Of a stretch of 64,000 bases of DNA, positions 1 to 64,000 are shown piece by piece. The position numbers were made by a program, and so were the translations under genes. The stretch's first letter is position 1, and the number at the start of each line of letters is the position of its first letter. The stretch covers positions 615 to 64,614 of the forward strand of contig JAFYDR010000158.1 of the NCBI GenBank assembly GCA_017544725.1, in the 5' to 3' direction. Below the pieces are notes generated by a model, which was not told the DNA's origin, made no database searches, and saw only the letters and a program-made list of their open reading frames with translations. The stretch is from Kiritimatiellia bacterium. GTDB taxonomy: Bacteria; Verrucomicrobiota; Kiritimatiellia; RFP12; UBA1067.

Positions 1-698
1 ATACCGTCGATGAGCGTGTGGACGGCTCCCTGCGTCGGGTTCGAGCGACGGAACTGCGCGTGGAAGTAGGCGGCGTCGGCGGGAATGTCCGTGAGCGCGT
101 AGTCGATCTGGTAGTAGAGGCGCATCTCCTGCCCGCCTACGTTCTCCATCGTGACACGCGCTCGACGACGGAACGGCATCAACCAGTAGCAGTTGAACGC
201 ACTGCCGGGATTCACGCAGACGGCCAGCGACGACACCTGCGCGTATTTGTTGTAGGCACTCGCGAAGAAGTCGCCCACGGGACATTCGACCGACGGCTCC
301 TTCTCGTCATCCCAATACATGCGGATGATGGAGTGTCGCCAAAGTTTGGTGGGCGTCATCCAGATGTGCTGTATCGCGCCCTGTCCCTTGATGTCCGCAA
401 GCGTCAACGTCTCGCCGGGCGCAATCTTGACGAACGGGTTGACCTTCCAGCCTTTGCCGAGTTCGCGTGCGCAACCTGACGCGTTGGCGACGTTGCGCTT
501 GTCCTTGTCCGCAACGGGATCGGCGAGCGCACCGGCGTTGCGTGCACCGGTGAAGTTCTCGGGACTAATCGAGCGCGTCCGCGCATCCGAGAGACGACAG
601 AGCGACGTAATATCCGCCGTGAGGCCGTTGAACGATTGCGTCATGCATCCACTTGCCAGCACCGCGCCGGCGATGAGAACGATCATACTCTTTTTCAT
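1..698 (-). CDS. DUF2961 (GH172-like) lipoprotein, 5' part only; gene runs off the left edge
   Basis: Absent from the ORF track because there is no in-window stop. Manual minus-strand translation from ATG 698-696 (AGGAGA 7 nt upstream) gives MKKSMIVLIAGAVLASGCMTQSF (lipobox L-A-S-G-C). It continues ...GQGAIQHIWMTPTKLWRHSIIRMYWDDEKEPSVECPVGDFF... and the first and last ~20 codons were translated explicitly and are stop-free, the rest read by eye, through position 3. Motifs match DUF2961 as I remember it. Confidence 0.7.
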   Translation of the reverse strand, partial: MKKSMIVLIAGAVLASGCMTQSFNGLTADITSLCRLSDARTRSISPENFTGARNAGALADPVADKDKRNVANASGCARELGKGWKVNPFVKIAPGETLTLADIKGQGAIQHIWMTPTKLWRHSIIRMYWDDEKEPSVECPVGDFFASAYNKYAQVSSLAVCVNPGSAFNCYWLMPFRRRARVTMENVGGQEMRLYYQIDYALTDIPADAAYFHAQFRRSNPTQGAVHTLIDG

Positions 699-719
699 TT
701 GAATTCTCCTTTTTGTCTC

Positions 720-2135
720 CTAGCCTGCATTGTCAGCAAATAGGATGTTTTCTAGAAAATCCGCAAGCGGCAACTCGCCGCCGGAAATGACGTAGTTGCG
801 GTACGCGGCAAGTGCGGCGATACCCCATGCGCCGCCTTCGCCCGCCTCAGACGGACAAGTGACGGGCGCACCGAGCGCGTCCGCAAGCACCTTTTGCGCG
901 ACACCCGGCGTCTTGAAGAGACCCCCGTGCGCCGTGAACTGCGTCACGCGCACACCTTGCGCCACCAGGATCTCCATTCCTTTGGCAAGCGTAGCGAATA
1001 CCGCTTCAAGTTGGGCGCGAATAATGTTCGCTCGGGTGAGATGCGCGTCAGGCGTGTGCGCAAGATAGGGATTCGGCGCATCCACGCCGACCAGAGGTTC
1101 GGCAGCTATCCAATTCGTCGCACGTACACCGCCGCACTCCGGATCGCTCTTCTCCAACGCCTCCGTCAGAAGTGACGCGTAGTCTCCGCCAAAGAGCGCG
1201 ATCCACTTGTCCAGCTCACCGCATCCGTTGTTACAGTGAACCATCGCCACATCGTCACCAGAAGGCGTGGAGACGAAATCGACGTGCGGGTTTGTCTTCG
1301 CAATCGGCTTGTCCAGCACGACCATCGCGAACACGCTCGTACCAACAGAGACGTTTCCTGTGCCTGGTCTCACGGCGTTCGTTGCCACCATGCCCGTTCC
1401 CGCATCGCCCTCCGGCGGACAGACCGGAACGCCCGCCTGAAGCGTACCCGACGGATCCAAGAGTCGCGCACCCGCCTCCGTGAGGCATCCCGCATCTTCG
1501 CCCGCCTTGAGAACAGCAGGGAACAGAGCCGTGACGTCAAGCTCGGTCTTCTCCCTGAATACTCCGGCAAGGCGCGTGTCGTAGGTTCCCGTGAATGCGT
1601 CCACAGGGAACATACCTGAGGCATCATCAATACCCAGCACCTTGCGACCGGTCAGCAGGAAGTGGATATAGCCAGCGAGGGTGGTCTGGAACGCGATGCG
1701 TCGCACGTGTTCCTCACCGTCGAGGATGGACTGGTAGAGCTGCGCGACAGACCAGCGATTGGGGATATGGATGCCGAAGAGTTGCGAGAGCGCCGCACCC
1801 GCAGGGGCGGCATTCGTGGAACGCCATGTACGGAAGGGAGCGAGCAGATTCCCTTCCGCATCGAACGCGATGTAGCCGTGCATCATCGCGGAAACACCGA
1901 TGGCGGCGAAACTCGCCGGACGTACCCCGCGCTTTGCCGCATAGTCGTCTGCACAGGCGGCGTAGGCGGCAGTGAGACCAGCACGGGCGTCCGCAAGATC
2001 ATACGTCCACACGTCATCCGCAAGCGGCTTGTTCTCCCATGAGAACGCGCCGGAGGCGATCGTCGCGCCGTCTTCGCCGATGATGACGGCTTTGATGCGC
2101 GTAGAACCCAATTCAATACCGAGGCATTCTTTCAT
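720..2135 (-). CDS. FGGY-family carbohydrate kinase (xylulokinase/ribulokinase-like)
   Basis: 471-aa ORF with N-terminal actin-fold ATPase motif LGIELGSTRIKAV; size and layout are typical of FGGY sugar kinases. The track start at 2153 is a TTG; the ATG at 2135 has AAGGAG 9 nt upstream. It lies between sugar-porter and DUF2961 genes. Confidence 0.8.
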   Translation of the reverse strand: MKECLGIELGSTRIKAVIIGEDGATIASGAFSWENKPLADDVWTYDLADARAGLTAAYAACADDYAAKRGVRPASFAAIGVSAMMHGYIAFDAEGNLLAPFRTWRSTNAAPAGAALSQLFGIHIPNRWSVAQLYQSILDGEEHVRRIAFQTTLAGYIHFLLTGRKVLGIDDASGMFPVDAFTGTYDTRLAGVFREKTELDVTALFPAVLKAGEDAGCLTEAGARLLDPSGTLQAGVPVCPPEGDAGTGMVATNAVRPGTGNVSVGTSVFAMVVLDKPIAKTNPHVDFVSTPSGDDVAMVHCNNGCGELDKWIALFGGDYASLLTEALEKSDPECGGVRATNWIAAEPLVGVDAPNPYLAHTPDAHLTRANIIRAQLEAVFATLAKGMEILVAQGVRVTQFTAHGGLFKTPGVAQKVLADALGAPVTCPSEAGEGGAWGIAALAAYRNYVISGGELPLADFLENILFADNAG

Positions 2136-2149
2136 TGTTACATACTCCT

Positions 2150-3574
2150 TCAATCGATCCCCAAACGCTTTTCGATGTCTTCGATCGTGCCGCCTTTTGT
2201 TTCAGGCATCCAGAAGAGACCCCAGGCAAGTTGCGCCAACATCATGGCGGCGAAGAAGACGAACGCCCAGAAGCCCGCCTTGTCGGCGACGATCGGGAAC
2301 GTCCACGACACGATCATGCACCAGAACCAGTGCGTGAAGCTGCCCAGCGCCTGCCCCTTCGCGCGGACCGAGTTGGGGAACACCTCGCTGATGTAAACCC
2401 AGATGACCGCGCCGGACGAGATCGCGAACGCGGCGGTGAAACCGAGGATGCCGACGACCGCGAGCGCCGGATGGCACGCGCCCGACTTCGCGAGATACAG
2501 TTCCCAGCCGGTGAGCGCGAGCATCGCCGTCATCACCGCCGAACCCCACACGATGAGAACGCGCCGCCCGAAACGGTCGATAATCGCGAACGCCGCGAGG
2601 CAGAATACGACGTGCATCAGCCCCACGCCCATCGTGCCCATCAGCGAGACCATCTGGCTGCCCTCGCCGAAGACAAGCCCGAAGATGCGCGGCGCGTAGT
2701 AGTTGATCGCGTTCACGCCGGAGACCTGGCTGAAAAACGCGACGAGAAACGCGAGGAGGATCGGTTTGCGGAACTTCCACTGGAAGAGGCGCTCGACCTT
2801 GCCGGAGATCGTCCCGGCGAGCGATTCCTGGATCTCGCGGAGCGTCCGCTCCACCTCCGGGAAGCCGATTTTCTCGAGGACGCCCCGCGCCTCTTCGCTG
2901 CGGCCGACGCGGACGAGCCAGCGAGGGGACTCCGGGATGAAGCAGAGGAGGACGACGAACACGATGATCGGCAGGATCTCCGCGCCGAGCATGACGCGCC
3001 ACTCGACCATCTCGACCGTCATGGAGCCGGTCGCGAAGGTCTCCGCGAGCTTCGTGCAGAAAGAGCGGAACGCCCCGCCCTCGGCGAGCATCCACCGCGC
3101 CACGAGGAAGTTCGAGATGTACGACACGAAGATGCCCGACTCGATGTTCAGCTGGTTCATCGCGACAAGCCGCCCGCGCACTGAGGACGGCGACATCTCG
3201 ACGATGTAGAGCGGCACGACGACGGAGACGCCGCCGATGGCGAGCCCGCCGATAAAGCGCATCCACCCGAGCATGTGCGGTCCCGCCGCGCCCTGTACCG
3301 TGAACGCGCACCCCACGGCGGAGACGCCGAAGAGCGCCGCCATCAGTTTCAGCGTCGGCCGGCGCCCGAACCTGTCCGCGGGAACCATCGCGCAGAACAC
3401 GCCGATGAGCGTACCGATGAGCGCCCCCGCCACGACCAGTCCGTGCCAGAAGCCGGATAGTCGGAATTCGTTCTGGATGGCCTGCTCGCACCCGGAGATG
3501 ACTCCGGAGTCGAACCCGAAAAGGAAGCCGCCCAACGCGGCCGCCGCTGCACAGTAGAGAAGGTATTTTTTCAT
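2150..3574 (-). CDS. MFS sugar porter (sugar:H+ symporter family)
   Basis: 474 aa, multi-TM. Sugar-porter signatures GFLFGFDSGVISG, FGRRPTL, PESPRWL and PETKG. ATGA start/stop overlap with the upstream regulator gene (3571-3574). Confidence 0.9.
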   Translation of the reverse strand: MKKYLLYCAAAAALGGFLFGFDSGVISGCEQAIQNEFRLSGFWHGLVVAGALIGTLIGVFCAMVPADRFGRRPTLKLMAALFGVSAVGCAFTVQGAAGPHMLGWMRFIGGLAIGGVSVVVPLYIVEMSPSSVRGRLVAMNQLNIESGIFVSYISNFLVARWMLAEGGAFRSFCTKLAETFATGSMTVEMVEWRVMLGAEILPIIVFVVLLCFIPESPRWLVRVGRSEEARGVLEKIGFPEVERTLREIQESLAGTISGKVERLFQWKFRKPILLAFLVAFFSQVSGVNAINYYAPRIFGLVFGEGSQMVSLMGTMGVGLMHVVFCLAAFAIIDRFGRRVLIVWGSAVMTAMLALTGWELYLAKSGACHPALAVVGILGFTAAFAISSGAVIWVYISEVFPNSVRAKGQALGSFTHWFWCMIVSWTFPIVADKAGFWAFVFFAAMMLAQLAWGLFWMPETKGGTIEDIEKRLGID

Positions 3575-4674
3575 ACTTGTCCTTTCGTTGATTTACGGAC
3601 CACCAACGTGGCCTCAAGGTTGATCTCGCGAGGAGGGAGCGCAGGATCGTAGATACGCTCCAACAGGGTACGTACCGCCACGGCGGCAATGGCCTCGCAG
3701 GGTTGCCGTATTGTCGTGAGCGGCGGCGAAAGCAGCTGTGCGCAGGAAACATCATCGAACCCGGCAAGCATCGTGTCTTGCGGCACCCGCTTTCCGATGT
3801 CGGTCAGCGTCTGAAGCAGACGCGCCGCCGTGCGGTCGTTGCCGCAGATGAAAGCATCCGGGGCCACACCCTTCCGAAAAAGACGGCGCACGGCATCGAC
3901 ATCGTCCGGAAAAGCGATGCAGACATTCGTGTCGCGCCACGGGATGCCCGCACCTCGCACCGCCATCGCAACGCCCTCGCAGCGCTGGAAGATCGTCGGT
4001 GCGGAGTGAGGCGGCATGAAGAAGCAGATGTGACGGGCACCTTGGGCGATGACGTGCGCCGCCAATGTGCGCCCTGCGCGGATGTTGTTGATACCCACCA
4101 GATCATACTGACTGCGCCCTTTGGCGGAAACGACATCGCGATCGAGCAACACGACCGGAATGTGATTTCCGTTGAGGATAGAAAGTATCTCGAGACTCAA
4201 CTCGGTGCTGTCCGGCAACAGTTCGATCGGTTCAAAGAAAACACCCGCCACGTGTCGGCTCGCGTAGTCCGCCGCAAGAGCCTGCGCCTGACGGACACGT
4301 TCGAGAGGATTGGACGAAGAGACATCGCCGAACAAGGTGGTATAGCCTGCTTCACGGCTGACACGCGCGATCTCCGCGCAGATAGGCGTGAAGATTTCCA
4401 CGTTGCGATGTCCGGGAACGATCAGCCCCAAACATCCCGTCGAGTTGCGGGCCATCGGACTTAGGTACGTGCCAGAACCCCGACGCCGCTCCACGAGGCC
4501 GTACTTCTGCAACTCCAGCATCACGCGGATCATCGTCGAGCGCGATGCATTGAATCGGCGCACCAACTGGTTCTCGCTGGGCAGTCGCAAGACATGGTCG
4601 TATTTTCCGGCGAGGATCTCACTCCTCAACATTCGGAAGATGTCCCTGTACTTGATGTTCGTATCGTCTGCCAT
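3571..4674 (-). CDS. Transcriptional regulator, GntR-type wHTH fused to a LacI/PBP1-type sugar-binding domain (AraR-like architecture)
   Basis: N-terminus IFRMLRSEILAGKY...LPSENQLVRRFNASRSTMIRVMLELQKYGLVERRRGSGTYL is a GntR wHTH. The remainder (LGLIVPG..., VVLLDRD, GFDD) looks like a periplasmic-binding-protein-type effector domain. It is first in the sugar operon. Confidence 0.85.
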   Translation of the reverse strand: MADDTNIKYRDIFRMLRSEILAGKYDHVLRLPSENQLVRRFNASRSTMIRVMLELQKYGLVERRRGSGTYLSPMARNSTGCLGLIVPGHRNVEIFTPICAEIARVSREAGYTTLFGDVSSSNPLERVRQAQALAADYASRHVAGVFFEPIELLPDSTELSLEILSILNGNHIPVVLLDRDVVSAKGRSQYDLVGINNIRAGRTLAAHVIAQGARHICFFMPPHSAPTIFQRCEGVAMAVRGAGIPWRDTNVCIAFPDDVDAVRRLFRKGVAPDAFICGNDRTAARLLQTLTDIGKRVPQDTMLAGFDDVSCAQLLSPPLTTIRQPCEAIAAVAVRTLLERIYDPALPPREINLEATLVVRKSTKGQV

Positions 4675-4693
4675 GCGAATCCCCGTACCCGAA

Positions 4694-6844
4694 TCACTTG
4701 CGCGGAGCGATGTCGAAGTGAAAGCAGTCGGCGTTGATGTGCCCGAAATGCCCGGTGCGGTTATCGACGATCACGATCGTCGCCTTCTTCCCCTTGAACT
4801 CGCCGACATCCCAATGCGTCCATTCCAGCCTCTCGGCGTTCTTGCCGGTCGCCGTGCGAACCGTCTTCCCGTCGATGACGAGGTTCACGCAAGTCTCGTC
4901 CTTGTAGTTGCCGCCTCCCACGAGGAAATTGATGAATGGCTTCTCGATCGTGAACGCGGGCGAGGTGAGCGTCCCCTTCGTCTCGTCTTTTCCGTAGTAG
5001 CTGTTGACGAGGTAGCGGCCGCTGTAGCCGTTCACGGGATTCTGGAAAGGCAGGATGCCGCGCGCGGGCCCGGGACCGAACGCCTCCCCTTCCGCCTTCC
5101 ACGCTTCGTACGTGCCGTTCTCGAAGTCCGCGAAGAGGACGGCGGTCTTCGGCAGGGCGACCTGCACAGGCGGCATATCGACCCGCACGGGGCGCCGGAC
5201 GGCGGCGGGATCCGCGCCGCGGTTCGCCTTCCCGCCCGGACGCATGTACCAGCAGGCGAGCGGCGCGAAATCGAGCTTGATGTCCTCCAGCCAGTGCCAC
5301 ATCTCCATGTGGAAGCGGATCGACTTCGTGAATGGGATCGCGTCGAGCGCGCGGTTGCGCACGTTCACCGCGTTGCGGCGCGCGAAGTCCTCGCGCAGCG
5401 GGCGCCCCTGCCCGATGCCGATCGGCTGCGCGATGAACGGATGGTCGAAGGGTTGCGGGCGGCACCAGGCGTACCCGTAGTAGTCCTCCGTGCCGGTCCC
5501 GATGTAGGAGGGCGTATTCTCCCCGTCGATGAAGACCTTTTCGTCGCCCTCGCCCCACCAGCGGGTGGCGGGCTGCCACAAGGCGAGCGTCGTACCCACG
5601 AACAGTCCCTCGCCCTCCAGCTCCGCGTAGTCGTAGTCGTACTGCGTCTTTTCCGCGCCCCTGCGCGACGGGGCGTCGGCGTACTCGTGCCAGCACGCGC
5701 CGAAGTGCATGCTGCGCGCGGGGTCCCACCTGTAGCCGCCAATCTCGAGCGCAGTCAGGCTGAGAGCCACGGGCTTCGCGGCGTAGTTGCGCACCGTCAC
5801 CGTGCACGTCTTCTCGAAGGGCATCGTCCAGCGGCTCTCCATGCGGCCCGCCCCCGTGCAGGAGGTGAACCAGCTCGAATACGGCTCGTAGGTGTAGCCG
5901 CACCCGAAGAACTCGCCCGCCGGAACCCACACCGTGCGCTCGCCGTCGAACGAGATCTCCAGCACGGTCGAGCGCAGGGCATTGGGGTCCTTGCCGCTCG
6001 CCACCGCCATCGCCAGGCGGCGGATCGCGCCGCCGCCCTCGCGCGTGACCGTCCGGACCACGGACTGCCCGGGGGGGATCTCGCCGTCGAAGGTCAGGAT
6101 CTCGCCCGGCGCCTTGTCCGCGCCGTTCAGGCGGCGGTCCAGCTTCCGGTTGGCGGCGTCAACCGCCGCCTTCTCGCGCCGCAACACCTCCAGCGAGAAG
6201 GACTCCACCTCCGTCCCCGCCGCGTACGCCCGCGTCTCCACGTTGTAGTAGAACGCCTCCCGCGCGGGCGGCTTGCCGCCCCCGCGCGGCTGCTTGGAAT
6301 AGAGCGTGGCGCTTTCATACGTCACCTTGCAGCTCTCCGCGTAGGGGATGGGGAGGTAGAGGTCGTGCCCGCGGTTCAGGTAGGGCGACTCTCGCGAGAC
6401 GGAGTCGGAGAGCGGCGCCCCGCACAGCGCGCCGCCGCTCAGGATTTTGAGGACCTCGCCCTCCACGGCGAGCTTCCCGTCGATGTAGATGCGCAGGATC
6501 CCCTTCCCGTCCGTCCGGGCGACCGTCACCCAGAAGCGCGTGATCACGCCGGGTCCTTTCGCGTCGAGCATCACCTGCTCGCGCCGTTCCCCCACCGTTT
6601 CCTCGCGGAGGAATTTGGAGGAGTCGCTGTTCGCGAACCATCCCTCCGTCCCCGGCTCCGTCGTCTTGCGGTCGTAGCTCGACCAAAGGCGCGCCGTATA
6701 GCGGGGCGAGGGAAGGTAGGTGTTGGCGTCGGGGTCGGTCATCTCCTCCAGCAGGGATTTCAGCGTCACCTTGCCGGACGCCGGCGCGGCGAGCGCCAGG
6801 AACGCCGCCGCCAGCGCGAGGGTTGAAACGAAAGTCGTCTTCAT
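4694..6844 (-). CDS. Secreted DUF2961 (GH172-like) protein with C-terminal lectin-like beta-sandwich
   Basis: Signal peptide MKTTFVSTLALAAAFLALAAPASG. DUF2961-type motifs SSYDRKT, GPGVITRFWVT, ILRIYIDG, GTGTEDYYGYAW. The C-terminal ~150 aa (FENGTYEAWKAEGEAFGPGP...VNSYYGKDETKGTLTSPAF...FLVGGG...GHINADCFHF) resembles the accessory beta-sandwich seen on fructan/GH32-type hydrolases. Confidence 0.75.
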   Translation of the reverse strand: MKTTFVSTLALAAAFLALAAPASGKVTLKSLLEEMTDPDANTYLPSPRYTARLWSSYDRKTTEPGTEGWFANSDSSKFLREETVGERREQVMLDAKGPGVITRFWVTVARTDGKGILRIYIDGKLAVEGEVLKILSGGALCGAPLSDSVSRESPYLNRGHDLYLPIPYAESCKVTYESATLYSKQPRGGGKPPAREAFYYNVETRAYAAGTEVESFSLEVLRREKAAVDAANRKLDRRLNGADKAPGEILTFDGEIPPGQSVVRTVTREGGGAIRRLAMAVASGKDPNALRSTVLEISFDGERTVWVPAGEFFGCGYTYEPYSSWFTSCTGAGRMESRWTMPFEKTCTVTVRNYAAKPVALSLTALEIGGYRWDPARSMHFGACWHEYADAPSRRGAEKTQYDYDYAELEGEGLFVGTTLALWQPATRWWGEGDEKVFIDGENTPSYIGTGTEDYYGYAWCRPQPFDHPFIAQPIGIGQGRPLREDFARRNAVNVRNRALDAIPFTKSIRFHMEMWHWLEDIKLDFAPLACWYMRPGGKANRGADPAAVRRPVRVDMPPVQVALPKTAVLFADFENGTYEAWKAEGEAFGPGPARGILPFQNPVNGYSGRYLVNSYYGKDETKGTLTSPAFTIEKPFINFLVGGGNYKDETCVNLVIDGKTVRTATGKNAERLEWTHWDVGEFKGKKATIVIVDNRTGHFGHINADCFHFDIAPRK

Positions 6845-6877
6845 GTCTTTTCTTCCTTTGTTGGGTTTGCAGATTCG

Positions 6878-9800
6878 TTACTTGATCATGATGACCATGC
6901 CGGGGGGGAACGCCTTCGCGCGGAAGTCCGCCCCATCGATCCAGAATGTCGAGAGCGCCCCGTTCGGAAGCGGGCTGACGTTCCATCCCGCCAGACGCTC
7001 CGCCGTCCCGGCGGCGTACCCGCCGGCCGCCGTGAAGGGCGTCCACACAGTCGGAAGCGCGGAGATCGCGCTTTCGGGCCGGAGCGTTCCGGTCCCCTCC
7101 ACGGAGATCCGCCCAGTCACCGCCATCGTGCGCCCTCTCTCGGCCCGCACGACCGCGCCGTCCTGGAGCGTCAGGTCGCCCGTGAACGCGCCGCCCGCGC
7201 CGAGCGTGCCGCCGAACGACAGTTCGCTGCCGAGCGGGGCCAGCGTGCCGTTCGCCGCCACGTTCACCGTCACGTTCGTGTCCGCGCCCGCGCCGGTTCC
7301 GAACCCGTACCGGACGTACGAGAGGACCTCGTTCGTGGAGAGCGCCCGGTTCCAGATCGTCACCTCGTCCATCCACCCCTTGAAGAAGGGGTTGTTGAAG
7401 GCACCGGAGATGTAGAACCTCTTCCTGCGGATGTCCGGTCTCGTTTCCAGCGTGCGGGGCGAGTTGTTCGGGTTCTTCAGCGCGGGCGCCGTCTCCTCTC
7501 CGTCGATCCAGTAGCGCATGACCGTGCCGTCCCAGGTCTGCACCACGCTGTGCCAGCCCGTGCGGAACTTCTTCGTCCGGGTGGCGTCCTCGGGCAGCAG
7601 ATATTCGTAAGTCCCGACGTTCGGGTAGTTCCACAGGCGGGATTGCCAATCATAAAAGGCGTACCCGTTCATGGTCATCGGCACGTTTCTCGGGTCATCG
7701 CCGTAGTAGATCAGCCCCATGTTGGTGTAGTCGGGGGCCGATCCGGTGTTGGATGGATACTTGTCCGCGCGGCGGAAGAAGAATCCGAGCGTGAACGGCG
7801 CGTCGCCTAGCGGGATCATCTCCGGCTGCGTCAGCCCGTCGTCGTTGTAGCCCGCGAGCACGAGGTTGTTCGTGCCGTCGAAATACGCGGCGCCGCCGCC
7901 GTGCGCCCATTCGCCCTCGCCGGTGGCGCACTCCACCTTCGTGCCGCCCGTCGGGAACTTGGTGTTCTTCGTACCTTCCGTCAGCGTATAGCCGTAGGGA
8001 CCGGCATCCTGGTAGAGCGTCTCCGGCGTATCGAAATGGTAGCAGAGGACGATCCCGTTCGTGAGGCCGGCGGTGAACGCGGCGTCCGCCAGTGCCACCG
8101 TTCCCTCCGCCACCTCCAGCGTCGCGGGCTGCGGCTCGACCGGCCCGTCCGTATTCACGCCGTTCTCCATGTACTCGGCGATCTCTTCGGGCGAGAGCGC
8201 GCGATTCCACATCGCCACCTCGTCCAGCCATCCGGAAAGGTACATGTTGTTGTATCCGGTGCCGATCCAGAATCGCGTCGGGGAGAGGTTCGGCATCGTC
8301 CCTTTCGTGCGCGTGGAGTTTGCTGTTCGATGCGTCAACGGAGCCTCCACCCCGTCGATGTAGATGCGGTAGAGGCTGCCGTCCCAGACCTGCACCGCGC
8401 AGTGCCACCCGCCGGCGAAAGTCGAGGTGCCGTCCGTCGGCGACGCCAGCTCTTCGTTCATGTTGCCCCAGAAGTAGCTGAAAAGATGCGCGGAACGGTC
8501 CCACACGACCAGTCCCAGGCCGTTCCCGTTGCTCGCGTTTCCGAGGAAGCTCAGGCCGCGATTGTCATTCTGTTTCCCGTCGCGGATCTTGAACCACTGC
8601 GCAAGGGTGAACGGATCGCCGTTGCGCGGCGCCCTCTCCGGATAGCCGCCGGGATAGGAGAGGAACACGTGTTCGGAGAAGGACGCCGAACCGGTACCGT
8701 ACCGTCCCTCGTTCGCGTCGAAGACGACCGGCCCATTGGAGGCGTCCGCCTTGAACGCCCCGTTCGTCCAGCAGTTCTCCAGCGTGTAGCCGTACGGGCC
8801 GGAGTCCTGTAGCAGCGTCTCCGCCGAATCGAAGTGGTAGCAGCAGACCAGCCCGTCGGCGAGCGAGGCGCGTCCTGCCGCCAGTCCGCCCTCCAGCGAC
8901 GCACCGCCCGCGCCCGTCTTGACCGTCACGCCGCCCGCGAGCGTCGCGCCCACGCTGCCCGCCGCGAGGTGGTTCGTCGTCCCGGCGAGCGTGCCGTTCC
9001 GCACGGTCCCGCCCGCGAGCGTCAGTTCCGTGCAGCGGTAGGAGTTGCCGCCCAAGTCGAGCGTCGCGCCCGCGCGCACCACCACCTGGCTAGCGATGGT
9101 CGTCTGCGGCCCGGTCAGCTTCAGCGTCCCCGCCGCCACGTCGAGCGTGCCGGAGATCTCGAATGCGCGTTGGAGAACGAGCAGTTCGGTGCCTTCCTTC
9201 ACGAAGTCGAACGGGCCCGCCATGCTCACGTTGGATCCCGCGTTATCCTTGGTCTGCGCGATCCGCAGACTCCCCTTGGCGTTCTCGTTCGAATTGCGGA
9301 TCAGCTGCCCCGCGTCATACGTCTGCTGGTCGTTGTTCAGGAAACTCTGCGACGTGCCGCTCAGGTCGAAAAAGCCGCGTCTGGCCGTCCGCCCGTTCCG
9401 TCCGGTGAGGTAGGCGGCGGTAAACACCTCGTCCGTGCCGCATACGATGGTCCCGCCCTGCGTCGGCATCGGACAGGTGATGTTCTGGTTGGGAACCATG
9501 AACTTCACCCCCGTGTTGTTGCCGTCCGGCCAAAGCGTGTGGAGATTCCGGAAACGCCCCGTGACGAAGATGCGGGGTGCGTAGTGGTCGCTTACGTCCT
9601 GCAAGACGAAGTAGAGGCCGCCGATGCAGGTGATATCCCCGCCGAGCGTCAGCGAGCTGGTGGCGTTCGCCACGCGCAGGAAGCTGTTCCAGACGTACAT
9701 CGGCCCGTTCAGCGCGACGGTCCCGTACGAGACGATGCGAGGCCCGTTGTTGAGCGGTGTCTCGGTCCCCAGCCGGATCTCGTTCGCCGCCGTCACCGTG

Positions 9801-10852
9801 CCGTAGAAATCGAAGCGGGCGTTGTTCGCGTTGTTCGCGGCGAACGTCTCGTTGGTGTTGAAGAGGGCCGCGCTGCCGATCGCCTCGCTGTTCATAATCT
9901 TCACGATGCCCTGCAGCAGGTCGAGCGTGCCGTGCCAGCCGGAGTTGTCTCCCTCCAGCGTGATGGTCTGCCCGACGGGAAGGTTCACCGTCAGCTTGTC
10001 CGATCCGGAGAGGACAGGGATGGTGTCGGTCGCGCTGGTGACCGTGTAGTCCGATCCGGGGAAGGTCGTCGCGTCGGCGGGCACGCCGTCCGCGATGTAC
10101 GCGGCGATCTCGCCGGCGGTCAGGGCGCGGTTCCACAGCGCGGCCTCGTCAATCCATCCCATCCACTTGCCGCTGTTGTGGCTCGCCCCCAGCAGGAAGG
10201 CGGTCGGCAGGATGTCCGGCGCGGTTGCGGCGGTGCGCGTCACGGTGGCGGCCTTGGGGGTCAGCTCAGCGGAAACGCCGTCGATGAAAATGCGGAAGGT
10301 TGTTCCGTCCCAGACGTGCACGATGCTGTGCCAGGACCCGGCGAACGTGTCCGTCCCGTCCGTCGGATACACGTAACTTTCGTTCATGGTCCCCCACAAA
10401 TAGGAGAGACATTTCGCCCGGTCGTCCTCCATGCGGAAACCCACGGCGTGGCCATCGGTCGCATTCCCGAAGACGAACAGCTGGCGCGCCCCGGTCCCGG
10501 CGGTCTTGAACCAGCAGGCGAACGAAAACGGCTCGGATCCACGCGGACCGCCCGGCAGATACCCGCCGTTGCAGGGGCGGAGATACGAGGTGCCGGAACC
10601 GCCGAAGTAGGCGGAACCGCCGGCCGCGTAGGGGCTCTCGTCCGCGTCGAAGGTCACGCCGCCCATGTTCTGCAGGGCGGAGCGGTACGGCCCCGTGTCG
10701 TCCGTCAGCGTCTCGGCGGAATCGAAATGCCAGCACGCCACCAGGCCGTTCGTCAGAGTCGATTGCCCCAAGGCACTGCCGAGTCCTCCCCAAAACACAA
10801 ACAAAACGACTTGCAAATAACAAGCGAGACCACACTGTTTTCCTGTTTTCAT
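6878..10852 (-). CDS. Large secreted protein with three LamG/concanavalin-like modules and beta-helix-like repeats
   Basis: Three internal modules open with L[VI].C[WY]HFD[ST][AP]ETL..D.GPY and close with WNRAL[ST]..E[IV]. The middle region has autotransporter-like G-T-L/GG-T-V repeats. ATG at 10852 (GGAGG 8 nt upstream) gives signal-like MKTGKQCGLACYLQVVLFVFWGGLGSALG; the track start at 10897 is probably too long. Confidence 0.8.
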   Translation of the reverse strand: MKTGKQCGLACYLQVVLFVFWGGLGSALGQSTLTNGLVACWHFDSAETLTDDTGPYRSALQNMGGVTFDADESPYAAGGSAYFGGSGTSYLRPCNGGYLPGGPRGSEPFSFACWFKTAGTGARQLFVFGNATDGHAVGFRMEDDRAKCLSYLWGTMNESYVYPTDGTDTFAGSWHSIVHVWDGTTFRIFIDGVSAELTPKAATVTRTAATAPDILPTAFLLGASHNSGKWMGWIDEAALWNRALTAGEIAAYIADGVPADATTFPGSDYTVTSATDTIPVLSGSDKLTVNLPVGQTITLEGDNSGWHGTLDLLQGIVKIMNSEAIGSAALFNTNETFAANNANNARFDFYGTVTAANEIRLGTETPLNNGPRIVSYGTVALNGPMYVWNSFLRVANATSSLTLGGDITCIGGLYFVLQDVSDHYAPRIFVTGRFRNLHTLWPDGNNTGVKFMVPNQNITCPMPTQGGTIVCGTDEVFTAAYLTGRNGRTARRGFFDLSGTSQSFLNNDQQTYDAGQLIRNSNENAKGSLRIAQTKDNAGSNVSMAGPFDFVKEGTELLVLQRAFEISGTLDVAAGTLKLTGPQTTIASQVVVRAGATLDLGGNSYRCTELTLAGGTVRNGTLAGTTNHLAAGSVGATLAGGVTVKTGAGGASLEGGLAAGRASLADGLVCCYHFDSAETLLQDSGPYGYTLENCWTNGAFKADASNGPVVFDANEGRYGTGSASFSEHVFLSYPGGYPERAPRNGDPFTLAQWFKIRDGKQNDNRGLSFLGNASNGNGLGLVVWDRSAHLFSYFWGNMNEELASPTDGTSTFAGGWHCAVQVWDGSLYRIYIDGVEAPLTHRTANSTRTKGTMPNLSPTRFWIGTGYNNMYLSGWLDEVAMWNRALSPEEIAEYMENGVNTDGPVEPQPATLEVAEGTVALADAAFTAGLTNGIVLCYHFDTPETLYQDAGPYGYTLTEGTKNTKFPTGGTKVECATGEGEWAHGGGAAYFDGTNNLVLAGYNDDGLTQPEMIPLGDAPFTLGFFFRRADKYPSNTGSAPDYTNMGLIYYGDDPRNVPMTMNGYAFYDWQSRLWNYPNVGTYEYLLPEDATRTKKFRTGWHSVVQTWDGTVMRYWIDGEETAPALKNPNNSPRTLETRPDIRRKRFYISGAFNNPFFKGWMDEVTIWNRALSTNEVLSYVRYGFGTGAGADTNVTVNVAANGTLAPLGSELSFGGTLGAGGAFTGDLTLQDGAVVRAERGRTMAVTGRISVEGTGTLRPESAISALPTVWTPFTAAGGYAAGTAERLAGWNVSPLPNGALSTFWIDGADFRAKAFPPGMVIMIK

Positions 10853-10985
10853 CCGCAAAACCTCCGTTCTTTTTTCTCCGATGTTATGAAAACCCAAGAG
10901 TAAGTACGGCTATTATACACAAAAAAACAACCATCGTGTAACCATACGCGAAGAAAGTTGTACCTACAACTTGCCGATAACTTCG

Positions 10986-11069
10986 CAGGGCGGCGAAGCC
11001 GCCCTGCTGAGAAGTAAGCAACCAGAGGTTGCGGTGACGAATGGGAGGGACGCGCTCCGTCGCGTCCGC
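10986..11069. repeat. Intergenic repeat cluster: GC hairpin + gctgagaag word + 27-nt motif
   Basis: CAGGGCGGC-gaa-GCCGCCCTG hairpin (10986-11006) followed by ctgagaagtaagc. The motif gggagggacgcgctccgtcgcgtccgc (11043-11069, itself a 7-bp-stem hairpin) recurs 25/27 identical at 33756-33782. Confidence 0.6.
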
Positions 11070-11270
11070 TTGTGTAACGGCGACACCCGCGTCGTCGAAA
11101 CCGAAAGTTATCCCCATGAACGTTCCCGCAACGAGTCGCGGGCGGGGGGCTTGCCGATAAGGAACCGGCAAATAGGAATAGAAACAACTAGACAGTCGCT
11201 TCCGTATGGCAGTTGCATAGTCAGACATTTCGATTCTCTTTTTTAATTTCCCCCAACAGTTCAAAACACT

Positions 11271-12872
11271 TCATTGCCTCTCCATCTGCGCAAGCGCAAT
11301 GCGTCCTTTTTCGGTAAGCCTGTACTTCTGGAGTTTGGAATGCTTGATGTCTGGCCGTGTCTGCTCAATGAAACCGGCTCTCAACGTAGGACGGATATAA
11401 CCTTCGCGGAGATAGTTACGGTCACGGATATGCATAGCCTTAAGCAGTTCAGAAGTTCCAAGTGCCGTGTTTTTGAGTACCAGCATAAGCCGTTTCTGCT
11501 TCTCATCAACTGGTGGGGTAACTGGTGGGGTAACTGGTGGGGTAACTGGTGGGGTAACTGGCGGGGTATCATGGTAGGTTGCAACGGCTTTAACCCTGTC
11601 TTTCGGCACTCCATAGGGCGAGTCGTCAACTGCGGCAACAAGTTGCTCGTCCGTGAATCCGTAGAGCAGATTCGGTAACGTTACGCGGAAGTAGTTGCTC
11701 TCAGACTCCAAAATCGGCATCCTCTTACCGAGGTTGACCGCCAATTTCTCGTAGTCTTCGTAGAGTTTCTTGAAGCCACTGCCCTTGCGCTCCATTAGAT
11801 CGAGCCGCTCGAACATATCCGCGAGGCACTTGTTGCGGCGGCGCGACGGAATTTGGCGGATATTCGCATATTCCTGCACCTTACGGTCGCCCGGCATCCC
11901 GCCCGGCGAAGTGATCTCGATGCGGTCATCAAATATGTCAACGTGGACTTCGCTGCCAGTTTCAAGGTAGTCACGGTGAACAAATCCGTTGATGAGCATT
12001 TCCTGAATCGAGCGTTCGGGATACTCGCGGAAGTTCACGCGGTCTGTCGGGCGCTTGTGCCATGCGCGGCGCGAGTGGCTACGAACGAAATCCTCGGCAT
12101 ACTTCAGCAGTTGGAGAAGCCCTCCGCTGTATTCCTGATCGTCAGCTGCGTCCATCACGCCCGCAGTCATGCTGAGTCCGTTCCAACGGGTACAGAAGAC
12201 GCGGGAGTGCCGAATCGGAGACTCATCGACCAGCAACGCCCCTGTGTTGGTCAGAACGCCCGTTTCGGTAACGAGTCCGAAAGACAAAATGTCTTCCTTA
12301 GTCATCTTCATCCCGTTCGCTTTTTCATAGAGGTTCTTGAGCGCGATGAACGTGAAGTCGAACGCACGGTGTCCACCAAAACAGGAAATGCAATCCCATT
12401 GCTGACCAGATTTCTCCATAAGGAACTGTGTCAGGGAGGGATCAGTCAGTAGCATCTTCACTGCGCCAGTGCGGTAGTGAAACCGCCCTTGGTAGCTAAC
12501 GGGGAATGAACTTGCCGGAACCTTGATTCGTATCACAGCCTTGCCCTGTTTCTTGAGGAGAGATACATCGGCTACGATGCCCATCGTATTGCGGATGGAA
12601 TTTGGTATGTTCTCCATCAATTTATTGGGGTCTTTCACCCCGACGGGCTTCTTGGTACCGTCCTCGATGCCGATGTACAGCGTTCCACCTTTGGCGTTCG
12701 CATAGCCACATATCCATTCGAGATACTTGTCGTGCCACGACTCCTTGTACTCGACATTCTGAGATTCTTCCCGTTTCATTCTCATCCTCGCTTTTCCCTC
12801 TTCCAATATTTCTACATCACAAGCTCCACGCCCGTCTTGACCGCCTCCAGCATCTTGAGCGCTATCGCTCAT
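11271..12872 (-). CDS. AlbA_2 (Schlafen-like 'divergent AAA') + HATPase_c_4 + C-terminal wHTH putative DNA-binding protein
   Basis: NVEYKESWHDKYLEWICGYANAKGGTLYIGIEDG (AlbA_2-type). INGFVHRDYLETGSEVHVDIFDDRIEITSPGGMP (RecG-C/HATPase_c_4-type). (TPPV)x5 linker, then a wHTH-like tail LGTSELLKAMHIRDRNYLREGYIRPTLRAGFIEQ. Confidence 0.75.
   Translation of the reverse strand: MSDSAQDAGGGQDGRGACDVEILEEGKARMRMKREESQNVEYKESWHDKYLEWICGYANAKGGTLYIGIEDGTKKPVGVKDPNKLMENIPNSIRNTMGIVADVSLLKKQGKAVIRIKVPASSFPVSYQGRFHYRTGAVKMLLTDPSLTQFLMEKSGQQWDCISCFGGHRAFDFTFIALKNLYEKANGMKMTKEDILSFGLVTETGVLTNTGALLVDESPIRHSRVFCTRWNGLSMTAGVMDAADDQEYSGGLLQLLKYAEDFVRSHSRRAWHKRPTDRVNFREYPERSIQEMLINGFVHRDYLETGSEVHVDIFDDRIEITSPGGMPGDRKVQEYANIRQIPSRRRNKCLADMFERLDLMERKGSGFKKLYEDYEKLAVNLGKRMPILESESNYFRVTLPNLLYGFTDEQLVAAVDDSPYGVPKDRVKAVATYHDTPPVTPPVTPPVTPPVTPPVDEKQKRLMLVLKNTALGTSELLKAMHIRDRNYLREGYIRPTLRAGFIEQTRPDIKHSKLQKYRLTEKGRIALAQMERQ
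11509..11568. repeat. 12-bp tandem repeat x5 inside the CDS (encodes TPPV x5)
   Basis: actggtggggta x4 plus actggcggggta, head to tail and in frame. Confidence 0.95.
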
Positions 12873-12961
12873 ACGACCTCGAACAATCCCGCCGTTATCA
12901 ACATCATCCAGTTCATCTTATGCCTCGTGAACACCGCCTTGTTTCATGTTTCACGAAGGTC

Positions 12962-13213
12962 TCAATCATTGACATAATATACCCCTGTCTTGCGGCTGCC
13001 TCGATGTTCAATTAATCCATCCTTTTGCAGAGACGACAATGCCTCTGTAACGCAGGTTCTACCTTTGCCTACGATCTCCATCAATCGAGACCTTGAAACG
13101 CCGGGGATTGTTTTTATCGCCTCAAACAAATCATTTTTATAGGCCGACCGACCTTTATTGTAGCATTCGCAACACCATTTGAAGGCGACTGGACACCCTC
13201 GTCTGCCGCGCAT
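12962..13213 (-). CDS. Small winged-helix (MarR/ArsR-like) protein, 83 aa
   Basis: C-terminal part of track ORF 12962..13450. The upstream part overlaps the MBL gene and is Gly/Arg junk. The internal ATG at 13213 lies 12 nt after the MBL stop. Sequence ...IPGVSRSRLMEIVGKGRTCVTEALSSLQKDGLIEHRGSRKTGVYYV looks like HTH plus wing. Confidence 0.5.
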   Translation of the reverse strand: MRGRRGCPVAFKWCCECYNKGRSAYKNDLFEAIKTIPGVSRSRLMEIVGKGRTCVTEALSSLQKDGLIEHRGSRKTGVYYVND

Positions 13214-13224
13214 TCCCCCGCCGA

Positions 13225-14151
13225 TTACAGGACGCGATCGCCCCAGAACATGGCGGACACGTTCTCGCAACCGGCGTTTCGCGCCGCCACCAAGCGGGGA
13301 CGGATCATCGGCGTGGTGAGACGTCCTGTCTTGTGACCGAGTTCCCAAAGGTGGCCAAAGACCACGCGCTTCGGCTTCACCTGCTTCACCGCCTTCTCCG
13401 TGTTGATTCCGCATCCGGGGAAGAAGAGCCAAAGGTCCGCCTGTCCCCAAGTTGTACCGAGCTTGGGTTCCGTTCCCCTGCCGCTGTCGCCCGTATGGTA
13501 GAGAATCCAGTTGCCGACGCGAATCTCGAAAGCCGTCGTGAAATCGATGAGATAGTCGTTGTGGTCGATGAGCGACGTTCGAATCTCCACGTCCTTGATC
13601 TTGAAGGTCTTCTTGGCACGGGTGAAACCGCCGTCCTTCCTCCAGTTGCGCACGCCATAGTTGTCGAGGAAATTCGAAATGACGGTCTTGCCGGCGGAAT
13701 CCATGGCATTGTAGAGCGACGCCCGCCAGTGGTCCCCGTGGTTGTGCGTAATCAGCGCAAAGTCTAGCAGAGGGGCGAACTCGACCCCGCGACGGTGAAC
13801 GAGGTCGATGGAGAAAAGCGCCTCGCGCGTTTTGACGATGTATCCCATGTTATAGACGCTCCAGACGGCGGGCACGTCGGTGATTGTCGTTTCGCCGACT
13901 TCGCGGAAAACCTTTTCAAAGCCCTTCTCCAGTTTCTCGAGTGCGGCGAGACCGCGCGTGTTGCCGTCCCGCATATATTGCCCGTACACCTCGCTGGAGA
14001 CAAGATCCGTATCCCGCTGCCAGACGTCCAACTCGTCTTCTTTTTTCTCCTCGCCAATCGACGGAAGTGCCGCACAGGCCACGCTTGGCGCGGCGGCCAA
14101 ACAACCCAATAAGAAATCCCTACGCCCCGTTCCACTCTGTTCCACTTGCAT
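13225..14151 (-). CDS. MBL-fold metallo-hydrolase with Tat-type signal
   Basis: HxHxDH motif ITHNHGDHW. N-terminus MQVEQSGTGRRDFLLGCLAAAPSVACAA carries a twin arginine. The ATG at 14151 has AAGGAGGAG 5 nt upstream; the track start 14178 is GTG. Confidence 0.8.
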   Translation of the reverse strand: MQVEQSGTGRRDFLLGCLAAAPSVACAALPSIGEEKKEDELDVWQRDTDLVSSEVYGQYMRDGNTRGLAALEKLEKGFEKVFREVGETTITDVPAVWSVYNMGYIVKTREALFSIDLVHRRGVEFAPLLDFALITHNHGDHWRASLYNAMDSAGKTVISNFLDNYGVRNWRKDGGFTRAKKTFKIKDVEIRTSLIDHNDYLIDFTTAFEIRVGNWILYHTGDSGRGTEPKLGTTWGQADLWLFFPGCGINTEKAVKQVKPKRVVFGHLWELGHKTGRLTTPMIRPRLVAARNAGCENVSAMFWGDRVL

Positions 14152-14205
14152 CTGTTCTCCTCCTTTTGTTTGTCCCACGACATGCCGCCTACGCGCAATC
14201 GCAAC

Positions 14206-14901
14206 TCAGCCCTTGGGCTTGCGACCGCCCTCGCGCTCCGCCTTCCGGCTGGCGACTTGATAGACGATGATAATGGGAAAGACGACGACCGCCAAGACCG
14301 CCCAACCGAACCAAGGCTTCTGCATCCACGGCAGAATCGCCTCCCCGATGAAGTGTCCGAAAATCGTAAAGATGACGGCTTGTGAGAACGCGGCAAGGAA
14401 GAGCAAGAGGATCGCCTTGGGGAATGGATAGCGGGCGACGCCGGCGGAAATGTAGGTGACGCCTCGCGTCCCCGGGAGATAGCGGGCGAAGAGCATCGCC
14501 TTCACCGCGTGATGACGGAAGGTCTGCTTGATCCACACCAGACGGGCACGGTTTAGCCATCGGCGACGAATCAGCACCGCCGTTCCGAGACGACCGATCA
14601 GGTAGAGGCCGAGATCGCCAGCCATGCCGCCCAGCGTCATGCCGAGAATCGCAAACCACCACTCGATGACATCCGCGCCTACGAGAGGCCCGATGACACA
14701 ACGGGCGGGGTCTTCCAGAAAGCAGGAGCTGGCGATAATCAGCAGCAACTGCAGAAAGCGGTTCCCCTTGAGAAAAGTCAGGTTTTCCCCTAAAGCCTGT
14801 AAACTCAAATCCAGCATGAAAACAATGTCCGATAGACTCCTAATGAATCGTTGCTTTCCAGTATCGCATGAATTGCCCGCGAAAACAAGGGCGATTTTCA
14901 T
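14206..14901 (-). CDS. DedA/VTT-domain membrane protein
   Basis: 231 aa, multi-TM, with a characteristic LFARYLPGTRGVTYISAGVARYPF segment. Confidence 0.7.
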   Translation of the reverse strand: MKIALVFAGNSCDTGKQRFIRSLSDIVFMLDLSLQALGENLTFLKGNRFLQLLLIIASSCFLEDPARCVIGPLVGADVIEWWFAILGMTLGGMAGDLGLYLIGRLGTAVLIRRRWLNRARLVWIKQTFRHHAVKAMLFARYLPGTRGVTYISAGVARYPFPKAILLLFLAAFSQAVIFTIFGHFIGEAILPWMQKPWFGWAVLAVVVFPIIIVYQVASRKAEREGGRKPKG

Positions 14902-15097
14902 GTTAGCTTCTAGGTGTTAGCTTTCAGGTGTTAGCTGTCCGCTTCGTTGTACGAAGTAGTGACAGGCGGCAAAGCCGCCAGCTGACAAGTGGGGACAATG
15001 GGGACGGTGGAGACAATGGAGACGAAGAAGAAGCGGAGAGGCGAGGTGGTGGTGGGTCGCCAGTCTCGCCAGTCCTGCCAGTCTCGCCGGTCCCGCC
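14902..15097. repeat. Composite intergenic word-repeat element (type 2)
   Basis: 14-nt unit gttagc(t)ttc(t)aggt x3 (14902-14943). GGCGGC-aaa-GCCGCC hairpin (14965-14979) followed by agctgacaag. ggggacaatgg/ggagacaatgg words, then cagtctcgccagtcc x2-3 (15061-15097). Words recur at 59969-59981, 60037-60049 and 16588-16602. Confidence 0.8.
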
Positions 15098-15141
15098 TAA
15101 ACGCCTTGCGCACTTGTACAGCGCAAATACATAACGCGCAC

Positions 15142-15170
15142 TTGAAACTCGGGCGCGGGTAGGTTATACT
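15142..15170 (+). promoter_or_regulatory. Putative sigma-70 promoter TTGAAA-17-TATACT
   Basis: -35 at 15142-15147 and -10 at 15165-15170, 40 nt upstream of the ATG at 15210. Confidence 0.45.
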
Positions 15171-15209
15171 GGTTTCGTCATTCCGCAACAGCGGAGTCGA
15201 AAGGTGACT

Positions 15210-16445
15210 ATGCCCGAAGAACAAAGACAGGTGTATCTCTTCCTTCTGTGGGAGGAAGCGCGTGATCACGCGGATGAAATCTTGGCAGATCTCAAACAGC
15301 ATTTCTCGCTGTTGAAGCAGTTCGAGGTCGCCTGGCCCCAACGTGCCTTCGAGCAACATCTGGAGGCGTTCTACGGTCATACGTCCAGCATCTGGCGTGC
15401 AAAAATGCGGCGTGACGGATCGGGCAGTTTTCTCGTGTATCTCGTCGAGGACCATCATGCCGTCTTCGAAAACCGACGCAGTCTGGGCGGAACGGAGCAA
15501 CTGGTCGATGTCAACATCTACGATGCGAAAAAACGTTACCGTAAACTGCTCCACAGCAAAGACCGCGTCCATTCCTCGGTCACGTTGGACGAAACGCGAC
15601 ACAATTTCTGTCTCCTCACGGGACGCACGCTTGCGGACTACCTCGCCACGGAGAAATTGGACGGAGAACTGGTGTATCTCACAAGTGCCTCGCCCCGCTA
15701 TCGTGGCTGGGACTCCCTGCGTCAACTCTTCACGATTCTGAACGAGTGTATGCCGTATGTCATTCTTCGCAACGCGGACTCGCTCGACCGCCTTGCGGAG
15801 GAGTCGCATCCCGACATCGACATGTTGGTTCCCGACATCGACCAGTTCGCTGCCATCACGGGCGCGGAACGGATGTCGCCGAAACCCTACAAGTACGCCC
15901 ACCTTTTGCGCGTCGGCGGGAAGGCGTACAAGTTCGATCTGCGTACGCCCGGCGACGGTTACTACGATCCAGCTTTCGCGTCCGACATCCTTTCCCGATC
16001 CCGTCTTGAGAACGGTGTCCGCGTTCCGTGCGACGAGGATTTCTTCTACTCCCTTCTCTACCATGCGCTCATCCAAAAGGACGCTATCTCGCCCGATTAC
16101 GAGGCGACCTTCCGTCGCATGATTGAGTCGGGCAAGATCACCCACGCCTCCACCGATTGGAAGACCGCGCTCTCGGAATGGCTCAAGCAAAAAGGTTACA
16201 GCTACTGCGAACCGCTTGATCCGAAGGTGAAGTTCAACCGCGAGAATGTACTGCCGTCGCCCCCCACGAAAAAACTGAAACGGACGCACGAGCATCTGTT
16301 CTCATTCGCGCTTTCGTTCAGCAAGTTGCGCATTCATCTCTTCCCCGGCGTTGGAATGCCGAACATCTTCCGCTTCCAGTTGCGCCTCGGCGGCATCTTC
16401 AAAATCGACATCTGCCTCGGCACCGTCAAAGAAATCGAGACATAG
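15210..16445 (+). CDS. Hypothetical protein with nucleotidyltransferase-fold-like core (NTP_transf_5-like)
   Basis: 411 aa. YVILRNADSLDRLAEESHPDIDMLVPD resembles the h-G/D-x-DIDhLV motif of uncharacterised NTases. Amino-acid composition is protein-like, unlike the Arg-rich antisense ORF 14931..16295. Track start 15204 is GTG; ATG at 15210 follows AAGG. Confidence 0.5.
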   Translation: MPEEQRQVYLFLLWEEARDHADEILADLKQHFSLLKQFEVAWPQRAFEQHLEAFYGHTSSIWRAKMRRDGSGSFLVYLVEDHHAVFENRRSLGGTEQLVDVNIYDAKKRYRKLLHSKDRVHSSVTLDETRHNFCLLTGRTLADYLATEKLDGELVYLTSASPRYRGWDSLRQLFTILNECMPYVILRNADSLDRLAEESHPDIDMLVPDIDQFAAITGAERMSPKPYKYAHLLRVGGKAYKFDLRTPGDGYYDPAFASDILSRSRLENGVRVPCDEDFFYSLLYHALIQKDAISPDYEATFRRMIESGKITHASTDWKTALSEWLKQKGYSYCEPLDPKVKFNRENVLPSPPTKKLKRTHEHLFSFALSFSKLRIHLFPGVGMPNIFRFQLRLGGIFKIDICLGTVKEIET

Positions 16446-16453
16446 CCACTTCA

Positions 16454-16680
16454 TTGGCGGCTAGCCGCCAATGAAAAGCTGAGAGGCGGGGAAGCTGAGA
16501 AGCAAGCCGCCGAAGGCGGCAATGAAGAATGAAAAGAAGGCAGTAGGCAATAGGGAGTAGGCAGTAGCGACGGCGGGTGCTTCGCGTCAGTCTCGCCAGT
16601 CCAACGCGGACTGTCGCATGACGCTTGTCGCGTGTCATCGGTAGCTGTCGATTGCAATCGAATGCAATCGGACGGGGATA
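16454..16680. repeat. Composite intergenic word-repeat element (type 1)
   Basis: Order of parts: palindrome TTGGCGGC-ta-GCCGCCAA (16454-16471, 9 nt after the stop); gctgaga words; GCCGCC-gaa-GGCGGC; aatgaagaatgaaaagaagg; gcagtaggcaatagggagtaggcagtag; cagtctcgccagtcc; gtcgc words; caatcgaatgcaatcgg; acgggga. The same part order occurs at 56477-56640 and 63868-64000. Confidence 0.8.
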
Positions 16681-16947
16681 CACTGGTCGCGACCGTTTAG
16701 CCCTAAAAGGGCGTTACCTATACAGACGGGGGTGAGCGAAGCGTAACCCCCGACGGTACAACCGCTATCCGCCAAGCCCTGAAGGGGCGACAGAACAACG
16801 CAGAGCCGAGATCTATTCGAGGGGGTACAATTACCTCTGATGACACCAAACACATCGTGTTGTTTTTGCGGCGACGGTAAATGAACGGGCAAGTCACGCC
16901 GATTGCCATCAATAATCGGCAATCACATCCCGAATCAAAAGTTCTGC

Positions 16948-16977
16948 TTGCATGGTAAGATCGTACTGTTGTATAAT
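16948..16977 (+). promoter_or_regulatory. Putative sigma-70 promoter TTGCAT-18-TATAAT
   Basis: -35 at 16948-16953 and a perfect -10 at 16972-16977, 100 nt upstream of the sigma-factor ATG at 17077. Confidence 0.4.
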
Positions 16978-17076
16978 GGTAACCGTATTATGGGGGATGT
17001 CACCACCGTGTACAGTATGGTTCATCTTTGTTTCCTTCGTAGATAAATACGGGGCGGAAACGATAGGAGGAAAGAA

Positions 17077-17820
17077 ATGAGGTTTCTAAATCAACAGCCT
17101 TTCAAAGTCAGCGGGAAGGGAATTTCTTTTTCTTTTGATGACGCGTTCGTAGATCGGCTCTTGCGGAAAGATCCGCAAATTACCAATGACTTCTTCGCAT
17201 TCATCTACCAGCTCTTGGATGCCCTCCAACCCAAGTTTAAGAGTGCCAATTCCGGATGGCGGGATGAAAATTTCGAATACCTCTGCAATCGGTTCATCGA
17301 CAGATTGACTCGGATCTTGAATAATCCATTGGAATCTGATATCAAAAATTTCAATGCTATGTGCGGGAAGCAACTCGCGTACAGTATCAGGGACGAGTAT
17401 CGTTTCATGACGGCTAAGGAACGAGACATCAGAAGGGAAAAGGCTGGGAATGCTTCGTCTTCTTTGGACGAAGACAGCACATGCGAGATCTTCGATATGA
17501 TTTCGACGGAGATATTGACCGCTCCTAGGCGTGCCGACGGTGAACCACCCTTGCGTCCAGATGCTTCTGTGTACGAAACCTATTCCGAACACCAAAAGTT
17601 TTTAGATTCCATCGAACGGGAAGACAAAATCGAAGAGGTTAAGAAAATCCTTGCGGCCATTCAAGATGATCAAGATCGGAAAATCATTCAACTTTGGATG
17701 CGCCGCATACCGGGGAAAGAGATTTCCGACATCATGAAGATGAAGGAAGGAACCGTGGCCAGTATCATCAACCGAACGATCCAAAAATTGAAGAAAACTT
17801 TTTGCAAAAAGGTAGGATGA
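17077..17820 (+). CDS. Divergent sigma-70 family (ECF-like) RNA polymerase sigma factor
   Basis: The C-terminus DRKIIQLWMRRIPGKEISDIMKMKEGTVASIINRTIQKLKK is a clear region-4 HTH. The N-terminal helical part is region-2-like but divergent. AGGAGG RBS; lower GC than the flank. Confidence 0.7.
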   Translation: MRFLNQQPFKVSGKGISFSFDDAFVDRLLRKDPQITNDFFAFIYQLLDALQPKFKSANSGWRDENFEYLCNRFIDRLTRILNNPLESDIKNFNAMCGKQLAYSIRDEYRFMTAKERDIRREKAGNASSSLDEDSTCEIFDMISTEILTAPRRADGEPPLRPDASVYETYSEHQKFLDSIEREDKIEEVKKILAAIQDDQDRKIIQLWMRRIPGKEISDIMKMKEGTVASIINRTIQKLKKTFCKKVG

Positions 17821-17851
17821 TTTTTCGTCAATGTGTGTGGAGGTGATTGTC

Positions 17852-18451
17852 ATGAAATCAAACCAAGCAAATTTCAACGAGTTTTTACAGAGTGTGACGT
17901 CGGATCTTCCTCCGATGCGTCCGCTCCCCGAAATCCGGGAACTGTACCGTTCCCAGATTGCCACTGCCTGCAACCGCTATCTGACAGGATACGAAACGCA
18001 TCCAGCGGTGGTATCTGAGACGAGTCCAGACCTGGTCGTATCCCTGAAACAGTTTTTGCAGGACGGCATAGACCTGATCCGTACCTTTGCGAAAGCCGTA
18101 GTCCAACCCCCTCAGCCCGCACTGTGTGGCGGCATGATGACACGCGGGTTTGGCGGCACATCCGACAAAACCCGGTCCGTGCAGAAACAACCTTTCTCGA
18201 TTCGTGTCAAACTGTCCAAGGGAAAAAACGGAATCGACGTATCCATCAGCCCGATTGTAGCTCAAAGTGAACTGGAACTTTTCCCCTTCCTTCTGACGGT
18301 AATCGACCTTGACAACGGAAAAACCCTACTGGACAAAAAAGAATTTTCGCGCGGCGCAGCTATTTTACGCGGCGTAGAGATGGGGAATTATCGGATACTC
18401 GTAAGTCATGACGAGAAAACAGAATCCCTTGACTTGAAAGTCGAAGAATAA
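17852..18451 (+). CDS. Hypothetical protein (position suggests an anti-sigma/partner); C-terminal beta-sandwich-like
   Basis: ATG at 17852 preceded by GGAGGTGA. 199 aa with no TM. The C-terminal FSIRVKLSKGKNGIDVSISP...GNYRILVSHDEKTESLDLKVEE looks like an Ig/carboxypeptidase-regulatory-type domain. Confidence 0.5.
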   Translation: MKSNQANFNEFLQSVTSDLPPMRPLPEIRELYRSQIATACNRYLTGYETHPAVVSETSPDLVVSLKQFLQDGIDLIRTFAKAVVQPPQPALCGGMMTRGFGGTSDKTRSVQKQPFSIRVKLSKGKNGIDVSISPIVAQSELELFPFLLTVIDLDNGKTLLDKKEFSRGAAILRGVEMGNYRILVSHDEKTESLDLKVEE

Positions 18452-18462
18452 AGGAATAAAAA

Positions 18463-18978
18463 ATGGACGAAAAATACATTCACAACCTTTCCGAAACGGA
18501 ATTTATTACGCCGGAACTGAAAACATGGTTTCAGGAAAACTGGATTGAGACACTGGAAGAAGCGGTGTCGGCACTGGCAGCGATGCCCGTCGAATTTTTG
18601 GGGAAAGAAGAGTTCCTGAAGCAAGCCAAAGAGACGCTAGGGGAGGAAAAGTTTCAAGAGCTCTCGACCGCGCTTCCACCGCATGCAAAAGGTCTGTGGA
18701 TGCCAACGGAACACGTACCCAAAAATCCGTCTGGCGAAAAGGAACCGGAGGCTACACAGGACGAAACAGAAAACGACACGGGGAACAACAGAGCGAATGC
18801 CGAAATGCCTTCCGCAAATCCAGCGGTGACACCGTCCGTAGAAACACAACCGTGTGAAACGAATAACCACAACGCGCCCACAGAGGACAAGGCGCAAGAT
18901 TCCACAACCAAAACTATTCATGAGGTATGCAAAACTTCCGCAGCCGATGGAGAAAACCATGATCAATCTCAGCAATAA
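18463..18978 (+). CDS. Hypothetical acidic protein sharing an N-terminal helical module with the next gene
   Basis: 171 aa. LSETEFITPELKTWFQENWIETLEEAVSALAA parallels LTDEQIQTLKSLWIETVEELFGCALAL of the C1 peptidase. The C-terminal half is low-complexity. Confidence 0.5.
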   Translation: MDEKYIHNLSETEFITPELKTWFQENWIETLEEAVSALAAMPVEFLGKEEFLKQAKETLGEEKFQELSTALPPHAKGLWMPTEHVPKNPSGEKEPEATQDETENDTGNNRANAEMPSANPAVTPSVETQPCETNNHNAPTEDKAQDSTTKTIHEVCKTSAADGENHDQSQQ

Positions 18979-21526
18979 TCGAACTCCGTTAACCGCCATC
19001 TCGTCACTCACCGATGAGCAAATCCAGACCCTAAAATCCCTGTGGATCGAAACGGTAGAAGAACTGTTTGGATGTGCGTTGGCTCTACAGGACAATAAAA
19101 CATCCGTCCCCGCCTTCAACTTGATTCCGAATCTGGAAAAAATTCAGAATGCGCTCCCGACGGACGCCCTTCAATCCATTCAGGCGACCAAGGTCGGAAC
19201 CTACGAGAGGGGGCTTGCATACCCACCGGCGATCCGCCAGACCCTCCTTCAGGCGTACTGCCGAAAATTCAGTCAGAATCGCCAGTCCCCAAATCTCGTT
19301 TCCCTGACCGCTTCCGATCAGCCTCTCGATCTGCCCAGCGAAGTGAATCTCGTGGATCAATTCCCCCCCGTGCGAAATCAGTTTAAGCGAGGCACCTGTA
19401 CGGCTTTCGCCGGTTCAGCCCTCTGCGAGTTTCTCGAACGAGAAAACGAGATTCGGTTTTCTCCCCAGTTCCTTTACTGGTGCTGCAAAAATCGCGACGG
19501 TTACCCGAACGAAGGTGGCACCTCTCTGTCCACCGTCCAGGAGGCTTTACTGGAGGATGGAATTTGCCCAGAAGAAGACTGGCCGTATTACCCGAATCCT
19601 ATCTTTGACACGAACGGCTTGAGTTTGGAAGGACAAGGTCCCGCCCCGAAACAGGCGATCGAACATGCAAAAAAATATCGCTATACCTGCCGCAGTCTTA
19701 CACGGGGTTCTGTTACGCAGTACAAACGGATTTTGGCATCCGGTTACCCGATCGTGATCGGTGTCCTGACATACGCCAGCTGGGAAAGAAGCCGGATGAC
19801 GCATCTTTTCGGGAAACTCACCATGCCGTTCGTCTGGCTGGACGAAGAGGAGAATGTACACGCAGAAGAGCCGTCCGGCGCTCACGCCATGTGCCTCGTC
19901 GGATACCTTGACAACAAATCCGTTCCGGGCGGTGGATATTTCATCGCACGGAACAGCTGGGGCAAGGAGTGGGCTTCCCTCTCTAAAGTCGCCGCAGGGC
20001 ATGCCTTGATTCCTTATGCCTATATCTCCGCGTTCTGCCTTGAGGCGTTTTCGATTCTAGACACTTCGGTTATTCCGCCTTCTGACGAGGACGAGGAAGA
20101 CGATGAGAGCGAATACCCGAATGTCGGGCGAGAGTCCATCCACACGAAACCTCTTCCTGCGGATATGCCCGTCTATCTCCGCCCGTATGCCAGGTACCTC
20201 GACAAAGAATCCCGAGACTCGGAAGGTCGTCTCTTGCCCGCCGGCACGTGTGTACTTTCCCGTCCGGAAGCGGGAAGTCCGATCTTTCCCTACACACCGA
20301 CCTGTTCCCTCAAGAAAGAGTATCGCGAACTCCTGCACAGAATCCGTTTCGGGGCAGTTCCAACCAAGTTACGCGATTCCATCCTGGCGCATCGACGTAA
20401 CTTTTGTTCCAAGCTCGACAACAACCTGACTGCGGCGGAAGGACACGCATTCCCTGAAACGTGTTTCTCCCTTGTGCTTCTCCAAACCCCGTGGCGGGTT
20501 AAAGTGAAGAAGTCGCAAGTTGTCGCGGACTTCTCTGCCGAGTTGCTGGAAGTACTGCTGTCGGATGTCGATTCAGGTCAAAAGCTGGGCGACCCTCCTG
20601 CCGACTGGAAGAAAACGTGGCTGGAAACCATATCCGCCAAAATCAGGAAATGCTTGGCGTTCACGCCAGTTCCGCCCTTCTTCACGCCCTCCGTGTACGT
20701 GGTGGAGGTCTTTGCGACACCGTTCACTATCGACCAGCGAACAGGTGCCTACACGGCGGTTGCCCCGTCCGAACACTTTGTTGAGCTGGTCCAATCCTGT
20801 GCGCGTGAAATTCTGAAGAAACAGCCTTCCGGCCAATTCGTTTTTTACTCGATCGCTTCCAGTCTCCCCTGGGACGGGGTTTCCGCCTCGCAACACAGAA
20901 GCGGATCGGAAAGCGTCGTGGTGAGCACTCCGAACGATACCGGGGAATGGAATGTTCAGATGCCGACCTATCTGACCGGAAGAACGACATTCCGCAATTT
21001 CCAAGATCGTTTGTTGCCGATCACGCATGAAGAACTGGTGTCCGCAGTCAAGTTCTATGTCGATGAGAACATCAAAAACGGCGGCGTAGTGAAAGTGGAT
21101 GAAGTGGTCGAAGATCTGCATACACGCTCCAGCAGCCCGTATCGGGATTTCCCTCGCTTTCGGAAAACGGCCATTCTCCGCGCCTTCATCCGGATCGCGG
21201 CGAATGACCCTGCCAAATACGCAGTATGCAGAGACCGTAAATCCAAGAACGACATTTATATTCTCCCAAAAGATTCCGTGAATCAGAATGACAAGCTCTA
21301 TCGTCCCGCAACGGGTTTCTATCGTTTCATGCAGCGTCACCTGATCGGATTGCTGTTCTGCGTTCCCGGTGTGTTGCTGTGGTTCTGCAAGGATTGGTTG
21401 ATGGATTACTTCGGAATCAAGCGGTACGGATCTATCGCGACACTTGCCTTGTCTGTCGTCTTTGTCTATCTTGGCATTCTGTTACAGAATTTCATCAACC
21501 GAATTCGAACCATCGAACTGGAGTAA
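18959..21526 (+). CDS. Papain-like (C1 family) cysteine peptidase, C-terminally membrane-anchored, no signal peptide
   Basis: PPVRNQFKRGTCTAFAGSALCEF (Gln oxyanion plus catalytic Cys region), GAHAMCLVGYLDN (His), FIARNSWGKEWA (Asn/Trp). About 450 aa of unknown sequence follow, then two TM helices (LIGLLFCVPGVLLWF; IATLALSVVFVYLGILL). ATG at 18959 follows GGAGAA; the track start is 18854. Confidence 0.75.
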   Translation: MINLSNNRTPLTAISSLTDEQIQTLKSLWIETVEELFGCALALQDNKTSVPAFNLIPNLEKIQNALPTDALQSIQATKVGTYERGLAYPPAIRQTLLQAYCRKFSQNRQSPNLVSLTASDQPLDLPSEVNLVDQFPPVRNQFKRGTCTAFAGSALCEFLERENEIRFSPQFLYWCCKNRDGYPNEGGTSLSTVQEALLEDGICPEEDWPYYPNPIFDTNGLSLEGQGPAPKQAIEHAKKYRYTCRSLTRGSVTQYKRILASGYPIVIGVLTYASWERSRMTHLFGKLTMPFVWLDEEENVHAEEPSGAHAMCLVGYLDNKSVPGGGYFIARNSWGKEWASLSKVAAGHALIPYAYISAFCLEAFSILDTSVIPPSDEDEEDDESEYPNVGRESIHTKPLPADMPVYLRPYARYLDKESRDSEGRLLPAGTCVLSRPEAGSPIFPYTPTCSLKKEYRELLHRIRFGAVPTKLRDSILAHRRNFCSKLDNNLTAAEGHAFPETCFSLVLLQTPWRVKVKKSQVVADFSAELLEVLLSDVDSGQKLGDPPADWKKTWLETISAKIRKCLAFTPVPPFFTPSVYVVEVFATPFTIDQRTGAYTAVAPSEHFVELVQSCAREILKKQPSGQFVFYSIASSLPWDGVSASQHRSGSESVVVSTPNDTGEWNVQMPTYLTGRTTFRNFQDRLLPITHEELVSAVKFYVDENIKNGGVVKVDEVVEDLHTRSSSPYRDFPRFRKTAILRAFIRIAANDPAKYAVCRDRKSKNDIYILPKDSVNQNDKLYRPATGFYRFMQRHLIGLLFCVPGVLLWFCKDWLMDYFGIKRYGSIATLALSVVFVYLGILLQNFINRIRTIELE

Positions 21527-21530
21527 AATT

Positions 21531-23159
21531 ATGAATAAAGAAGCAATTTCATCTGCCATCACTATCATTCGCAAACTACCGCCCATCCCGGGGGGAATCT
21601 TCCACTCGGCCAAATGTCCTAAAATCGACGACCATCAAGAGGATGCCCTCGGTCTCTTTGCTTCGGGCATTCGCAAGTTACTAACCGAGGACGATCGGAA
21701 TCAGGCAGTCCGACAGAACATTCAGGTCTTGGCTGTCACCAAACGGGAACTTCCTCCGTTTCGGATGGAAGTCGCAAAAGTTTGCGAGGAGGACGGTCAT
21801 GTGTGGAATTACCTGCTCTTCGGTTCGGTTTCCATTCTCGACGGAGCGAAGTTGATCCAAACTTTTCTGGAGACGAACAAGCAGTCTCTTCTTAGCAATG
21901 GAATTGACACCCATCGCCTTTTCTCGTATATCGAATCGATCCTAGGACCGAGCATCCGTGATGAGATTGCGCAGACTCGTCAGGACTTCAAATACCATAT
22001 CGCCGATATCGAAAAAAAGGACGTCTGCCCCGTCCTGTTCTGGAACCGGATGTTGAACGAGAAACTGGCGGGAACAGGACTCCATCTGGAGATTTCGGAA
22101 ACCACATTCTGTAGTCCCGACGCCGAACTGGAACAGCAACAGCTGAAAGCGAAGGAAGCCGAACGGAAACTATTGGAACAGGAACGCCGCGAATTTCAAC
22201 ATGAACTTGAAAAAGTATCCCAACAGTCTGAACTGGAAGAGGCGAAACGGCGGCACCAAGAGGCAAAAGAAAAATTCGAGTTGGAACAGGCCGAACGGAA
22301 CGAGCTCCTGAAGAAGAAAGAGATCGACTTGAAGATCTATGAACTCAAAGAAATGGAGAAGGCGAAACTCGAAATGGAAAAGGCCCGTAACGATGCGGAT
22401 ATCCAGAAAACGGGACGTCTTGAGGAGATTACGAAACGCTTCGAGGCCGCATGCAAACAGATCGATACGCTCGTGTCTTCTTTGGAAAAGCTGGGTGTCT
22501 CCAAAGACGAAGTGGCGCAGCGTCCCGATCCCTCCGTGTCGCTATATCCCGACACATTCTACCACCAAACGAAAGACCTCTTCGGAGATACGCTGGATTG
22601 GATTCGGGAACAGGGAACCGGGGCGCTCTCCATGTCTTGGGATGTCATCCGCAGTGGAAACGCATACGGAACACGCGATCTGATACCCGCCTCCAGAAGA
22701 GATGGCAATCCGAACAAAAAAGGAATCCTGCGGATCGGAGACCGGACTACGCTTCGCCTCATCTCCGAAAAAGCTGGGTATCTGACTCTCTTCAACTTCG
22801 GGACAAGCGGTATCATCTCCAAAATCTTCCCCTCTCCGGAATTCGGAACGACGGACAACCGAATCGTCGCACATCACGAATACACCCTCCCCGGAGAATT
22901 GATGCCGGCGCGGAAGGGAGACAGCGGATGGTGGACTGTGGGAGGCCCCGTCTCTGACCAGAACAAATTACCGGAACGGGTCATCGCCATTCTAACGGAA
23001 ACCCCGGTTACCCTCTCCGAATCCAGTTTTACAGGAGAGACAAAAACCACGCTCTGCCGCGGCGGTTTTGCGGCCGTGGAAGAAACCATCTCCACGCTCG
23101 CCGACCTGCCGCCCGGAAGCTGGTGCTTCGGTATGTTGGAAGCCTGGATTCAAAATTAA
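21531..23159 (+). CDS. Coiled-coil protein with C-terminal DUF4384-like beta domain
   Basis: ATG at 21531, 4 nt after the upstream stop, with GGAG upstream. About 130 aa of E/K/Q-rich coiled coil (ELEQQQLKAKEAERKLLEQERREF...). The C-terminus ILRIGDRTTLRLISEKAGYLTLFNFGTSGIISKIFPSPEF...HEYTLPGE...RVIAILTETP matches DUF4384 as I remember it. Confidence 0.65.
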   Translation: MNKEAISSAITIIRKLPPIPGGIFHSAKCPKIDDHQEDALGLFASGIRKLLTEDDRNQAVRQNIQVLAVTKRELPPFRMEVAKVCEEDGHVWNYLLFGSVSILDGAKLIQTFLETNKQSLLSNGIDTHRLFSYIESILGPSIRDEIAQTRQDFKYHIADIEKKDVCPVLFWNRMLNEKLAGTGLHLEISETTFCSPDAELEQQQLKAKEAERKLLEQERREFQHELEKVSQQSELEEAKRRHQEAKEKFELEQAERNELLKKKEIDLKIYELKEMEKAKLEMEKARNDADIQKTGRLEEITKRFEAACKQIDTLVSSLEKLGVSKDEVAQRPDPSVSLYPDTFYHQTKDLFGDTLDWIREQGTGALSMSWDVIRSGNAYGTRDLIPASRRDGNPNKKGILRIGDRTTLRLISEKAGYLTLFNFGTSGIISKIFPSPEFGTTDNRIVAHHEYTLPGELMPARKGDSGWWTVGGPVSDQNKLPERVIAILTETPVTLSESSFTGETKTTLCRGGFAAVEETISTLADLPPGSWCFGMLEAWIQN

Positions 23160-23186
23160 CGAAGAAACCACGGAAAGGAAAAAGAA

Positions 23187-23447
23187 ATGAAACTCATCAG
23201 CAAACTCATCACCATTGCGCTCCTCGCCCTTGCCGGAACATGGGCATCTGGATTCGTTCGCGGATTCTTGCAGTTTAACGGGAAAAGCCGTGGCGTCCTA
23301 GACACGGTTTCCATCTCCACCGACTACGAGACGCGCGAGAAGAATTTCTTCTCGGATCTGCATTGGCACGGATACCTCACATACGTCCAATACTGCACGA
23401 ACAAAAGTATTCCGTTGCAGGCAATGGAACAACTATTCAAACACTAA
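23187..23447 (+). CDS. Small membrane/exported protein, 86 aa
   Basis: N-terminal TM/signal MKLISKLITIALLALAGTWASG, purine-rich RBS, last gene of the plus-strand operon. Confidence 0.45.
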   Translation: MKLISKLITIALLALAGTWASGFVRGFLQFNGKSRGVLDTVSISTDYETREKNFFSDLHWHGYLTYVQYCTNKSIPLQAMEQLFKH

Positions 23448-23660
23448 ACCTTGATCCCTCTGTTGGACAATTTTTAGAAACCATGGGAAACACGGAATAG
23501 ACCGAATAGGGCGCTTCGCGCCCGCTGCGTAGCGACGGCACCCTCGCCGTCGGTATTCCCTCACGCGGAGAATACCGATGGCGCTACACGCGACCACGAA
23601 AAGCCTGCTGTTACCGACAGCTCGAAATTCCGAGTTCTGAGTTCCGAGCATGACATTCGG

Positions 23661-23720
23661 GGAAGCGGCACTCCTACCGCTTCGTTCTGCCATTCCGTGA
23701 AGCGACAGGAGTGTCGCTTC
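23661..23720. terminator. Two tandem GC hairpins between convergent operons (no U-tract)
   Basis: GAAGCGG-8 nt-CCGCTTC (23662-23683) and GAAGCGACA-ggag-TGTCGCTTC (23699-23720). Further hairpins lie at 23509-23523 and about 23560-23587. Confidence 0.3.
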
Positions 23721-23878
23721 CCCGAGCAATCACCAACCACACAAGACGGGTACGCCGTCCGCTTCTCCTTGGGCATCCCTTCCCGCGCCCCGCACGCCGG
23801 AGGCTTTCGCTCCGCGAACCCGCACTCCGTGCGGGACGCCTCTCCGTCGTGCGTTCCCGTCGCTACCGCTCCTCCTCC

Positions 23879-25849
23879 CTATTCGTGCGGTCCTGCGGAG
23901 CAAAGGAGGCGGAGCCCGATGGAGTTGAAGCGGCCGTCAGGGTCGTACCCGTAGCGGTACGCGGAGCGACAACCCCACGCGACGCTGCGCCAGCTGCCGC
24001 CGCGCAACACAAGGTACGACCCCGAGGACGGTCCGGTAGGATCGGTCACGCTTCCGGACGGATAGTCCCCGAACCAGTCCGAACACCACTCCCACACGTT
24101 CCCGTGCATGTCGCACAGACCCCAGGCGTTCGGCTTCTTCTGTCCCACGGGATGCGTCTTGTCCCCGCTATTCCCGTCGTACCATCCCATCTCGTCGAGA
24201 TTCCCCGAACCTCCGTAGGCTCCGGTCGTCCCCGCGCGGCAGGCGTACTCCCACTCCGCCTCCGTCGGCAGCCGTGCCCCGCAGTCCAGCGCCGAGTTCA
24301 CCTTCTTGATGAACTCCTGACAGTCATTCCACGAGACTTGCTCCACAGGAAGGTTCGCGCCTTTAAAGTTGGAAGGATTGTTCCCCATCACGCTCTCCCA
24401 CTGTTCCTGGGTCACGGGCGCCTCGCCCATCCAGAATCCGCGCGTCAGCGTCACCCGGTGCTGCGTCTCGTTGTCGTATCGTCCATCCTCTGATGTGGGG
24501 CTTCCCATCGTGAACGTCCCCGCAGGACACCAGCGGAAGCGCATCTCCGCGCCGCCGGGCAGGGTGAGCGTCTTTCCCTCCGCCATGTACCGCGCTTCAC
24601 GCGCCTTGCGCTCGGCGGCCTCGCGCACCCGGCGCACTTCCGCCAGCTTCTTCTCCAGCTCCGCTGCCTGACGCGCCTCCTCCGCGTCCCGGCGTTTCTT
24701 CTCCTCCGCCAGCTCGCGGGCTTTCCGTTCCGCCTCCGCCTTCTCTTTCGCCCTGCGTATTGCTTCCTGGACCTCGCGTTCCGCTTCACGCGCCGCCGCG
24801 AGTTCCGCCTCGATGGCCGCCTTCAGCTCCGCCTCCCGCCGGGACCACTCGTCCGTGTCCTCGCGCCCGTCAGTCCGTGCCTCCGTGCCGGACGACACCG
24901 ACACCGTGACCTTGGGAGGCTTTGCCGCAGAAGCGGTTTCTGGTTTCGCGCAGGACTTGCAGACGCCGGGTGTCCCGGAGGAGTGCGACAGGCAGAGGTT
25001 GTCCGCGCCGCACACCCGGCACCGAAACGTTTCCGTCACCAGGTTCTTCCTGCCGCACAGCGGGCACGCCACAACCTCCAGCGTCGGGCGAGGCGTCGGC
25101 TCCGCTCGTCCCGCCACCAGCACCACCCGCCCCCAGTTGGCGGAAAGCCGGATTTCCGGCGTCTGATTCAGCTGGAGGTCGTTCTCCACGGCGATCTCCC
25201 CCATCCGGTCATAGACAGACTTCAGGAACGACTGGTCGAACACCAGTTCTATTCCTGACCTCTTGCTGCCCCCGATCACCTCGTCCATCGCCAGCGAGAA
25301 GACCCCGCGACGCTTCGAGGGCAGCTCCAGCGCGCACTGCCCCTGCCCGCACGAGCGCATCACAGCCAGCCCACCGGTCCGCACGTTCTTCACGTAGCTG
25401 TCCGCCGACGGGAGGAGGTCGCGGGGTTGCCCCGCCCCGCGCGTCGTGAACGGGTTCGACCGGCACGCATCGACAATGAAGATGCGGCTCAGCCCCGCGC
25501 GTTCCGTCTCGGACTGGAGCAACCCGAACGGGATCCCCGCGAAGTTGTACTGGATATTCGCATACCGGTCGTCGCGGCAGAACAGCAGGTGGTCGTTCCC
25601 GCCTGGCGACGCGAACCCGTGCCCCGCGAAGTAGAAAAGAAACTCGTCGCCCTCACCCAGCCCGGCCGTGATCCGCCTGAACTCCCTCATCACCTGGTCG
25701 CGCGTCGGGTTCGGCAGCAGTACCGGGTCAAACCCGATCGCCCGGAACTGCGCGAGCATGAGCGCCGCGTCATTCGCCGCGCACTGCAAATCGTGGATAC
25801 CCTCGTCGTCATACTGGTCAACGCCTACAAACACCGCCTTCCGCTTCAT
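23879..25849 (-). CDS. Caspase (C14)-zinc ribbon-charged coiled coil-FGE-sulfatase (FGS) domain protein, paralog 1
   Basis: Caspase dyad contexts FYFAGHGF and FIVDACRS. CPLCGRKN...CRVCG...CKSC zinc ribbon. About 90 aa of E/R/K/A helix. FGS motifs RVTLTRGFWMGEAPVTQEQW, RLPTEAEWEYACRAGT, GLCDMHGNVWEWCSDW, LRGGSW. Confidence 0.85.
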   Translation of the reverse strand: MKRKAVFVGVDQYDDEGIHDLQCAANDAALMLAQFRAIGFDPVLLPNPTRDQVMREFRRITAGLGEGDEFLFYFAGHGFASPGGNDHLLFCRDDRYANIQYNFAGIPFGLLQSETERAGLSRIFIVDACRSNPFTTRGAGQPRDLLPSADSYVKNVRTGGLAVMRSCGQGQCALELPSKRRGVFSLAMDEVIGGSKRSGIELVFDQSFLKSVYDRMGEIAVENDLQLNQTPEIRLSANWGRVVLVAGRAEPTPRPTLEVVACPLCGRKNLVTETFRCRVCGADNLCLSHSSGTPGVCKSCAKPETASAAKPPKVTVSVSSGTEARTDGREDTDEWSRREAELKAAIEAELAAAREAEREVQEAIRRAKEKAEAERKARELAEEKKRRDAEEARQAAELEKKLAEVRRVREAAERKAREARYMAEGKTLTLPGGAEMRFRWCPAGTFTMGSPTSEDGRYDNETQHRVTLTRGFWMGEAPVTQEQWESVMGNNPSNFKGANLPVEQVSWNDCQEFIKKVNSALDCGARLPTEAEWEYACRAGTTGAYGGSGNLDEMGWYDGNSGDKTHPVGQKKPNAWGLCDMHGNVWEWCSDWFGDYPSGSVTDPTGPSSGSYLVLRGGSWRSVAWGCRSAYRYGYDPDGRFNSIGLRLLCSAGPHE

Positions 25850-25878
25850 ACCGATCTCCTCATTTTCTTTGACGGAAA

Positions 25879-25907
25879 AGCATACTAAACTTTTGCGTTT
25901 TCAGCAA
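25879..25907 (-). promoter_or_regulatory. Putative promoter TTGCTG-17-TATGCT in the conserved leader of paralog 1
   Basis: Minus-strand -35 at 25902-25907 and -10 at 25879-25884. It lies within a ~70-nt block conserved upstream of three caspase-FGS genes. Confidence 0.35.
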
Positions 25908-26010
25908 AGAAAAACGGAGGGGCGCTCCGCGTACTCTGCGACCTCAGCGGCTCTGCGTGAGAACCCAAACGCGGAATCTGGGCTTAACACGCTTAACCGG
26001 CCAACTTGCC

Positions 26011-27216
26011 TCACTCTGGAATCCAACCTTTGCCTTTACAAGAGCGGCAAGTTACATCCCCTAATAAACAACGGGGACAGGTTTCGGAAACGCGACCTGT
26101 GCCATCACATACCTGACACTTGGTTTTCCGCTGAACCATTCGAAATCCATTGCCGCTGCACGTATCACACTTGACAGGAATACACCCGTTCACATCATGA
26201 TACATACTGCTTTGACATAACACATAACCGCTGCCGCCACACTGATTGCACGGCACGAACATCAAGAACCCATTCTGTTTCCCGTGCGTACCGTTGAACA
26301 TCCAGACGCATTCCGTGCAAGGGCATCTGACATACCAGTTTCCATCCAATGCCCCACGCATACACTGATTGGGACACCGGATTAGCCGGTTCCCCAAGGT
26401 GCAATCCGAACATGTCTCCGTCTCCGTTGTCTGGATGTATCCATGATCACACGCATCACACCGTACCGACTTCTTCCCGGATCCATGACATTCAGGACAG
26501 GTTACACGCCCCTCCCCCTTACAATCGCCGCATTTGCGAAGCCAATGTCCTTCCTCCTTGGCTGCTTTGCGGTCGCCATCCAACATGCCAGGTGTCCATA
26601 CGAGTTCCGAAAGGCCATCCGCGTCTTTGTCTTTTCGAGAATATCCGGGCATCGGCTGCCAATAATCAGTCGGATGCTTGGCGGTGCTGATGGAAACCCA
26701 GTGCGGATATTTCACGCTTTCTATTCCCGCACGCCACTCCGTGTTCGAGCCACCCGTCCAGACATATCCTTCTTCTTTCGGTTTCCACTGGCCTTCTTTC
26801 TTCGTTGAAACCAATCTCCTGTTCTGTGGATGCGTCATACCCGCTTTCCACTTGACACGTTCCGTCCCGCGTATCCACTCATACCCGACAGATGTACTGC
26901 GCCATGTGCCCTCCTCCGTAGCCGAGACCAATTTCCCGTTCCGGGGATGCGTCACGCCGACCTTCCATTCGGTGCGCTCCGTTCCGCGCACCCATTCATA
27001 CCCGGCAAGCGTACTGCGCCATGCGCCCTCCTCCGTATCCGCGACCAGATACTTGTTCTGTGGATGCGTCATACCAACCTTCCATTCGACCAGATCGGTA
27101 CCATCCCCCGCCCACACATATCCGGGCGGAAGTTGCGGACGTGTTTCCTGTCCGGCAAGCGCAGTCAAACACCACAACAATAAACAGATTCGCACAACCC
27201 CCAGTCTTCTCTTCAT
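26011..27216 (-). CDS. Secreted protein: 39-aa tandem repeats + array of DnaJ-type CxxCxGxG zinc fingers
   Basis: Signal MKRRLGVVRICLLLWCLTALAG (ATG 27216 after GGGAGGG; the track start is TTG 27222). Repeats have the form GY.W..G....EWK.G.THP.N..LV....EG.W. The C-terminal half has CGDCKGEGRVTCPECHGSGK, CNQCGGSGYVLC, CDTCSGNG, CQVCDGTGR, CRSCKGKG. Confidence 0.7.
   Translation of the reverse strand: MKRRLGVVRICLLLWCLTALAGQETRPQLPPGYVWAGDGTDLVEWKVGMTHPQNKYLVADTEEGAWRSTLAGYEWVRGTERTEWKVGVTHPRNGKLVSATEEGTWRSTSVGYEWIRGTERVKWKAGMTHPQNRRLVSTKKEGQWKPKEEGYVWTGGSNTEWRAGIESVKYPHWVSISTAKHPTDYWQPMPGYSRKDKDADGLSELVWTPGMLDGDRKAAKEEGHWLRKCGDCKGEGRVTCPECHGSGKKSVRCDACDHGYIQTTETETCSDCTLGNRLIRCPNQCMRGALDGNWYVRCPCTECVWMFNGTHGKQNGFLMFVPCNQCGGSGYVLCQSSMYHDVNGCIPVKCDTCSGNGFRMVQRKTKCQVCDGTGRVSETCPRCLLGDVTCRSCKGKGWIPE
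26770..27123. repeat. 117-bp (39-codon) tandem repeat x3 (plus degenerate 4th) inside the CDS
   Basis: Protein residues 34-72, 73-112 and 113-151 align column by column. Confidence 0.8.
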
Positions 27217-27370
27217 CACCAACCCTCCCTGTCTATCAACTTCTCCGCATTCCCGCTTCTAACTTTTCGCCCGACGGTGCCTACCACCGCCTTCATATCC
27301 ATTCTCGTGTACAACGCGGACCACAGATCAACTGGTTATCACCGTTACAACACATCCACGGTTGTCCCGC

Positions 27371-27982
27371 TCACCATCCGACGCGGAAAACCGGGATGAA
27401 TTCGACCTTGGCATCCGACTCGATGTTGATCAGTCCCAGCTGGACTCCACACAAGGATTTCGCACGGTTCATCACACCAATCTGAAGCCCTGTCATCTTC
27501 GTTGCCATGTTCACCAGTCCGATTTGCGCCCCGTTGTATTCACCCATCGATACGTTCGTGAGACCGGCAATCTGAAGGCCGTTGAAGTACTCCCCGTCCG
27601 ACGCATTTGCAAAACCGGAAATCTGAATCCCGTTTCCTCTTTTGGAAATCTCATTCCCACCTCCCGCGATTTGCCACACGCCCGCAGTCGCATCTTCCGC
27701 GATATTCACAAGCCCTCCAATCTGGAATCCGCCCACGCTCGCATCGGAATTACAGAGCGCGGACGTGGCGATTCCGTAAAGCTCTTGGTGTCCACCTGCA
27801 AAACATCCCAATCGGTATCCGTAAATCGAGAAGGTACGCCCCGGCAACTGAAGATCTATATCCTTGGCCGCATCTTTCGCGGGTTTCGCACTTCCCGACC
27901 AGGAAAAGGCGAAAACCGATGTCCGCGCATGGACGGAACCAACCAATAAGAAAAACAGCAGCAAACAACCTATCCTTCGCAT
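27371..27982 (-). CDS. Secreted protein made of G-[LVI]-Q-[IL]-[AG]-G-x-x-N short repeats
   Basis: Signal MRRIGCLLLFFLLVGSVHA. Recurrent GFQIGGLVNIA, VWQIAGGGNE, GIQISGFANA, GLQIAGLTNV, GAQIGLVNMA, GLQIGVMNRA, GVQLGLINI. Confidence 0.6.
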   Translation of the reverse strand: MRRIGCLLLFFLLVGSVHARTSVFAFSWSGSAKPAKDAAKDIDLQLPGRTFSIYGYRLGCFAGGHQELYGIATSALCNSDASVGGFQIGGLVNIAEDATAGVWQIAGGGNEISKRGNGIQISGFANASDGEYFNGLQIAGLTNVSMGEYNGAQIGLVNMATKMTGLQIGVMNRAKSLCGVQLGLINIESDAKVEFIPVFRVGW

Positions 27983-27988
27983 AACCGA

Positions 27989-28777
27989 TTACTCCTTTCC
28001 CTTCAGCAGTGTGCACCGATATGCTTCATTTTCAGCAAATCCCCATTCCTGCTTGAACGGATGATCCTCCGGCAGGGAAAAGACAACCGAGACGAACGGC
28101 ATCCCCTCGATCTGCCTTCGCGTGAGCCGGATGGGTTCTCCCCGTCTGGACTTCACCTCAAGCTCCGGGCACGAGAGAACCGCATCTTCCAAAAACACAC
28201 TGGTCTCATTCAGTCGTCTGCTGTCTGTTTCCTCCCGACTCTCCCATTTCTTGTATTTGCAGAACCCCAAGATCGGAGAAAGGGCAAACGCGGATTTCCC
28301 GAACACCGAGTCCTTCTGATCCCGTGTGACATACGTGAACGGCTCCACCAACAATCCGTACACCGTCGGAAGGCCAGCATACACCACATTGTACCAGCAC
28401 GCGCCCAACGCATTTCCCACCGCCCTGGATTGTTCCCCCTGACACCCCATGACGCCGGGGAAAAAACCGATTGCCCACCAGTGACCATCCCGGCTCGTGA
28501 TGTCGGTTGAGGTATGGACCTCCTTCTCGAATGCGCCGGACAACCGAATCCGAATCTCCACGTCCCCGTTTTCCAGGCGCGTTGCAACGGGTACGATCTC
28601 GCCGTCACGCGCCGACACCCGAAGCCACTTCACCGAGGTTTCGCGTGGCGTCCCGTTGACACTTCTGCCCGAGTCCGTCTGCACGGCAACGCAACCCGCC
28701 CCCAGCAGGGCACACCCTGCAAGCCCCAGCAAAAAGCCCGCACCGGCTCTACCCCAGTTTCTCCGTTTCATTGACAT
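27989..28777 (-). CDS. Lipoprotein, unknown function
   Basis: MSMKRRNWGRAGAGFLLGLAGC carries the lipobox L-A-G-C. 262 aa with no recognisable domain. Confidence 0.55.
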   Translation of the reverse strand: MSMKRRNWGRAGAGFLLGLAGCALLGAGCVAVQTDSGRSVNGTPRETSVKWLRVSARDGEIVPVATRLENGDVEIRIRLSGAFEKEVHTSTDITSRDGHWWAIGFFPGVMGCQGEQSRAVGNALGACWYNVVYAGLPTVYGLLVEPFTYVTRDQKDSVFGKSAFALSPILGFCKYKKWESREETDSRRLNETSVFLEDAVLSCPELEVKSRRGEPIRLTRRQIEGMPFVSVVFSLPEDHPFKQEWGFAENEAYRCTLLKGKE

Positions 28778-28785
28778 AACCGTCT

Positions 28786-31473
28786 TTACTCCCTCTCGAT
28801 GATCCGTTCCTGCTTATTGATTCCCCGAACCAAGCCATGCAGACTGTAGTAAGACCGCACGGTTTTTCCGTTCTCCCTGCGAATGGCAAGGATTTTGTTC
28901 TTGTCACTACCCACATCCTTCTCTGGTATCACCAGATAAACGGAAGCGCATTTCGTCTCCGGGTCAATCTCCACGCATCTGTCGTTCCCCGTCGAGGATA
29001 ACGGCAGTCCGATATTCTCGTACATCTTCGCCCCGGACCGGATTCCATAGGCGACGATCTCGACAATGTAGGGAAGCTGACTCCGCACACTTTCCATGCC
29101 GGATTGGATCTCGCGAATCCGTTGGGCGTTCGCCGACGATGCGCCTTTTGCGGACGGCAGCGTTTTCGCCGTCTGCGAAAGGTTTTGCAGACATTCCTGC
29201 ACCGCGCGGACTTTCCTGTCCGCCCGCAATGTCTGTCCGGTTGCCTCGGCCTTTTTCTGCGCCTGCTTGAGCAGATTCTCGCAGACGTCCAGCCGCTCCT
29301 TCCACTCCTGCTCGATGCGTTTTCTCTCCTGCTCGGCACGGGCCTCTTCTTCCCTGCGCTTCGCGTCGAGCCGATCCTTGAGATTTTTCCGGAGCGAGGC
29401 AAGCACACGCGACTCCTCAGGCGTCGCAACCAGTTTCTCGGCTTGATTCGCCGCCCCGTCAAAGGCCGCCGCGTCCAGCGATTCGAGCGCCGTCTCCGCC
29501 ACCTCCATCAACTGCCGCAACCGAGCCTTCCTGGCAACCTCCGCGATCGCCTGTTTCAAGCGTTTGTCGGCCTCTCCGATCCGATGTTCACCGGAGGCGA
29601 TTTCCGCCTCCTGCATGGGAAACCGGTAATCAGGGGCGTTCAGCTGCCTGAAGTCCGGGTATTTCGCGTACTGGGAAAAATTCGTGTACACGGCAAACAC
29701 CGCGCGATAGTCCGCCAGCAGCTCTGACTGGATCGTTTTGATCGCGTTCGTAAACGCTACGCAATACCCATCCGCCTCTTTCATCGCCCGGCGCATCCTG
29801 TCCACCTGCAATCCGGAATCGCATAACCTCGCCCAAAGATCGTTTCGTATCGAGTTCTCTGGCGTGATGTGCAACATCGGGAAATTCCACAGTCCCTTAA
29901 CCCGCTTCCGCACTTCCTCCCAATCATTGGCGCGTTGCGTTTCCGGATACTGCAACAGCTGTTCGATCTCGCCGGCAAGACGCTGATTCTCCCGTTCACA
30001 GTACCGCGCCGCACCGCAATACGCGCCATACACCATGCCGGCTAGTAACAGAATCGCCGCTGCGCGTTTGAGAAAGGTGAAGAAACGTTGCCTCCGGTGT
30101 ACCTTTTCAGCCGCCAACTCGTCGCAAGCCGCCGAAACGCTCTGGCGCACCCACTCCATATAATCGATGCCCTCTCCGGTGTCCACGTTGAATCCGTAAA
30201 GCACCGGGGCGAATGTGGTTTCCGCCTCTTGAGCGACATTGTCGGCAAGCTGTATAAGCGTATTGTCATCGCGGATCCGGGATGTTGTCCCGGTTTTGAT
30301 GACTTTCAGTATCTGCCGCATCCAGACCTCATCCACCTTCAGCCGCCCCCTCCACTTATCATGGGCAGCCTTCACATCATCGTCCGCTATCGTCGCGTTA
30401 CGATAGAGGATCTGCGTACGAGACTGGTTCAAGTTCCCGGGGTTGCCGACATACGCGAGACACCCAACCCTGAACGAATCTGCCGCCGCAATAAATTCTC
30501 TCAGAACCTGAAGCCGTTCCGTTAACACCGAACGGATAGCGAGCTGACGCGCGAACTCGTTACGCAACCGGAGATACTCCAGATATCGATTTTTCAATTC
30601 GTATAGAGCATCTCCCTTCCCCGCCACGATCCCACCGACCGTGAGCAAGAAACCGAAAAGCCCGTCCGACTCGATTGACGGCGGCACCGCGTTCTCGGAA
30701 TTCAGCTCGTTTACCGCAGAGACGCAAATAATCGGGACCTTATGATTCTGAACCTGTTGCATGAGGCTTTGCGCACCGCGTTCGCAGAGATACAAGGTCG
30801 GGCCACCAGTATTCTCAATCGTTTCCCGGACCAGATGCGTCTGGGTGAGGACCAGCAGCGATTTTCGGGCAAGCTCCGCGTCTTTTCTCAACAGCCGCCA
30901 GAAGGTATCCACCGAGTCCTCGAAGTTCTTCCGGAGAGCCTTTCCGGTACTGCCATCCGGATATGCTGCGGCGTTGATAAACAGGCAGACGAGCGTCGCC
31001 TCCTTCACGGCTTGGCGGATTTCCTCGACGCGGAACTCCCCGGAACTGGACACCGATCCACTCGCTGAGAGCAACGCATCATCCGCCGCAGCACCCGCCC
31101 CTGAATAGGAAGCACTCTCGCCGCCAAAGTCCACCGCGAACGCCTTGCGAATCTGTTCGCCCGAACAGTCCATCGTCGCCAAGTCAAAGATCGGCCGCGC
31201 ACCCGTATAAACCGTCCAGTGGAGCTGGGTCATCTCGTCCTCTCGGGTGTTGGCGAGCCACTCCCTGTTGTTACAAAGCTCGCTGTACTTCCTGTTCACC
31301 AGCTTCCTGGTTTCGTCGCTCTGCGGTTCGAGACGGAAACCGAGCGGCGCAGCAGTACCGCCCTCCTCCAGCAGCATATACTTCATGCCCAAGACGGAAA
31401 GGAATACGGTCTTCCCGCTTCGCTGCACCCCCAGAATAAACACCTTCGGAACTTTCTGGTTTTCTGTCGTCAT
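28786..31473 (-). CDS. Membrane-anchored TRAFAC-like P-loop GTPase, paralog A (long coiled-coil C-terminal region)
   Basis: G1 GVQRSGKTVFLS, G3-like MDCSGEQ, G4-position LVLTQTHL, G5-like ICVSAVN, conserved ESDGLFGFLLTVGGIVAG. One mid-protein TM (AAAILLLAGMVYGAYCGAA), then a helical/coiled-coil tail. Confidence 0.7.
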   Translation of the reverse strand: MTTENQKVPKVFILGVQRSGKTVFLSVLGMKYMLLEEGGTAAPLGFRLEPQSDETRKLVNRKYSELCNNREWLANTREDEMTQLHWTVYTGARPIFDLATMDCSGEQIRKAFAVDFGGESASYSGAGAAADDALLSASGSVSSSGEFRVEEIRQAVKEATLVCLFINAAAYPDGSTGKALRKNFEDSVDTFWRLLRKDAELARKSLLVLTQTHLVRETIENTGGPTLYLCERGAQSLMQQVQNHKVPIICVSAVNELNSENAVPPSIESDGLFGFLLTVGGIVAGKGDALYELKNRYLEYLRLRNEFARQLAIRSVLTERLQVLREFIAAADSFRVGCLAYVGNPGNLNQSRTQILYRNATIADDDVKAAHDKWRGRLKVDEVWMRQILKVIKTGTTSRIRDDNTLIQLADNVAQEAETTFAPVLYGFNVDTGEGIDYMEWVRQSVSAACDELAAEKVHRRQRFFTFLKRAAAILLLAGMVYGAYCGAARYCERENQRLAGEIEQLLQYPETQRANDWEEVRKRVKGLWNFPMLHITPENSIRNDLWARLCDSGLQVDRMRRAMKEADGYCVAFTNAIKTIQSELLADYRAVFAVYTNFSQYAKYPDFRQLNAPDYRFPMQEAEIASGEHRIGEADKRLKQAIAEVARKARLRQLMEVAETALESLDAAAFDGAANQAEKLVATPEESRVLASLRKNLKDRLDAKRREEEARAEQERKRIEQEWKERLDVCENLLKQAQKKAEATGQTLRADRKVRAVQECLQNLSQTAKTLPSAKGASSANAQRIREIQSGMESVRSQLPYIVEIVAYGIRSGAKMYENIGLPLSSTGNDRCVEIDPETKCASVYLVIPEKDVGSDKNKILAIRRENGKTVRSYYSLHGLVRGINKQERIIERE

Positions 31474-31540
31474 ATTCCTCTCTCTTCCTTCGAACCAAAA
31501 ATCAAACTACTCCCTGAAAACCATTCCTACCTGACCCCAT

Positions 31541-33667
31541 TCACGAATCGGGAACGAGAACAACGCGGAAGCCTAGGTTGTGGTCACGGTGGCCCGGTCC
31601 ACCCCAGCTTCGGGATGCGGAACGGCAGAGGTCTGCGTCATGCTTCCAGCTCCCGCCACGAATCACGCGGTACGTTCCTTGGGATGGCCCGACCGGATCG
31701 GTCACGCTTCGGCTCGGATAGTCCCCGTACCAATCCGCGCACCACTCGCACACATTCCCGTGCATGTCGTACAGACCCCAGGCGTTGGATGCCTTCGTTC
31801 CCACCGGATGAGGTTCGTTTCCGCTGTTTCCGCCATACCACCCCATCCCATCCAGACTCCCCGTACCGCTGTAGGGAGTGTTCGTCCCCGCCCGGCAGGC
31901 ATATTCCCATTCCGCCTCCGTCGGCAGACGCATTCCGCAACCAGTCACCGCGTTCACCTTTTCGACGAACGCCTGACAGCTGAGCCAGGAAACATTCTGT
32001 TGGGGCAGCTGTTTCTCACCATCCGCAAATCCCTTGCTTTTCAAGTAGTCCAGCACCTTACCGAAAGTAGTCAGCTTTTCCGCTTCTTCCTCGGAAATCG
32101 TGGCTCCGAACTCCTCTTCAAACCCCATGACCAACTCAACAGCATCCAATGAATCCGCGCCCAGATCGGAAACAAACGAAGCGTTTCTGGTTACCTGACC
32201 GGCATCAACCCCCAGTTGCTCGATGACAACATCCCGGGCCTTCCGTTCCATCGTTCCGGCAGACGGATTTGTTTCCATCACACTGTCCCACTGTTCCCGC
32301 GTCACGGGAAACCGCCCCATCCAGAAACCCTTGGTCAACGTCACGCGATGCCGAACCTCCCGGCCGTCGCGACCGCTTTCGGACATTGGACTGCCCATCT
32401 CGAACGTACCGGGCGGACACCACCGGAACTCCATCTTCACCTGACCCGGTAGCACGATCTGCTTCGTCTCCCCCGCCCGCAAAACGGGGGGGGGCGGCAC
32501 CGACGGAGCATCACCATAAACGGATAGAAACATCTTCACGAGCGGCTTGGCGTCAAGTCCTACGCATTCGGCGTACAGACGGACAAAACCTTTCCCATAG
32601 ATGCTCGCTTGAACACGCCGATAATCATCGTTCTCCAAATCTTGGATGATTTGGGCAAGCAGTCCCGTCGCGGAGGCAACTTGAGCGACAGAGAGTTTTT
32701 TCGCTTCCCGCGCATTCCGCAGAATTTCGCCCAAAGTCGAATCGCCCGTCGGTTGGGAGACGTTTGCCGTCCCTTTCGCGGCGCACTCGGCACAACAGTT
32801 TGACGATGCCTCATAATGCCGCTTGCAGAGGTAGTCCCGGCCGCAGATACGACACTGAAAGGTCTCCGATTCCTCATTCCGAAACCCGCAGGAAGGACAT
32901 TTCACAATCCGAGGCGACACCGTAGTACGCCCCGCGACAAGCACCACGTGTCCCCAGTTGGCGGACATTTTGATTTCCGGCGTCTGGTTCAACCGAAGAC
33001 GGTTCTCGCGGGCAATCTCGCCCATCTTGCCGTACACCAGCTGGGCGAACGACTGGTCGAACGCCAGCTCACCCCCGTTCCGCCGACATCCGTCTATCAC
33101 GCGGTCCAGCGCCAGCGAAAAGACACCTCGCCGCTCCGAAGGCAACTCCAGCGCACACTCTCCGGGAGCGCATGAACGCATCACCGCCAACCCGCCGGAT
33201 CGCACGTTCTTCACATAGCTGTCCGCCGACGGGAGAAGGTCGCGCGTTTGTTCCGTGCCCCGCGTCGTGAACGGATTTGACTGGCACGCATCCAAGATGA
33301 ACATACGGTTGAACCCTGTTCGCTCCGTCTTGGCCTGAAGCATCCCGAATGGGATTCCCGCATAATTGAACTGGATGTTCTCATAGAAATCATCCCGGCA
33401 AAACAGCAGATGTTCGCCGCCCGGCGCGATGAACCCATGTCCCGCAAAGTAAAAAAGAAATTCGTCGCCCGCGCCAAGTCCTTCCGTCATCCTGACAAAT
33501 TCTTTCATCACCTGGTCACGGTTCGGATTCGTCAGCAGGCCAGCCTCGTAACCGATTGCACGAAACTGCGAGAGTATGAGCGCCGCGTCATTCGCCGCGC
33601 ACTGCAAATCATGGATGCTCCCGTCATCGTATTGGTCAACCCCTACGAAAAGTGCTTTCCGTTTCAT
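31541..33667 (-). CDS. Caspase-zinc ribbon-RodZ-like HTH-FGS protein with an acyl-carrier-protein module inserted in the FGS domain, paralog 2
   Basis: Start MKRKALFVGVDQYDD (ATG 33667; the track start is 33685). FYFAGHGF / ILDACQS. CPSCG...CRICG...CAEC. HTH LGEILRNAREAKKLSVAQVASATGLLAQIIQDLENDDY...GKGFVRLYAECVGLD. ACP-like VIEQLGVDAGQVTRNASFVSDLGADSLDAVELVMGFEEEFG lies between FGS motifs VTREQWDSVMETNPS and VSWLSCQAF. Confidence 0.85.
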   Translation of the reverse strand: MKRKALFVGVDQYDDGSIHDLQCAANDAALILSQFRAIGYEAGLLTNPNRDQVMKEFVRMTEGLGAGDEFLFYFAGHGFIAPGGEHLLFCRDDFYENIQFNYAGIPFGMLQAKTERTGFNRMFILDACQSNPFTTRGTEQTRDLLPSADSYVKNVRSGGLAVMRSCAPGECALELPSERRGVFSLALDRVIDGCRRNGGELAFDQSFAQLVYGKMGEIARENRLRLNQTPEIKMSANWGHVVLVAGRTTVSPRIVKCPSCGFRNEESETFQCRICGRDYLCKRHYEASSNCCAECAAKGTANVSQPTGDSTLGEILRNAREAKKLSVAQVASATGLLAQIIQDLENDDYRRVQASIYGKGFVRLYAECVGLDAKPLVKMFLSVYGDAPSVPPPPVLRAGETKQIVLPGQVKMEFRWCPPGTFEMGSPMSESGRDGREVRHRVTLTKGFWMGRFPVTREQWDSVMETNPSAGTMERKARDVVIEQLGVDAGQVTRNASFVSDLGADSLDAVELVMGFEEEFGATISEEEAEKLTTFGKVLDYLKSKGFADGEKQLPQQNVSWLSCQAFVEKVNAVTGCGMRLPTEAEWEYACRAGTNTPYSGTGSLDGMGWYGGNSGNEPHPVGTKASNAWGLYDMHGNVCEWCADWYGDYPSRSVTDPVGPSQGTYRVIRGGSWKHDADLCRSASRSWGGPGHRDHNLGFRVVLVPDS

Positions 33668-33700
33668 CGTCCCCTGACTCCTCAATTCCTTTGACGGAAA

Positions 33701-33729
33701 AGCATACTAAACTTTTGCATTTTCCGCAA
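33701..33729 (-). promoter_or_regulatory. Putative promoter TTGCGG-17-TATGCT in the conserved leader of paralog 2
   Basis: Minus-strand -35 at 33724-33729 and -10 at 33701-33706; GAGGAG RBS before the ATG at 33667. Confidence 0.35.
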
Positions 33730-33849
33730 AGAAAAACGGATGGGGAGGCAATAGCGGGAGGGGCGCGCTCCGTCGCGACCGCGTGAACTTATCTCACGCA
33801 GTGATTCGCTGAGGCCGCAGAGAGATGAGCCGCCTTCACGCCAGCTCGT

Positions 33850-36324
33850 TCATAACACGGAAACGAGGGCAACGCGGAACCCCTGGTTGTCAGCGGGCGG
33901 GGCATCACCCGGTTTGCAGCTGCGGCGAGCCGAGCGGCAGTCGCTTGCTTCCCGAGACCAGCTTCCGCCGCGTCTCAAACGAATATCACCCGATGACGAG
34001 CCGGTTGGATTGGTCACGCTGGAGGAAGGGTATCCCCCGTATCGGTCTGCGCACCATTCCCACACGTTCCCGTGCATATCGTACAGTCCCCAGGCGTTCG
34101 GCTTCTTCTGCTTTACGGGGTGCGTCTTGTTTTCGCTGTTGTCGCGAAACCACCCCATTTCGTACAAATTCCCCGTGCCGCCGTAGGCACCGGTCGTCCC
34201 CGCGCGGCAGGCGTACTCCCATTCCGCCTCTGTTGGCAGACGCATCCCGCACCCCAACTCCTCGTTTACCTTCTGGATGAATCTCTGGCAGTCTCCCCAA
34301 GAAACCCTCTCCACGGGGCGAAGATCCCTAGCAAGAAAACTCAAAACCAAATCCTTGACGGGAAAACAGGACAATTCCATCCTCTGGAATCTTGCGGGAT
34401 TGCTCTTCATCACGCTTTCCCACTGACGTTGCGTCACAGGCGTATCCGCCATCCAGAAACCCCTCGTCAGCGTTACGCGATGCAACGTCTCATCCCAAGA
34501 CCGTCCCTCCTCGGAAGCCGGGCTTCCTATCTCGAATGTGCCGGGCGGACACCAGCGGAACCGCATCTCCGCGCCTCCCGGCAGTGTGATCACCTTCTCC
34601 GATCCAGGTTTTCTCTCCGAATCCTCACGGATCTCCCTCGCCTTTGTTTTGGAGTGCATATATTTTCTCACCTCGTCCGGCAACCTTTTGCAACAGAATA
34701 AAGAGAGACGAGTCCAAACCCTTCGAATGAGGAAAGCCAACTCCCCCAATTTTTCCTTTGCGGTTTCCGCATAATATGTTAGTTTCCCTTTACTCGCCGA
34801 CTCTTCCCTTTTCTTATTCAGGCGGGAAAGGAAAAACAGAAACAAAAAAATGAAAGGTACGGCTCCGACCACATACCAGAGCCTTGACCACGGCAGAAGC
34901 CATCCAAACCCTAGGTAAAGAGCCGATAGGGCACCCGAAATCGCGGCGCGCATTTTCTTACGGGCTTCATCGTATTGGATTCGTGACACAAGGCTTTCGG
35001 CGCTTGCCTTGACCCATTCGCGGTAGGAATTCAGCCGACTCCCTTCAGTGGAAATCCTTTCTTCAAACCCGTATAACACCGCATCCAATCCAGGAGAGAG
35101 CTCCCGTTCCTTGCGGATAGAATCGCCCAGCGTCCGAAGTTCTTCATCCGTGAAAACAGGCGTTCCGTGTGTCCCTTCCATTTTTTTACAGACTAGGGAA
35201 TAAAGCCTGTCGTACCAGTCCTCGTCAATTACCAAGCGATCACGCCATAATTCGGAAGCCTCACGAATCTCCGCATCCTTACGCGTCGCCTCCTCGTAGA
35301 AAGGCAGTTCCTTCACGGACTCTGCGAGATTCGCTGATTTGCGGACATACCGGAAGCACCTGTTGCGAAAAGTCTCGGCTGCCCGGGCAAAACTTCGTAA
35401 CGCATCCACCCGTTCTGGAAGTGGAGATCGATTGCGCAGGTGACGGGCCACCTCGTTGCGCGTATTCAAGTAGGCGAAATACGAGTTCTTGAGCTTCAGA
35501 AGAGCCGGGCGAGCATCATGGACAAGTCCCGCGACCGACAGCAGGAAACCAAAAAGACCATCCGACTCAATCGTTTCCGGCGGTTTTTTATTGTCATAAT
35601 TCAACTCATTCACCGCCGAGATGCAGATAATCGGAACTTGGTGTCTGTCCACCACCTGCAGGAGGTCAGGCGCACGTCTGCCTAGATAGAGGAACGCCCC
35701 GCCCGCGTTCTGGATCTCCTCTCGCAACAAGTGTGTCTGCGTGAGCACGACCAGAGACTTCTTCGCAATGTCGGGGTGATCGTTCAACAAACTCCAAAAG
35801 ATTTTCACCGTCTCCGCGAAATTCCGCCTCTTCTCCTCACGAACCGCCTCATCACAAGAGGTACCCACATTGATGAACAAGCATACGAGACCAGCTCGAA
35901 ATACCGCCGTGCGGATCTCACGCTGCCGACTCTCCGCCTGCGTCTCGGATGTCCCCAGCAGCACATCCGCAACCATCCCACCGTCATTCCCCGGCGCAAA
36001 CGCCTTTCGGATATCTTCCCCGGAACAGTCCATCGTCTCCAGCGAGAACACATGCCGCCGACCGGTATAGACATTCCAAGACAGCTTAGTCGGATCGCTC
36101 TCCTTTGTAGGCTCTGGCCACTCCCGAATCTCGAGTTTTTGGCATGCGTCGATTACCACATTTCGCGTCACGGTGTTGACCGGCTCCATACGAAACCCAA
36201 GAGCCTCCGCTCTGTCACTGCCGCCGGCAATCATATACTTCCGTCCCAGCACGGAAAGACAGACCGTCTTTCCGCTGGACTGGATTCCCAGAATAACTAC
36301 TTCAGGTGTTGCTCTATTTTCCAT
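33850..36324 (-). CDS. TRAFAC-like P-loop GTPase (paralog B) - 2 TM - FGS domain fusion
   Basis: N-terminus [50 protein letters not shown]. Hydrophobic [39 protein letters not shown]. C-terminal FGS: [59 protein letters not shown]. Confidence 0.8.
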   Translation of the reverse strand: [824 protein letters not shown]

Positions 36325-38869
36325 TCCCCTGTCTCGCTTCGATTTTCGCTCTCTTCAGACGGTTCATGGCCAGTCTGATTCCCAATGCGACCGCCTCACA
36401 ATCCTTGTCCGACTCGGAGAATTGGAAATCCGGACTGTTCAACTGTTCGAAGGTTGGAATTTTCGCATACCGGGAGAGTTGGCGGCACATTTCCAATAAT
36501 CCGTCACGATCCGCAATCAGAGCAGCTTGTACCTTGTCGGGAGCTTCCGCAAACGCCGCGCAATAGTCATTCGCCCGTTTCAACACCTCGCGTATCTTGT
36601 CCAAACGCTCACGGGAGCTGTAGTCTCCGACTCGTTCCAAAAAATCTTCCCGAATGTATGGGGTTGGCGTGATTCCGAGCCACGGATAATTCCTGACCAT
36701 TTGGGCTTTTTCTCGCAAAGCATCCCAGTCGCAGTCGTACACCCGCTCCAAATCCCGCAACATTATTTCGATCTCTTCATCCCTGAACTTGGGGTCTCCC
36801 GACTTCGCGTCAGCCGCATCCGCTGCGGCTTTTGCCTTTTTCGCGCCGTAAATCCCCGACATCCGATTGGTTTCCGGGTTCTTCAAATAACGGGCGATCT
36901 CTTCGGCGATCTGCCGATTCTCATTTTCGCAGTACCATTTCGCGCCGTAATAACCGCCGCATCCGATGACGGCTAGTACCAGCAACGTCACGAGGCGACG
37001 GCGGAATGTGCGGAACCTCTGCTGCCGCCGTGCGCGGTTAGCAGCTGTCAATTCATCCTTGACCTGCCCAATCTCACGCATCGAGATTTCATCCGGATGT
37101 TTTTTGGAGAAGGGATCCCGCACTGCCATCCGTTCCAATTCACGCAGCGCCTTCTTCGCTTCTGAAAATTGCCCCTGCTCCATCTGGCTCCGGACAGACT
37201 TCAACTTGGAGAGGATTACCTCCCTGACTTGCAGCGCTTTCTCGTTGCAATTCATCAGTCCAGAACACTCGTCCAGAATTTTCCGGCGTTCATTTTCAAA
37301 TCCTGAAAGCCGCCACTTCTTCCAATCCAAACCATCGCCGTAATCCTGCCACACGATGCAAAATCGGTCGATGATCTTCTCCAGTTCCTTGCATTGTTCC
37401 GCGAGTTCGTTTGCGGATTGCTCGAACCCGTCCTTCCCGACCGCGCCGCGCAATTGGTTGATTCCCGTCCGGATCGTCTTGACCATGTTCTCCAGCGCAG
37501 CCCAGTCCCCGGATCGCGCGATCGGCATCACCTCTACGCTCTGCCGTACCCATTCTTCATAGTCAATGCCACTGCCGATATTCGTATCGTACCCGTACAG
37601 GAGCGGATCGAACGTGACATTCGCCTCGCGCTTGACGGCATCAATCAGCACAGGGCCATCGGTATCGCGAAACTGGACCGAAGTCCGCCTTCCAACAAGT
37701 TTGAGCATCCGCCGCATCCAGATCTCGTCCACCCGCAACCGATCCCGCCACTTGTTCCCGGCAGACTCGACATCACCGTCCTGTTCCGTCGCGATGCGAT
37801 AAAGGTTCTCGATCCGATGCTGGTTCATATTCGCCGGATCACAGACATACTCAAAGCAACCGTTACGGAACGCCTCCGCCGCAACGACAAACTCCTTCAG
37901 GACAGGGAAACGGCTCGGCAGTATCGCACGGATGGCGAGTTGGCGCGCAAACTCGTTGCGGTGCCAAAGGTACTCCAGATACCTGTTTTTCAACGCGAAG
38001 AGCTTATCTTTCTTCCCCGCCACAATCCCGCCGACCGTGAGCAAGAAACCGAAAAGCCCGTCCGACTCGATCGGGTCCGGAACCATGTTCTCGGAACTCG
38101 TCTCGTTCACAGCCGAGACGCAGATGATGGGAATCTTGTACCGCTCGACTTCCTGCTGGAGATGTTGCGCACCACGTTCGCAGAGATACAGCGATGGACC
38201 CCCCACACTCTCAATCGTTTCGCGGACCAAATGCGTCTGGGTCAGAACCAGCAGCGACTTGCCGGCCAGCTCGGTATCCTTTTTCAGCAGTCGCCAGAAG
38301 GTGTTGACCGTATCTTCAAAATTCTTCTGGAGCGCCGCGCCCGCCCCGCCGGACGGATACTCCGCCGCATTCACAAAGAGGCAGACAAGCGAAGCCTCCT
38401 TTACCGCCGCGCGGATCTCCTCCACCCGGAACTCGCCGGATCCAGACCCCGTTCCGTTCGCGGACAACAGCGCGTCCGTCACCATATCCGAATCGGACGG
38501 TTCGGAAGGTGTTCCGAATCCCTCGGCATCTACCGCGAATGCCTTGCGAATCTGCTCGCCGGAGCAGTCCATCGTCGCCAGGTCGAAGATCGGACGGTCC
38601 CCCGTGTAAACCGTCCAGTGCAACCGGGTCATGTCATCCTCGCTGGTACTGGCAACCCATCTTCCGTTCTTCAGCTCCGCGTACTTTTTCCGTACCAGCT
38701 CCACGGTTTTATCACTCTGCGGAACCAGTCTGAAACCAAGCGGCGCGGCCTCGTTGCCTTGCGCCAGAAGCATGAACTTCGTACCCAAAACAGAAAGAAA
38801 AACTGTCTTCCCGCTTCGCTGCACCCCTAGGATAAACACCTTCGGTACTTTTCGGATTTCCTGTTCCAT
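36314..38869 (-). CDS. Membrane-anchored TRAFAC-like P-loop GTPase, paralog C
   Basis: The N-terminal ~330 aa are near-collinear with paralog A ([53 protein letters not shown]). TM [18 protein letters not shown]. ATG at 38869 gives [15 protein letters not shown], matching A; the track start is GTG 38887. 11-nt overlap with gene B. Confidence 0.7.
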   Translation of the reverse strand: [851 protein letters not shown]

Positions 38870-38926
38870 ACTTTTCTCATGCCCCACGCTGCCACACCAG
38901 ACACACCATGCAAATCCCGCACCGCT

Positions 38927-40675
38927 TCAACAACACCTGATCGCGATGATAACAACCAGTATGATCACGATAACAACAAAAATCCCACAGGACGTGTCAG
39001 AAGAAGGTTTGGGCTGCGGCATCGACTGATGATGAAGTTCCTTCAGCTTTTCCAAGCCTTCCTGGCATCGCTTGTATCGCTGTTTCAGATCTGTCATCGC
39101 GACCGAGACCAGATCCCTGTTTTCAGTCGCTCCACAAAGCCTACCGAGTTTCTCAAGACCTCCATCGATTTTGGATGCGATTTTCTGGAAATCATCCACG
39201 GCCTCCGGGAACGAAAATCCGCCTACGACTGACTCCGCCGCGGCAAGGCTTTCCTCCAGTTCCCCGACCTGATTCCGAAGCTTCCCCACCTTGTTCGCCA
39301 GCATCACGGAAATCATCGCCATGCCAGCCCGCACCCAGGCAACGCGATCCTCATACGGAGACCGCCGCAGGTCAATGCTCTCGTTAAACCCGAAGACCGC
39401 GTCCTCTCCGCTTTCCGGAAAGGACTTCATGACACTTGCGATCAAGTCTGTAACGTCCCGGTCGCGAATCTTGCTCTCCACCTCATCCTCTTCCTCGTCG
39501 GGACGAACCAGATTCACGCGCCCGTACGCGCAGAGTTTTTCATTCCACACCTCATCGATCCGCAGACGATCCTTCCACAGGTTCTCCGCCTCGCGGATGT
39601 CACCCTCCACGCGCGTGGTCGCGCGGTATTTACTGCCGGGAAACTTTTCTTTCAGATTCTCCGTATCCTTGAGGTAATCCAAACATCCCTTGCGGAAATC
39701 GGAAGCCGCTTGTGAAAACTTGCGCAAATGGAAAAGACGTTCTGGCAGAGGACTGCATAGCCAAAGGTGCCGTGCGACCTGATCGCGGGAACGGAGATAG
39801 TCATAATACAGGCCTTTCAGTTTCCCCAGCGGGTCTTTCTTCCCCGCCACGATCCCGCCGACCGTGAGCAGGAAACCGAAGAGTCCGTCCGACTCGATCT
39901 TCTCCGGTACCGCATTCTCGGAACTCGTCTCGTTCACCGCCGAGACGCAGATGATCGGAACCTTGCGACGCTCGATCTGCTGCTGGAGATGCGGCATCGA
40001 TTTTTCCAAGTAAAGGAAGGGACCTCCGGCGTTCCGGATCTCCTCACGAGCCAAATGAGTCTGCGTCAGCACAAGCAGACACTTCGAGGCGATTTCGGGG
40101 TGGCTGTTCAACAGATCCCAGTAGCAATCCGCCGCATCCTTCAAGCCTTGGTATTTCTCCGGATCCCGATCCGCCCCCTCCCGCAGCGCGGACACATTGA
40201 TGAAAAGGCAGACGAGCTTTGCCCGATCCACCTTCTCCCGCAACTCGTCCACGCGGCTGTTCCTTTGTGATACTTCACCGGCATCGGTTTTGAGAAGCGC
40301 GTCCGAATTGCCCCCGTCCCCCTGCGATTTCGATTCCCGGTTCAGGAAAGCATCCTTGATATCCTCCCCCGACCAGTCCGAGGTCGAGAGGTCGAATATT
40401 TTGCGCTTCCCCGTACAGACCTCCCAGCGCAATTCGGTGACCGCCCCCCTGACAGTCGCGCGCGGCCATCCGCCCCGCAACAGATGCTCGTACTCGCGAT
40501 TCATCAGCCCGAGCGTTTCTTTGTCCTTGGCGATCATCCGGAATCCCAAGGGCGCGACATTGCCACCGTCGGCGGACAAGGCGTATTTGCTACCCAGCAC
40601 CGACAGAAAAACCGTCTTCCCGCTCGACGGCATCCCCAGAATCACAACTTCCGGCATCCCATCATTTTCCGTCAT
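38927..40675 (-). CDS. Tail-anchored TRAFAC-like P-loop GTPase, paralog D
   Basis: [19 protein letters not shown] (D-x-x-G kept), [35 protein letters not shown]. C-terminal TM [20 protein letters not shown]. Confidence 0.7.
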   Translation of the reverse strand: [582 protein letters not shown]

Positions 40676-42812
40676 TTCTCCCCCCCCCCTTCCCGCTATT
40701 GTTCGTTTGTTGGGAAGATTCCTTCTCCGTTTCCGATGGGTCTTTCCCTGCTTGGTTATTTGGATTGGAATTACGTCGTATAGAATCTAATGCCGCTTCC
40801 GGTTCAAGGGGTAAACCGGGAACCGCCGTATCACCCTGCGCCTGCCTCCTTGCGACTTCTTCGTTGCCCCGAATCCCAGAATTTGATTTCGTGTTAGACT
40901 GCACACTGGACACAGGCGGATTCACGGACGGTTGAACACCAGTATCGTTTTTTGATTCCCGAATAGGAGGATTCGTTCGCGATGAACCAAAGCGATGGTT
41001 TGATGGCTTTTCAACCTCTACCCCAGGTTTCCCCCTATCGGTATCTTCCCGATTTTTCCCCTCCTTACCTCCGCAGGACCTCATGAAAAAGCATACCAAA
41101 CCCAAAGTCAAAATGATCCAAAACCATTTGTTTTTGAACCAGCTTTTTTTACCGCCTTCATCACCATTACCATCATTTTTCTCACTAGGTTTCGGAGAGT
41201 CGGGTACTGATACTATCATTTCCTGATTAAACAAATCGTCCTCTTGACTACTATATGATGAATCAGAGGATGATTCTATCCTTATCTGTCTTTGTGACAG
41301 CTGCTTTATATAGTCATCGATAGCTTTCTGAACTCGCTTATCAAACTCTTGTTTCCAAAGTTCCTTCCATTTTTTACCTCTGTTTTCAATAGTTTCTGCC
41401 TTTACCTCGTCAGAAATCCGCTTTACCTTGTCTCTAAGTTCTTCGATTTCTTTGTCTTTTTTCGTCACTTTCTCTTGGAATTTTTCAAGTTCCCTATCTT
41501 TACTACATATTTTCGCTTCAAGAGTACGTATCGTTCCTGCCTTGATTTGACTGTCGCCCTGCCAATGCGCAATCGTTCTGTCCTTTTCCCCGATTTCAAC
41601 AGTCAGGTTTTGAATCTCCCGCTTATCTTTTTCCCGGAGTTTATCCAGTTGCCGATCCATCCAAGAACGGAACACTCCTCCGAAGAGATCCGCTCGCGAG
41701 AATCGCTCCTCCTGCAAGAAACCTGCCACCTGATCGGCACCGTCGCAAACAGCCATTCCCCGCTCGATTAGTTTGATCAATTGAATCGTCTGCAACCGTG
41801 CTTCCCGATAGTCCTTATGATCGAGAATGGGCATCGTTTCAAAATTCTGATCGATGTATGTTGACCGGATTGCCTTCAGTTTCTGCCGCATGGCATCTAC
41901 GGCTACACGCCAGGAAGAATCTCCTCTTTCGTCAAGGGTCAACGCTTGCACTTCCCGAATCGCTTTTTCCAACCCAGCTTTTATTGCTTTGAGCTGCTTC
42001 AGCAATTCCTCTCGATCGCTCATCTGGTTTTCCAGATCCTCGATGTATTTGACCAGCCCCGTGTACTCCTTCAGTTTTTTTGCGCGCGTGTCTCGCAGGG
42101 TGTTGAGTGCCTCTTGCAACGCTCTCGCCGTCGGATCCTCCTTTGAAAGAATCCCGTTGTTTTCCTTCTTTTTCCTCCGGTAGGTTTCCGCGCATTTGGC
42201 AACGGTTGCCACCTCGCCAAACACCTGATAATCGATCAGCACCGTATGCGCGGTATCCTTCTCCCCCTTGATGACGGCGCGCAGCAGTCCAAGCTGGGTT
42301 TTCTCGCTCTGGAAATAGAAGGAAAGGCGCGTCAGTGCATCCGGCTCCTGCAACCGCTGCTGCGGGGGCACGGCATCCCACCAAGTCGCCAGTTCCTCCG
42401 GTTCCGCACCTTCCAGCCTGTAGTCCGAGCAGTCGATTTCTTCCGGGCGCTTGATTTCCCCCTCCAGAGGCTCACGCATATACTGGTCGCGAATCAGCTT
42501 CGCAAAATCCACCTTATACTCGAAATCTTTCGGAATGAACGCGAACGCCACATAGAGGCTGTCGCGCCCAAAGATGTCGCCGTGGGGACGAACCAAATAG
42601 GTGTAAAGTCCCACCCCCATCTTGCCGCCGATCTGACAGGCAATCGCACCGCCGAACGGGGGCTTGTCCCCGGATGTCTTCGGCATCGTGTCGGTCGCCT
42701 CCAGATAGCGGCGCAGGTCTGCCGCGATTCCTGCCTCGCATCCCTGCCAATCATATCCGTTCCACGCCGTGTAGAAGTAAACATTGATCCTGTTTTTGCT
42801 ATCGGTACTCAT
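40662..42812 (-). CDS. Unknown 716-aa protein: novel N-terminal globular domain - long coiled coil - TM - disordered tail
   Basis: 14-nt overlap with GTPase D start and ATGA overlap with the caspase stop. The N-domain includes GGAIACQIGGKMGVGLYTYLVRPHGDIFGRDSLYVAFAFIP. TM WFWIILTLGLVCFF. The tail is S/N/P/G-rich. Visibly AT-richer than its neighbours. Confidence 0.6.
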   Translation of the reverse strand: MSTDSKNRINVYFYTAWNGYDWQGCEAGIAADLRRYLEATDTMPKTSGDKPPFGGAIACQIGGKMGVGLYTYLVRPHGDIFGRDSLYVAFAFIPKDFEYKVDFAKLIRDQYMREPLEGEIKRPEEIDCSDYRLEGAEPEELATWWDAVPPQQRLQEPDALTRLSFYFQSEKTQLGLLRAVIKGEKDTAHTVLIDYQVFGEVATVAKCAETYRRKKKENNGILSKEDPTARALQEALNTLRDTRAKKLKEYTGLVKYIEDLENQMSDREELLKQLKAIKAGLEKAIREVQALTLDERGDSSWRVAVDAMRQKLKAIRSTYIDQNFETMPILDHKDYREARLQTIQLIKLIERGMAVCDGADQVAGFLQEERFSRADLFGGVFRSWMDRQLDKLREKDKREIQNLTVEIGEKDRTIAHWQGDSQIKAGTIRTLEAKICSKDRELEKFQEKVTKKDKEIEELRDKVKRISDEVKAETIENRGKKWKELWKQEFDKRVQKAIDDYIKQLSQRQIRIESSSDSSYSSQEDDLFNQEMIVSVPDSPKPSEKNDGNGDEGGKKSWFKNKWFWIILTLGLVCFFMRSCGGKEGKNREDTDRGKPGVEVEKPSNHRFGSSRTNPPIRESKNDTGVQPSVNPPVSSVQSNTKSNSGIRGNEEVARRQAQGDTAVPGLPLEPEAALDSIRRNSNPNNQAGKDPSETEKESSQQTNNSGKGGGRNDGK

Positions 42813-44416
42813 TTCAACGACCTCTTCTTCGTACTCTTTCTCTCATTCTCGGCTTGGATGTCCGCTACGATTTGTTTATACACGATATGCTCAATCTCAG
42901 AACACTTACCGCCGTTGACATGATTCTGCCAACCGCTTCTAGCCCAGTCTGGGAAAACATGCTCCCCGCCCCGGTCACCGATGAGTTTACCGACCAATGC
43001 GCAACATTCCTCCAAGATTTCCTGATCGGAAATCTTTCCCCAGTACGCGACATTATCCCACGGTAGGATCCCATTGCCATGTTCGTTGATGCAACAAAGC
43101 ACCCACGCCAGCATCCGCAACTCCTCCGTTCGCCTCATACGCCCAAACTGCGTTGTGGGAGATGGCTGGGGGTTGTTCTCCAGCTCTTGGATCTTTTTCT
43201 CTAGTTCCTCTTTCTCCTTCTTCAGCCTCTCGATCTCGTTCTGAAGTTTCTTCTTGCTCTTGTTTTCCTCTTCCGGATCCTCTGTCTGATTCTCCAGTTC
43301 CATCAATGTCTCCGCGATCCGGATAAACTCGTCCTTCGCGGTTTGATCCGAAGCCAAATCCGTCAACGCATACCTCCTGAGAAGAGTCACCACGATGGTC
43401 TCCTGCGAACTCAGTTGCTCATTGCAGTTGCGCTTTTTCAAGATGCCCTTGCTCAAATTTTTCAACCAGTTGAACACTTCCGACTCTTCCACGGAAAACT
43501 GTTTGATCCACTCTTGGATCTTCTTCTGATCTCCATCCGCCTTGATCCGACCACGCAGCGCCGTCGGCGAAAACGAAAGCGGATAAGTCCCGTCAATCGA
43601 TCCGTCCAAATGCGCCTGCCCCCTAATCGAAAGATAGTTGTTCAACGCGGCCACGGTGACAATCGCATCGGAATTGGCAATATCGCTTTCAATTTTATGG
43701 TTCGGCTCCCCGCCGCGAAGCCCATTGAGGAGATGTATCGTGTACTCGCCATGCATCTGCCCGTCCGCTCCTTCCCTTTCGCGCGCCTTGTCATCAACGG
43801 ATGTCGCCTGAAAACAGATGTATCCGTCCCCCGCTTTCCGCAAGGCATTTTCGAGTCCCACACGTTCACTCTCATCCGCCCACCCGCGCATCCCGTTTTT
43901 CCCCAACGCTCCAGCGTGGCAGCAATCGATGAACATGACGACCTTCTTGCACGGCAGCATATCGCCGATCAACGTTGAATGGATTTCATGTGCGCTCACG
44001 GCCTTGTTCGTATGCAATTTGCCCTTTTCATTGATCGTCGCATCCTTGGGAAGGATATACCCCACCTTGGAATGATTGTTCACCGCAGTACACAGATAAC
44101 CGTGTCCGGCATAATAAAACCAAAACTCGTTTTCCTCTTGTTCGTTCATCTGATCGCTCAACCGGGCAAACGCCTCGTAGATTTCGTCTCTCGTGGGATC
44201 TTCCAACAAGAGAACCCTTTCCGGTTCAAACATACCGCACTTCGGATCCGTCATCAGATCATACATCGCATGGGCATCGTTGATACACCCCTGCAGTTTG
44301 GGGATTTTACCAGTGTAACCATTGACCCCGATTAAAATGCCAAAACGCCGCACGTCGCCGCACAGCTTTTCCCGCGATCCGGGTAGTACATCGCGAGTTC
44401 CCGTTTTCGATGTCAT
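42809..44416 (-). CDS. Stand-alone caspase-like (C14) peptidase with unknown C-terminal region
   Basis: FGILIGVNGY...CINDAHAM, FWFYYAGHGY (His), VMFIDCCHAG (Cys). Coiled-coil KKLQNEIERLKKEKEELEKKIQELE, then a Cys/Trp-rich ~100-aa tail. ATG at 44416 (AAAGGAAG upstream) is preferred; the in-frame start at 44527 would overlap the upstream gene by 37 nt. Confidence 0.8.
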   Translation of the reverse strand: MTSKTGTRDVLPGSREKLCGDVRRFGILIGVNGYTGKIPKLQGCINDAHAMYDLMTDPKCGMFEPERVLLLEDPTRDEIYEAFARLSDQMNEQEENEFWFYYAGHGYLCTAVNNHSKVGYILPKDATINEKGKLHTNKAVSAHEIHSTLIGDMLPCKKVVMFIDCCHAGALGKNGMRGWADESERVGLENALRKAGDGYICFQATSVDDKAREREGADGQMHGEYTIHLLNGLRGGEPNHKIESDIANSDAIVTVAALNNYLSIRGQAHLDGSIDGTYPLSFSPTALRGRIKADGDQKKIQEWIKQFSVEESEVFNWLKNLSKGILKKRNCNEQLSSQETIVVTLLRRYALTDLASDQTAKDEFIRIAETLMELENQTEDPEEENKSKKKLQNEIERLKKEKEELEKKIQELENNPQPSPTTQFGRMRRTEELRMLAWVLCCINEHGNGILPWDNVAYWGKISDQEILEECCALVGKLIGDRGGEHVFPDWARSGWQNHVNGGKCSEIEHIVYKQIVADIQAENERKSTKKRSLK

Positions 44417-44490
44417 GCTCTGCTTCCTTTCTTTTTCGACAACACAGTTCGCCCGCCCCGAAGGAATCGGGACGGGCAGATTCGCATTCC

Positions 44491-45768
44491 TCACTTGGCT
44501 GTCGGTCGGTAGTTCGGATCCTCGCACCAGCGGATGAAGTTGGTCATTGTCTCCTCCGTGATGGAGGGCGGCACGCGCTTCAACGCAGCGGTGAAATCGC
44601 TATGCTTGAGCGGCCGTAGCTTCACCTCCGTTCCCGCCACTTCCTTCAGGTCTTTCCACTGGGAGAGTTGCGGGTTCATCTCCATCTCCATCGAACGTTT
44701 CGCGACAGAGGTCAAGCTACGCAGGTCACGTCCGGAATAGCCAGCGGTCTGTTTGTCTTCAGCCAGCCAGTCCAGATCGGACTCCTTCTCCAGTTGGTAC
44801 CCCTGTTCGATCAGGAGTTTTCTCAAGATCTCCCGTCGTCCCTTCGCAGCCGGCGCGGCAACCAATACGCGGTTTTCCCCGAACCGGCTGAGTAAAGCAG
44901 GATCCAGCGACCAAGGCGTGTTCGTGGCGGCTACCGTCAGCACGAAACTGGCGTGCGGATCACTGTTCTTCTTCGCCATGCCGTCCATCTCGGAGAGCAT
45001 CACCCCCAGAATCGCCCGGCCAGATGCATCCACTCCCTGACCCCGTGAGGTGCAGAGCGAGTCAATCTCATCCATGAAGACCAGTGCGGGTGAATTCTCA
45101 CGCGCCGTCTCATACAGAAGTGAAATCGCCTTTTCCGTATTCCCCTGATAATGTCCTTTCAGTCCCGCCAAACCAACGTTGTAGAACCGTCCGGTCATCC
45201 CGTCCAAGCAAATCGAGTTCGCCAACGCTGCCGCCAGCATCGTCTTTCCCGTACCGGGAGGACCGACCATCAGGATGTCGCCCGAAGCCTCGCGCTTGAT
45301 CCCTTCGGGGTATTTCACCACCGCTGAGGCCAACGCCTTCTTGAGGTCAGAGATCAGCGCATCTTGACCGCCGATATCGTCCCACGTTACCGAGGAGGTC
45401 TGGGCGAAGCCGTCCACCTGCGCGATCAGCATCTTGCCGATATCGTCATTGGAAAGCTGCGCCCGAATCTTTCCGATCGTCCCGTTCGCGTTCCCCGGCG
45501 TGGATGGATTCGAGGGAGTCTCCCCCGCCCCCCCGGAATGAGGGGCGACAGGAGAAATCCCGCTTTTGCACCGCTTCGCCAGTTCCCGGTTGCGCAGACT
45601 CTCGTCCATCCGAATCCGACGGTCTTCGGGCGAGAATGATTGGCTCGCAGCCGCGAGCCAGATTTCCGAGAGTTCGTTGTAGGCGGCGGCGGCACCGGGA
45701 AGGTCGCCGGCGGCGGAAAGCCGCTCGGCGCGTTCCCTAGTGTTTTTTACATCCTGTATCCAGCTCAT
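44491..45768 (-). CDS. Vps4-like AAA+ ATPase with MIT-like N-terminal helical domain (degenerate pore loop)
   Basis: N-terminus RERAERLSAAGDLPGAAAAYNELSEIWLAAA. Walker A GPPGTGKT, Walker B LVFMDEIDSL, HYQGNTEK in the pore-loop position, ATNTPWSLDPALLSRF, TAGYSGRDL. Confidence 0.75.
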   Translation of the reverse strand: MSWIQDVKNTRERAERLSAAGDLPGAAAAYNELSEIWLAAASQSFSPEDRRIRMDESLRNRELAKRCKSGISPVAPHSGGAGETPSNPSTPGNANGTIGKIRAQLSNDDIGKMLIAQVDGFAQTSSVTWDDIGGQDALISDLKKALASAVVKYPEGIKREASGDILMVGPPGTGKTMLAAALANSICLDGMTGRFYNVGLAGLKGHYQGNTEKAISLLYETARENSPALVFMDEIDSLCTSRGQGVDASGRAILGVMLSEMDGMAKKNSDPHASFVLTVAATNTPWSLDPALLSRFGENRVLVAAPAAKGRREILRKLLIEQGYQLEKESDLDWLAEDKQTAGYSGRDLRSLTSVAKRSMEMEMNPQLSQWKDLKEVAGTEVKLRPLKHSDFTAALKRVPPSITEETMTNFIRWCEDPNYRPTAK

Positions 45769-45791
45769 AACAAAACTTCAGAATCTGGGAA

Positions 45792-46397
45792 TCAGGCCAG
45801 AACCGCCTTCGCCTCGATCTGTTTCCGGATTTCCGCCTTCTTAACGGGATCCGGCTCCGCGTCGAACTTGGCGTACAACTGATCCAGTTCATTCGCAAGG
45901 GAAGCGTGTGATTCCGGCTCTTCACAAGCGAGTGCGGCCCCCATCGCGTCCCCGAGCTTCTTGACGACAGCCAACATCTCCTGGATCTCGTCCTGCATGG
46001 AGTCGATCGACTTCTGCCAATCCACGGTGGATGTCTTTTCATCAACCAGCCCGTTCTCCTTCATCTGCTCCACGATCTGCATCGTGGTCTCCAGCAGCGT
46101 GTAGTACCCGAGCTGAGTGAGGAAATTCGAGGCGAATCCTGCCTCCATCTTCGCGCGTTGCATATCCGCATCGGCCTTGCGAAAGAGGCTTGCGCGTTCA
46201 GCCGGCTTCGTCTCCGCAGCAAACGACAGTTCCCGTTTCTTCAGCGACTCCGCCTCGGCAGTGATCGCCGCCTTTTTATGCTTCTCGACCATCCGCCGAA
46301 TATCGGGGATCTTCTTGTGTACATCCGACAACTTCAACTGCGCCGGCCTGATACCCGCCAAAACCGCCACTTTTTCTATCAAACTCTCATCGCTCAT
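45792..46397 (-). CDS. All-helical ESCRT-III/Snf7-like protein (201 aa)
   Basis: No TM and predicted long helices. Basic N-half and acidic C-half (SIDSMQDEIQEMLAVVKKLGDAMG...ANELDQLYAKFDAEPD). GGGAGGA RBS; sandwiched between Vps4-like genes. Confidence 0.45.
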   Translation of the reverse strand: MSDESLIEKVAVLAGIRPAQLKLSDVHKKIPDIRRMVEKHKKAAITAEAESLKKRELSFAAETKPAERASLFRKADADMQRAKMEAGFASNFLTQLGYYTLLETTMQIVEQMKENGLVDEKTSTVDWQKSIDSMQDEIQEMLAVVKKLGDAMGAALACEEPESHASLANELDQLYAKFDAEPDPVKKAEIRKQIEAKAVLA

Positions 46398-46414
46398 GGT
46401 ATTCCTCCCTTTTG

Positions 46415-47074
46415 TTATGCGATTGACGCGATCCCCATCTGCTTATCGACTTCCGCCTTCTTCTGCTCGATCCGGCGCTTCACCTCTTCCACCGCCGTCG
46501 TGTCGTTCAACGCCAGTTTGGTGTTGTACTCGTCGTACAGGGCGTTGAGGTCATTCATCAGCTTCTCGATTTCCTGATCCCCGTTTTCCGTGGCAATCGC
46601 CGTCGGCACGGAATTCAGCGATTCGATCATATCGTTCAGGACAGTTCTCTTGTCCTCCAGCACATCCGTCATCGTATAAATCTGGCGGATCATCCCTTCC
46701 ACCGTCATCCCCTTCGGCAGCTGCTGGACTTCCATCATGTCATTGTAGAAGTCCTTCAGCATTTTCAGCTGTTCGACAAGCCCGCCCATCTTGGTAAGCA
46801 TCCCGCTCGCCGAGGTAAGGGTTTTGATCCGCTTGGCGATGATCGCTCCCTCCTGGAGCGACAGTTTCCGGGCGATCGGAGAACGCCCTGCGTTCGCCTC
46901 GATCGAAACCGCGTTGTAATAATCCCCCTCCGCCTTCTTGATTTCGCGATCCCACTGATCGCGCATCCGGTTCGTCGCACGGATTTTCTGCTCCATCGCA
47001 GCGATATCCAGCTTATCCAGCGACTGATCCTTCAACCCAATTACCCAACCAAACGCATCCCGCATAATGCTCAT
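46415..47074 (-). CDS. All-helical ESCRT-III/Snf7-like protein (219 aa)
   Basis: ATG at 47074 after GGAGAA (the track start 47140 is unlikely). The pattern ...GAIIAKRIKTLTSASGMLTKMGGLVEQLKMLKDFYNDMMEV...MTVEGMIRQIYTMTDVLEDKRTVLNDMIESLN...DQEIEKLMNDLNALYDEY follows the Snf7 helix order as I remember it. Confidence 0.5.
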   Translation of the reverse strand: MSIMRDAFGWVIGLKDQSLDKLDIAAMEQKIRATNRMRDQWDREIKKAEGDYYNAVSIEANAGRSPIARKLSLQEGAIIAKRIKTLTSASGMLTKMGGLVEQLKMLKDFYNDMMEVQQLPKGMTVEGMIRQIYTMTDVLEDKRTVLNDMIESLNSVPTAIATENGDQEIEKLMNDLNALYDEYNTKLALNDTTAVEEVKRRIEQKKAEVDKQMGIASIA

Positions 47075-47187
47075 GTTTTTCTCCTTTTCGTGTGGCGGCA
47101 TCACGCCGCCGGTTTTACATCGTCTGTTGGCGAGAACCATTCCCGCCCCACAATCCTTGACGAAAAACCCACAAAACTTTTTGCAAA

Positions 47188-48423
47188 TTATTCGTCAAAA
47201 TCTTCATCGCGTCCGCCCGACGCCGCTTTCCCATCCAGCGAGAACTCCAGATTCCGCTTGACGATCTCCGGATCCTTGATGGATACCGGTATGATTTTCC
47301 TCAACGCCTCCAGAAAATCGACACGGGTCACCGGCTCCACGCGCTTCCATTCCGGATCGTCTGGAGAACGCCCCTCGCGCCGCTGAATCCACCGGCGGGA
47401 GGCGTTGGCGCGCGCTTCGTGGCAGATGCCGCCGCCATCCCCGTGGTTCAGCTCGGCCCCGCTGAATCCCGCTGTCTTTTCGACCAGTTCGTCGATGTTG
47501 ACATCGTCAGCCAGCGGTACGTCCTGCAACGCGGACTCGATGATGCAACGCCGCGTTTCCGCATCGGGCAACCCGACATGCGCCGCCGCGCCGATACGCC
47601 CGCTACGCAGTACCGCACTGTCGATCAGCCACGGCCGGTTCGTCGCCAGCAACAGAAAGATCTGCGAATTGCGATTGGTATCAAACCCGTCCAGCTCCGC
47701 CAGAAACGCCTCCACGATGTTGACCTTCTGGTTCCCGCGTTTCCGCAGGAGGGACTCGCATTCGTCCAGGAAGACGACGCATTGCTTGTGTTGGTACGCC
47801 TCCTCGAAGAGGCGCGACACGTTTTTCTCGCTCTCCCCGACGTACTTGTCCTTCAGATCGCTCATCTTTTTGTAGATGAAGGGCAACCCTAATTCACCCG
47901 CGATCGCCCGCGCAAACATCGTCTTCCCGGTACCTGGAGGACCATACAATAGCAGACCTTTCCCGCCCTTGATCTTCAAAGTCCGATAGATATCAGGGTG
48001 TTTCACTGGATTGACCAGAGATTCCATCACTACCTGCTTGGCATCCTCCAGCCCCTTCACGTCCGCAAGCCGTAACGTCTGCTGCGTCTTTCCGGCGGCA
48101 GCATCCCCCGAATCTGCCGGAGTGGACGGGCCATCGTCGGCATGAATCGCCTGTTTCGAGTCATCCCCGGAGGACTTCTTGTCCCAGACGGGCGCATGCT
48201 TGACCCGCCCAGCTGCCGTACGCTCAATCTCCTGCCATTTGGCACGCAACGACTCCCAGCGCGGAAACGAGCTCGTCTCTACCAGTCCGGACACTAAAAT
48301 CGCCCCGTAGATTTTGACCAGACTCTCCGCCTCACGCTGGAGAGTCTTCCAGTCCCCCGAAAGCGCAGCTTTCTCGGCGATGGCCTTATGTTCGGCCTCC
48401 TGCCTCAAAAACACGTCAATCAT
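47188..48423 (-). CDS. Vps4-like AAA+ ATPase with MIT-like N-terminal helical domain (canonical pore loop)
   Basis: N-terminus EHKAIAEKAALSGDWKTLQREAESLVKIYGAIL. GLLLYGPPGTGKT, DKYVGESEKNVSRLFEEA, VVFLDECESL, ATNRPWLIDSAVLRSGRI, TAGFSGAEL. Confidence 0.8.
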   Translation of the reverse strand: MIDVFLRQEAEHKAIAEKAALSGDWKTLQREAESLVKIYGAILVSGLVETSSFPRWESLRAKWQEIERTAAGRVKHAPVWDKKSSGDDSKQAIHADDGPSTPADSGDAAAGKTQQTLRLADVKGLEDAKQVVMESLVNPVKHPDIYRTLKIKGGKGLLLYGPPGTGKTMFARAIAGELGLPFIYKKMSDLKDKYVGESEKNVSRLFEEAYQHKQCVVFLDECESLLRKRGNQKVNIVEAFLAELDGFDTNRNSQIFLLLATNRPWLIDSAVLRSGRIGAAAHVGLPDAETRRCIIESALQDVPLADDVNIDELVEKTAGFSGAELNHGDGGGICHEARANASRRWIQRREGRSPDDPEWKRVEPVTRVDFLEALRKIIPVSIKDPEIVKRNLEFSLDGKAASGGRDEDFDE

Positions 48424-49034
48424 AGTACCTTCTTCACTCCGTTCAAGACCTGCGTGATGACCTCTTCCGTCAGCGAATCTTTCGAATCCGCCATCTGATC
48501 AATCATTTTGTCGAGGGAATCACCCTGCAAACCGGCACTTTCGAGGTCGGAAGAGGCTATGTCATTCCAAGACGACTCAAAGTTGTCCAGCATGTGATCC
48601 ATCATTTCCTCGGCATTTTTCGCATTCATCATGCCCTTCTCGAACTCTGCCTGGGCCATTGTTGCGTCATCAAAGGAGAACGTGGTACTCATCATCTTCC
48701 CGATGTCCTGCATGGCACCGCAGAAATCGCGGTAGGCTTCCATTTGGTCAGACATCGTAGAGGCCAGCCGCAGAAAGTTCAGGGCACGCTGCGCCCGCTT
48801 GCGGAAAACAAACGTTCGCGCCAACGCCTTTTTCACCTGATTGTAGTTCGCCCCATCACCCGTCCGCTTGGCGTTCGTCGCCTGCTGCAGGTACTGCTTG
48901 ATGAAATTGTCTTGTTTCTTGACCTCCTGATCGAAACGACGCAGTGCACCGTTGATGCGGATCTTCCGCTCCATCGCCACCTTCGCCGGATCCGGAAACA
49001 GGAACGGGAAACATTTGGAGAAAAAACCAGCCAT
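48420..49034 (-). CDS. ESCRT-III (CHMP/Vps2-like layout) protein, 204 aa
   Basis: MAGFFSKCFPFLF N-terminal hydrophobic stub. Basic helical hairpin (RRFDQEVKKQDNFIKQYLQQATNAKRTGD...KKALARTFVFRKRAQRALNFLR). ...MQDIGKMMSTT...AQAEFEKGMMNAKNAEEMMDHMLDNF..., then an acidic tail DSLDKMIDQMADSKDSLTEEVITQVL. ATGA overlap with the AAA gene. Confidence 0.6.
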   Translation of the reverse strand: MAGFFSKCFPFLFPDPAKVAMERKIRINGALRRFDQEVKKQDNFIKQYLQQATNAKRTGDGANYNQVKKALARTFVFRKRAQRALNFLRLASTMSDQMEAYRDFCGAMQDIGKMMSTTFSFDDATMAQAEFEKGMMNAKNAEEMMDHMLDNFESSWNDIASSDLESAGLQGDSLDKMIDQMADSKDSLTEEVITQVLNGVKKVL

Positions 49035-49085
49035 AACAAAAAAACCTTTCTTGATTGTTTAGTCTATCATTTTTCCGGTACGCCG

Positions 49086-49982
49086 TCAACCTCGCGACGA
49101 ACAATACGAAGCGAGATAGTTGCTTACCGCCAACAAGTACCAAATGATGAGTACACCCCAGAGGCACAGCATCATCGCCTCAATGACATTCGTCGGAGTA
49201 CCCCAGATCGCCCACTCGAACGCGAACAGAATGAGGATGTAAATCAAGACCATCCACGCATTCAGGCGGGAAGACTGCTTGCGAATCACCGTAATCGTGA
49301 TGGGCAACATCAAAAACGGGAACAGTAAAACGCCCAGAATCGCACACAGCAAGCGCATCGCGAACGGATACGACTTGGTGACATACCCTACCTGATTCAA
49401 CAGCTGAGATGTTTTCTCATGCGTGTAGTTCGCGATGACCGTCTTGGGAGGGAGATTTTGCCGACTATAGAACGTACAGGTCAAACGTCCCTGCGCCGTT
49501 GTCTCGTTCTCCGTGTAATCCGTCCCGTCAAAATGAACCACCAGCAAGGTATCCGCATCCATCTTCTGGCGAATCGAGTCGATTTTGTCAATCGTCAATG
49601 GAGACATCGTCTGTCCCACGCCAATCGTTTTGCCGATACGCTTCAACACGTGATCCGGGAGAATATCGAACCGCCGACTCCTGTCCGGACCGAACTCCGC
49701 CACCTTCCGTCGGATCGCATCCTGAAAATAGTCCCAACTGTCACTATCCGAAACCATAAGTACACGCCCGACCCCGTCCCGACTCCACGGAAACTGCTCC
49801 ACCGCCTGCTGCACCAAGTTCTCCGCAACATTCCTTTGAATCGGGGAAAGCTGGTATTTCGCAGGTTCCAGCCGATGCAGGAAATAAAAGCATGTGCAGC
49901 TCAGAAAAACGATCGAAAGCAGTTTCCTGCCGCCACGAGAACAAAACACATAAATTGGAATCGCCCAAAGGAACTTCGTCAT
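49086..49982 (-). CDS. Polytopic membrane protein, unknown (first gene of the ESCRT-like block)
   Basis: 298 aa. An N-terminal TM, a ~170-aa soluble domain, then 3-4 C-terminal TM helices (LLCAILGVLLFPFLMLPITITVI; WMVLIYILILFAFEWAIW; MMLCLWGVLIIWYLLAV). Confidence 0.55.
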   Translation of the reverse strand: MTKFLWAIPIYVFCSRGGRKLLSIVFLSCTCFYFLHRLEPAKYQLSPIQRNVAENLVQQAVEQFPWSRDGVGRVLMVSDSDSWDYFQDAIRRKVAEFGPDRSRRFDILPDHVLKRIGKTIGVGQTMSPLTIDKIDSIRQKMDADTLLVVHFDGTDYTENETTAQGRLTCTFYSRQNLPPKTVIANYTHEKTSQLLNQVGYVTKSYPFAMRLLCAILGVLLFPFLMLPITITVIRKQSSRLNAWMVLIYILILFAFEWAIWGTPTNVIEAMMLCLWGVLIIWYLLAVSNYLASYCSSRG

Positions 49983-50153
49983 CTTCTTACCCCTTTCCTA
50001 CAACGCTATACGGGAAAACCATCATCCCTTTTGCAAAAAATCATTCGATATTATTTTTTCTGCCGACATCTGTTGCCCCGCTCGAGTTTTTCTAAAATTT
50101 CTGGCTTCCAGTACTTCTATCCATTCTAGAGGGGCTGGAAAACTGACTCCTTC

Positions 50154-51866
50154 TCAACTACCACACGGTTCCGCAGAACAGCAGAGACGGAAACCGATAC
50201 CGCAACTCCTGTGCAACGGTCCATCTTTGCTTCGGCTCGCGGAACGACAAGACGGAAAAGGGCTACGCCAGCACCCACCACGTTGCACACGATAAGAGCC
50301 TGTGGCTGGGCCAATCGGATCGGTCGCATCCCCCGACAGATACTTGCCGTACCAATCTGCGCACCACTCCCACACATTTCCGTGCATATCGCATAGTCCC
50401 CAGGCATTCGGCTTCTTTTGCCCAACAAGGTACGTCTTTCTAAAAAGGCTTCCAATAGGTCCCATACTTCCCCACCAGCCCATCTGACCCAATTTTCCCG
50501 TTCCACCGTATGGACCAGTCGTTCCCGCCCGGCAGGCGTACTCCCACTCAGCCTCCGTCGGCAGACGCACAGCGCAATGTAACTCCGTGTTCACCTTTTT
50601 GAGAAACTCCTGGCAATCCTTCCACGAAATCTGCTCGACGGGTAATGCGTCATTACCGGTAAACTTCGACGGATTGTTCCCCATCACACTCTTCCACTGC
50701 CCCTGCGTGACAGGATACTTACCCAACCAGAACCCCTTCGTCAATATCACACGGTGATAGGTCTCGTCACCGCTACGTCCCACCTCTCCGTTCTCACTGC
50801 CCATCCAGAACGTTCCGGGGGGACAGTAAACCAGCTCCAACTTGGCACCACCGGGAAGCATAAGCGTCTTTACAGTGCCAGCTGTCGGATAGGATGCGGG
50901 AGACGAGGACGTTGCCCCTCCCGACAACGGTATATCTGACTGCGATACGCGCATTTTCTCGGCGCAGTCAGAACAACAATTGGCGGATTGATCGTAGTGG
51001 TTCTTGCAGAGGTAGTCTCGACCACAGATGCGGCAACGGAAGGTTGCGTCTTCTTCGTTACGCGAACCGCACAACGGACAAGTCACGGTCGCGAGAGACA
51101 CGTCGTTGGAGACCATCTGATCATCCCCTTCGATCAGAACGATACGTGGCCAATCAACCGTTTTTTCGCTTTCGGGCTTTTGTCCTGTGTAACAACTATT
51201 CGCCCGCGCCGCCTCCCCCATCCGCTCGTAAACTTGTTTGAGGAACGAGTTTCCAAAGACAAGTTCCTGTTTCTTGTCTCGGCAGTGCGTCATCACGCGG
51301 TCAATCGCGTAGGTAAAGATTCCGTGCCCCAGTGACTCCAGTTCCAGGGCACTCTGTCCCGAACCGCAGGAACGCCAAACCGCATACGTGCCACCTCCGC
51401 GATTCCCCATCATCGCGGACATCGGAACAAGGTCGCGAGGTTTCGCCTTTCCGCGCTGTCCGGAAAAGAAATTCGAGCGACAAGCGTCCAGAATGAAGAT
51501 GCTGTTCTGTCCATTCCGCAACGTTATATCGCGCAACATAGAGAAGGGAATCCCTGCCCGATTGTACTGGAGATTCGCATACTTGTCATCCTTGCAAAAC
51601 AACAATTCGTCGCCCCCGCCCGGACTCATGAACCCATGTCCTGCGAAATAAAAGACAAAGAGATCCCCTGTTCCCAGTCCGGCGGTCATCGCCTCAACCC
51701 ACTTTTCCACATCCCCTCGCGCTGGGTCCGGCAACAGTTTTGTCTCAAAGCCGCAAAACTTGAACTGCGCCTGTATCTCTGACGCATCGCCTACCGCATA
51801 ACGCAGATTCTCGATCTGTGCGTCCTGATACTCATTTACCCCCACAAATAATGCCTTACGCTTCAT
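50154..51866 (-). CDS. Caspase-zinc ribbon-FGS protein, paralog 4 (shortest linker)
   Basis: MKRKALFVGVNEYQD, FYFAGHGF, FILDACRS, CPLCG...CRICG...CSDC. FGS motifs RVILTKGFWLGKYPVTQGQW, RLPTEAEWEYACRAGT, GLCDMHGNVWEWCADWY, QRGGCW. Confidence 0.85.
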   Translation of the reverse strand: MKRKALFVGVNEYQDAQIENLRYAVGDASEIQAQFKFCGFETKLLPDPARGDVEKWVEAMTAGLGTGDLFVFYFAGHGFMSPGGGDELLFCKDDKYANLQYNRAGIPFSMLRDITLRNGQNSIFILDACRSNFFSGQRGKAKPRDLVPMSAMMGNRGGGTYAVWRSCGSGQSALELESLGHGIFTYAIDRVMTHCRDKKQELVFGNSFLKQVYERMGEAARANSCYTGQKPESEKTVDWPRIVLIEGDDQMVSNDVSLATVTCPLCGSRNEEDATFRCRICGRDYLCKNHYDQSANCCSDCAEKMRVSQSDIPLSGGATSSSPASYPTAGTVKTLMLPGGAKLELVYCPPGTFWMGSENGEVGRSGDETYHRVILTKGFWLGKYPVTQGQWKSVMGNNPSKFTGNDALPVEQISWKDCQEFLKKVNTELHCAVRLPTEAEWEYACRAGTTGPYGGTGKLGQMGWWGSMGPIGSLFRKTYLVGQKKPNAWGLCDMHGNVWEWCADWYGKYLSGDATDPIGPATGSYRVQRGGCWRSPFPSCRSASRSKDGPLHRSCGIGFRLCCSAEPCGS

Positions 51867-51916
51867 TTCGTTTCCTCATTCAGCCGTCTGCCAATTCGTC
51901 GTATTCCCTCAGCCGA

Positions 51917-54553
51917 TCACCTTGAACTCTCAGCCCCATCCATACGCACGTCTGCTGAACAGCAGAGGCGGAAACCGCAACCGTCGCGACGAGTGTCGGA
52001 TTCCATGTCGTTACGGAACACGATCCTACATGCATAAGCCTGAATATACCAGGTGCCACCACGTTGCACGCGGTTCGAACCAGAATTCGTATCTTCGTTA
52101 CACGGATCACTTTTCGGCGAATGCGAATAGTAGTTCTTGTCATATATATCACGACACCACTCAAACACATTCCCGCTCATCCCGACAATGCCTAGCTCGT
52201 TGCCGACATCCTTTTCGCGCACCGAATGAGGACGGCATTTGTTCGAGTCCAGTTTTTTGTTGTCCCAAGACTGTTCAAGAAGCCGTTGAACGCCAGAATT
52301 TTCATAATACCAGCCCACCTTATCCATCTCATTACCCCCACTGTATATGTATCCTTTCGATTTGTTTCCGCCTCTCGCCGCAAACTCCCACTGCGCCTCG
52401 GTAGGCATCACCCACGTTCGTCCACTCCGTTCATTCCGATTTAGGACTTTCACAAGCATGTCGCAATCGTTCCAGCTGATACTTTCCATCGGAAAGTCAG
52501 ATGTGTCCATATCGTTTACGACATCACGTTGATAACCTTGCTTGGAAAAAGCGGCTACAAGATTCTCGTTGCTAAACGCGACATTGTTTGCGACGACAAG
52601 CTCTGACCATTGACGTTGCGTGACAGGATATTTTCCAATCCAATACCCCTTTGTAATGCATACCGAATGTATCGGCTCTGCATCTAGTGAATACTTTCCC
52701 CCCATCTGAAATATTCCCGGCGTAACATAAACCATCTCCATCTTCACCCCGCCAGGCAGGATAAAGTTTTTCATGGTACCTGCCGCTATTTTTTCATCCT
52801 GCATTTTGTTCTCGGTTTTCTTGTCACGAATCCGAACAACCTGTCCAACTCTGATCTTCTCAAAATTCACGCCTGGATTCCACGTACGCAAGTCCTTTAT
52901 CCTTATCCTATGACGATAAGCTATAGAAGCCCATGTATCCCCATTTTGGACAATATACGTATCGTTTGTACCAAGAGACTGGTTGCCGCTTGATTGGGAA
53001 TCGCCTTTCTTGGAGTCATCCTTTTGTTTCGATGTGGTTTCACTTGTTCCAGACTCTTGTTTTGTAACAACAGCTTCTTCTTTTTGTTTCAACGTCGCCT
53101 CATCCGCAAGCCGCTGTTGTTCCTTTCGAGTTTCTGTTAGACACGTTTCGAAGAGTTTGGCAGCCGCTATGTACGCGGTTGACGCCTCCCTGAATAGCAG
53201 ATTCGTCATACAAGTATCGCCATTTGCAAGCAACTTTACCGCCTTGTTCCAAGAAACCTGCGCATATTGTTCCCCCTGTACCGCCTTCGCTCGTTCCCGA
53301 GCCTCGATTACGGCGTTGCGATTCGTTACCGCATTCTTCTGGTCGGATTCGGATACAAATAGCTTTTTCACGGGCAATGGTTTTGTCGTAGATTTTTGAT
53401 CCTCGCCTGCATAGACTGGCACAACCGAACCGATCTTTTCCGCTTTTTTGTCCACGTGTTGACTGGCAGGGACAATGACTTTCCGCTGATTCCGATACCA
53501 TGTAACACCTCCGATGACAACAGCCGCAATCAGCGAAATGGCGAGGAGCAAGAACGCTCCTTTCCGAAGAGCGTTCCGTTTCGTTTCTGTTTTCTTAAGC
53601 TGATCCTTATTCGAGCCGTTTTCTTCAGGGTCGTCCTGATCGGCTTTCTCGCAAGACTTGCAAACGCCCGGATTCCCGGACGAGTGCGCCAGGCAAAGGT
53701 TATCCTTGCTGCACACCTTGCACCGGAACGTCTCCGTCACCCGATTCTTCCTGCCGCACAACGGGCACTCCACGATCGTCTCCTGTTGAGAATGAGGCGG
53801 TTCCGGCACTCGCCCTTCGACCAAGACCACGCGTCCCCAGTTCGCCGACATTTTGATTTCCGGCGTTTGGTTGAGCTGAAGATTGTTCTTCTCGGCGATC
53901 GTCATCATCCTGCCATAGACCGATTGCGCGAATGACTGGTCAAAAACCAGCTCCTCCCCCGATTCCCTGCTGTTGTCAATCACCTCATCCATCGCCAGCG
54001 AGAAGACGCCTCGCCGTACCGACGGCAGCTCCAATGCGCACTGCCCCTGTCCGCACGAGCGCATCACCGCCAGCCCGCCGGACCGGACGTTTTTCACGTA
54101 ACTGTCCACCGAAGGAAGCAGGTCCCGCAGTTCTCCCACGCCCCTTGTCGCGAACGGATTCGAACGGCAGGCATCGACGATAAACATACGGCTCAGTCCC
54201 GCCCGTTCCGTCTTGGACTGAAGCAACCCGAACGGAATCCCCGCATAATTGAACTGGATGTTCACGTACTGGTCATCCCGACAGAACAACAGATGGTCGT
54301 TCCCGCCGGGCGCGGAGAACCCATGCCCCGCGAAGTAGAAAAGAAACTCGTCGCCCGCCCCAAGCCCCTCCGTCATCCTCGTGAACTCTTGGATCACCTG
54401 ATCGCGGCGCGGATTTGCCAGTAGAACTGTCTCGTAGCCGATCGTACGAAACTGCGCGAGCATCAGCGCCGCGTCATTCGCCGCGCACTGCAAATCATGA
54501 ATACTCTCGTCATCGTACTGATCGACACCTACGAATAGTGCTTTCCGCTTCAT
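51917..54553 (-). CDS. Caspase-zinc ribbon-TM-helical-LysM-divergent FGS protein, paralog 5
   Basis: Start MKRKALFVGVDQYDD at 54553 (the track start is 54595). FYFAGHGF, FIVDACRS, CPLCG...CKVC...CKSC. TM GAFLLLAISLIAAVVIGGV. LysM YIVQNGDTWASIAYRHRIRIKDLRTWNPGV...VGQVVRI. FGS ITKGYWIGKYPVTQRQW, MPTEAQWEFAARGG, GMSGNVFEWCRDIY, QRGGTW. Confidence 0.85.
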   Translation of the reverse strand: MKRKALFVGVDQYDDESIHDLQCAANDAALMLAQFRTIGYETVLLANPRRDQVIQEFTRMTEGLGAGDEFLFYFAGHGFSAPGGNDHLLFCRDDQYVNIQFNYAGIPFGLLQSKTERAGLSRMFIVDACRSNPFATRGVGELRDLLPSVDSYVKNVRSGGLAVMRSCGQGQCALELPSVRRGVFSLAMDEVIDNSRESGEELVFDQSFAQSVYGRMMTIAEKNNLQLNQTPEIKMSANWGRVVLVEGRVPEPPHSQQETIVECPLCGRKNRVTETFRCKVCSKDNLCLAHSSGNPGVCKSCEKADQDDPEENGSNKDQLKKTETKRNALRKGAFLLLAISLIAAVVIGGVTWYRNQRKVIVPASQHVDKKAEKIGSVVPVYAGEDQKSTTKPLPVKKLFVSESDQKNAVTNRNAVIEARERAKAVQGEQYAQVSWNKAVKLLANGDTCMTNLLFREASTAYIAAAKLFETCLTETRKEQQRLADEATLKQKEEAVVTKQESGTSETTSKQKDDSKKGDSQSSGNQSLGTNDTYIVQNGDTWASIAYRHRIRIKDLRTWNPGVNFEKIRVGQVVRIRDKKTENKMQDEKIAAGTMKNFILPGGVKMEMVYVTPGIFQMGGKYSLDAEPIHSVCITKGYWIGKYPVTQRQWSELVVANNVAFSNENLVAAFSKQGYQRDVVNDMDTSDFPMESISWNDCDMLVKVLNRNERSGRTWVMPTEAQWEFAARGGNKSKGYIYSGGNEMDKVGWYYENSGVQRLLEQSWDNKKLDSNKCRPHSVREKDVGNELGIVGMSGNVFEWCRDIYDKNYYSHSPKSDPCNEDTNSGSNRVQRGGTWYIQAYACRIVFRNDMESDTRRDGCGFRLCCSADVRMDGAESSR

Positions 54554-54585
54554 CGTCCCTGGCTCCTTAACTCCTCTGACGGAAA

Positions 54586-54614
54586 AGAATACCAAACTCT
54601 TGCATTTCCCGCAA
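54586..54614 (-). promoter_or_regulatory. Putative promoter TTGCGG-17-TATTCT in the conserved leader of paralog 5
   Basis: Minus-strand -35 at 54609-54614 and -10 at 54586-54591; AAGGAG RBS before the ATG at 54553. Confidence 0.35.
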
Positions 54615-54654
54615 AGAAAATCGAGCTTTGCCCAGCTCCAAGCAGGAGCAGGGG

Positions 54655-54790
54655 TGGCGAATGAAAAGGTTAAAAGGTTAAATCGCCACTACGCGGCTTG
54701 AAATTGACAGTACGATCCATTGAAAGGGCGTAGCCCGATTTAATGCAGTCGAAAACTGCGATTTAACCATTTCATTGCCGACTTCGCCGC
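54655..54790. repeat. Intergenic repeat block including a 35-nt copy of the 63868-63902 element
   Basis: 54672-54706 aaaaggttaaatcgccactacgcggcttgaaattg versus 63868-63902 aaaaggttaaatcgccgctttgcggcttgaaattg (32/35). Also contains the aaaaggtta duplication and atttaa-type inverted words. Confidence 0.75.
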
Positions 54791-54881
54791 CTGTCATTGC
54801 CCTCTAGCCATTTCAAATAGAATGGTATATACTAACGCTCGTCCATGACGATAGGGGACAGGGGGAAAGGAATGCGTGTGA

Positions 54882-56477
54882 ATGAGTAATCAAAAAGAGA
54901 AGAAAGGACTCCAATTAGGACGCTTGATCATCGGATGTGTGATTCTTGCGTTGACCGCTTTCTTCGCGTGGCTCCTCGCCCGCAATTTCCTTCTGCCCGC
55001 ACTCAGCGACTACGAACCTGTTCCGTGCCGAATTATCCACTCGAAGGTTGTACAAAAACGGCTGGATCGTTTCGCCCTGTCCGTCTCCTTCTCCTACAAA
55101 TACAAGGATCGCAAATATACCTCCCGTTCGCTTTGCAAACCGGACGAGAACGAATTCGTTTTCACCCGTCTCGCTGAAAGGCGTCCGCTTCTTGAAAAGT
55201 ACGCACCGGGCAAAATGCAGATTTGCCGCGTGAATCCGAAGTCACCTTCGGATGCCGTTCTTCGCGTGGAGCCGGTCTTCAAAAATGATGACGGAGGCAT
55301 GGATGTTGTGAAACGAGGTCTTCCCGTTATAGGCCTAGCGCTCCTCTTTGGCATCGGTGTCTTCTTGATTGCATCCGCGTTCCCGTCCGTCCACGGTCTC
55401 GTGTCGTCCCGTTTCAGCAAATTCTCTCCGGCTCTGATGGTCATCCTATTTTCGCTCCCGTTCACCTTATTCGGGACCATCGGTGCTTATTCCAGGCTAC
55501 AAGGCCGTGGCGAGACGAACAACTATGTACCGGTCTCTGCAAAAGTGCTCTACTCCGGTCTTTGTTCGCACCAGTCCAGAGGACGGCGACGTTCGACCAC
55601 CTATTCCGTCCGCGTCGGGTATGAATATGTCGTGAACGGACATACGTACGAGAGCGACAGGTACTCCCCAGTCGAAATCAGTACGAGCGGTTATGAGAGC
55701 CATCGTCGTAAGGCGGAAAGCTACAAAGTCGGGAACATGATAACGGCATACGTTTCGCCGACCGATCCCCGCAAGAGCGTACTCGTCCGTTCTGTGGCTC
55801 TTGACGAGTGGTTCCCCATCGTGGCGATGGGGTTATTCGGCATCGCTGGGATCGGCATCATGATGAGCGGAATCGGGATGCTTTTCTCCGCGTTGCGGCA
55901 AAAGGAGGCGATACCATCTACCTTCGAAAGTTACCCGCTGACGTGTACGCATGGCGAATTGGCCGGACTGGGTTGTTTCGCCATCTTCTGGAATTTCCTC
56001 ACCGGGGGATTGCTATTCGGATTCTATGTTGGCGGTATCTTTCAAAATTTCAGCCCCGTCTTCTACTCCCTCGCGATTTTCCCAATCATTGGAATCGTGC
56101 TTGTCGCCGTGTTTTTCCGAGGACTTGTGCACGAATTAACGTCACCCAAGTTCACGATGACGCTTTCGTGCGCGATGTGGACACCCGGTGCCGGTGCGCA
56201 GATCGACTGGAAACTAGAGCGGGCGGACGAAGTGGAGTCGTTGGAAATCATTTTGGAAGGCGCGAGATGGACGGGCGGTAAGCATCGGCGCAAGATTGTT
56301 GTCTCCACTTCCTCTTGCTATCAGCAGGAAGGTCAGCTTATTCCAAAAATCTGGCGGTTCGGGTTCTCGGTTCCCGAAAGTCTCAACGACGTGAAATGGG
56401 CATTCATCGTCATGATGAAAGTGAAGAACAAACGACGCCCATACAGGCTCTACTTCGCCTTGCCTATAACTTCATAG
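54882..56477 (+). CDS. Membrane protein with two DUF3592-like modules
   Basis: Two copies of the pattern TM - beta segment (PVPCRIIHSKV...SVSFSYKYKDRKYTS...YAPGKMQICRVNPKSPSDAVL; YVPVSAKVLYSG...VRVGYEYVVNGHTYESDRYS...YKVGNMITAYVSPTDPRKSVLV) - TMs. 531 aa. Confidence 0.6.
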   Translation: MSNQKEKKGLQLGRLIIGCVILALTAFFAWLLARNFLLPALSDYEPVPCRIIHSKVVQKRLDRFALSVSFSYKYKDRKYTSRSLCKPDENEFVFTRLAERRPLLEKYAPGKMQICRVNPKSPSDAVLRVEPVFKNDDGGMDVVKRGLPVIGLALLFGIGVFLIASAFPSVHGLVSSRFSKFSPALMVILFSLPFTLFGTIGAYSRLQGRGETNNYVPVSAKVLYSGLCSHQSRGRRRSTTYSVRVGYEYVVNGHTYESDRYSPVEISTSGYESHRRKAESYKVGNMITAYVSPTDPRKSVLVRSVALDEWFPIVAMGLFGIAGIGIMMSGIGMLFSALRQKEAIPSTFESYPLTCTHGELAGLGCFAIFWNFLTGGLLFGFYVGGIFQNFSPVFYSLAIFPIIGIVLVAVFFRGLVHELTSPKFTMTLSCAMWTPGAGAQIDWKLERADEVESLEIILEGARWTGGKHRRKIVVSTSSCYQQEGQLIPKIWRFGFSVPESLNDVKWAFIVMMKVKNKRRPYRLYFALPITS

Positions 56478-56640
56478 GGCGGCAAAGCCGCCCAGCTGAA
56501 AAGCGGGGAAGCTGAGAGGCTGAGAAGTAGGCGGCAATGAAAAATGAAGAGATAAAAATGAAGAATGAAGGCGGCATGTCGCGTGTCGTTTGTCGTATAT
56601 CATCGATTGCGATCGACTACAATCGAACGGGAGGGACGGG
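56477..56640. repeat. Composite intergenic word-repeat element (type 1)
   Basis: GGGCGGC-aaa-GCCGCCC hairpin starting on the stop codon (56477-56493). Then agctgaaaag, gctgagaggctgagaag, caatgaaaaatgaagagataaaaatgaagaatgaagg, gtcgcgtgtcgtttgtcg, atcgattgcgatcgactacaatcgaacgggagggacggg. Confidence 0.8.
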
Positions 56641-56673
56641 CGAATTTCACAAAAATTTTGGAAAAACAGTGAG

Positions 56674-56702
56674 TTGACCTAGAAGATAGGAAAAGATAAA
56701 CT
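56674..56702 (+). promoter_or_regulatory. Putative sigma-70 promoter TTGACC-17-TAAACT
   Basis: -35 at 56674-56679 and -10 at 56697-56702, 30 nt upstream of the ATG at 56733. Confidence 0.4.
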
Positions 56703-56732
56703 AATGGGACATTCACACGCAATGAGGGCTTT

Positions 56733-57950
56733 ATGAAAAAACTGTTATTCGTTCTTATCATTCTCGGCGGCGCTGGCGCTGGCGGTTGGTATTGGTACAA
56801 GCAACAGCCGAGTGCGGTCAAGGTCAACCGCTTCCGTACTGAGACGATCGCGAAAGGCGACGTGGTGCAGGACGTAACCGCGACAGGGACGATCGCGCCG
56901 ATCAAGGAGGTTGAGGTTGGCACGCAGGTGAACGGACCGATCCTCCACCTGTACGTGGATTACAACTCCGTCGTGACGAACGGACAGGTGATCGCGGAGA
57001 TCGATCCCGCCGTGTACAAGGCTGCGTCCATCAAGGCGAAGGCACAGTTGAAGTCCAACGAGGCGAGTGTCGAGAACATTCAGGTGAAACTCGATCTGGC
57101 GGAGAAAACGCTGAAGCGGAATCGGGAACTGCGTAAAAAGGAGATGGTGGCCGAGTCCGTGCTGGACGATTCCGCCGCCGAGGTCGATTCCTTGAAGGCG
57201 CAGCTGAAGGTGGCGCAGGCGACGGTGGAACAGAGCCGGGCGAATGCGGATGAGGCGGACACGAATCTGGGTTACTGCACGATCCGCGCACCCGTGAACG
57301 GCGTCGTCATCTCGCGCGATGTCGATGAGGGACAGACGGTTGTCTCCTCCATGTCCGCGCAGAAGCTCTTCACCATTGCGGAGGACCTCAAGAAGATTCA
57401 GGTGGAGGCGAGCGTACCGGAGGCGGACGTTGGCGGCATCCGCGTAAACCAGCTGGTGACGTTCACGGTCGATGCCTACCGCCAGACCTTCACGGGGCGC
57501 GTGAAACAGATTCGCCTGGCTTCTACGACCACGAGCAACGTCGTCACCTACCCCGTCATCATCGAGGCGGAGAATCCGGAGGAGAAGCTCTTCCCCGGTA
57601 TGACGGCAAATATCTCCATCAAAGTGGCGGAGGCGAAGGATGCCACGCTGATTCCCGCTGGCGCGCTGCGCTTCACACCTCTGGGATTCGTCTCGGAAAT
57701 CAAAGGTCGCAAAATTTGGATCTTGGGTGAGGACGGAATTCCGCAGGACATCAAGGTACGCGTGGGCATCACCGACAGCACGAAGTACGAACTGAAGGAA
57801 TGCGACATCGATCTCGTCGGTAAAGAGGCGATCGTCGGGATGCAGGCGGCAACTGCGGCGGCATCCAAGGAGACGAAGAATCCGTTCATGCCGAATATGC
57901 CGAGGCGAAATCGGAGAAGCGGTGGCGGCGGACCGGGCGGACCGCGCTAA
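56733..57950 (+). CDS. Efflux periplasmic adaptor (HlyD/MacA-like membrane fusion protein)
   Basis: N-terminal TM, then GDVVQDVTATGTIAPIKEVEVGTQVNG.I..LYVDYNSVV..GQVIAEID, a coiled-coil hairpin, and YCTIRAPVNGVVISRDVDEGQTV. This is the typical MFP layout, and the gene precedes ABC genes. Confidence 0.85.
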   Translation: MKKLLFVLIILGGAGAGGWYWYKQQPSAVKVNRFRTETIAKGDVVQDVTATGTIAPIKEVEVGTQVNGPILHLYVDYNSVVTNGQVIAEIDPAVYKAASIKAKAQLKSNEASVENIQVKLDLAEKTLKRNRELRKKEMVAESVLDDSAAEVDSLKAQLKVAQATVEQSRANADEADTNLGYCTIRAPVNGVVISRDVDEGQTVVSSMSAQKLFTIAEDLKKIQVEASVPEADVGGIRVNQLVTFTVDAYRQTFTGRVKQIRLASTTTSNVVTYPVIIEAENPEEKLFPGMTANISIKVAEAKDATLIPAGALRFTPLGFVSEIKGRKIWILGEDGIPQDIKVRVGITDSTKYELKECDIDLVGKEAIVGMQAATAAASKETKNPFMPNMPRRNRRSGGGGPGGPR

Positions 57951-57971
57951 CGGCGGCAGGGAGAGTGAGCC

Positions 57972-58682
57972 ATGCTGATTGAAGTCAAGAACCTGGTGAA
58001 GTCGTACACGGTCGGCGACATGACGACCTATGCGCTGGACGGGGTTTCGCTCTCGATCGACAACGGTGAGTTTGTCGCGATCATGGGCGCATCGGGATCG
58101 GGCAAGAGTACGCTGCTGAACATTCTCGGTTGCCTAGACGTGCCGACCTCCGGCAACTATCTGCTGGACGGCGTGGAAGTGAGTGGGATGACGGCGACGC
58201 AACTCGCCCACATCCGCAACGAGAAGCTGGGGTTCGTATTCCAGAATTTCAACCTGTTGCCGCGCACCAGCGCATTGGAGAACGTTGAGCTGCCGACCTT
58301 CTACAGCCGCACCTTCCCCGCCTCCAAGCGGCGGGAACGCGCCACGGAACTGCTGGAGCGCGTCGGGCTGGGTACGCGTATCATGAACACGCCGGGCCAG
58401 CTCTCCGGCGGACAGCAGCAACGCGTTGCCATCGCCCGCGCGCTGATGTGTAATCCACCTGTTCTCTTCGCGGATGAACCGACGGGGAACTTGGATACAC
58501 GCTCCAGCGTGGAAATTATGAAGCTCTTCACGCAGTTGAATAACGAAGGGATCACCATCGTGATGGTGACGCACGAAGACGATATTGCGCATTACGCCAA
58601 ACGGAACATCGTCGTGCGCGACGGCAAGATCATCAAGGGCGCGAAGTTCGAGTCGGCGGACGATCCGGAAGCGCACACGTAA
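57972..58682 (+). CDS. ABC transporter ATP-binding protein (MacB/LolD-type)
   Basis: Walker [11 protein letters not shown]-loop, signature [15 protein letters not shown], Walker [14 protein letters not shown]-loop VTHE. Confidence 0.9.
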
Positions 58683-58696
58683 GGGAGAGGCGGCAG

Positions 58697-59923
58697 ATGA
58701 ATTTTTTCATGATTTTGAAAGTGGCGATGCGCGCCATTTGGCGGAATAAGACCCGCTCGCTCCTGACCGCGCTCGGTATCATTGTCGGTATTGCCGCCGT
58801 GATCGCCGTGGTCTCCATCGGGCAGGGTGCCTCCACCATGATGGTCAGCCAGATCAACAGCATGGGGAACAACATGATTATGATCTTCCCCGCCAGCCGT
58901 AACACCGGCGGTGTCCGTACTGGCTCCGGCGGCGCCCAGACGCTTACGGCGGAAGACGGCCAAGCGATTGCTGAGGACATCTCGTATTTCGTGCGTTGTG
59001 TCTCCCCGATCGTTCGCGCCAATGGTCAGGTTATCTATCAGGAGAACAACTGGGCGACGCAGGTACAGGGCGTCTCCGTCGATTTTCCCGAAGTCCGCAA
59101 CTGGAACGTGTCCAAGGGTGTCTTCTTCGACAAGGACGAACAGCGCCAAGGATCGCGCGTCTGCGTCATCGGGCAGACGGTCTCGGACAACCTCTTCGGC
59201 GAGAACGACCCGATCGGCAAGGTCATCCGCATCAAGAATATGCCCTTCAAAGTTCTCGGCGTGATGGAGAAGAAGGGAAGCAATAACTTCGGGCAAGATC
59301 AAGACGATCTGATCATTGCACCGTACACGACGGTGAAGCGCGTTCTGCAGAACTCGATTTTCAACAACGTCAACATGCTGAACGTGAGTCTCTACTCGCT
59401 GGACGACACCGAAGCAGCGAAAAAGGATATTAGCGCGCTCCTGCGTCAGCGCCACAAGCTGGGGCGGAACGCCGACGACGACTTCGACCTCCGCGACATG
59501 GCAGAGATCTCCAAGACGATCGGATCCGTCTCCAGCCTGATGACCATCCTGCTGACGACCGTCGCGGCGATCTCGCTGGTGGTTGGCGGTATCGGTATCA
59601 TGAACATCATGCTGGTGTCGGTAACAGAACGTACGCGCGAAATCGGACTGCGCATGGCAATCGGCGCGACACCGCTGGACATTCTGCTGCAGTTCATTAC
59701 GGAATCAATCCTGCTCTCCACGGTCGGCGGTTTGATCGGTGTGATCTTCGGGGTAGCGGGCGCAAAGATCGTGGGAGATGTGCAGCACTGGCCGATCCTC
59801 ATCACGCCCTCGTCCATCATTGTCTCGTTCCTATTCAGCGCGATGGTCGGTGTCTTCTTCGGGTTCTACCCGGCGTTCCGCGCCTCCCGCCTCCACCCCA
59901 TCGACTGCCTCCGCTACGAGTGA
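58697..59923 (+). CDS. ABC transporter permease (MacB_PCD + FtsX-type)
   Basis: N-terminal TM, a ~220-aa periplasmic domain, and a C-terminal FtsX 3-TM bundle with GGIGIMNIMLVSVTERTREIGLRMAIGA. Confidence 0.9.
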   Translation: MNFFMILKVAMRAIWRNKTRSLLTALGIIVGIAAVIAVVSIGQGASTMMVSQINSMGNNMIMIFPASRNTGGVRTGSGGAQTLTAEDGQAIAEDISYFVRCVSPIVRANGQVIYQENNWATQVQGVSVDFPEVRNWNVSKGVFFDKDEQRQGSRVCVIGQTVSDNLFGENDPIGKVIRIKNMPFKVLGVMEKKGSNNFGQDQDDLIIAPYTTVKRVLQNSIFNNVNMLNVSLYSLDDTEAAKKDISALLRQRHKLGRNADDDFDLRDMAEISKTIGSVSSLMTILLTTVAAISLVVGGIGIMNIMLVSVTERTREIGLRMAIGATPLDILLQFITESILLSTVGGLIGVIFGVAGAKIVGDVQHWPILITPSSIIVSFLFSAMVGVFFGFYPAFRASRLHPIDCLRYE

Positions 59924-59949
59924 CGCGAAGCGTACATGTGCGCTTCGCG
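59924..59949 (+). terminator. GC hairpin immediately after the operon stop (no clear U-tract)
   Basis: CGCGAAGCG-8 nt-CGCTTCGCG, starting 1 nt after the TGA at 59921-59923. Confidence 0.4.
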
Positions 59950-60075
59950 TAGCTTTCAGCTTCTCGCTGTTAGCTTTCAGGCAACCACGCGGGGGAGGGA
60001 CGCGTAGTTGATGGTCTCGACGAACGCGGTGAGCGGGTTAGCTCTCAGGCGCCCACACGGGAGGGATGTGCTTCT
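59950..60075. repeat. Composite intergenic word-repeat element (type 2)
   Basis: gttagctttcagg at 59969-59981 is identical to 14916-14928, with variants at 59949-59960 and 60037-60049. gggagggacgcg/cacgggaggga words are shared with 11043, 33756 and 56628. Confidence 0.75.
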
Positions 60076-60154
60076 GTGTGTCCGTTCGACTGTTATCGAC
60101 AACAGTTGGTTGAGATATGTCGCTTATGTATGCCGAAAGGAAAAACGCAAAAAG

Positions 60155-63100
60155 ATGAATCAGAACGGTAAATGGAAACGATGGATTTGGATCGTAATCG
60201 GACTCGCGTTATTTTTTAGTTCCTCCGATAAATTTTGGGAGATGCTGTCCCGGCTTCCGTGGATTGGAGAACTGTTGAGCAAACATCCGAAACTTACGGG
60301 ATGGATAAAATGGGTACAGTGGATTAGCGGCTCGATTGTGACCGCCTGGCAGACGGTGCGGTTTGTACAGCCGTCCAAGAAAGACATGCCGGGAAAGACG
60401 GAAACCGATCTTTTAGATCAGTACAACATCGAACGCATTCCTCTGGACGTGGGAAAGTCTCCGAAACTGGTTTATCTTTCACCGGATGAATACGCAGGTG
60501 AAAAATCGGCGAGACGCGCGGTAGCAGAACGACTCGCACGGTGGAAGAAAAAGATGAGCGATGTCGTTTTCCTGTACGGTTCGCGTCCATGCGGACGCCG
60601 CGAGACGGTTTGCCGCGCAATTCCAAAAGAACTATATCCGATCTACCAGATACGCTATGAAGGCGAACGCGTCGAAGATTTCGGCAAAGTTATGACAACG
60701 GTCAGGAATTTCGCGGAGAATATCGGTCGTTCCCACGTGACGTTTTTGATCCGTTGTAATCGAACCTTGATGGCGAAAGAGATGGAGGTATTGTACAAGG
60801 AGTGCGAGAAGTTGAAAGAACAGGTGGCGGATTTGACAAAGATCGCGCTTCGGTTGGTCTTCCTCTGCACATGCAACGAGACACTCGGTTCCGAGTATGC
60901 TCATTGGGCGTTTCAGTTTGAGACGTTAAACGCGCAAGAAAGCGAGCGATTCCTAAAAAAAGCCTCTGCGTTGCTGGTTGAGAAAAATGGTTGCGCGGAC
61001 GCCTACGAGTTGGCACAGAAGCGGTATAGCGGACGGCAATTTGACGCAGCGGAGAATTTCGCGCGCGGAAATCCGGCAGAGTTAATCCGTTTTCTGCAAG
61101 TAATCGCGTTTCAGGGTGAATCCCCGAATCCGCTGGATGCCGTGCAGAAGGAGTGGCAGAAGCGATGCCGTTATCTGAACCTGGAGGAGGAATCGCTGCA
61201 TCGAATCTTAGCGGTATTGCATCTGCTCATTGCCTTCTACCAAAAAGGTGTCAAGACCGTTCCCCTTGCCCAGATTCTGGAGGCTACGTTCGGGATCGGA
61301 CGTGGATCGTCCGAGGAAGCAGAAATAAAAAAGGCTCTCGGAGAAATCCTCAGGATGCGCGAAGTTTCGCTCAGTCCTTTTGAATTCCACGATGTTTCCC
61401 TTCCAGATTGTTTCTGCAACCACTTTCTCTTCAGGTGCGGTAAGTTCGGCTGGGAACCGCCGTTCCACGACGAGTGGCAGCTTGTCGTCGATAAACTGTT
61501 CACGCATGAGGAACTGCGAAAAACCGACTACGCCGAAACCTATTGCCGTGCGATGGTGGATGCGGCGATACGCTGCCAGCTGACGGAAGCACTTCCCGGA
61601 GAACGGAACCCATTGCAACTCTACCGTTTGATCGACAGCGTGATCCGCCCAGTCACATTCTCTGGAGATGAGCAGACGAAGAAGACGGCGAATGCGAGAC
61701 GCGAACAAATCTGTTCCGAGCTGTGGGAACTGTGCGCGAAAAAGGTGACCGCATTTCTAGCAGATCGGCTGGACATTCTGGAAACATGGGAGGTCTTCGA
61801 CATCGTTTCGCAGGATCTAGAAGGGTATGTGAAAGATGTCGGACAATGGATTTCCCGTTCTTTGGAGTATGTGTTGTTTCTGGCAGAGGTAGAAGCGGAT
61901 CCATTATGCTGGTGGTGGAATGAAACGGATGAGCATGGAACTGTCAAAAAAATCTCATTTTTACACAGTATGCGTTTCTTGGTAGATGATCTTTTACAGA
62001 AACCAGTACCGCAAAAGACGATCGACAACACATGGGTACTGTGCGGAATTCTGTTGGACTTGCTGAACAACACGGTACTCCGCCCCTTCACTTTTTCCGA
62101 CGAGGCGGAGTGGAGAGCATATCTAGAAAAGGTGCTGACGGAACTGGAACCGCGCCGTTCGAAGGCACTAACAGTCCTTGCGGAAAAGGCGGAGATGTTT
62201 TACTTCCGAACGGAGGATTTCGCCCTTTTCCAGAGCATTGATTTCCACGAGCAACTTGCCGAAGTTTTCTTCCTTTTCGGCTATGTGTTTGCACGAATCA
62301 ACGAGTGTGCTACTGACAAAGATCGGAAGATCGCGATAGACCTTGTGTTTGAGGCGCTACGAGATTGCACCGGACGAACAGCTGACGCATTGCCGTCTGC
62401 CGTGCAACGGGCGATTCAAAGCAGACGATTCACATCCGCTTGGCTGGAAGCGGTTCATTCACAACCCCTAGAGCCGACACCGCAAAAGGTTGAAACACTC
62501 TTCCCCGATTTACAGAAGACGATGGATGAGAAGTCTGCTGAATTTAAGTTGGACGCAGAGAAACAGCCCGCCTTCTTCGTAAACGTCGTGGCAACCGTAG
62601 TAGGGCTGCAAGCACGCTTCCGCGATAACAACCTCTACCGACCGTCATTTGAAATGTCTTGGAAACAAATCAACGAGGCAATTCTCGCATGGCGCTATTT
62701 GTTTACGGACCGCGATTGGTTCAAATTCATGAAATATGTTCAGTTCCAAACACAATTTCTGGCACCGGAAATCCGTGCGGAATACATCCGAATCTGGGAA
62801 GCCGCATTGAAAAAGATACGAGCTTCGGAATCCGGTATTATTCAGATTGCACCAGATGAACTGGCGATGTTCCTTTCTACCTGTACACCCATTATCTGCG
62901 ATCCTGAATGGTCTGTCCGTTTCCAACCAGCGATCACTGACCTCGCCATGACGAGCCAATTCCCGTACCATCTGAACGACGCTTGGAAAGGCGATTGGAT
63001 GCGGTGTGTACTAGTACCGGCCGTGTCTGCGAATCCGTATTCCATTTTCTTCGGCATATTCTCCATCTCGGGGGCGACGCCGCCGAGAGAAAATCACCCA

Positions 63101-63877
63101 TTCTGGGAACTTTCCTCTATCAAGCCGGAGAGTTGGGCTGGGCTGGTAACGAGCGTACAGTGGGCACTCCAAAATGCACAGATAAACCTTTCGGCAACAG
63201 TCGAAAGTTTGCAAAAGACGCAACTCGCCGGTTACCTCCGCGACTGGTCTGTAACGATCCAGTCCATTCTGGTTCCGTTTTTCGATGAGTTGGAAAAACG
63301 GGTTAATCGGGAACTAGAGGCGGTGGTGACAAACGAAGCCCTATCATTTCTGTTGATTCTAAAGGGCGAAGCCGAAAAGGCTGGAGCCGGTGGAGACGAA
63401 ACGGCCCGTATAGCACAGGAGTTTCATTCCCGTCTTGATCAACGATTCACCCAGTTGACTCTAACTCCGGATGACATTCATGAGATGATCGGAATCGATC
63501 CCAATGATCCGCAGTTTCTCGTAAAGTGTTTAGACCGTGTTGAGAAAGCTCCACAGGGTGGGACGATGCCAGCTCTCAAACTCGCCAAGCAACAGATGCC
63601 GATGATTCTCAAGGGACTGCAGGATTGCGATACGGGAACCCTTGAAGAGGAGGAACGTCGGGAATTATCCGAAATGTTGTCATCTTGGTACCATAAAATC
63701 CGAGCTCTCTACGAAGCATTGACGGATGACGCACGAGTACGTGGCGGGCAACAGTGGTACGATGAGCTGATGAAGTCACTCCAAGAATGCCAGGCTTTCG
63801 GCAACATCTACCCCGACTTGTATGCGGAAACTTGCGAGTATGTGAAACGCAAAGGCCGACAGCAATTAAAAGGTTAA
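60155..63877 (+). CDS. Large (1240-aa) membrane-anchored all-helical protein, unknown; possible degenerate P-loop near the N-terminus
   Basis: ATG at 60155 gives MNQNGKWKRWIWIVIGLALFF (TM). The 49-codon extension in the track lies on the repeat element. VVFLYGSRPCGRRETVCRAI resembles a decayed Walker A. The remainder is helical with no motif I recognise. About 50% GC. Confidence 0.55.
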   Translation: MNQNGKWKRWIWIVIGLALFFSSSDKFWEMLSRLPWIGELLSKHPKLTGWIKWVQWISGSIVTAWQTVRFVQPSKKDMPGKTETDLLDQYNIERIPLDVGKSPKLVYLSPDEYAGEKSARRAVAERLARWKKKMSDVVFLYGSRPCGRRETVCRAIPKELYPIYQIRYEGERVEDFGKVMTTVRNFAENIGRSHVTFLIRCNRTLMAKEMEVLYKECEKLKEQVADLTKIALRLVFLCTCNETLGSEYAHWAFQFETLNAQESERFLKKASALLVEKNGCADAYELAQKRYSGRQFDAAENFARGNPAELIRFLQVIAFQGESPNPLDAVQKEWQKRCRYLNLEEESLHRILAVLHLLIAFYQKGVKTVPLAQILEATFGIGRGSSEEAEIKKALGEILRMREVSLSPFEFHDVSLPDCFCNHFLFRCGKFGWEPPFHDEWQLVVDKLFTHEELRKTDYAETYCRAMVDAAIRCQLTEALPGERNPLQLYRLIDSVIRPVTFSGDEQTKKTANARREQICSELWELCAKKVTAFLADRLDILETWEVFDIVSQDLEGYVKDVGQWISRSLEYVLFLAEVEADPLCWWWNETDEHGTVKKISFLHSMRFLVDDLLQKPVPQKTIDNTWVLCGILLDLLNNTVLRPFTFSDEAEWRAYLEKVLTELEPRRSKALTVLAEKAEMFYFRTEDFALFQSIDFHEQLAEVFFLFGYVFARINECATDKDRKIAIDLVFEALRDCTGRTADALPSAVQRAIQSRRFTSAWLEAVHSQPLEPTPQKVETLFPDLQKTMDEKSAEFKLDAEKQPAFFVNVVATVVGLQARFRDNNLYRPSFEMSWKQINEAILAWRYLFTDRDWFKFMKYVQFQTQFLAPEIRAEYIRIWEAALKKIRASESGIIQIAPDELAMFLSTCTPIICDPEWSVRFQPAITDLAMTSQFPYHLNDAWKGDWMRCVLVPAVSANPYSIFFGIFSISGATPPRENHPFWELSSIKPESWAGLVTSVQWALQNAQINLSATVESLQKTQLAGYLRDWSVTIQSILVPFFDELEKRVNRELEAVVTNEALSFLLILKGEAEKAGAGGDETARIAQEFHSRLDQRFTQLTLTPDDIHEMIGIDPNDPQFLVKCLDRVEKAPQGGTMPALKLAKQQMPMILKGLQDCDTGTLEEEERRELSEMLSSWYHKIRALYEALTDDARVRGGQQWYDELMKSLQECQAFGNIYPDLYAETCEYVKRKGRQQLKG

Positions 63878-64000
63878 ATCGCCGCTTTGCGGCTTGAAAT
63901 TGTTGGCGATGCCGCCAGCAACAGTGACGAGAGCCGCAATGAAAAATGAAAAAGAGAAAAAATGAAGAATGAAGGTTGCGTGTCGCTCGTCGTTTGTCGC
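63868..64000. repeat. Composite intergenic word-repeat element (type 1), truncated by the window edge
   Basis: The 35-nt unit overlaps the stop codon. It is followed by caatgaaaaatgaaaaagagaaaaaatgaagaatgaagg and ttgcgtgtcgctcgtcgtttgtcgc, the same part order as 56477-56600. Confidence 0.75.

Follow-up and report, generated by a model that had tools for sequence, protein, structure and literature searches.

The six-gene operon described here, which lies in a 64,000-nt stretch of DNA from a Kiritimatiellia bacterium (the window), is probably the head of an accessory bacterial membrane system, supplying its regulation and proteolysis; the other half of that system is made up of Snf7/ESCRT-III-like proteins, Vps4-like AAA proteins and caspases. 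In most relatives this other half continues the operon without a change of strand; in the window it has moved into a convergent gene array. Taken as a whole, the membrane system is best read as an ESCRT-like conflict system of the envelope, accessory and horizontally scattered in its distribution. The relevant features of the window are as follows.

16948..16977, plus strand: putative housekeeping-type promoter (sequence reading and upstream alignment with the relative L087)
17077..17820, plus strand: g1, divergent ECF-like σ factor, 247 aa (TIGR02937, Sigma70_r4, hhalign)
17852..18451 (or start 17831), plus strand: g2, anti-σ-like protein, 199 aa (context, fusion, ZAS motif in two members)
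18463..18978, plus strand: g3, small acidic protein, 171 aa (N-module HMM)
18947..21526 (or start 18959), plus strand: g4, tail-anchored papain-family (C1) peptidase, 859 aa (Pfam, AF2, hydropathy)
18968-19096, plus strand: g4 N-module, residues ~8-50
19325-20062, plus strand: g4 peptidase domain, residues 127-372
19379, 19397, 19883 and 19952, plus strand: g4 catalytic set Gln145, Cys151, His313 and Asn336
21341-21400 and 21425-21499, plus strand: g4 TM1 and TM2 (hydropathy)
21531..23159, plus strand: g5, 542 aa (Pfam DUF4384, AF2, Foldseek)
21531-22115, plus strand: g5 predicted SPFH/flotillin-like N-domain, residues 1-195 (structure model)
22116-22520, plus strand: g5 long coiled coil, residues 196-330
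22521-22727, plus strand: g5 disordered linker with an invariant T-R-D-L motif (R382)
from 22728, plus strand: g5 DUF4384 C-domain (Pfam)
23187..23447, plus strand: g6, 86 aa, N-terminal signal peptide or TM segment (hydropathy)
42809..49982, minus strand: displaced other half of the system (gene order in relatives; Pfam AAA, Vps4_C)

Genes g1 to g6 are co-directional (17077-23447), and the initial annotation, which had been made from the sequence alone, is confirmed in its observation of a real operon with tightly packed genes (gaps of 31, 11, -32, 4 and 27 nt). The TTGCAT-18-TATAAT promoter noted there is present as well, with the -35 hexamer at 16948-16953, an 18-nt spacer and the -10 hexamer at 16972-16977, and an AGGAGG ribosome-binding site is followed 8 nt further on by the ATG of g1. 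Alignment with the upstream region of L087 revealed the conserved blocks GCTTGCATG, TTGTATAATGG and GTTATGGGGG in otherwise diverged surroundings; the hexamers and their flanking bases are kept and the spacer differs. The site is absent from the list of a consensus promoter scanner because its -35 hexamer fits the consensus at only 3 of 6 positions. The operon's own promoter looks housekeeping-type and not ECF-autoregulated. With a GC content of 51.1% (g1, 44.9%) the operon is under the genome mean of 55.6%, at the 2.8th percentile of same-size windows of the genome, which bears out the lower GC claimed before; the contrast drawn with a 65% core flank was overstated, because that flank (1-10.9 kb, 64.1%) itself exceeds the genome mean. 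The small membrane protein g6, recognizable by its N-terminal hydrophobic segment, has a homologue only in the close relative L087 and is therefore lineage-specific; in other relatives a u298-type membrane-protein gene directly follows g5.

The first two genes are predicted to encode a cognate pair of an ECF-like σ factor and an anti-σ-type protein. In g1 the sigma-2-like region is separated from the sigma-4 region by an insertion of about 50 aa. All of its σ matches are under curated cut-offs, namely Pfam Sigma70_r4 (E 6.4e-4), in agreement with the region-4 domain assigned previously, and TIGR02937 (sigma70-ECF; E 1.1e-9, residues 88-240, 38.1 bits where the cut-off is 42.9). For the orthologues in L002 and L005 this TIGR02937 model gives E 2e-9 and 2e-10 (model positions 12-165 and 31-165, respectively). 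Similarity to region 2 is detectable at the profile level: hhalign of the g1 family against eight ECF σ factors of the same genome gave a probability of 88.5% (E 2.7e-6, query positions 8-217), with low per-column confidence in the sigma-2 alignment, and the relatives L103 and L104 have a weak Pfam Sigma70_r2 match. No promoter motif was found that joins g1 to the convergent array, nor any evidence linking g1 to the ‘conserved leaders’ at 25.9, 33.7 and 54.6 kb, which are confined to their own contig and occur in none of the fetched relatives.

The anti-σ-like nature of g2 had been missed before. Its family is rare (35 cluster representatives among 1.84e9 proteins), and in all eight contexts examined its homologues lie directly 3' of an ECF-like σ gene. 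One member (P0081) is a g2-σ fusion that passes the Sigma70_r4_2 cut-off and has an hhalign probability of 86% to the g1 family, and two others (P0068, P0071) retain the ZAS zinc anti-σ motif C...HxxxCxxC. The g2 protein of the window is without this zinc motif, and Pfam zf-HC2 gave no score even for the two members that have it. A helical N-half is joined to a beta-sandwich-like C-half (SdrD B-repeat, E 3e-4), and at the domain boundary lies Arg98, invariant in 23 of 23 sequences, within the motif [YF]-A-T-R-[GAS]-x-G. Homologues of g1 and g2 were not detected in more distant loci and therefore appear to be a clade-specific add-on; minimal modules consist of σ, g2 and DUF4384 genes in L102, and of σ, g2 and caspase genes in L104. 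The stand-alone DUF4384 protein of L102 shares 44% identity with residues 400-531 of g5.

The shared W-I-E-T-[LV]-E-E module of g3 and g4 was borne out by an HMM trained on C1 peptidase homologues alone, which detected g3 (E 6.5e-8) and matched nothing else in a six-frame translation of the window. Hence g3, an N-module (WIETLEE) followed by an acidic low-complexity tail, is a free-standing copy of the N-terminal module of g4. Of the 23 loci where g4 has a full-length homologue, 21 have a g3-like ORF immediately 5' of the C1 gene, and the pair is a widely conserved core that previously escaped notice. The C1 peptidase call for g4 holds (Pfam Peptidase_C1, 41.1 bits, over cut-off), and its predicted catalytic set is intact: Q145, C151, N336 and W338 are invariant among 24 homologues, and 23 of them have H313. 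In the AF2 model (mean pLDDT 80) a disordered linker (residues 113-126) parts the N-module from the peptidase domain, and Foldseek retrieved xylellain (3ois, E 7e-16), Lpg2622 and cathepsins; the middle region, about 400 aa after the peptidase domain to which no domain is assigned, had no match among PDB sequences. By hydropathy, residues 799-818 and 827-851 form two hydrophobic segments near the C-terminus and the N-terminus has none, consistent with the C-terminal anchors without signal peptide described earlier. This hairpin topology implies an active site on the cytoplasmic side of the inner membrane.

Assignment of g5 as a coiled-coil DUF4384 protein was substantiated (Pfam DUF4384, 34.9 bits, over cut-off). 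What had not been recognized is the N-domain, which is predicted to be SPFH/flotillin-like on the basis of one medium-quality model (AF2 pLDDT about 90 in the N-domain, <50 in the linker and 63 overall; helix 196-287). The top 12 PDB hits of Foldseek are all SPFH proteins with E-values of 1e-3 to 1e-1; the best is flotillin 9l3g (E 1.2e-3, probability 0.99), and stomatin SPFH domains give TM-scores of 0.54-0.59. An SPFH signal is absent at the sequence level (hhalign against real SPFH proteins, probability <1%), and hydropathy shows no membrane anchor in g5.

The operon is tied to the Snf7-like/Vps4-like/caspase block by gene order. In L002/L003, L005 and L088 a single strand carries σ, g2, g3, C1, DUF4384, 4-TM, Snf7-like, AAA, two Snf7-like, AAA and caspase genes, and these relatives with a continuous arrangement show 33-42% identity; L103 has the operon genes contiguous and co-directional with a variant form of the block, and L087 has the split layout of the window. 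Synteny of the σ-C1-DUF4384 trio, and indeed the order of the operon genes, is kept in the independent loci L087, L002/L003, L005 and L088 at 33-78% protein identity, which is far beyond chance. The displaced block of the window begins with a 4-TM protein (298 aa), a Snf7-like protein (204 aa) and a Vps4-like AAA protein (411 aa), followed by two Snf7-like proteins (241 and 201 aa), a second AAA protein (425 aa, Vps4_C) and a caspase (572 aa). It has Pfam AAA and Vps4_C matches, with Snf7 matches below threshold; Pfam Snf7 is over the cut-off in L004, and a precomputed Snf7 match in L089 is marked weak.

Full-length g4 loci occur in Verrucomicrobiota, Phycisphaerae, Victivallales, Hydrogenedentota, Kapaibacterium and Anaerolineales, and the g3-g4 pair is recurrently found beside Snf7-like/Vps4-like genes across several phyla. 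Full-length g4 occurs in only one of 301 species in the class, and the four other congeneric species lack it. One of these four has a related SPFH-Snf7-Vps4-like locus, and the ESCRT-like core thus exists without g4. In G303, of the same genus, a bona fide Zn-ribbon-Band_7 protein is encoded directly 5' of FHA, Snf7 and Vps4-like AAA genes.

It is very unlikely that the operon works on its own as a self-regulated, protease-based conflict module and is no more than a neighbour of the ESCRT-like/caspase array within an island where defence systems are stacked. Such a module would fit the window and L087, in both of which the operon is transcribed apart from the array, convergently with it and from a putative promoter of its own. 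It would also fit the minimal modules of L102 and L104, which are without Snf7/Vps4 genes on short contigs, and the N-module-C1 plus g3-like pairs of Anaerolineae, Thermoplasmata and others, where no Vps4-like gene lies within 10 kb and the peptidase often adjoins others such as S8 or C25. It is at odds, however, with the contiguous, translationally close-packed arrangement in L002/L003, L005, L088 and L103, with a Vps4-like AAA gene in the fetched flanks of 14 of the 23 full-length g4 loci and, in most of the others, a u201-family (Snf7-like) gene directly 3' of g4, as seen in many distant loci, and with the absence of full-length g4 from the rest of the genus, where one species has the SPFH-Snf7-Vps4-like locus. 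Because the same genes run on into the block elsewhere, the operon does not make up a system by itself, and the self-contained second conflict system proposed in the initial annotation is unsupported. Its alternative, a controller of the adjacent array, came nearer to the truth, since relatives join operon and block and the block here lies in that array; the link stands, but operon and block form one system, in which the operon is more than a controller. That interpretation is thus partly supported overall.

We also consider it unlikely that the whole system serves envelope-stress response, membrane repair and protein quality control instead of acting against invaders or in abortive infection. 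In that case the σ/anti-σ pair would sense envelope damage, ESCRT-III-like polymers and Vps4 would reseal the membrane, and the SPFH-like scaffold and membrane protease would act like HflK/C-FtsH. Housekeeping counterparts exist in σE-RseA proteolysis, HflK/C-FtsH and PspA-YdjI (PMC8581546, PMC13713150, PMC7619361), an FtsH-like AAA-M41 gene lies two genes 5' of the σ gene in L005, and PADLOC defence models match none of ten proteins tested. The extremely patchy distribution of full-length g4 and the low GC of the operon argue against it, as does an island dense in caspase-FGS fusions and DO-GTPases, both characteristic of NTP-dependent conflict systems (PMC7159879). A further doubtful alternative concerns g4, whose N-module could be a pro-region occluding the active site like a cathepsin propeptide, with g3 a trans-acting propeptide-like inhibitor, neither being a docking adaptor. 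In xylellain an N-terminal region covers the active site, and the best structural matches of g4 include this enzyme and several pro-cathepsins, with alignments exceeding mature enzyme length; g3 is nothing more than module and acidic tail, and a cytoplasmic papain-type protease would presumably need tight inhibition. Yet TM-scores are 0.50-0.58 to pro-forms versus 0.70-0.78 to mature enzymes, so that no clear superposition of the N-region and a propeptide is seen; Pfam Inhibitor_I29 does not match, and the disordered linker intervenes.

Taking g1 to g6 as the head of an ESCRT-like conflict system, we propose that g5 acts as a membrane-proximal scaffold which, with the 4-TM protein, would position Snf7-like polymers, much as the SPFH protein YdjI/SamI and YdjG/H act on PspA, and which would also confine the tail-anchored protease g4, as HflK/C does with FtsH. 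An SPFH-PspA link and archaeal ESCRT loci with SPFH proteins have been described (PMC8581546, PMC13713150, PMC10936438). The N-module may dock g4 on a partner, and g3 may mask or compete for this docking site. Caspase-FGS/LysM proteins would sense the signal, upon which a protease, either an Arg/Lys-specific caspase of the system or g4, may cut g2 after Arg98 and/or the g5 linker at R382; cleavage would free the σ factor and raise expression of the system. This flow from protease to anti-σ cleavage, which we infer, resembles type III-E CRISPR, where Csx29 cuts Csx30 and RpoE is released; homology to Csx30 or Csx31 was not found by sequence, profile or fold. The C-terminal domains of Csx30 are of the DUF4384 type, and RpoE, Csx30 and Csx31 form a complex (bioRxiv 10.1101/2022.08.17.504292). 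Caspase systems with coupled ECF σ factors are known (PMC8195603), and orthocaspase cleavage after basic residues has been described (PMC6426788).

A rare bacterial system of ESCRT-III/Vps4 plus caspase would thus have the operon as its conserved front half. Recent reviews describe bacteria as being without such machinery.

The six-gene operon belongs with a set of Snf7-like, Vps4-like and caspase genes, and the linkage of g3, g4 and g5 to these genes is conserved. The features discussed are the following.

17077-23447, plus strand: six open reading frames with successive spacings of 31, 11, -32, 4 and 27 nt
17077-17820, plus strand: g1, ECF-like sigma factor
17852-18451, plus strand: g2, partner protein of g1
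18463-18978, plus strand: g3, small protein with the N-terminal helical module (N-module)
18947-21526, plus strand: g4, C1 peptidase with the N-module
21531-23159, plus strand: g5, DUF4384 coiled-coil protein
23187-23447, plus strand: g6, 86 aa, hydrophobic at its N-terminus; the only homologue found is that of L087, the closest relative locus
16948-16953 and 16972-16977, plus strand: promoter hexamers TTGCAT and TATAAT, 18-nt spacer, accompanied by an AGGAGG ribosome-binding site
25887-25911, 33709-33733 and 54594-54618, minus strand: near-identical leaders in three copies, each shortly ahead of a caspase-FGS gene
49982-42809, minus strand: Snf7-like/Vps4-like/caspase block

Homologues of g4 amount to about 45 full-length proteins and 80 genome loci, and 218 C1 relatives were confirmed by tblastn. 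At L002/L003, L005 and L088, whose g4 homologues are 33-42% identical to the window protein, the trio of sigma factor, C1 peptidase and DUF4384 protein is syntenic, so that the trio named in the initial annotation is indeed found elsewhere. The front order at these loci is sigma, g2, g3, C1 and DUF4384, followed on the same strand by a ~300-aa 4-TM protein, a ~200-aa protein, an AAA ATPase, proteins of ~220 aa and ~200 aa, a second AAA ATPase and a caspase. These second-half genes are 40-76% identical to window minus-strand genes of the block at 49982-42809, which has Pfam matches to AAA and Vps4_C and sub-threshold matches to Snf7. The Pfam Snf7 model scores above its cut-off in L004 and below it in L118, and a precomputed match in L089 is marked weak. 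The operon genes are contiguous with Snf7-like/Vps4-like genes at L002/L003, L005, L088 and L103. Given this contiguous order in relatives, the window and L087 (C1 protein 78% identical) appear to carry an ancestral operon split into two convergent units, between which lie ~19 kb of caspase, GTPase and other genes.

The association extends well beyond these loci. A g3-like ORF is located directly upstream of the full-length g4 homologue in 21 of 23 loci spanning Verrucomicrobiota, Phycisphaerae, Victivallales, Hydrogenedentota, Kapaibacterium and Anaerolineales. A Vps4-like AAA gene is present within the retrieved flanks of 14 of the 23, and most of the other full-length loci have a gene of the Snf7-like u201 family directly downstream. 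Among full-length g4 loci, sigma and g2 genes were detected in one clade only. At L103 both are present, the C1 domain is fused to a subtilase, and u241-like, u201-like and AAA genes follow. Minimal modules consist of sigma, g2 and a DUF4384 protein (L102, whose 171-aa protein is 44% identical to the C-domain of g5) or of sigma, g2 and a caspase (L104). A shorter family, N-module and C1 only, has a wide distribution that takes in Thermoplasmata; it too is accompanied by a g3-like gene and often adjoins other peptidases, and no Vps4-like gene was found near its members. Among 301 species of the class, full-length g4 occurs only in the window genome (metagenome-assembled, 75% complete), and in none of four other species of the genus. 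The system is accessory.

The g4 product (859 aa) had been taken for a C1 peptidase from sequence, and this assignment is now secure: Pfam PF00112 (Peptidase_C1) scores 41.1 bits against a cut-off of 20.7, and the Gln-Cys-His-Asn set is conserved in a proper homologue alignment, Q145, C151, N336 and W338 being invariant and H313 present in 23 of 24 sequences. The AlphaFold model (mean pLDDT 80) is matched by Foldseek to xylellain (PDB 3ois, E 7e-16), Legionella Lpg2622 (PDB 6a0n, E 4e-12) and then cathepsins, with TM values of 0.70-0.78 to mature cathepsins and papain. Hydropathy reveals no N-terminal hydrophobic segment or signal peptide, and the protein ends in two conserved hydrophobic helices; from these two features, tail anchoring and a cytoplasmic active site are predicted for g4. 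An Inhibitor_I29 match, as would be expected of a C1A-type secreted zymogen, was not found with Pfam. The ~400 residues between peptidase and anchor are confidently folded in the model, and no Pfam family except Peptidase_C1 reaches its cut-off on g4; a profile search with residues 400-790 gave no PDB sequence match. Two genomes of the same class encode ~500-aa ORFs (G049, C44:12216-13097; G095, C25:27604-28533) that match only the middle/C-terminal region of g4, covering profile positions ~435-755, without the peptidase domain. These peptidase-less ORFs indicate that the middle region is an independent, mobile module.

A profile HMM for which only the N-termini of C1 homologues (24 sequences) were used recognises g3 (171 aa) with E 6.5e-8 and, beyond g4 itself, nothing else in the window. 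The N-module is thus confined to the effector and a second operon protein, a pair kept in 21 of 23 loci. In a Pfam search at E up to 0.1, neither g3 nor the g4 N-terminus gave any match, and homology to a described EAD or Death-like family was not found. Resemblance to the helix-hairpin-helix of the RNA polymerase alpha-CTD, whose register fits by eye, was rejected: hhalign assigns it a probability of 0.2%, and PF03118 matches nothing in the genome. Elsewhere, the N-module C1 peptidase is fused to a subtilase (S8; L103, 4390-8097), adjoins S8 in a Thermoplasmata archaeon (L024, 9980-14166), and adjoins a gingipain-like C25 peptidase in a Chloroflexia genome (L034, 8423-11131). This repeated coupling to a second peptidase hints at protease cascades.

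For g5 (542 aa), the DUF4384 domain previously noted in this coiled-coil protein is confirmed by PF14326, which scores 34.9 bits against a gathering cut-off of 27 at residues 400-492 and is annotated on all orthologues. An AF2 model shows an alpha/beta N-domain (residues 1-195, pLDDT about 90), a continuous ~90-residue helix (196-287), a disordered linker (331-409) that holds an invariant T-R-D-L, and a poorly modelled C-domain. The best 12 PDB matches in Foldseek are all SPFH proteins (flotillin, stomatin, HflK/C); the highest probability is 0.99, E-values range from 1e-3 to 1e-1, and isolated SPFH domains align with TM 0.54-0.59, all obtained from a single model based on a 7-sequence alignment. 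Membership of the SPFH family at the sequence level was rejected: residues 1-200 have no Band_7 (PF01145) match at E up to 1, and hhalign yields a probability below 1% both against 12 SPFH proteins from the window genome and related genomes and against the Band_7 protein of L118. With the sequence-profile tests negative, the assignment is restricted to the level of fold, and with medium confidence the predicted N-domain may be called SPFH-like. Since hydropathy shows no hydrophobic segment, g5 would need a membrane partner, as the cytosolic SamI/YdjI does.

The same-genus genome G303 contains, at L118 (C297:12000-27000), genes for a Pkinase-Sel1 protein (1255 aa), a Zn-ribbon and Band_7/SPFH protein (597 aa), an FHA protein, a Snf7 protein (193 aa, E 4e-5), a Vps4-like AAA protein (369 aa) and a 302-aa protein; neither a C1 peptidase nor a sigma factor was found there. 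The presence of a genuine SPFH protein at the position of g5 lends independent contextual support to the fold assignment. The L118 locus points to a family of SPFH-Snf7-Vps4-like systems in bacteria whose sensor and effector heads, kinase or protease, can be exchanged. At L005 (3535-7322), an FtsH-like protein (AAA and Peptidase_M41, 971 aa) and a 291-aa protein without a Pfam match are encoded directly upstream of sigma on the same strand; the former is of interest given the SPFH-FtsH precedent.

The sigma-70 region 4 ascribed to g1 (247 aa) is supported by Pfam Sigma70_r4 (E 6.4e-4, residues 198-240) and by 28 NCBIfam sigma models matching residues ~170-243, albeit below curated cut-offs: Sigma70_r4 scores 19.6 bits against 24.1, and the ECF superfamily model TIGR02937 (E 1.1e-9, residues 88-240) 38.1 against 42.9. 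Among the 13 sigma-like matches of the genome the protein comes 10th. TIGR02937 also matches the orthologues of L002 (E 2e-9) and L005 (E 2e-10), beginning at model position 12 and 31, respectively, as compared with 49 in g1. When the five-member g1 family was aligned with eight same-genome ECF sigma factors by hhalign, the match ran end to end (query 8-217; probability 88.5%, E 2.7e-6) with low confidence in the N-half. The sigma genes of L103 and L104 have weak Pfam Sigma70_r2 matches, and a segment F..(M/L)C..L..SI.D.YR resembles region 2.3-2.4 by eye. Because of the TIGR02937, orthologue and hhalign profile matches we would call g1 a very divergent ECF-like sigma factor, with a putative region 2 detectable at the profile level only.

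No family in Pfam, NCBIfam or PADLOC matches g2 (199 aa), and an exhaustive profile search of 1.84 billion representative proteins returned only 35 relatives. In eight of eight genomic contexts (window, L087, L002/L003, L005, L088, L102, L103 and L104) the g2-family gene directly follows an ECF-like sigma gene. In the metagenomic protein P0081 (399 aa), a g2-like N-half is fused to a g1-like sigma C-half, the latter with a Sigma70_r4_2 score of 31.9 bits, above cut-off, and an hhalign probability of 86% to the g1 family; with anti-sigma and sigma parts joined covalently, such a protein could act only after proteolysis or a conformational switch. A zinc anti-sigma-like motif, C...HxxxCxxC, is kept only in P0068 (C3...H28xxxC32xxC35) and P0071, on neither of which Pfam zf-HC2 scores; window g2 lacks HxxxCxxC and has LPPMR at the aligned position. 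Across 23 members only R98, G178 and the start Met are invariant. R98 lies in [YF]-A-T-R-[GAS]-x-G at the junction of a helical N-half and a beta-rich C-half, the latter weakly matching a beta-sandwich repeat, and is followed by an indel-rich linker. On this evidence g2 is best regarded as an anti-sigma-type protein cognate to g1; its family is very rare and had not been described before. Residues 94-101 of g2 (18131-18154) and 377-385 of g5 (22659-22685) have in common [YF]-[AG]-T-R with an invariant Arg, in both proteins at the boundary of an N-terminal part and a beta-rich C-domain, in or beside an indel-rich linker. Both may be recognition sites for a common protease, but so short a motif allows no statistical test.

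Which promoters g1 might serve was pursued at several places. The promoter of the operon itself was not reported by a consensus scanner, because its -35 hexamer agrees with TTGACA at only three positions. Alignment of the upstream region with that of L087 shows conservation precisely in the blocks GCTTGCATG, TTGTATAATGG and GTTATGGGGG; the spacer diverges. The promoter is likely of the housekeeping type, and transcription would be expected to start near 16985. Lying in this non-conserved spacer is the 11-mer GATCGTACTGT, which occurs exactly at 16959-16969 (plus strand) and again at 54707-54717 (minus strand), in the intergenic region heading the convergent 30-kb array. Three one-mismatch matches to it were obtained in 0 of 100 shuffles. 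A sigma-dependent promoter shared by operon and array was rejected in view of the spacer position and the lack of conservation: the 11-mer was not found in L087 or any other locus, and because it is not conserved in L087 it is probably a chance match.

The leaders read TTCTTTGCnGrAAAyGCAArAGTTT(A/G)GTAT(G/T)CTTTTCCGTCA(A/G)AG, each with a TTTGC-N7-GCAAA palindrome that overlaps a possible TAGTAT -10 element. The initial annotation had counted them among the possible targets of the sigma factor. The three copies are real, but no link to sigma could be made because they are unique to the window contig (the only copies genome-wide) and absent from all relatives retrieved. They look like a locally duplicated promoter/operator, which the 714-aa caspase might regulate through its HTH_25 domain. 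In sum, the sigma factor could not be tied to any promoter. The lower GC content attributed to the operon stands in part: at 51.1% (sigma gene 44.9%) it is below the genome mean of 55.6% and at the 2.8th percentile of same-size windows, but the flank used as reference (window 1-10900, 64.1%) is well above that mean, compositionally atypical and a poor baseline. Upstream of the L002 sigma operon (5960-7160), short word repeats (ggcaacattggcaaca..., ctagaagggctag...) and duplicated ~400-bp blocks resemble the word-repeat elements at window 16454-16680; such repeats may be island-border markers in this group.

SPFH proteins scaffold membrane proteases, as in the HflK/C-FtsH and stomatin-NfeD/STOPP pairs. 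The HflK/C-FtsH structure (PDB 7wi3) is among the Foldseek matches of g5, and here, too, the gene of a membrane-anchored protease adjoins that of a coiled-coil scaffold, predicted to be of SPFH type, which might cage the protease or gate it. However, g4 is a papain-family cysteine peptidase with a C-terminal hairpin anchor, g5 has no TM segment, and no sequence homology to SPFH-protease pairs was found. A second precedent is the B. subtilis pspA-ydjGHI (samGHI) system, in which membrane proteins recruit a cytosolic SPFH protein that in turn recruits the ESCRT-III homologue PspA (PMC8581546, PMC13713150); SPFH and coiled-coil proteins also occur in archaeal ESCRT loci (PMC10936438). In the relatives of the window operon, the gene of the soluble coiled-coil protein g5, SPFH-like by prediction, precedes those of a multi-TM protein and of members of the ESCRT-III superfamily, and a same-genus genome has a true Zn-ribbon-Band_7 protein in its place. 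Unlike SamI, g5 is SPFH-like by predicted fold alone and bears a C-terminal DUF4384; its partners are Snf7-type proteins and Vps4-like ATPases rather than PspA, and the window operon includes a protease and a sigma factor.

ECF sigma factors are usually freed by proteolysis of their anti-sigma factors, as in the regulated sigmaE-RseA-DegS/RseP pathway. With ECF sigma/zinc anti-sigma (ZAS) pairs and such pathways the present pair shares a partner gene directly after sigma, C...HxxxCxxC in two members, a sigma-partner fusion and the proximity of caspases. It differs in that g1 is very divergent and g2 is soluble, has a beta-sandwich-like C-half, belongs to a tiny family (35 clusters) and has lost the zinc ligands in most members, window g2 included. 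Caspase (EACC2) conflict systems with ECF sigma genes alongside have been described, the sigma factors being proposed as transcriptional outputs (Kaur et al., PMC8195603). In type III-E CRISPR systems the protease Csx29 acts on a Csx30-Csx31-RpoE complex, in which it cuts the RpoE-binding protein Csx30; in some Csx30 proteins the C-terminal domain is a DUF4384 (bioRxiv 10.1101/2022.08.17.504292). Like Craspase, the window module combines an ECF sigma factor with a small partner protein, a protein of ~550 aa whose two domains are joined by a flexible linker, and a cysteine protease of its own. The logic of a protease-gated sigma/anti-sigma switch, here proposed, would be common to both. By contrast, the proteases of the operon and island are of the C1 and C14 types rather than TPR-CHAT, and the window module is accompanied by ESCRT-III-like/Vps4-like genes. 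Homology of g2 or g5 to Csx30/Csx31 was rejected: neither was among the matches in single-sequence and profile PDB searches or in the g5 fold search, and for this reason only the analogy is kept. An already known defence system was likewise rejected, as PADLOC gave no CRISPR effector model and no meaningful defence match for ten island proteins, and NCBIfam no Csx match.

The best structural matches of g4, xylellain and Lpg2622, share its papain fold and Gln-Cys-His-Asn set, but g4 differs in having the N-module, some 400 aa of domains without assignment, a TM hairpin at the C-terminus and no signal peptide. In eukaryotes, the MIT-domain enzymes calpain-7, AMSH and Vps4 itself are recruited to ESCRT-III. 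As a functional analogy only, g4 may be compared with them: a cysteine protease of clan CA whose helical N-terminal module might serve in recruitment, it is encoded alongside Snf7-like and Vps4-like proteins. The N-module is not known to be an MIT domain or to bind the Snf7-like proteins. Its presence in both an effector (g4) and a second operon protein (g3) recalls the small EAD/Death-like adaptor domains of NTP-dependent conflict systems (PMC7159879).

The operon thus encodes a sigma/anti-sigma-type pair and an intact membrane-anchored protease, predicted to face the cytoplasm, together with an adaptor-only paralogue, g3. All functions proposed here derive from sequence, predicted structure and synteny. 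Based on the precedents of HflK/C-FtsH, PspA recruitment and SPFH proteins in archaeal ESCRT loci, we propose a scaffold role for g5, which together with the 4-TM protein may organise Snf7-like polymers and the protease at the membrane. Prokaryotic caspase homologues cut after basic residues (PMC6426788). This, along with anti-sigma proteolysis and the Csx29-Csx30 precedent, makes the invariant Arg98 of g2 and the invariant T-R-D-L (R382) in the g5 linker obvious candidate cleavage sites, for which the island caspases or g4 would be the candidate proteases. It is tempting to go further and to regard the operon as the complete control layer of a bacterial ESCRT-III/Vps4 machine with three elements and a dual output, a joint reading that we consider rather unlikely in this full form. 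Its elements would be an ESCRT-directed, tail-anchored papain-type protease with a new adaptor module, buffered by g3 as an adaptor-only decoy; a flotillin-like DUF4384 scaffold; and a new family of caspase-cleavable anti-sigma factors cut after the invariant Arg. Caspase sensing of the envelope or of an invader would then elicit membrane remodelling and a transcriptional burst. If true, bacterial counterparts of the MIT-domain proteases acting on eukaryotic ESCRT-III and of the Craspase-RpoE switch would be united in one system.

We found no prior description of this gene combination in the literature searched, PADLOC or NCBIfam. Recent reviews regard Vps4-type ATPases and ESCRT systems as absent from bacteria (PMC10936438, PMC7619361), and in PMC7159879 and PMC8195603 the terms Snf7, Vps4 and DUF4384 are absent and papain-fold peptidases appear only in other contexts. 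ECF sigma/anti-sigma pairs, papain-family peptidases, SPFH-like scaffolds and DUF4384 are of already known kinds; what is new is that they are combined with a bacterial ESCRT-like core, and new as well are the rare family of g2, the N-module common to g3 and g4, and the predicted tail-anchored cytoplasmic topology of a C1 peptidase. Should the proposed mechanism be wrong, the synteny map and the new families (g2, N-module, g4 middle region) would still be useful annotation. The operon also represents a second, CRISPR-independent setting where an ECF sigma factor keeps company with a DUF4384 protein and cysteine proteases, which may help to explain the output of type III-E CRISPR systems. A papain-type protease, its partner made of the adaptor alone, and a DUF4384 scaffold with a predicted SPFH-like domain belong to, and are conserved with, a Snf7-like/Vps4-like machine, to which one clade adds a dedicated sigma/anti-sigma pair. 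This opens the study of how ESCRT-like polymers are regulated outside archaea and eukaryotes.

Follow-up and report, generated by a model that had tools for sequence, protein, structure and literature searches.

A Caspase- and GTPase-Linked Gene Array around a Conserved ESCRT-III/AAA+-Type Core in Kiritimatiellia: A Possible New Conflict System

Results

Layout of the 19-Gene Array

The window, i.e., the whole 64,000-nucleotide stretch analyzed (contig JAFYDR010000158.1 of a rumen Kiritimatiellia bacterium, assembly GCA_017544725.1), carries 19 consecutive genes on its minus strand, as stated in a preliminary description of this DNA. The minus-strand open reading frames (ORFs) span 23879–54595 without an opposite-strand break, and the probable ATG of the outermost gene was placed at 54553, as before, within an ORF that reaches 54595. 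The genes are listed here from g19 to g1.

51917..54553, minus strand: g19, caspase, Zn-ribbon, TM helix (346–364), LysM and FGS (Pfam Peptidase_C14, LysM, FGE-sulfatase)
50154..51866, minus strand: g18, caspase, Zn-ribbon and FGS (Pfam), predicted cytoplasmic
49086..49982, minus strand: g17, membrane protein, three C-terminal TM helices and a hydrophobic N-terminus (TM scan)
48420..49034, minus strand: g16, divergent Snf7/ESCRT-III-superfamily subunit (profile chaining and AF2 fold)
47188..48423, minus strand: g15, classical-clade AAA+ protein, Cdc48-D2/FtsH-like (Pfam, NCBIfam), with a helical N-domain of ~75 aa
46415..47074, minus strand: g14, helical protein of 219 aa, FGW motif at the N-terminus, start corrected from homologues
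45792..46397, minus strand: g13, 201-aa helical protein, paralogue of g14 (hhalign 86%, E 4.7e-6)
44491..45768, minus strand: g12, single-domain AAA+ protein of the spastin/katanin/Vps4 ("meiotic") clade (Pfam AAA and Vps4_C)
42809..44416, minus strand: g11, caspase (Peptidase_C14, E 1.4e-19) with a helical C-terminal extension of ~240 aa
40662..42812, minus strand: g10, 716-aa membrane-anchored protein without a Pfam family
38927..40675, minus strand: g9, tail-anchored DO-GTPase1-like NTPase (34.9 bits vs. a Pfam cut-off of 27; TM 561–579)
36314..38887, minus strand: g8, DO-GTPase1-like NTPase (26.8 bits, just under the cut-off of 27) with a TM helix
33850..36324, minus strand: g7, GTPase paralogue fused to FGS (alignment with g5, g8 and g9; FGE-sulfatase E 1.8e-46)
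31541..33667, minus strand: g6, caspase, Zn-ribbon, RodZ-type HTH_25 and FGS (Pfam), starting at the MKRKALF methionine
28786..31473, minus strand: g5, membrane-spanning DO-GTPase1-like NTPase (weak match, 20.2 bits; TM 464–482)
27989..28777, minus strand: g4, probable lipoprotein, lipobox-like LAGC in a hydrophobic N-terminus
27371..27982, minus strand: g3, exported LA_2272-type surface-repeat protein (NCBIfam LA_2272_repeat, 58.3 bits, cut-off 25)
26011..27222, minus strand: g2, exported protein, signal-like N-terminus and a weak DnaJ_CXXCXGXG match
23879..25849, minus strand: g1, caspase, Zn-ribbon, charged coiled coil and FGS (Pfam Peptidase_C14 and FGE-sulfatase)

Most domain calls of the earlier inventory were reproduced. 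Pfam recovered four caspase-Zn-ribbon-FGS proteins (g1, g6, g18, g19) and one GTPase-FGS fusion (g7), along with g11 as the single caspase that lacks FGS; g5, g8 and g9 are three additional paralogues of the GTPase, and the TM/signal scan gave four membrane or exported proteins (g2, g3, g4, g17). The genes listed in that inventory sum to 18, however, g10 having been omitted. Membrane anchors were predicted by the TM scan in most components.

A negative GC skew (−0.12 to −0.27) was observed exactly over 24–54 kb, which is expected because the coding strand is the minus strand. The four start/stop overlaps noted earlier (36314/36324, 40662/40675, 42809/42812 and 48420/48423) were all located; the last is the 4-nt overlap by which g15 is translationally coupled to g16. 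Packing is tight from g12 to g7, where genes overlap (g11/g10, g10/g9, g8/g7) or are spaced by at most 75 nt, while gaps of 148–182 nt split the array elsewhere. A 67-nt 5′ element (repeat D17) occurs as one copy each at g1 (25856–25922), g6 (33678–33744) and g19 (54563–54629). We infer that the array comprises several transcription units rather than a single operon.

The Conserved Six-Gene Core

The six genes g17 to g12 recur with their order kept in 13 independent loci at 33–99% identity, in ruminant-gut Kiritimatiellae and Victivallales. This order is a membrane protein, a Snf7-like protein, an AAA protein, two helical proteins and a second AAA protein. The ESCRT-like block had been regarded as an additional arm of the locus; this recurrence makes it the conserved core instead, and the comparative check proposed at that time showed that the homologues are not merely scattered. 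The first core gene, g17, encodes a candidate membrane anchor; its homologues (33–94% identical) invariably lie directly upstream of a g16 homologue.

Of the three proteins previously called Snf7-like, g16 is a member of the Snf7/ESCRT-III superfamily, as judged by profile chaining and fold. No direct match was obtained for g16 itself in the Pfam scan, and a profile of its family was used to collect 180 relatives among 1.84 billion representatives. Pfam Snf7 was matched by 26 of the 123 relatives scanned, collinearly and with no rival family; the best E-value was 1.1e-7, and most matches were under the Pfam cut-off. The helix layout of the AF2 model of g16 agrees with that of ESCRT-III, and its top PDB matches in Foldseek were CdvB, CdvB2, CHMP2A/3 and CHMP3, with probabilities of 0.97–1.0 and weak E-values (0.05–0.7). 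The other two proteins did not bear out the earlier label to the same degree. The AF2 model of g14 was confident (pLDDT 83.6) and consisted wholly of helices, a long hairpin among them; Foldseek matched it to generic coiled coils alone and not to ESCRT-III, while hhalign related g14 to g16 (54%, E 1.3e-4). Against the Snf7-related set the values were 42% for g14 and 16% for g13, and g13, which is kept in all core loci, is linked to the superfamily only via g14. We regard g14 as a possible divergent ESCRT-III protein. Conservation of C-terminal motifs is shared by g16, g14 and g13, for which a MIM role is a candidate only.

The claim of two Vps4-like ATPases likewise held for one of them. The Vps4_C domain of g12 scored 26.9 bits against a Pfam cut-off of 21.3, and its match to NCBIfam CdvC (126.5 bits) runs to the C-terminus. 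The best matches of its C-terminal 142 aa were spastin (1.6e-11), katanin, MEI-1, fidgetin-like and M. sedula Vps4. In contrast, g15 is a classical Cdc48-D2/FtsH-like AAA protein. Both are well conserved across the core loci (69–99% identity for g12, 60–94% for g15). No MIT domain was matched on either in the Pfam scan; the helical N-domain of g12 (~70 aa, upstream of the AAA+ domain) gave TPR-like and other weak matches only in a profile search against the PDB, and it is weakly similar to the N-domain of g15 (E 1e-3).

Caspases and FGS Domains

All five caspases (g1, g6, g11, g18, g19) retain an intact His/Cys dyad. The motif MKRKA[VL]FVGVDQYDD.[GS]IHDLQCAANDAAL, noted earlier for three of them, is exact in g1, g6 and g19. 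These proteins had been taken to combine a conserved protease with strongly divergent sensors. The first half of this statement holds, with caspase domains of 76–82% identity among g1, g6 and g19 and of 50–53% between g18 and these three; the divergence of the FGS domains was overstated, since those of g1, g6, g7 and g18 are 59–72% identical (72% between g7 and g1). The only outlier is g19, with 38–43% identity to the others. In g1, g6, g7, g18 and g19, FGE-sulfatase was matched at E 1e-40 to 1e-46 on the C-terminal side of a caspase or GTPase domain.

The architectures around these domains vary. No segment was detected in g1 by the TM scan, and it is predicted to be cytoplasmic; in g6, one FGS loop is interrupted by an acyl-carrier (PP-binding) domain; g19 is predicted to hold its protease in the cytoplasm and its sensor part in the periplasm, behind the single TM helix. 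The repeats in the 64 kb are all paralogous coding copies except D17 and D20; a non-coding, template-like copy of the end of an FGS gene, which would indicate a diversity-generating retroelement, was not among them, nor was a reverse transcriptase found in the part of the window's ORFs that was scanned.

The position of g11 after the second AAA gene (g12) is conserved. Its homologues are 100% identical over 306 aa in locus L013 and 59% identical in L019, and a shorter g11 start is supported because the L019 homologue aligns from residue 43. The caspase-Zn-ribbon module of g1, g6, g18 and g19 is ~40% identical to the core-adjacent caspases of L001, L005, L008 and L014. The caspase-FGS genes themselves are variable add-ons to the core; they have no counterparts in the other loci compared, and the same is true of g2 and g4. 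The former of these two has a Cys-rich CxxCxGxG zinc-finger array and three tandem 39-aa repeats (117-nt tandem repeats D18/D19), while g4 matched none of the family models scanned (Pfam, PADLOC, NCBIfam).

The GTPase Module

The four GTPase paralogues g5, g7, g8 and g9 share ~450 N-terminal residues at 39–59% identity, with invariant GxxxSGKT, DxSGE (4/4) and TQTH motifs. The closest pair is g5 and g8 (59%), which also have a post-TM domain in common; in g5, a long C-terminal region extends beyond the TM helix. The membrane part of g7 is probably a two-helix hairpin, as judged from its sequence and the TM scan.

No Pfam match to GAP1 was obtained at E ≤ 0.01 in any of the 19 array proteins. 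A borderline GAP1-N2 match (23.7 bits vs. a cut-off of 24) was seen only in locus L016, adjoining a DO-GTPase2-like gene. In the array, g10 is the conserved GTPase partner in the position of GAP1. It is composed of a conserved N-domain of ~260 aa, a coiled coil, a TM helix and a Ser/Asn/Pro-rich tail, and its start and stop overlap both g11 and g9. Homologues were found in L013 (87%), L019 (53%) and L016 (38%, N-domain), in each case adjoining a caspase and/or a GTPase; behind that of L019 lies the start of a g9-like gene. Another conserved partner of the GTPase module is g3, two homologues of which lie directly behind the GTPase in L016.

The Plus-Strand Flank

The coordinates given earlier for the locus, 23879–54553, enclose the array; the same gene set continues outside them, on the plus strand at 17077–23159. 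The five genes there belong to the same set as the core neighbors of other loci.

17077..17820, plus strand: f1, small protein with a sigma-70 region-4-like HTH (Pfam Sigma70_r4, weak, E 6e-4)
17831..18978, plus strand: f2 and f3, two small conserved proteins; homologues with order kept in L001 and L005, partly in L014 and L015
18854..21526, plus strand: f4, papain-like protease (Pfam Peptidase_C1, E 2.7e-10), start probably near 18950
21444..23159, plus strand: f5, DUF4384 (Pfam) and coiled coil, start probably near 21531

Loci L001 and L005 carry homologues of f1, a putative dedicated regulator, upstream of their cores (28–30% identity), and L007, L017 and L018 likewise have sigma-r4-like genes. 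No Pfam family was assigned to f2 or f3. The protease f4, which has two C-terminal membrane helices (residues 830–877), is matched, at 38–42% identity over more than 800 aa, by an upstream neighbor of the core in L001, L005 and L014. Homologues of f5 (33–38%) lie directly upstream of the core membrane protein in L001, L005, L008, L014 and L015, and weak DUF4384 matches were found in L017 and L018.

Related Loci and Distribution

A caspase adjoins the core in 11 of the 13 loci, and DO-type or dynamin-like GTPases lie beside it in at least six (the window, L003, L006, L007, L017 and L019). Most core loci lack the type of GTPase seen in the window. Further recurring neighbors are a sigma-like protein, DUF4384, a papain-like protease, a TIR-like protein and ubiquitin. 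The variable neighbors include a CAP12/Pycsar-type TIR domain, ubiquitin, an FtsH-like protease, subtilisin, papain and kinase-FGS proteins, the last encoded in L014. A eukaryote-like ubiquitin sequence (MQIFV...LHLVLRLRGEG; PF00240, 88.8 bits) lies beside the caspases of L001. Locus L003 combines the core with dynamin-like proteins and has no caspase. Locus L016, found via the GTPase alone, holds Snf7-like, caspase and AAA genes, the g10, GTPase and g3 homologues, and additionally kinases and the GAP1-N2-like gene.

Two relatives, L013 and L019, keep the g17-to-g9 segment in synteny. Core identity in L013 is a mosaic, from 100% down to 57%, and g10, g11 and g13 are fast-evolving in L019. Upstream of the core in these two closest relatives, g18 and g19 are missing. 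The earlier view of a single large locus is thus correct in that caspase, GTPase and ESCRT-like genes are truly linked, as their recurrence demonstrates, but the array is not one fixed unit. Distribution is very patchy: 28 clusters were obtained in 5.8 billion proteins and one locus in 185,579 species genomes, and all homologues come from uncultured metagenome bacteria.

Discussion

Function of the Cluster

Our leading reading of the cluster, inferred with a probability of roughly 0.45, is a conflict system of a new kind, directed at membranes, controlled by caspases and GTPases and built around an ESCRT-III/AAA+ core. The rare and patchy occurrence, variable neighbors, mosaic identity, intact caspase dyads and membrane anchors together form the signature of a conflict system. 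The immune or cell-death role proposed in the preliminary description is retained in this conditional form; the PADLOC check suggested with it returned no known system, PADLOC-DB 2.0 giving only generic caspase and AAA (IetA/TRIP13) matches and no system-specific set. No description of an ESCRT-III/AAA, caspase and membrane-anchored GTPase combination was found in the literature.

A mechanism may be sketched as follows. Within the core, g16 would be paired with the classical AAA+ protein g15, and the helical subunits g14 and g13 with g12; this core would be wired to the caspase-family proteases and to the membrane-anchored DO-type GTPases. Sensors fused to these enzymes (FGS, LysM, Sel1 or vWA on caspases, FGS or the post-membrane domain on GTPases, and FGS on the kinases of a relative) could sense, in the cytoplasm or at the envelope, a ligand that stems from an invader or from damage, the GTPases serving as membrane-bound switches and the caspase-FGS paralogues as interchangeable input modules. 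Speculatively, active caspases might then cut a core component, the most plausible target being g10 or the autoinhibitory tail of one of the filament subunits. The ESCRT-III-like subunits would polymerize on the inner membrane, and their filaments would be remodeled or recycled by the two AAA+ ATPases. The outcome may be membrane scission or collapse, as in abortive infection and cell death, or the sealing or shedding of damaged envelope. A bolder version, in which a bacterial ESCRT-III/Vps4-type machine polymerizes upon caspase cleavage under GTPase control for abortive-infection or envelope-shedding defense, with parts (Snf7, the spastin-like AAA, ubiquitin) perhaps exchanged with archaea or rumen eukaryotes, is doubtful as a whole.

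The same genes might instead form a non-immune machine for membrane homeostasis, acting in vesicle formation, membrane repair or a division-related step, with the caspases, GTPases and sigma-like protein as its ordinary regulators. The good conservation of the core including both AAA+ proteins, the dedicated sigma-like regulator that travels with it, the role of the bacterial ESCRT-III relatives PspA/Vipp1 in membrane repair and the caspase-free L003 all fit such a machine. An occurrence as sparse as 28 protein clusters and one in 185,579 species genomes does not, and neither do the conflict-type neighbors (TIR-like protein, ubiquitin, many proteases and sensors), the mosaic recombination and the fast-evolving components; we consider this account possible, on the unlikely side. 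A defense island in which independent caspase-FGS sensors, a DO-GTPase-like module and an ESCRT-like module are merely co-located is unlikely. It would accommodate the separate 67-nt elements and 148–182 nt gaps, the loss of g18/g19 in L013 and L019, the scarcity of window-type GTPases at other cores and the occurrence of caspase-FGS and DO-GTPase systems alone elsewhere. However, the distant L006, L007, L016 and L017 again have caspase and GTPase genes next to the core, g12, g11, g10 and g9 are syntenic in L013 and L019, and three gene pairs (g11/g10, g10/g9, g8/g7) overlap; the ~40% identity of the g1/g6/g18/g19 caspase module to core-adjacent caspases of four loci (L001, L005, L008, L014) also speaks against simple juxtaposition.

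It is highly improbable that ubiquitin, the spastin/katanin-like AAA and Snf7 derive from rumen eukaryotes and act as effectors on host or prey cells, in spite of the eukaryote-like ubiquitin beside the L001 caspases and a g12 C-terminal region closer to eukaryotic spastin/katanin than to archaeal Vps4. Export signals are absent from the core proteins, the first core gene encodes an inner-membrane protein, and no secretion system is linked; moreover, the gene order is operon-like with bacterial regulators, and g15 and the DO-type GTPases belong to prokaryotic types.

Comparison with Known Systems

Vps4-type ESCRT systems were stated to be absent from bacteria in reviews of 2024–2025. Sporadic bacterial Snf7 homologues and Vps4-like transfers, one into a verrucomicrobium, had been noted earlier; in those transfers, a TPR-6TM protein replaces snf7. 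The window resembles archaeal Cdv (CdvB/CdvC) and Asgard/eukaryotic ESCRT-III-Vps4 in placing a Snf7-superfamily subunit near a single-domain AAA+ protein with Vps4_C, and in having several small helical subunits in tandem. A short hydrophobic N-terminal helix on the subunits, also shared with these systems, suggests action at the membrane. Unlike them, the cluster has a bacterial host, a second AAA+ protein of classical Cdc48-D2 type and a dedicated membrane protein in place of CdvA, ESCRT-I/II and a winged-helix partner. In addition, two of its three "subunits" (g13, g14) are not recognizably ESCRT-III, and genes for caspases, GTPases, a papain-like protease and DUF4384 sit in tight linkage with the module.

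As the preliminary description had stated, Kaur et al. (2020; PMC7159879) cover FGS, caspase and DO-GTPase conflict systems; Snf7, Vps4 and ESCRT are never mentioned in that paper. The window NTPases agree with the DO-GTPase/GAP1 systems described there in their DxxGE Walker B motif, several membrane-anchored paralogues, and location beside caspases and variable sensor/effector domains, and g9 exceeds the Pfam DO-GTPase1 cut-off. They differ in having TQTH in place of an NKxD-type motif, in a 19-gene array without a GAP1 protein, and in a helical domain of ~160 aa and the g10 partner, both peculiar to this GTPase family. Similar to FGS conflict-system sensors (Kaur et al. 2020, 2021), a C-terminal FGS follows a variable N-terminal enzyme (caspase or GTPase, and kinase in L014). 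Unlike those systems, the window has no visible diversity-generating retroelement, its proteins stand outside the vWA-MoxR or STAND ternary system, and the FGS of g19 is predicted to be periplasmic, behind LysM.

The PspA/Vipp1 stress systems also place ESCRT-III-fold proteins at the bacterial inner membrane, as predicted for this cluster. PspA_IM30 was found neither in the array by Pfam nor among the top families of g16 relatives, which match Snf7 rather than PspA, and the array has no PspB/C/F or Toastrack partner.

In animals, caspase-gasdermin death pathways are countered by ESCRT-III membrane repair. The likeness to our cluster, in which both kinds of protein would bear on a life-or-death choice at one membrane, is a functional analogy only; no gasdermin-like protein was found by the PADLOC scan, and the caspases and ESCRT-like genes are here encoded together, unlike in animals. 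The combination of a bacterial ESCRT-III/AAA-type core with caspases and membrane-anchored GTPases looks like a new system for defense or cell death, directed at the envelope. If the proposed function is true, it would be a prokaryotic counterpart of the caspase-versus-ESCRT-III membrane contest in animal cell death.

Organization of the gene array

The array comprises 19 uninterrupted minus-strand ORFs spanning 23879 to 54595 (g1 to g19, numbered by coordinate and transcribed from g19 to g1). The ORF listing of the window bore out the 19 consecutive genes of the preliminary description, whose four quoted start/stop overlaps were all exact. The minus-strand coding fits the GC skew, which is strongly negative across 24–54 kb only. 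Probable start codons were corrected by using homologue alignments and the common MKRKALF start, as follows.

54553, minus strand: likely start of g19
47074, minus strand: likely start of g14
about 44416, minus strand: likely start of g11
33667, minus strand: likely start of g6

With these starts, the genes from g12 to g7 either overlap or are spaced by ≤75 nt, and intergenic gaps of 148–182 nt are located at g18|g17, g7|g6, g3|g2, and g2|g1. Furthermore, a 67-nt element (...TTTTCTTTGCGGAAAATGCAAAAGTTTAGTATGCTTTTCCGTCAAAGGA..GAGGAG) was found directly 5′ of three genes, with copies 73–93% identical.

25856–25922: 67-nt element, 5′ of g1
33678–33744: 67-nt element, 5′ of g6
54563–54629: 67-nt element, 5′ of g19

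It is not present upstream of g18 or g17. The copy before each of g1, g6, and g19 indicates that these paralogues were duplicated along with their 5′ regions. The element could function as a promoter or leader common to these genes, or as a regulatory RNA, and g1, g6, and g19 probably have their own promoters, judging from this arrangement. Promoter and terminator consensus scans of the window gave matches at chance level only.

The sugar-utilisation genes at window positions 1–10000 have a GC content of 0.61–0.67 versus 0.50–0.58 over 10000–64000, with g1 (about 0.65) as an exception. A clear island border was not found in the window from the GC profile, tRNA scan, and flanking genes, and as the scan detected no tRNA gene, it gave no clue to the integration site. 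A 42-nt direct repeat (88% identical) at 56554–56595 and 63958–63999 flanks HlyD/ABC/MacB genes and a 1289-aa ORF on the plus strand.

Proteins of the ESCRT-like core

The central part of the array, g17 to g12, encodes a membrane protein (g17), a Snf7-like protein (g16), an AAA protein (g15), two helical proteins (g14 and g13), and a second AAA protein (g12). No Pfam family was assigned to g13, g14, g16, g17, g10, g3, or g4, and direct Pfam, NCBIfam, and PDB sequence searches of g13, g14, g16, g10, g17, and g4 gave nothing usable. For g16, the family profile also retrieved nothing relevant from the PDB by sequence. An AlphaFold2 (AF2) model constructed from 16 sequences (pLDDT 73) placed helices at residues 16–58, 61–115, 121–156, 172–183, and 190–197, which are preceded by a short hydrophobic N-terminal helix. 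The top Foldseek matches of this model were CdvB, CdvB2, CHMP2A/CHMP3, and CHMP3, with probabilities of 0.97–1.0 and weak E-values (0.05–0.7). When 1.84 billion representatives were searched exhaustively with an HMM, 180 relatives of g16 were collected at E ≤ 1e-3; 123 of them were scanned, and 26 of these matched Pfam Snf7 (best 1.1e-7). The matches are collinear over most of the Snf7 model, and no rival family was detected in the region. Two relatives connect both families, namely P0034 (E = 2e-36 against the g16 profile, 1.9e-3 against Snf7) and P0040 (6e-18 and 4.8e-4, respectively). On the basis of these profile matches and the predicted fold, we accept g16 as a divergent member of the Snf7/ESCRT-III superfamily.

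Cluster look-up of the distant g16 relatives gave no informative protein names. FtsK/SpoIIIE was matched by 11 of the 123 scanned (including P0057, P0060–P0062, P0065, and P0070). These are probably the relatives of 430–510 aa with the g16-like region at the N-terminus; if so, they represent a Snf7-like domain fused to an FtsK/SpoIIIE ATPase, of which we know of no description. A search of viral contigs detected no relative of g16, and a phage origin was rejected for this lack of viral matches. In a plasmid search, the sole match was a weak one to a hypothetical protein of Thermococcus peptonophilus (NZ_CP014751.1, 18055–18444; 26% identity, 64% query coverage, E = 9e-4); this hints at the presence of Snf7-like genes related to g16 on archaeal plasmids.

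The other two helical proteins, g13 and g14, form a paralogous pair (hhalign 86%, E = 4.7e-6), and g14 has weak similarity to g16 (54%, E = 1.3e-4). HMM searches with g13 and g14 against the relatives of g16 gave no matches. The g14 model is confident (pLDDT 83.6) and consists of a long helical hairpin with an N-terminal FGW helix; Foldseek retrieved generic coiled coils, BAR domains, and pore-forming toxins for it (probability ≤0.5) and no ESCRT-III protein. Three Snf7-like proteins had been proposed for the array; this assignment stands for g16, but it is unproven for g14 and g13, which scored 42% and 16%, respectively, against the Snf7-related set.

Of the two ATPases, g12 contains AAA and Vps4_C domains, the latter above the Pfam cut-off, and matches the NCBIfam CdvC model through to its end. 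Its C-terminal 142 residues best matched spastin (1.6e-11), katanin, MEI-1, fidgetin-like 1, and Metallosphaera Vps4, which places g12 in the spastin/katanin/Vps4 clade of AAA+ ATPases. In contrast to a second Vps4-like protein as first described, g15 is an AAA protein (Pfam) of the classical Cdc48-D2/FtsH-like type; its gene has a 4-nt overlap with the stop codon of g16. Both ATPases have helical N-domains of about 70 residues, which are weakly alike. A MIT domain was not found on g12 by Pfam, and its N-domain profile gave only weak TPR-like matches in the PDB.

Caspases, GTPases, and exported proteins

Pfam assigned a caspase (Peptidase_C14), a Zn-ribbon, and an FGE-sulfatase-fold (FGS) domain to g1, g6, g18, and g19, and a caspase with a helical tail to g11. 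The catalytic dyad is retained in all five, with His in FYFAGHG and Cys in DACRS or DCCHA. LysM and one membrane helix are additionally present in g19, and a RodZ-type HTH_25 and a complete acyl-carrier (PP-binding) domain in g6. The latter is inserted in an FGS loop of g6 (31541–33667) at residues about 480–550 with a GADSLD serine motif, where g7 and g19 carry shorter insertions. The caspase domains of g1, g6, and g19 share 76–82% identity, while FGS identity is 59–72% among g1, g6, g7, and g18 and 38–43% between g19 and the others. The suggested pattern of a conserved protease with a diversified sensor is real, though less pronounced than described. The nearest relative of the FGS of g1 is that of the GTPase g7 (72%), which points to domain shuffling. 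Diversification by a diversity-generating retroelement was rejected, as the window has no template repeat and the ORFs scanned gave no other sign of such an element.

The four GTPase paralogues have about 450 residues in common, in which the GxxxSGKT, DxSGE, TQTH (in the place of NKxD), and SAV motifs are invariant, and g7 combines this part with a membrane hairpin and FGS. Only g9 (34.9 bits) exceeded the DO-GTPase1 cut-off of 27 bits in Pfam, followed by g8 (26.8) and g5 (20.2). All four GTPases are membrane-anchored, as are g10, g17, g19, and a papain-like protease flanking the array; g2, g3, and g4 have export signals. The exported g2 (26011–27222) contains three tandem 39-aa repeats (117-nt units at 26791–27102), and its C-terminal half is crowded with CxxC/CxxCxGxG zinc-finger-like motifs, which is unusual in a periplasmic protein.

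Conservation of the core in related loci

Among 5.8 billion proteins, the g16 family accounts for only 28 of the clusters formed at 90% identity. Named sources, Kiritimatiellae and Victivallales MAGs, were available for 2 clusters, and the copy of the window is annotated in a MAG from the Kiritimatiellae. Scanning 185,579 species genomes for the pattern gave one locus, in a goat-rumen Victivallales MAG, and the contigs providing gene context were mostly ruminant-gut metagenomes. We compared 12 further independent loci (L001, L003, L005, L006, L007, L008, L013, L014, L015, L017, L018, and L019). The order membrane protein (g17), g16-like, AAA (g15-like), g14-like, g13-like, and AAA (g12-like) is kept in most of them, also in L017, which is more distant; the exceptions are L018, which is rearranged, and L015, with genes inserted inside the core. 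In 11 of the 13 loci, the core has a caspase within one to three genes. In L001, L005, L008, and L014, this caspase is approximately 40% identical to the caspase-Zn-ribbon part of g1, g6, g18, and g19, and where the gene is complete in the locus it ends in other domains, namely Sel1, or vWA-LysM on the second caspase of L001. Homologues of the GTPases, g10, and g3 of the window were not found in most core loci.

Other genes near the core in the related loci
DO-GTPase2-like neighbours: L006 (28.2 bits, cut-off 27), L007
DO-GTPase1-like Sel1/TPR protein: L017
Dynamin-like proteins: L003
Nuc_deoxyrib_tr-matching protein directly after the second AAA: L006, L007, L014 (this copy also above the CAP12/Pycsar TIR cut-off)
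FtsH-like proteases: L005, L006
Subtilisin: L018
Two kinase-FGS proteins: L014
Eukaryote-like ubiquitin gene: L001, 19369–20028 (PF00240, 88.8 bits)

The ubiquitin gene of L001 lies directly after two caspases beside the ESCRT-like core, and its product (MQIFVRVLSGKTVTLDVES...LHLVLRLRGEG) carries a hydrophobic leader, which is short, and a tail of 130 aa.

L001, L005, and L014 also share a set of five genes located upstream of the core, which encodes a sigma-region-4-like protein, two small proteins, a papain-like protease with a membrane anchor, and a DUF4384 protein; parts of this set occur in L008, L015, L017, and L018. Homologues in the same order are present in the window, beyond the coordinates of the preliminary description.

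17077–23159, plus strand: f1 to f5, convergent with the array

A Schlafen AlbA_2/HATPase_c_4/Fic-like_C protein is encoded at 11271–12872, about 4 kb from f1–f5; no link to the cluster was seen.

The closest relatives, L013 and L019, keep the order g17 to g12, g11, and g10, followed in L019 by the start of a g9-like gene. Upstream of g17, they carry an ATPase_2/HTH gene (L013) or Peptidase_M48 and small proteins (L019), and g18 and g19 were not found there. Identity to L013 is 99–100% for g11–g14, 93% for g15, 80% for g16, and 57% for g17, a gradient that reads as a recombination mosaic. Identity to L019 is 94% for g15 and g17, 63% for g13, 59% for g11, and 53% for g10. The mosaic in both relatives over window positions 40662–49982 suggests recombination and uneven selection within the cluster.

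One distant locus, L016 (32–36% identity), was obtained from a metagenome pattern scan with a GTPase alignment. Its genes encode, in order, an LpoB-like protein, a 297-aa coiled-coil protein, a 212-aa Snf7-like protein, a caspase, AAA, a kinase, a g10 homologue, a GTPase, two g3 homologues, a second kinase, a DO-GTPase2-like protein, and a borderline GAP1-N2 protein. The 212-aa protein matched Pfam Snf7 (6.5e-4) and the relatives of g16 (hhalign 95.8%); the AAA is 31% identical to g15 and the g10 homologue 38% to g10. L016 was reached by an independent route, and there the combination of Snf7-like protein, AAA, caspase, g10, GTPase, and g3 recurs; this recurrence is the strongest evidence for the blocks working together.

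Proposed function and comparison with known systems

The preliminary description was largely right about the array, including most domain calls. Its interpretation held for the partnership of caspases and GTPases with ESCRT-like genes, but not for a fixed array, as the content varies (g18 and g19 in L013 and L019). What emerges from the comparison is a bacterial ESCRT-III/AAA+ core that is rare and conserved and has caspases and GTPases as partners. This core is membrane-anchored and contains two AAA+ ATPases and two related helical proteins besides a single Snf7-type subunit, and it is genetically coupled to caspases with intact active sites and to membrane-bound DO-type NTPases. Its signalling enzymes are fused to sensor-type domains (FGS, LysM, Sel1, and vWA). 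In the mechanism that seems most likely, a ligand would be sensed in the cytoplasm by g1, g6, g7, and g18, and in the periplasm by g19 and by those parts of g5 and g8 that follow the membrane segment. The GTPases would act as switches at the membrane, and the substrate of the caspases may be g10 or a component of the core. The filament proteins would then polymerise on the inner membrane, and the AAA+ ATPases would remodel the filaments. The outcome may be death or abortive infection via membrane scission, or a damaged envelope may be sealed and shed. We infer this function from gene context alone, and all the material is metagenomic.

An ordinary membrane-homeostasis machine, which the good conservation of the core would also suit, is rather unlikely; the distribution is patchy and mosaic, and the neighbours are immune-type. 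That the array is a defence island of independent systems is improbable: the variable surroundings of the core are compatible with it, and the combination recurring in L016 speaks for joint action. Eukaryote-derived effectors, as the spastin and katanin matches of g12 could evoke, are very improbable. A bacterial gasdermin system and a Psp system were also rejected, as no gasdermin-like and no PspA_IM30 match was obtained.

PADLOC, a check named at the outset, assigned no known system to the 19 array proteins. Conflict systems with DO-GTPase/GAP1, caspase, and FGS were described by Kaur et al. (2020, 2021), who nowhere mention Snf7, Vps4, or ESCRT; unlike the DO-GTPase/GAP1 systems, the window has no GAP1 match among its 19 array proteins. 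A 2025 review states that a Vps4-like ATPase “appears absent in bacteria”, and a PSP survey reported sporadic bacterial Snf7 homologues and Vps4-like ATPases transferred into bacteria with a TPR-6TM protein in place of snf7. The literature search found no paper tying such genes to caspases or GTPases. A conserved bacterial Snf7-family subunit with two AAA+ ATPases, one of the spastin/katanin/Vps4 clade, would revise the current picture, and its fixed genetic association with caspases and switch GTPases offers a simple, testable setting for asking how proteolytic death signalling came to be joined with ESCRT-III membrane remodelling, and whether membrane remodelling itself can serve as a bacterial immune effector. 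By its predicted proteins, the cluster represents a new variant of both ESCRT systems and NTPase/caspase conflict systems.

Follow-up and report, generated by a model that had tools for sequence, protein, structure and literature searches.

A complete acyl carrier protein within the FGS domain of a caspase-containing protein from a Kiritimatiellia conflict island: a possible host-protein bait

Within a stretch of 64 000 nucleotides from a Kiritimatiellia bacterium, uncultured and of gut origin (contig JAFYDR010000158.1 of assembly GCA_017544725.1; this whole stretch is the window referred to below), one protein with a caspase domain carries a complete acyl carrier protein inside its FGS domain. 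As judged from its sequence, the insert is a nearly end-to-end capture of the AcpP that the lineage itself uses in FAS-II, and not a generic ACP/PCP module. A single ancient event spliced this AcpP copy into the loop between the first two FGS helices, and the pattern of substitutions shows the graft to have been kept by purifying selection. We tentatively interpret the graft as an integrated host-protein bait on a sensor that would signal to the caspase. The support for such a bait or decoy role is circumstantial, coming from other host hub modules in relatives of the protein, and the same data fit a host-directed role of the graft equally well.

RESULTS

Architecture of the gene and its product

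The likely true start of the gene is the ATG at 33667, which is also the start of NCBI MBR4171228.1, a protein identical to the 708-aa product. The mechanically called ORF opens at a TTG at 33685 (31541-33685, reverse strand, 714 aa), and its translation was as given by the sequence-only reading, a note made earlier from the letters of the DNA. The features of the gene are as follows.

31541-33667, reverse strand: gene for the caspase/Zn-ribbon/RodZ-like HTH/FGS(AcpP) protein, 708 aa
33678-33744, reverse strand: conserved upstream element of 67 nt, promoter/5' leader ending in a GAGGAG Shine-Dalgarno sequence
33083-33664, reverse strand: Peptidase_C14 (caspase) domain, aa 8-201 of the 714-aa ORF (Pfam E 8.2e-15)
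32768-32902, reverse strand: Cys-rich Zn-ribbon (VKCPSCGF...CRICG...CCAECA), read from the sequence
32540-32725, reverse strand: HTH_25 domain, like the cytoplasmic N-terminal HTH of RodZ (Pfam E 1.6e-17)
32261-32419, reverse strand: N-terminal part of the FGS domain, ending ...PVTREQWDSVMETNPS
32027-32260, reverse strand: AcpP-type insert of 78 aa (AGT-MERKARD...DYLKSKGF), a complete acyl carrier protein
32150-32152, reverse strand: codon of the DSLD serine (phosphopantetheine-attachment site), S512 of the ORF and S506 of the 708-aa protein
31559-32026, reverse strand: C-terminal part of the FGS domain (ADGEKQLPQQNVSW...GFRVV)

The caspase domain (PF00656, E 8.2e-15; PADLOC caspase, E 6e-12) contains the motifs FAGHG and LDACQS at the positions of the His/Cys dyad, with the dyad being assigned by eye. 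The Zn-ribbon is the hallmark of the family, common to 87 of about 130 relatives. The HTH domain had PDB matches in 2wus_R (RodZ) and 3fym, together with a match to the NCBIfam RodZ model that fell below its cut-off (E 7e-12). The 67-nt upstream element was also found at two caspase-FGS paralogs (25856-25922 and 54563-54629, at 93% and 73%). In the public record, PGAP has given this whole caspase protein of 708 aa the name 'acyl carrier protein', an error of annotation that stems from the graft.

An FGS domain of the binding type

The FGS domain matched PF03781 at E 1e-45 over 8-254 of the 255 profile positions, as a single match running across the insert, and its closest solved relative was the DGR variable protein TvpA (PDB 2y3c, E 4.6e-32; Foldseek E 3e-21, TMt 0.72). 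Taking the Cu-binding Cys pair (C336/C341 in human FGE) as the mark of a catalytic FGE, we found one Cys only (GGSWKHDADLCRS), and alignments to 6muj and 2aft did not keep the pair. With the pair missing and TvpA closest, the domain is of the binding type and not an enzyme, and an FGS enzyme acting on an ACP-tethered substrate was rejected on the same grounds. Elsewhere in the family, the loop that holds the graft takes insertions of 20-50 aa. The stretch following GGSW evolves fast and is VR-like, reading KHDADL here and SQEARF in the ortholog. No RT was found in a scan confined to the window and its ORFs of 200 aa or more. The direct repeats of 50 nt or longer in the window all lay within paralogous gene sets or the shared upstream element, except for a tandem repeat in ORF 26011-27222, and none of them was a template-repeat candidate. 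Diversification of the FGS domain by a DGR was rejected, as the window yielded neither an RT nor a template repeat.

The insert as an end-to-end copy of AcpP

The sequence-only reading had noticed that the FGS domain of this paralog is interrupted by ~80 aa, which was confirmed both by an alignment to the window's four further FGS paralogs, giving an insert of aa 476-553 of the 714-aa ORF (470-547 of the 708-aa protein), and by DNA repeats. Relative to paralog 1, the repeat families of the FGS N-terminal and C-terminal parts were offset by 7890 and 7656 nt, respectively, a difference of 234 nt, and the insert thus amounts to 78 codons. The placement first proposed (32018-32257) was a few bases off at its boundaries and exact for the serine codon, and the uninterrupted junctions NPSNFKGANLPVEQVSW and NPSKFTGNDALPVEQISW had been quoted correctly from the paralogs, as seen in their alignment. 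Other homologs all aligned to the FGS(ACP) query as two adjacent pieces, skipping query residues ~71-153.

The insert matched Pfam PP-binding PF00550 significantly (E 4.2e-11, 43.4 bits against a cut-off of 20.8), as that reading had expected. It also scored 91.8 bits with the NCBIfam TIGR00517 acyl_carrier equivalog (cut-off 70.45), with 91.1 bits for the insert of the ortholog, and matched AcpP of the PDB at E 6e-21. Identity to the free 79-aa AcpP of Kiritimatiellia and Lentisphaerae was 69-73% over 100% of the length; the C-terminal DYLKSKGF is kept, as in a full-length AcpP of the PVC-lineage type. Residues DSLD, E41, E47-E49 and F50 of the graft match those fixed or nearly so in free AcpPs (at least 109 of 112). 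A free homolog at locus L003 stands after fabD-fabG; the graft, unlike the free AcpP of ~80 aa in fab clusters, is embedded in a 708-aa protein with no fab genes nearby.

Using an input alignment that contained free ACPs, AF2 put the graft helices at model residues 70-86, 107-121, 127-132 and 136-145 (block pLDDT 83-95). The graft serine is model residue 107, the first of helix II (107-121). Both the FGS and ACP parts were modelled with confidence (mean pLDDT 93.7), with the placement of one domain relative to the other resting on the two sequences that carry both. A complete carrier-protein fold in an FGS loop, as the sequence-only reading had proposed, is supported by the profile matches, the confident model and the serine at the N-terminus of helix II. 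The N- and C-termini of ACPs lie close together.

Conservation and divergence of the graft

The identical junction was present in at least five assemblies, including the 79%-identical ortholog P0002, which comes from an independent ENA assembly, as well as P0390, P0391 and P0289. An assembly chimera, the objection raised at the outset, is ruled out by these occurrences together with the signs of purifying selection. The ACP core had a dN/dS of 0.13 at a dS of 0.82 in comparison with the ortholog, and compared with a strain variant there were 8 synonymous and 0 nonsynonymous differences.

Helix II and DSLD are invariant in both grafts. Some 12 substitutions are common to the two orthologous grafts and derived relative to free AcpP. 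Both grafts also depart from free AcpP at the core and pocket positions V7, I10, I11 and V65, which do not vary among 112 free AcpPs. On the side of helix I and loop I, 4-6 negative charges are gone, giving net charges of -8/-10 compared with -14.

The ACP-in-FGS architecture was very rare, with two 90% clusters among the proteins searched, and comparative statistics are therefore out of reach. With the FGS(ACP) region as query, P0289, a 236-aa fragment beginning at the Met of the insert, was the sole relevant match among the best 150, which were dominated by proteins with many FGS repeats and are uninformative on other cases of ACP in FGS. Genome contigs searched with the graft junction gave ordinary free-standing acpP genes only, and a scan of viral contigs found no ACP-FGS fusion, its one match being an ordinary phage ACP (47% identity). 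No other ACP fusions appeared in the homolog lists, which is weak evidence because the ACP-only list omitted even the query protein P0001 and the caspase list was small, with 12 matches to the caspase N-terminus being too few for a family census.

The conflict island

The gene belongs to a large conflict island in a Kiritimatiellia MAG. This island comprises five FGS genes (four caspase-FGS and one GTPase-like-FGS) and two Vps4-like AAA ATPases, together with a separate caspase gene. It also has four DO-GTPase-like genes, counting the GTPase-like-FGS gene. The neighbours and paralogs referred to here are the following.

28786-31473, reverse strand: DO-GTPase-like gene with a P-loop N-terminus, downstream (PF19975, 20.2 bits)
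33850-36324, reverse strand: paralogous gene upstream, with a DO-GTPase-like N-terminus, a TM segment and FGS (PF19975, 13.8 bits)
23879-25849, reverse strand: closest caspase-FGS paralog, without the insert (FGS 61-62% identical)
50154-54595, reverse strand: two caspase-FGS paralogs without the insert (50154-51866 and 51917-54595, the latter with LysM)

The FGS domain of 33850-36324 has no ACP insert and bears one of ~20 aa in the same loop. The other two GTPase-like genes scored 34.9 bits (38927-40675) and 26.8 bits (36314-38887) with PF19975 (DO-GTPase1, cut-off 27), leaving one of the four, 38927-40675, above the Pfam cut-off. The downstream gene 28786-31473 and two small genes (27989-28777 and 27371-27982) also adjoin the ortholog P0002. 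Components of the GAP1 family (GAP1-N/M/C) had no Pfam match in neighbouring ORFs, even with the threshold relaxed to E <= 1, a search of limited sensitivity, and no PPTase, FAS/PKS, adenylation/acyl-activating or RT genes were found in the window or in locus L001.

Host modules in relatives

Relatives from the same caspase family carry a GroEL apical domain (191-372) and DnaK subdomain IIB (219-319), and further host modules in the family include the L7/L12 C-terminal domain, RRM and the RodZ-like HTH. In these relatives the modules are separate domains and not FGS inserts. They are excised interaction domains of essential host hubs, which is circumstantial evidence for the graft being a bait.

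DISCUSSION

How the graft might act

If the graft is a bait, an invader factor (of a phage, plasmid or toxin) aimed at AcpP or at its phosphopantetheine arm would also engage the graft. As the graft is enclosed in the FGS fold, engagement would be passed on as a conformational or oligomeric change, and that change would license the N-terminal caspase, probably under the switch of the neighbouring DO-GTPase-like protein. The licensed caspase would then cleave its targets and the infection would be aborted, with the ACP-free paralogs of the island covering other ligands. In the literature searched we found no phage or toxin factor targeting AcpP, and no GroEL or ACP modules in bacterial immune proteins.

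The graft could instead bind the cell's own ACP-partner enzymes (FabD/F/H/Z, LpxA/D, PlsX, AcpS and others), the chief alternative and one that we regard as rather doubtful. It would either tether the caspase for cleavage of these partners or act as a dominant-negative, 'jammed' ACP that stops lipid synthesis once exposed or released. In relatives, a free L12 CTD, GroEL apical domain or DnaK IIB would likewise titrate EF-G/EF-Tu, GroES and substrates, or GrpE, and the outcome would be growth arrest or abortive infection. The surface read by partners (DSLD and the acidic helix II) is indeed preserved exactly, every grafted module of the relatives is an interaction domain isolated from an essential hub, and excess apo-ACP is toxic to E. 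coli. An ACP mimic that is constitutively exposed would be costly unless masked, however, and the graft lies inside a sensor-type binding domain and not beside the protease. The loss of 4-6 acidic residues and the changes at several positions invariant in free AcpP further argue that not every FAS enzyme still has an optimal partner in the graft. Release of the module would accord with the proposal by Kaur et al. that fused effectors are freed by proteolysis in such conflict systems (PMC7159879, PMC8195603).

It is unlikely that the graft serves as a genuine carrier, made holo by AcpS and having its phosphopantetheine or acyl group as the functional element, whether by occupying the FGS pocket intramolecularly as a ligand or plug, by reporting acyl-ACP/CoA status or by serving as a lipid handle for membrane association. 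The serine and all helix II residues recognized by AcpS and partners were kept in both orthologs while others drifted, and the graft scores above the AcpP equivalog threshold. EgtB and FGE are enzymes in which an FGE-family fold binds a thiol-containing ligand. The present FGS domain lacks the FGE Cys pair and is nearest to the non-enzymatic TvpA. Neither locus has a PPTase, acyl-activating or FAS/PKS gene, the positions V7, I10, I11 and V65 are altered in both grafts, and four paralogs work without any graft.

That the insert is a functionless passenger, an acpP captured in frame by accident (or an artefact of assembly or annotation) and tolerated in a loop known to accommodate 20-50 aa, in keeping with the extreme rarity of the architecture and with the PGAP misnaming, is highly improbable and already largely refuted by the selection data (the low dN/dS and the synonymous differences from the strain variant), with the shared junction at a dS of ~0.8, the intact frame and the confident predicted fold also speaking against it.

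Returning to the bait interpretation, the caspase/Zn-ribbon family as a whole might possibly, if somewhat doubtfully, be a prokaryotic counterpart of the plant NLR-IDs, with host-hub modules as integrated baits that trip a protease. If so, the baits of the family would catalogue the host processes attacked by phages of uncultured PVC bacteria, and fatty-acid/ACP metabolism would be an unrecognized phage target, making AcpP and lipid synthesis a battleground between Kiritimatiellia and their invaders. Whether bait or host-directed handle, the graft would mean that bacterial immune-like proteins recruit whole essential host proteins by domain insertion, which is well established for plant NLRs and only hypothesized for bacteria. 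The graft also offers a compact testable construct, with one serine and one 78-aa cassette, and a clean natural case of a folded domain in a loop of the C-type-lectin fold.

Comparison with known systems

The FGS and caspase conflict systems of Kaur et al. (eLife 2020, PMC7159879; eLife 2021, PMC8195603) have a domain vocabulary in common with the present island (caspase, FGS, Zn ribbon, Sel1 and kinases), and similarly contain multiple diversified paralogs per island; the GTPase-like genes adjoining here resemble their DO-GTPase1 type, with one of the four passing the Pfam cut-off. In those papers, FGS is suggested to recognize invader molecules by direct binding, and decoys are put forward explicitly as a concept for NTP-dependent conflict systems. 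In contrast to the present island, an ACP/PP-binding or GroEL module is unmentioned in these two papers and their supplements. A GAP1 component or DGR reverse transcriptase was undetected here, and the present host differs in being of the Kiritimatiellia.

Compared with housekeeping AcpP (TIGR00517; PDB 2ehs, 1l0h and 1acp), the graft is alike in its DSLD serine, acidic helix II and predicted four-helix fold, and differs in the 12 shared derived substitutions, the lower net charge and its embedding in 708 aa. Treponema denticola TvpA and other DGR variable proteins, of the FGE-type C-type-lectin fold, are the best match to the FGS domain, being non-enzymatic and binding through a variable C-terminal surface; in TvpA the loop corresponding to the graft site is short, and the RT and template repeat that go with DGR variable proteins were not found in the present window.

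The plant NLR-IDs, such as WRKY in RRS1 and HMA in RGA5/Pik-1 (Cesari et al. 2014, as cited in PMC11702601), resemble the present protein in having a copied host domain in a receptor and a module repertoire that varies across paralogs. This likeness is a functional analogy and not membership: the NB-ARC/LRR proteins are unrelated to caspase/FGS, the domain is here inserted inside another fold, and what was seen here is only the close copying of a host protein. An integrated-decoy model has also been invoked for a bacterial NLR (PMC11702601).

The claim of the sequence-only reading that the architecture is without precedent held for ACP in FGS within the literature searched and not for the wider idea, as the decoy concept and L12/ClpS insertions were already in PMC7159879. 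Those insertions, in the vWA component of beta-propeller ternary systems, are a precedent for a housekeeping domain placed at varying points in a conflict protein, and L7/L12 CTD modules occur in the present caspase family too. The host protein and the inserted domain are different, and Kaur et al. interpreted L12/ClpS, like HSP70, as multimerizing modules and not decoys (PMC7159879, PMC8195603). Having found no precedent for ACP in FGS in the literature searched, we conclude that the known FGS/caspase conflict systems here gain an ACP-in-FGS form.

Gene structure and boundaries of the insert

Re-translation of the open reading frame at 31541-33685 (-) gave a product identical to that of the sequence-only reading, which had described a carrier-protein module within a loop of an FGE-sulfatase-fold (FGS) domain. 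The true start is probably the ATG at 33667, giving a 708-aa product identical to NCBI MBR4171228.1. The position of a 67-nt upstream element argues for this ATG rather than the TTG at 33685. The element is found directly 5' of three caspase-FGS paralogs (33678-33744, 25856-25922 and 54563-54629), with the other two copies being 93% and 73% identical to that at 25856-25922, and on the coding strand it carries GAGGAG at its end, ~11 nt ahead of the ATG. It is probably a common promoter or 5' leader, and its sharing suggests that the caspase-FGS paralogs are co-regulated. MBR4171228.1 (31541-33667) is publicly annotated as 'acyl carrier protein' because the whole protein exceeds AcpP model cut-offs (86 bits versus 70.45), a misleading name for a 708-aa caspase/FGS protein.

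Pfam domains of the protein (numbering of the 714-aa frame)
aa 8-201, Peptidase_C14
aa 321-382, HTH_25
aa 423-709, FGE-sulfatase, as a single stretch (E 1e-45)
aa 484-548, PP-binding, nested within FGE-sulfatase (E 4.2e-11; 43.4 bits, cut-off 20.8)

Alignment with the four other FGS domains of the window placed the insert at aa 476-553 (32027-32260), with the phosphopantetheine Ser codon at 32150-32152; apart from insert coordinates a few bases off, the earlier description was accurate. In DNA repeats, the N-terminal FGS half matched paralog 1 at an offset of 7890 nt and the C-terminal half at 7656 nt, a difference of 234 nt or exactly 78 codons. All other homologs compared aligned to the query as two adjacent pieces, skipping the insert.

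Identity of the insert

The insert is more specific than a generic carrier domain, scoring 91.8 bits against the NCBIfam AcpP equivalog TIGR00517 (cut-off 70.45; positions 5-76 of 77). At 69-73% identity across its full length it matches free 79-aa AcpPs from Kiritimatiellae, Lentisphaerae and Spartobacteria, including their lineage-typical C-terminus DYLKSKGF. A free homolog from a Kiritimatiellia locus is placed immediately after fabD and fabG. The score and full-length identity indicate that a housekeeping acpP frame, essentially entire (third or fourth codon to the last), was spliced in-frame into the FGS gene.

The insert is real and selectively maintained

The same junction was found in P0002, a 79% identical ortholog from a different ENA assembly (locus L001), in the near-identical strain variants P0390 and P0391 (the latter from metagenome sample ERZ28653445) and in the fragment P0289. 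An assembly chimera is ruled out by these several independent sequences. Between the window and L001 (Nei-Gojobori), the ACP core had a dN/dS of 0.13 at a dS of 0.82, compared with 0.157 for the whole gene; against the 98.4% identical strain variant L044, the insert had eight synonymous and no nonsynonymous differences. These selection data leave essentially no room for the graft being a neutral passenger.

AlphaFold2 modeling, using an alignment with FGS and ACP homologs, gave a mean pLDDT of 93.7 and a pTM of 0.84, where the ACP fold is expected from the input alignment and the relative FGS-ACP placement rests on only two sequences containing both parts. The ACP helices were predicted at model residues 70-86, 107-121, 127-132 and 136-145, with the graft Ser as the first residue of helix II, and confidence dipped somewhat only at the two linkers. 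Absence of a profile match, disorder and a chimera, all raised as objections in the sequence-only reading, were checked and none holds.

Divergence of the graft from free AcpP

Both known grafts keep, unchanged, the DSLD motif and acidic recognition helix II of the 112 free AcpPs used for comparison, and they share 12 derived substitutions, including V7A, I10V, I11V, T39A, V65F, E5R/Q, E20G/S, E25N and E53T/S. V7 and I10 are invariant in the free proteins (112/112), in none of which A39 or F65 occurs. Net charge has gone from -14 to -8 and -10 in the two grafts. The shared substitutions and charge loss point to a single capture, after which the graft evolved subject to a new constraint.

At aa ~382-399 of the related protein P0088, the FGS loop equivalent to the graft site has a ~30-aa insertion that contains MLERLGVEAKDVLKVESF. 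Aligned to ACP helix I/loop I (VIEQLGVDAGQVTRNASF) this scored 38, where shuffled sequences gave 21.2 +/- 4.0 (p ~0.003, uncorrected for the six or so loops tested), and it could be a vestigial ACP graft or a chance match.

The FGS domain and its permissive loop

Among solved structures, the FGS part was closest to TvpA of Treponema denticola, a diversity-generating-retroelement variable protein (phmmer E 4.6e-32; Foldseek E 3e-21). The catalytic cysteine pair of FGE is not conserved in the graft-bearing FGS, which is of the binding type and not an enzyme. The loop holding the ACP has a short equivalent in TvpA and most relatives; insertions of 20-50 aa occur there in other members of the family, and the site is therefore permissive. 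The stretch after GGSW in the C-terminal FGS part (31559-31700) is the most variable region across paralogs, the six residues following this motif differing at five positions between the window protein (KHDADL) and P0002 (SQEARF), and within the gene dN/dS peaks in this C-terminal part (0.27, same pair). In behavior it resembles a DGR-type variable region, although a scan of the window's frames of at least 200 aa found no reverse transcriptase.

Genomic island

The gene lies on the minus strand within a ~31-kb island, which also holds three more caspase-FGS paralogs, all lacking an ACP insert, one separate caspase gene, two Vps4-like AAA ATPases and four DO-GTPase1-like genes, one of the four being above the Pfam cut-off and one being a GTPase-like-FGS gene. 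Linkage to the downstream DO-GTPase-like gene and two small genes recurs for the ortholog in L001, and neither the window nor L001 yielded a gene for a PPTase, FAS/PKS, an acyl-activating enzyme or a reverse transcriptase. The island resembles the NTP-regulated conflict systems of Kaur et al. (PMC7159879, PMC8195603), who proposed that FGS binds invader molecules and discussed decoy domains.

Further features of the island and its flanks
44491-45768 (-), Vps4-like AAA ATPase with Vps4_C domain
45792-46397 (-), ~200-aa frame upstream (higher-coordinate side) of the former
47188-48423 (-), second Vps4-like AAA ATPase
48420-49034 (-), ~200-aa frame upstream of the latter
26011-27222 (-), 403-aa frame with a 117-nt tandem duplication (26791-27024, 73% identity) and a DnaJ-type CXXCXGXG, zinc-finger-like C-terminal region
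18854-23159 (+), flank, papain-like Peptidase_C1 protein (890 aa) and DUF4384 protein
11271-12872 (-), flank, Schlafen/AlbA_2, HATPase_c_4 and Fic-like_C protein

Both ~200-aa frames gave weak Snf7/ESCRT-III Pfam matches (E ~0.04-0.06), and 44491-49034 (-) may hold a duplicated ESCRT-III/Vps4-like membrane-remodelling pair. The flanking genes may be additional conflict-related genes.

Host modules in relatives

A survey of some 130 relatives of the caspase/Zn-ribbon core showed that several carry interaction modules cut out of essential host proteins: precisely excised pieces of GroEL (P0017; apical domain, residues 191-372, E 1.7e-45) and DnaK (P0037; nucleotide-binding subdomain IIB, residues 219-319, E 1e-27), an L7/L12 C-terminal domain in six proteins (five recovered again in another scan), an RRM in P0098, and a RodZ-like HTH in ten sequences, four being copies of the 708-aa protein. 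Neither the Pfam scan (E <= 0.001) nor the precomputed Pfam list reported the GroEL piece of P0017. The segments lie at aa 295-490 and 1053-1115 of P0017, aa 323-434 of P0037 and aa 510-580 of P0098, all outside the window. Acquisition of host modules therefore recurs in the family, with the ACP graft as one case and the only one found inside the FGS fold.

Possible function and comparison with known systems

With architecture, insert origin, folding propensity and selective maintenance observed, we infer function throughout. Tentatively, we favor the reading that the graft serves as an integrated bait: a factor able to bind or modify AcpP would engage the graft as well, and this engagement, via the FGS fold, would release the caspase for action, with the GTPase in control. 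Literature searches found no published invader factor targeting AcpP. The main rival, a host-directed role in which the graft tethers the protease to ACP-partner enzymes or jams them as a dominant-negative ACP, is somewhat unlikely. A cofactor-dependent role for its phosphopantetheine arm is improbable, being weakened by the non-catalytic FGS and by the alteration in both grafts of V7, I10, I11 and V65, invariant in free AcpPs. We take these to be core or pocket residues.

The integrated-decoy model, to which the bait reading is a functional analogy, has to date been invoked only hypothetically for a bacterial NLR (PMC11702601). The architecture is rare, with two 90%-identity clusters among proteins reachable by searches having clear blind spots, and neither an ACP/PP-binding nor a GroEL module appears in PMC7159879, PMC8195603 or their accessible supplementary material. 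The ACP graft is a variation on the known FGS/caspase conflict systems, and its nearest precedent is the insertion of L12/ClpS domains reported in PMC7159879.
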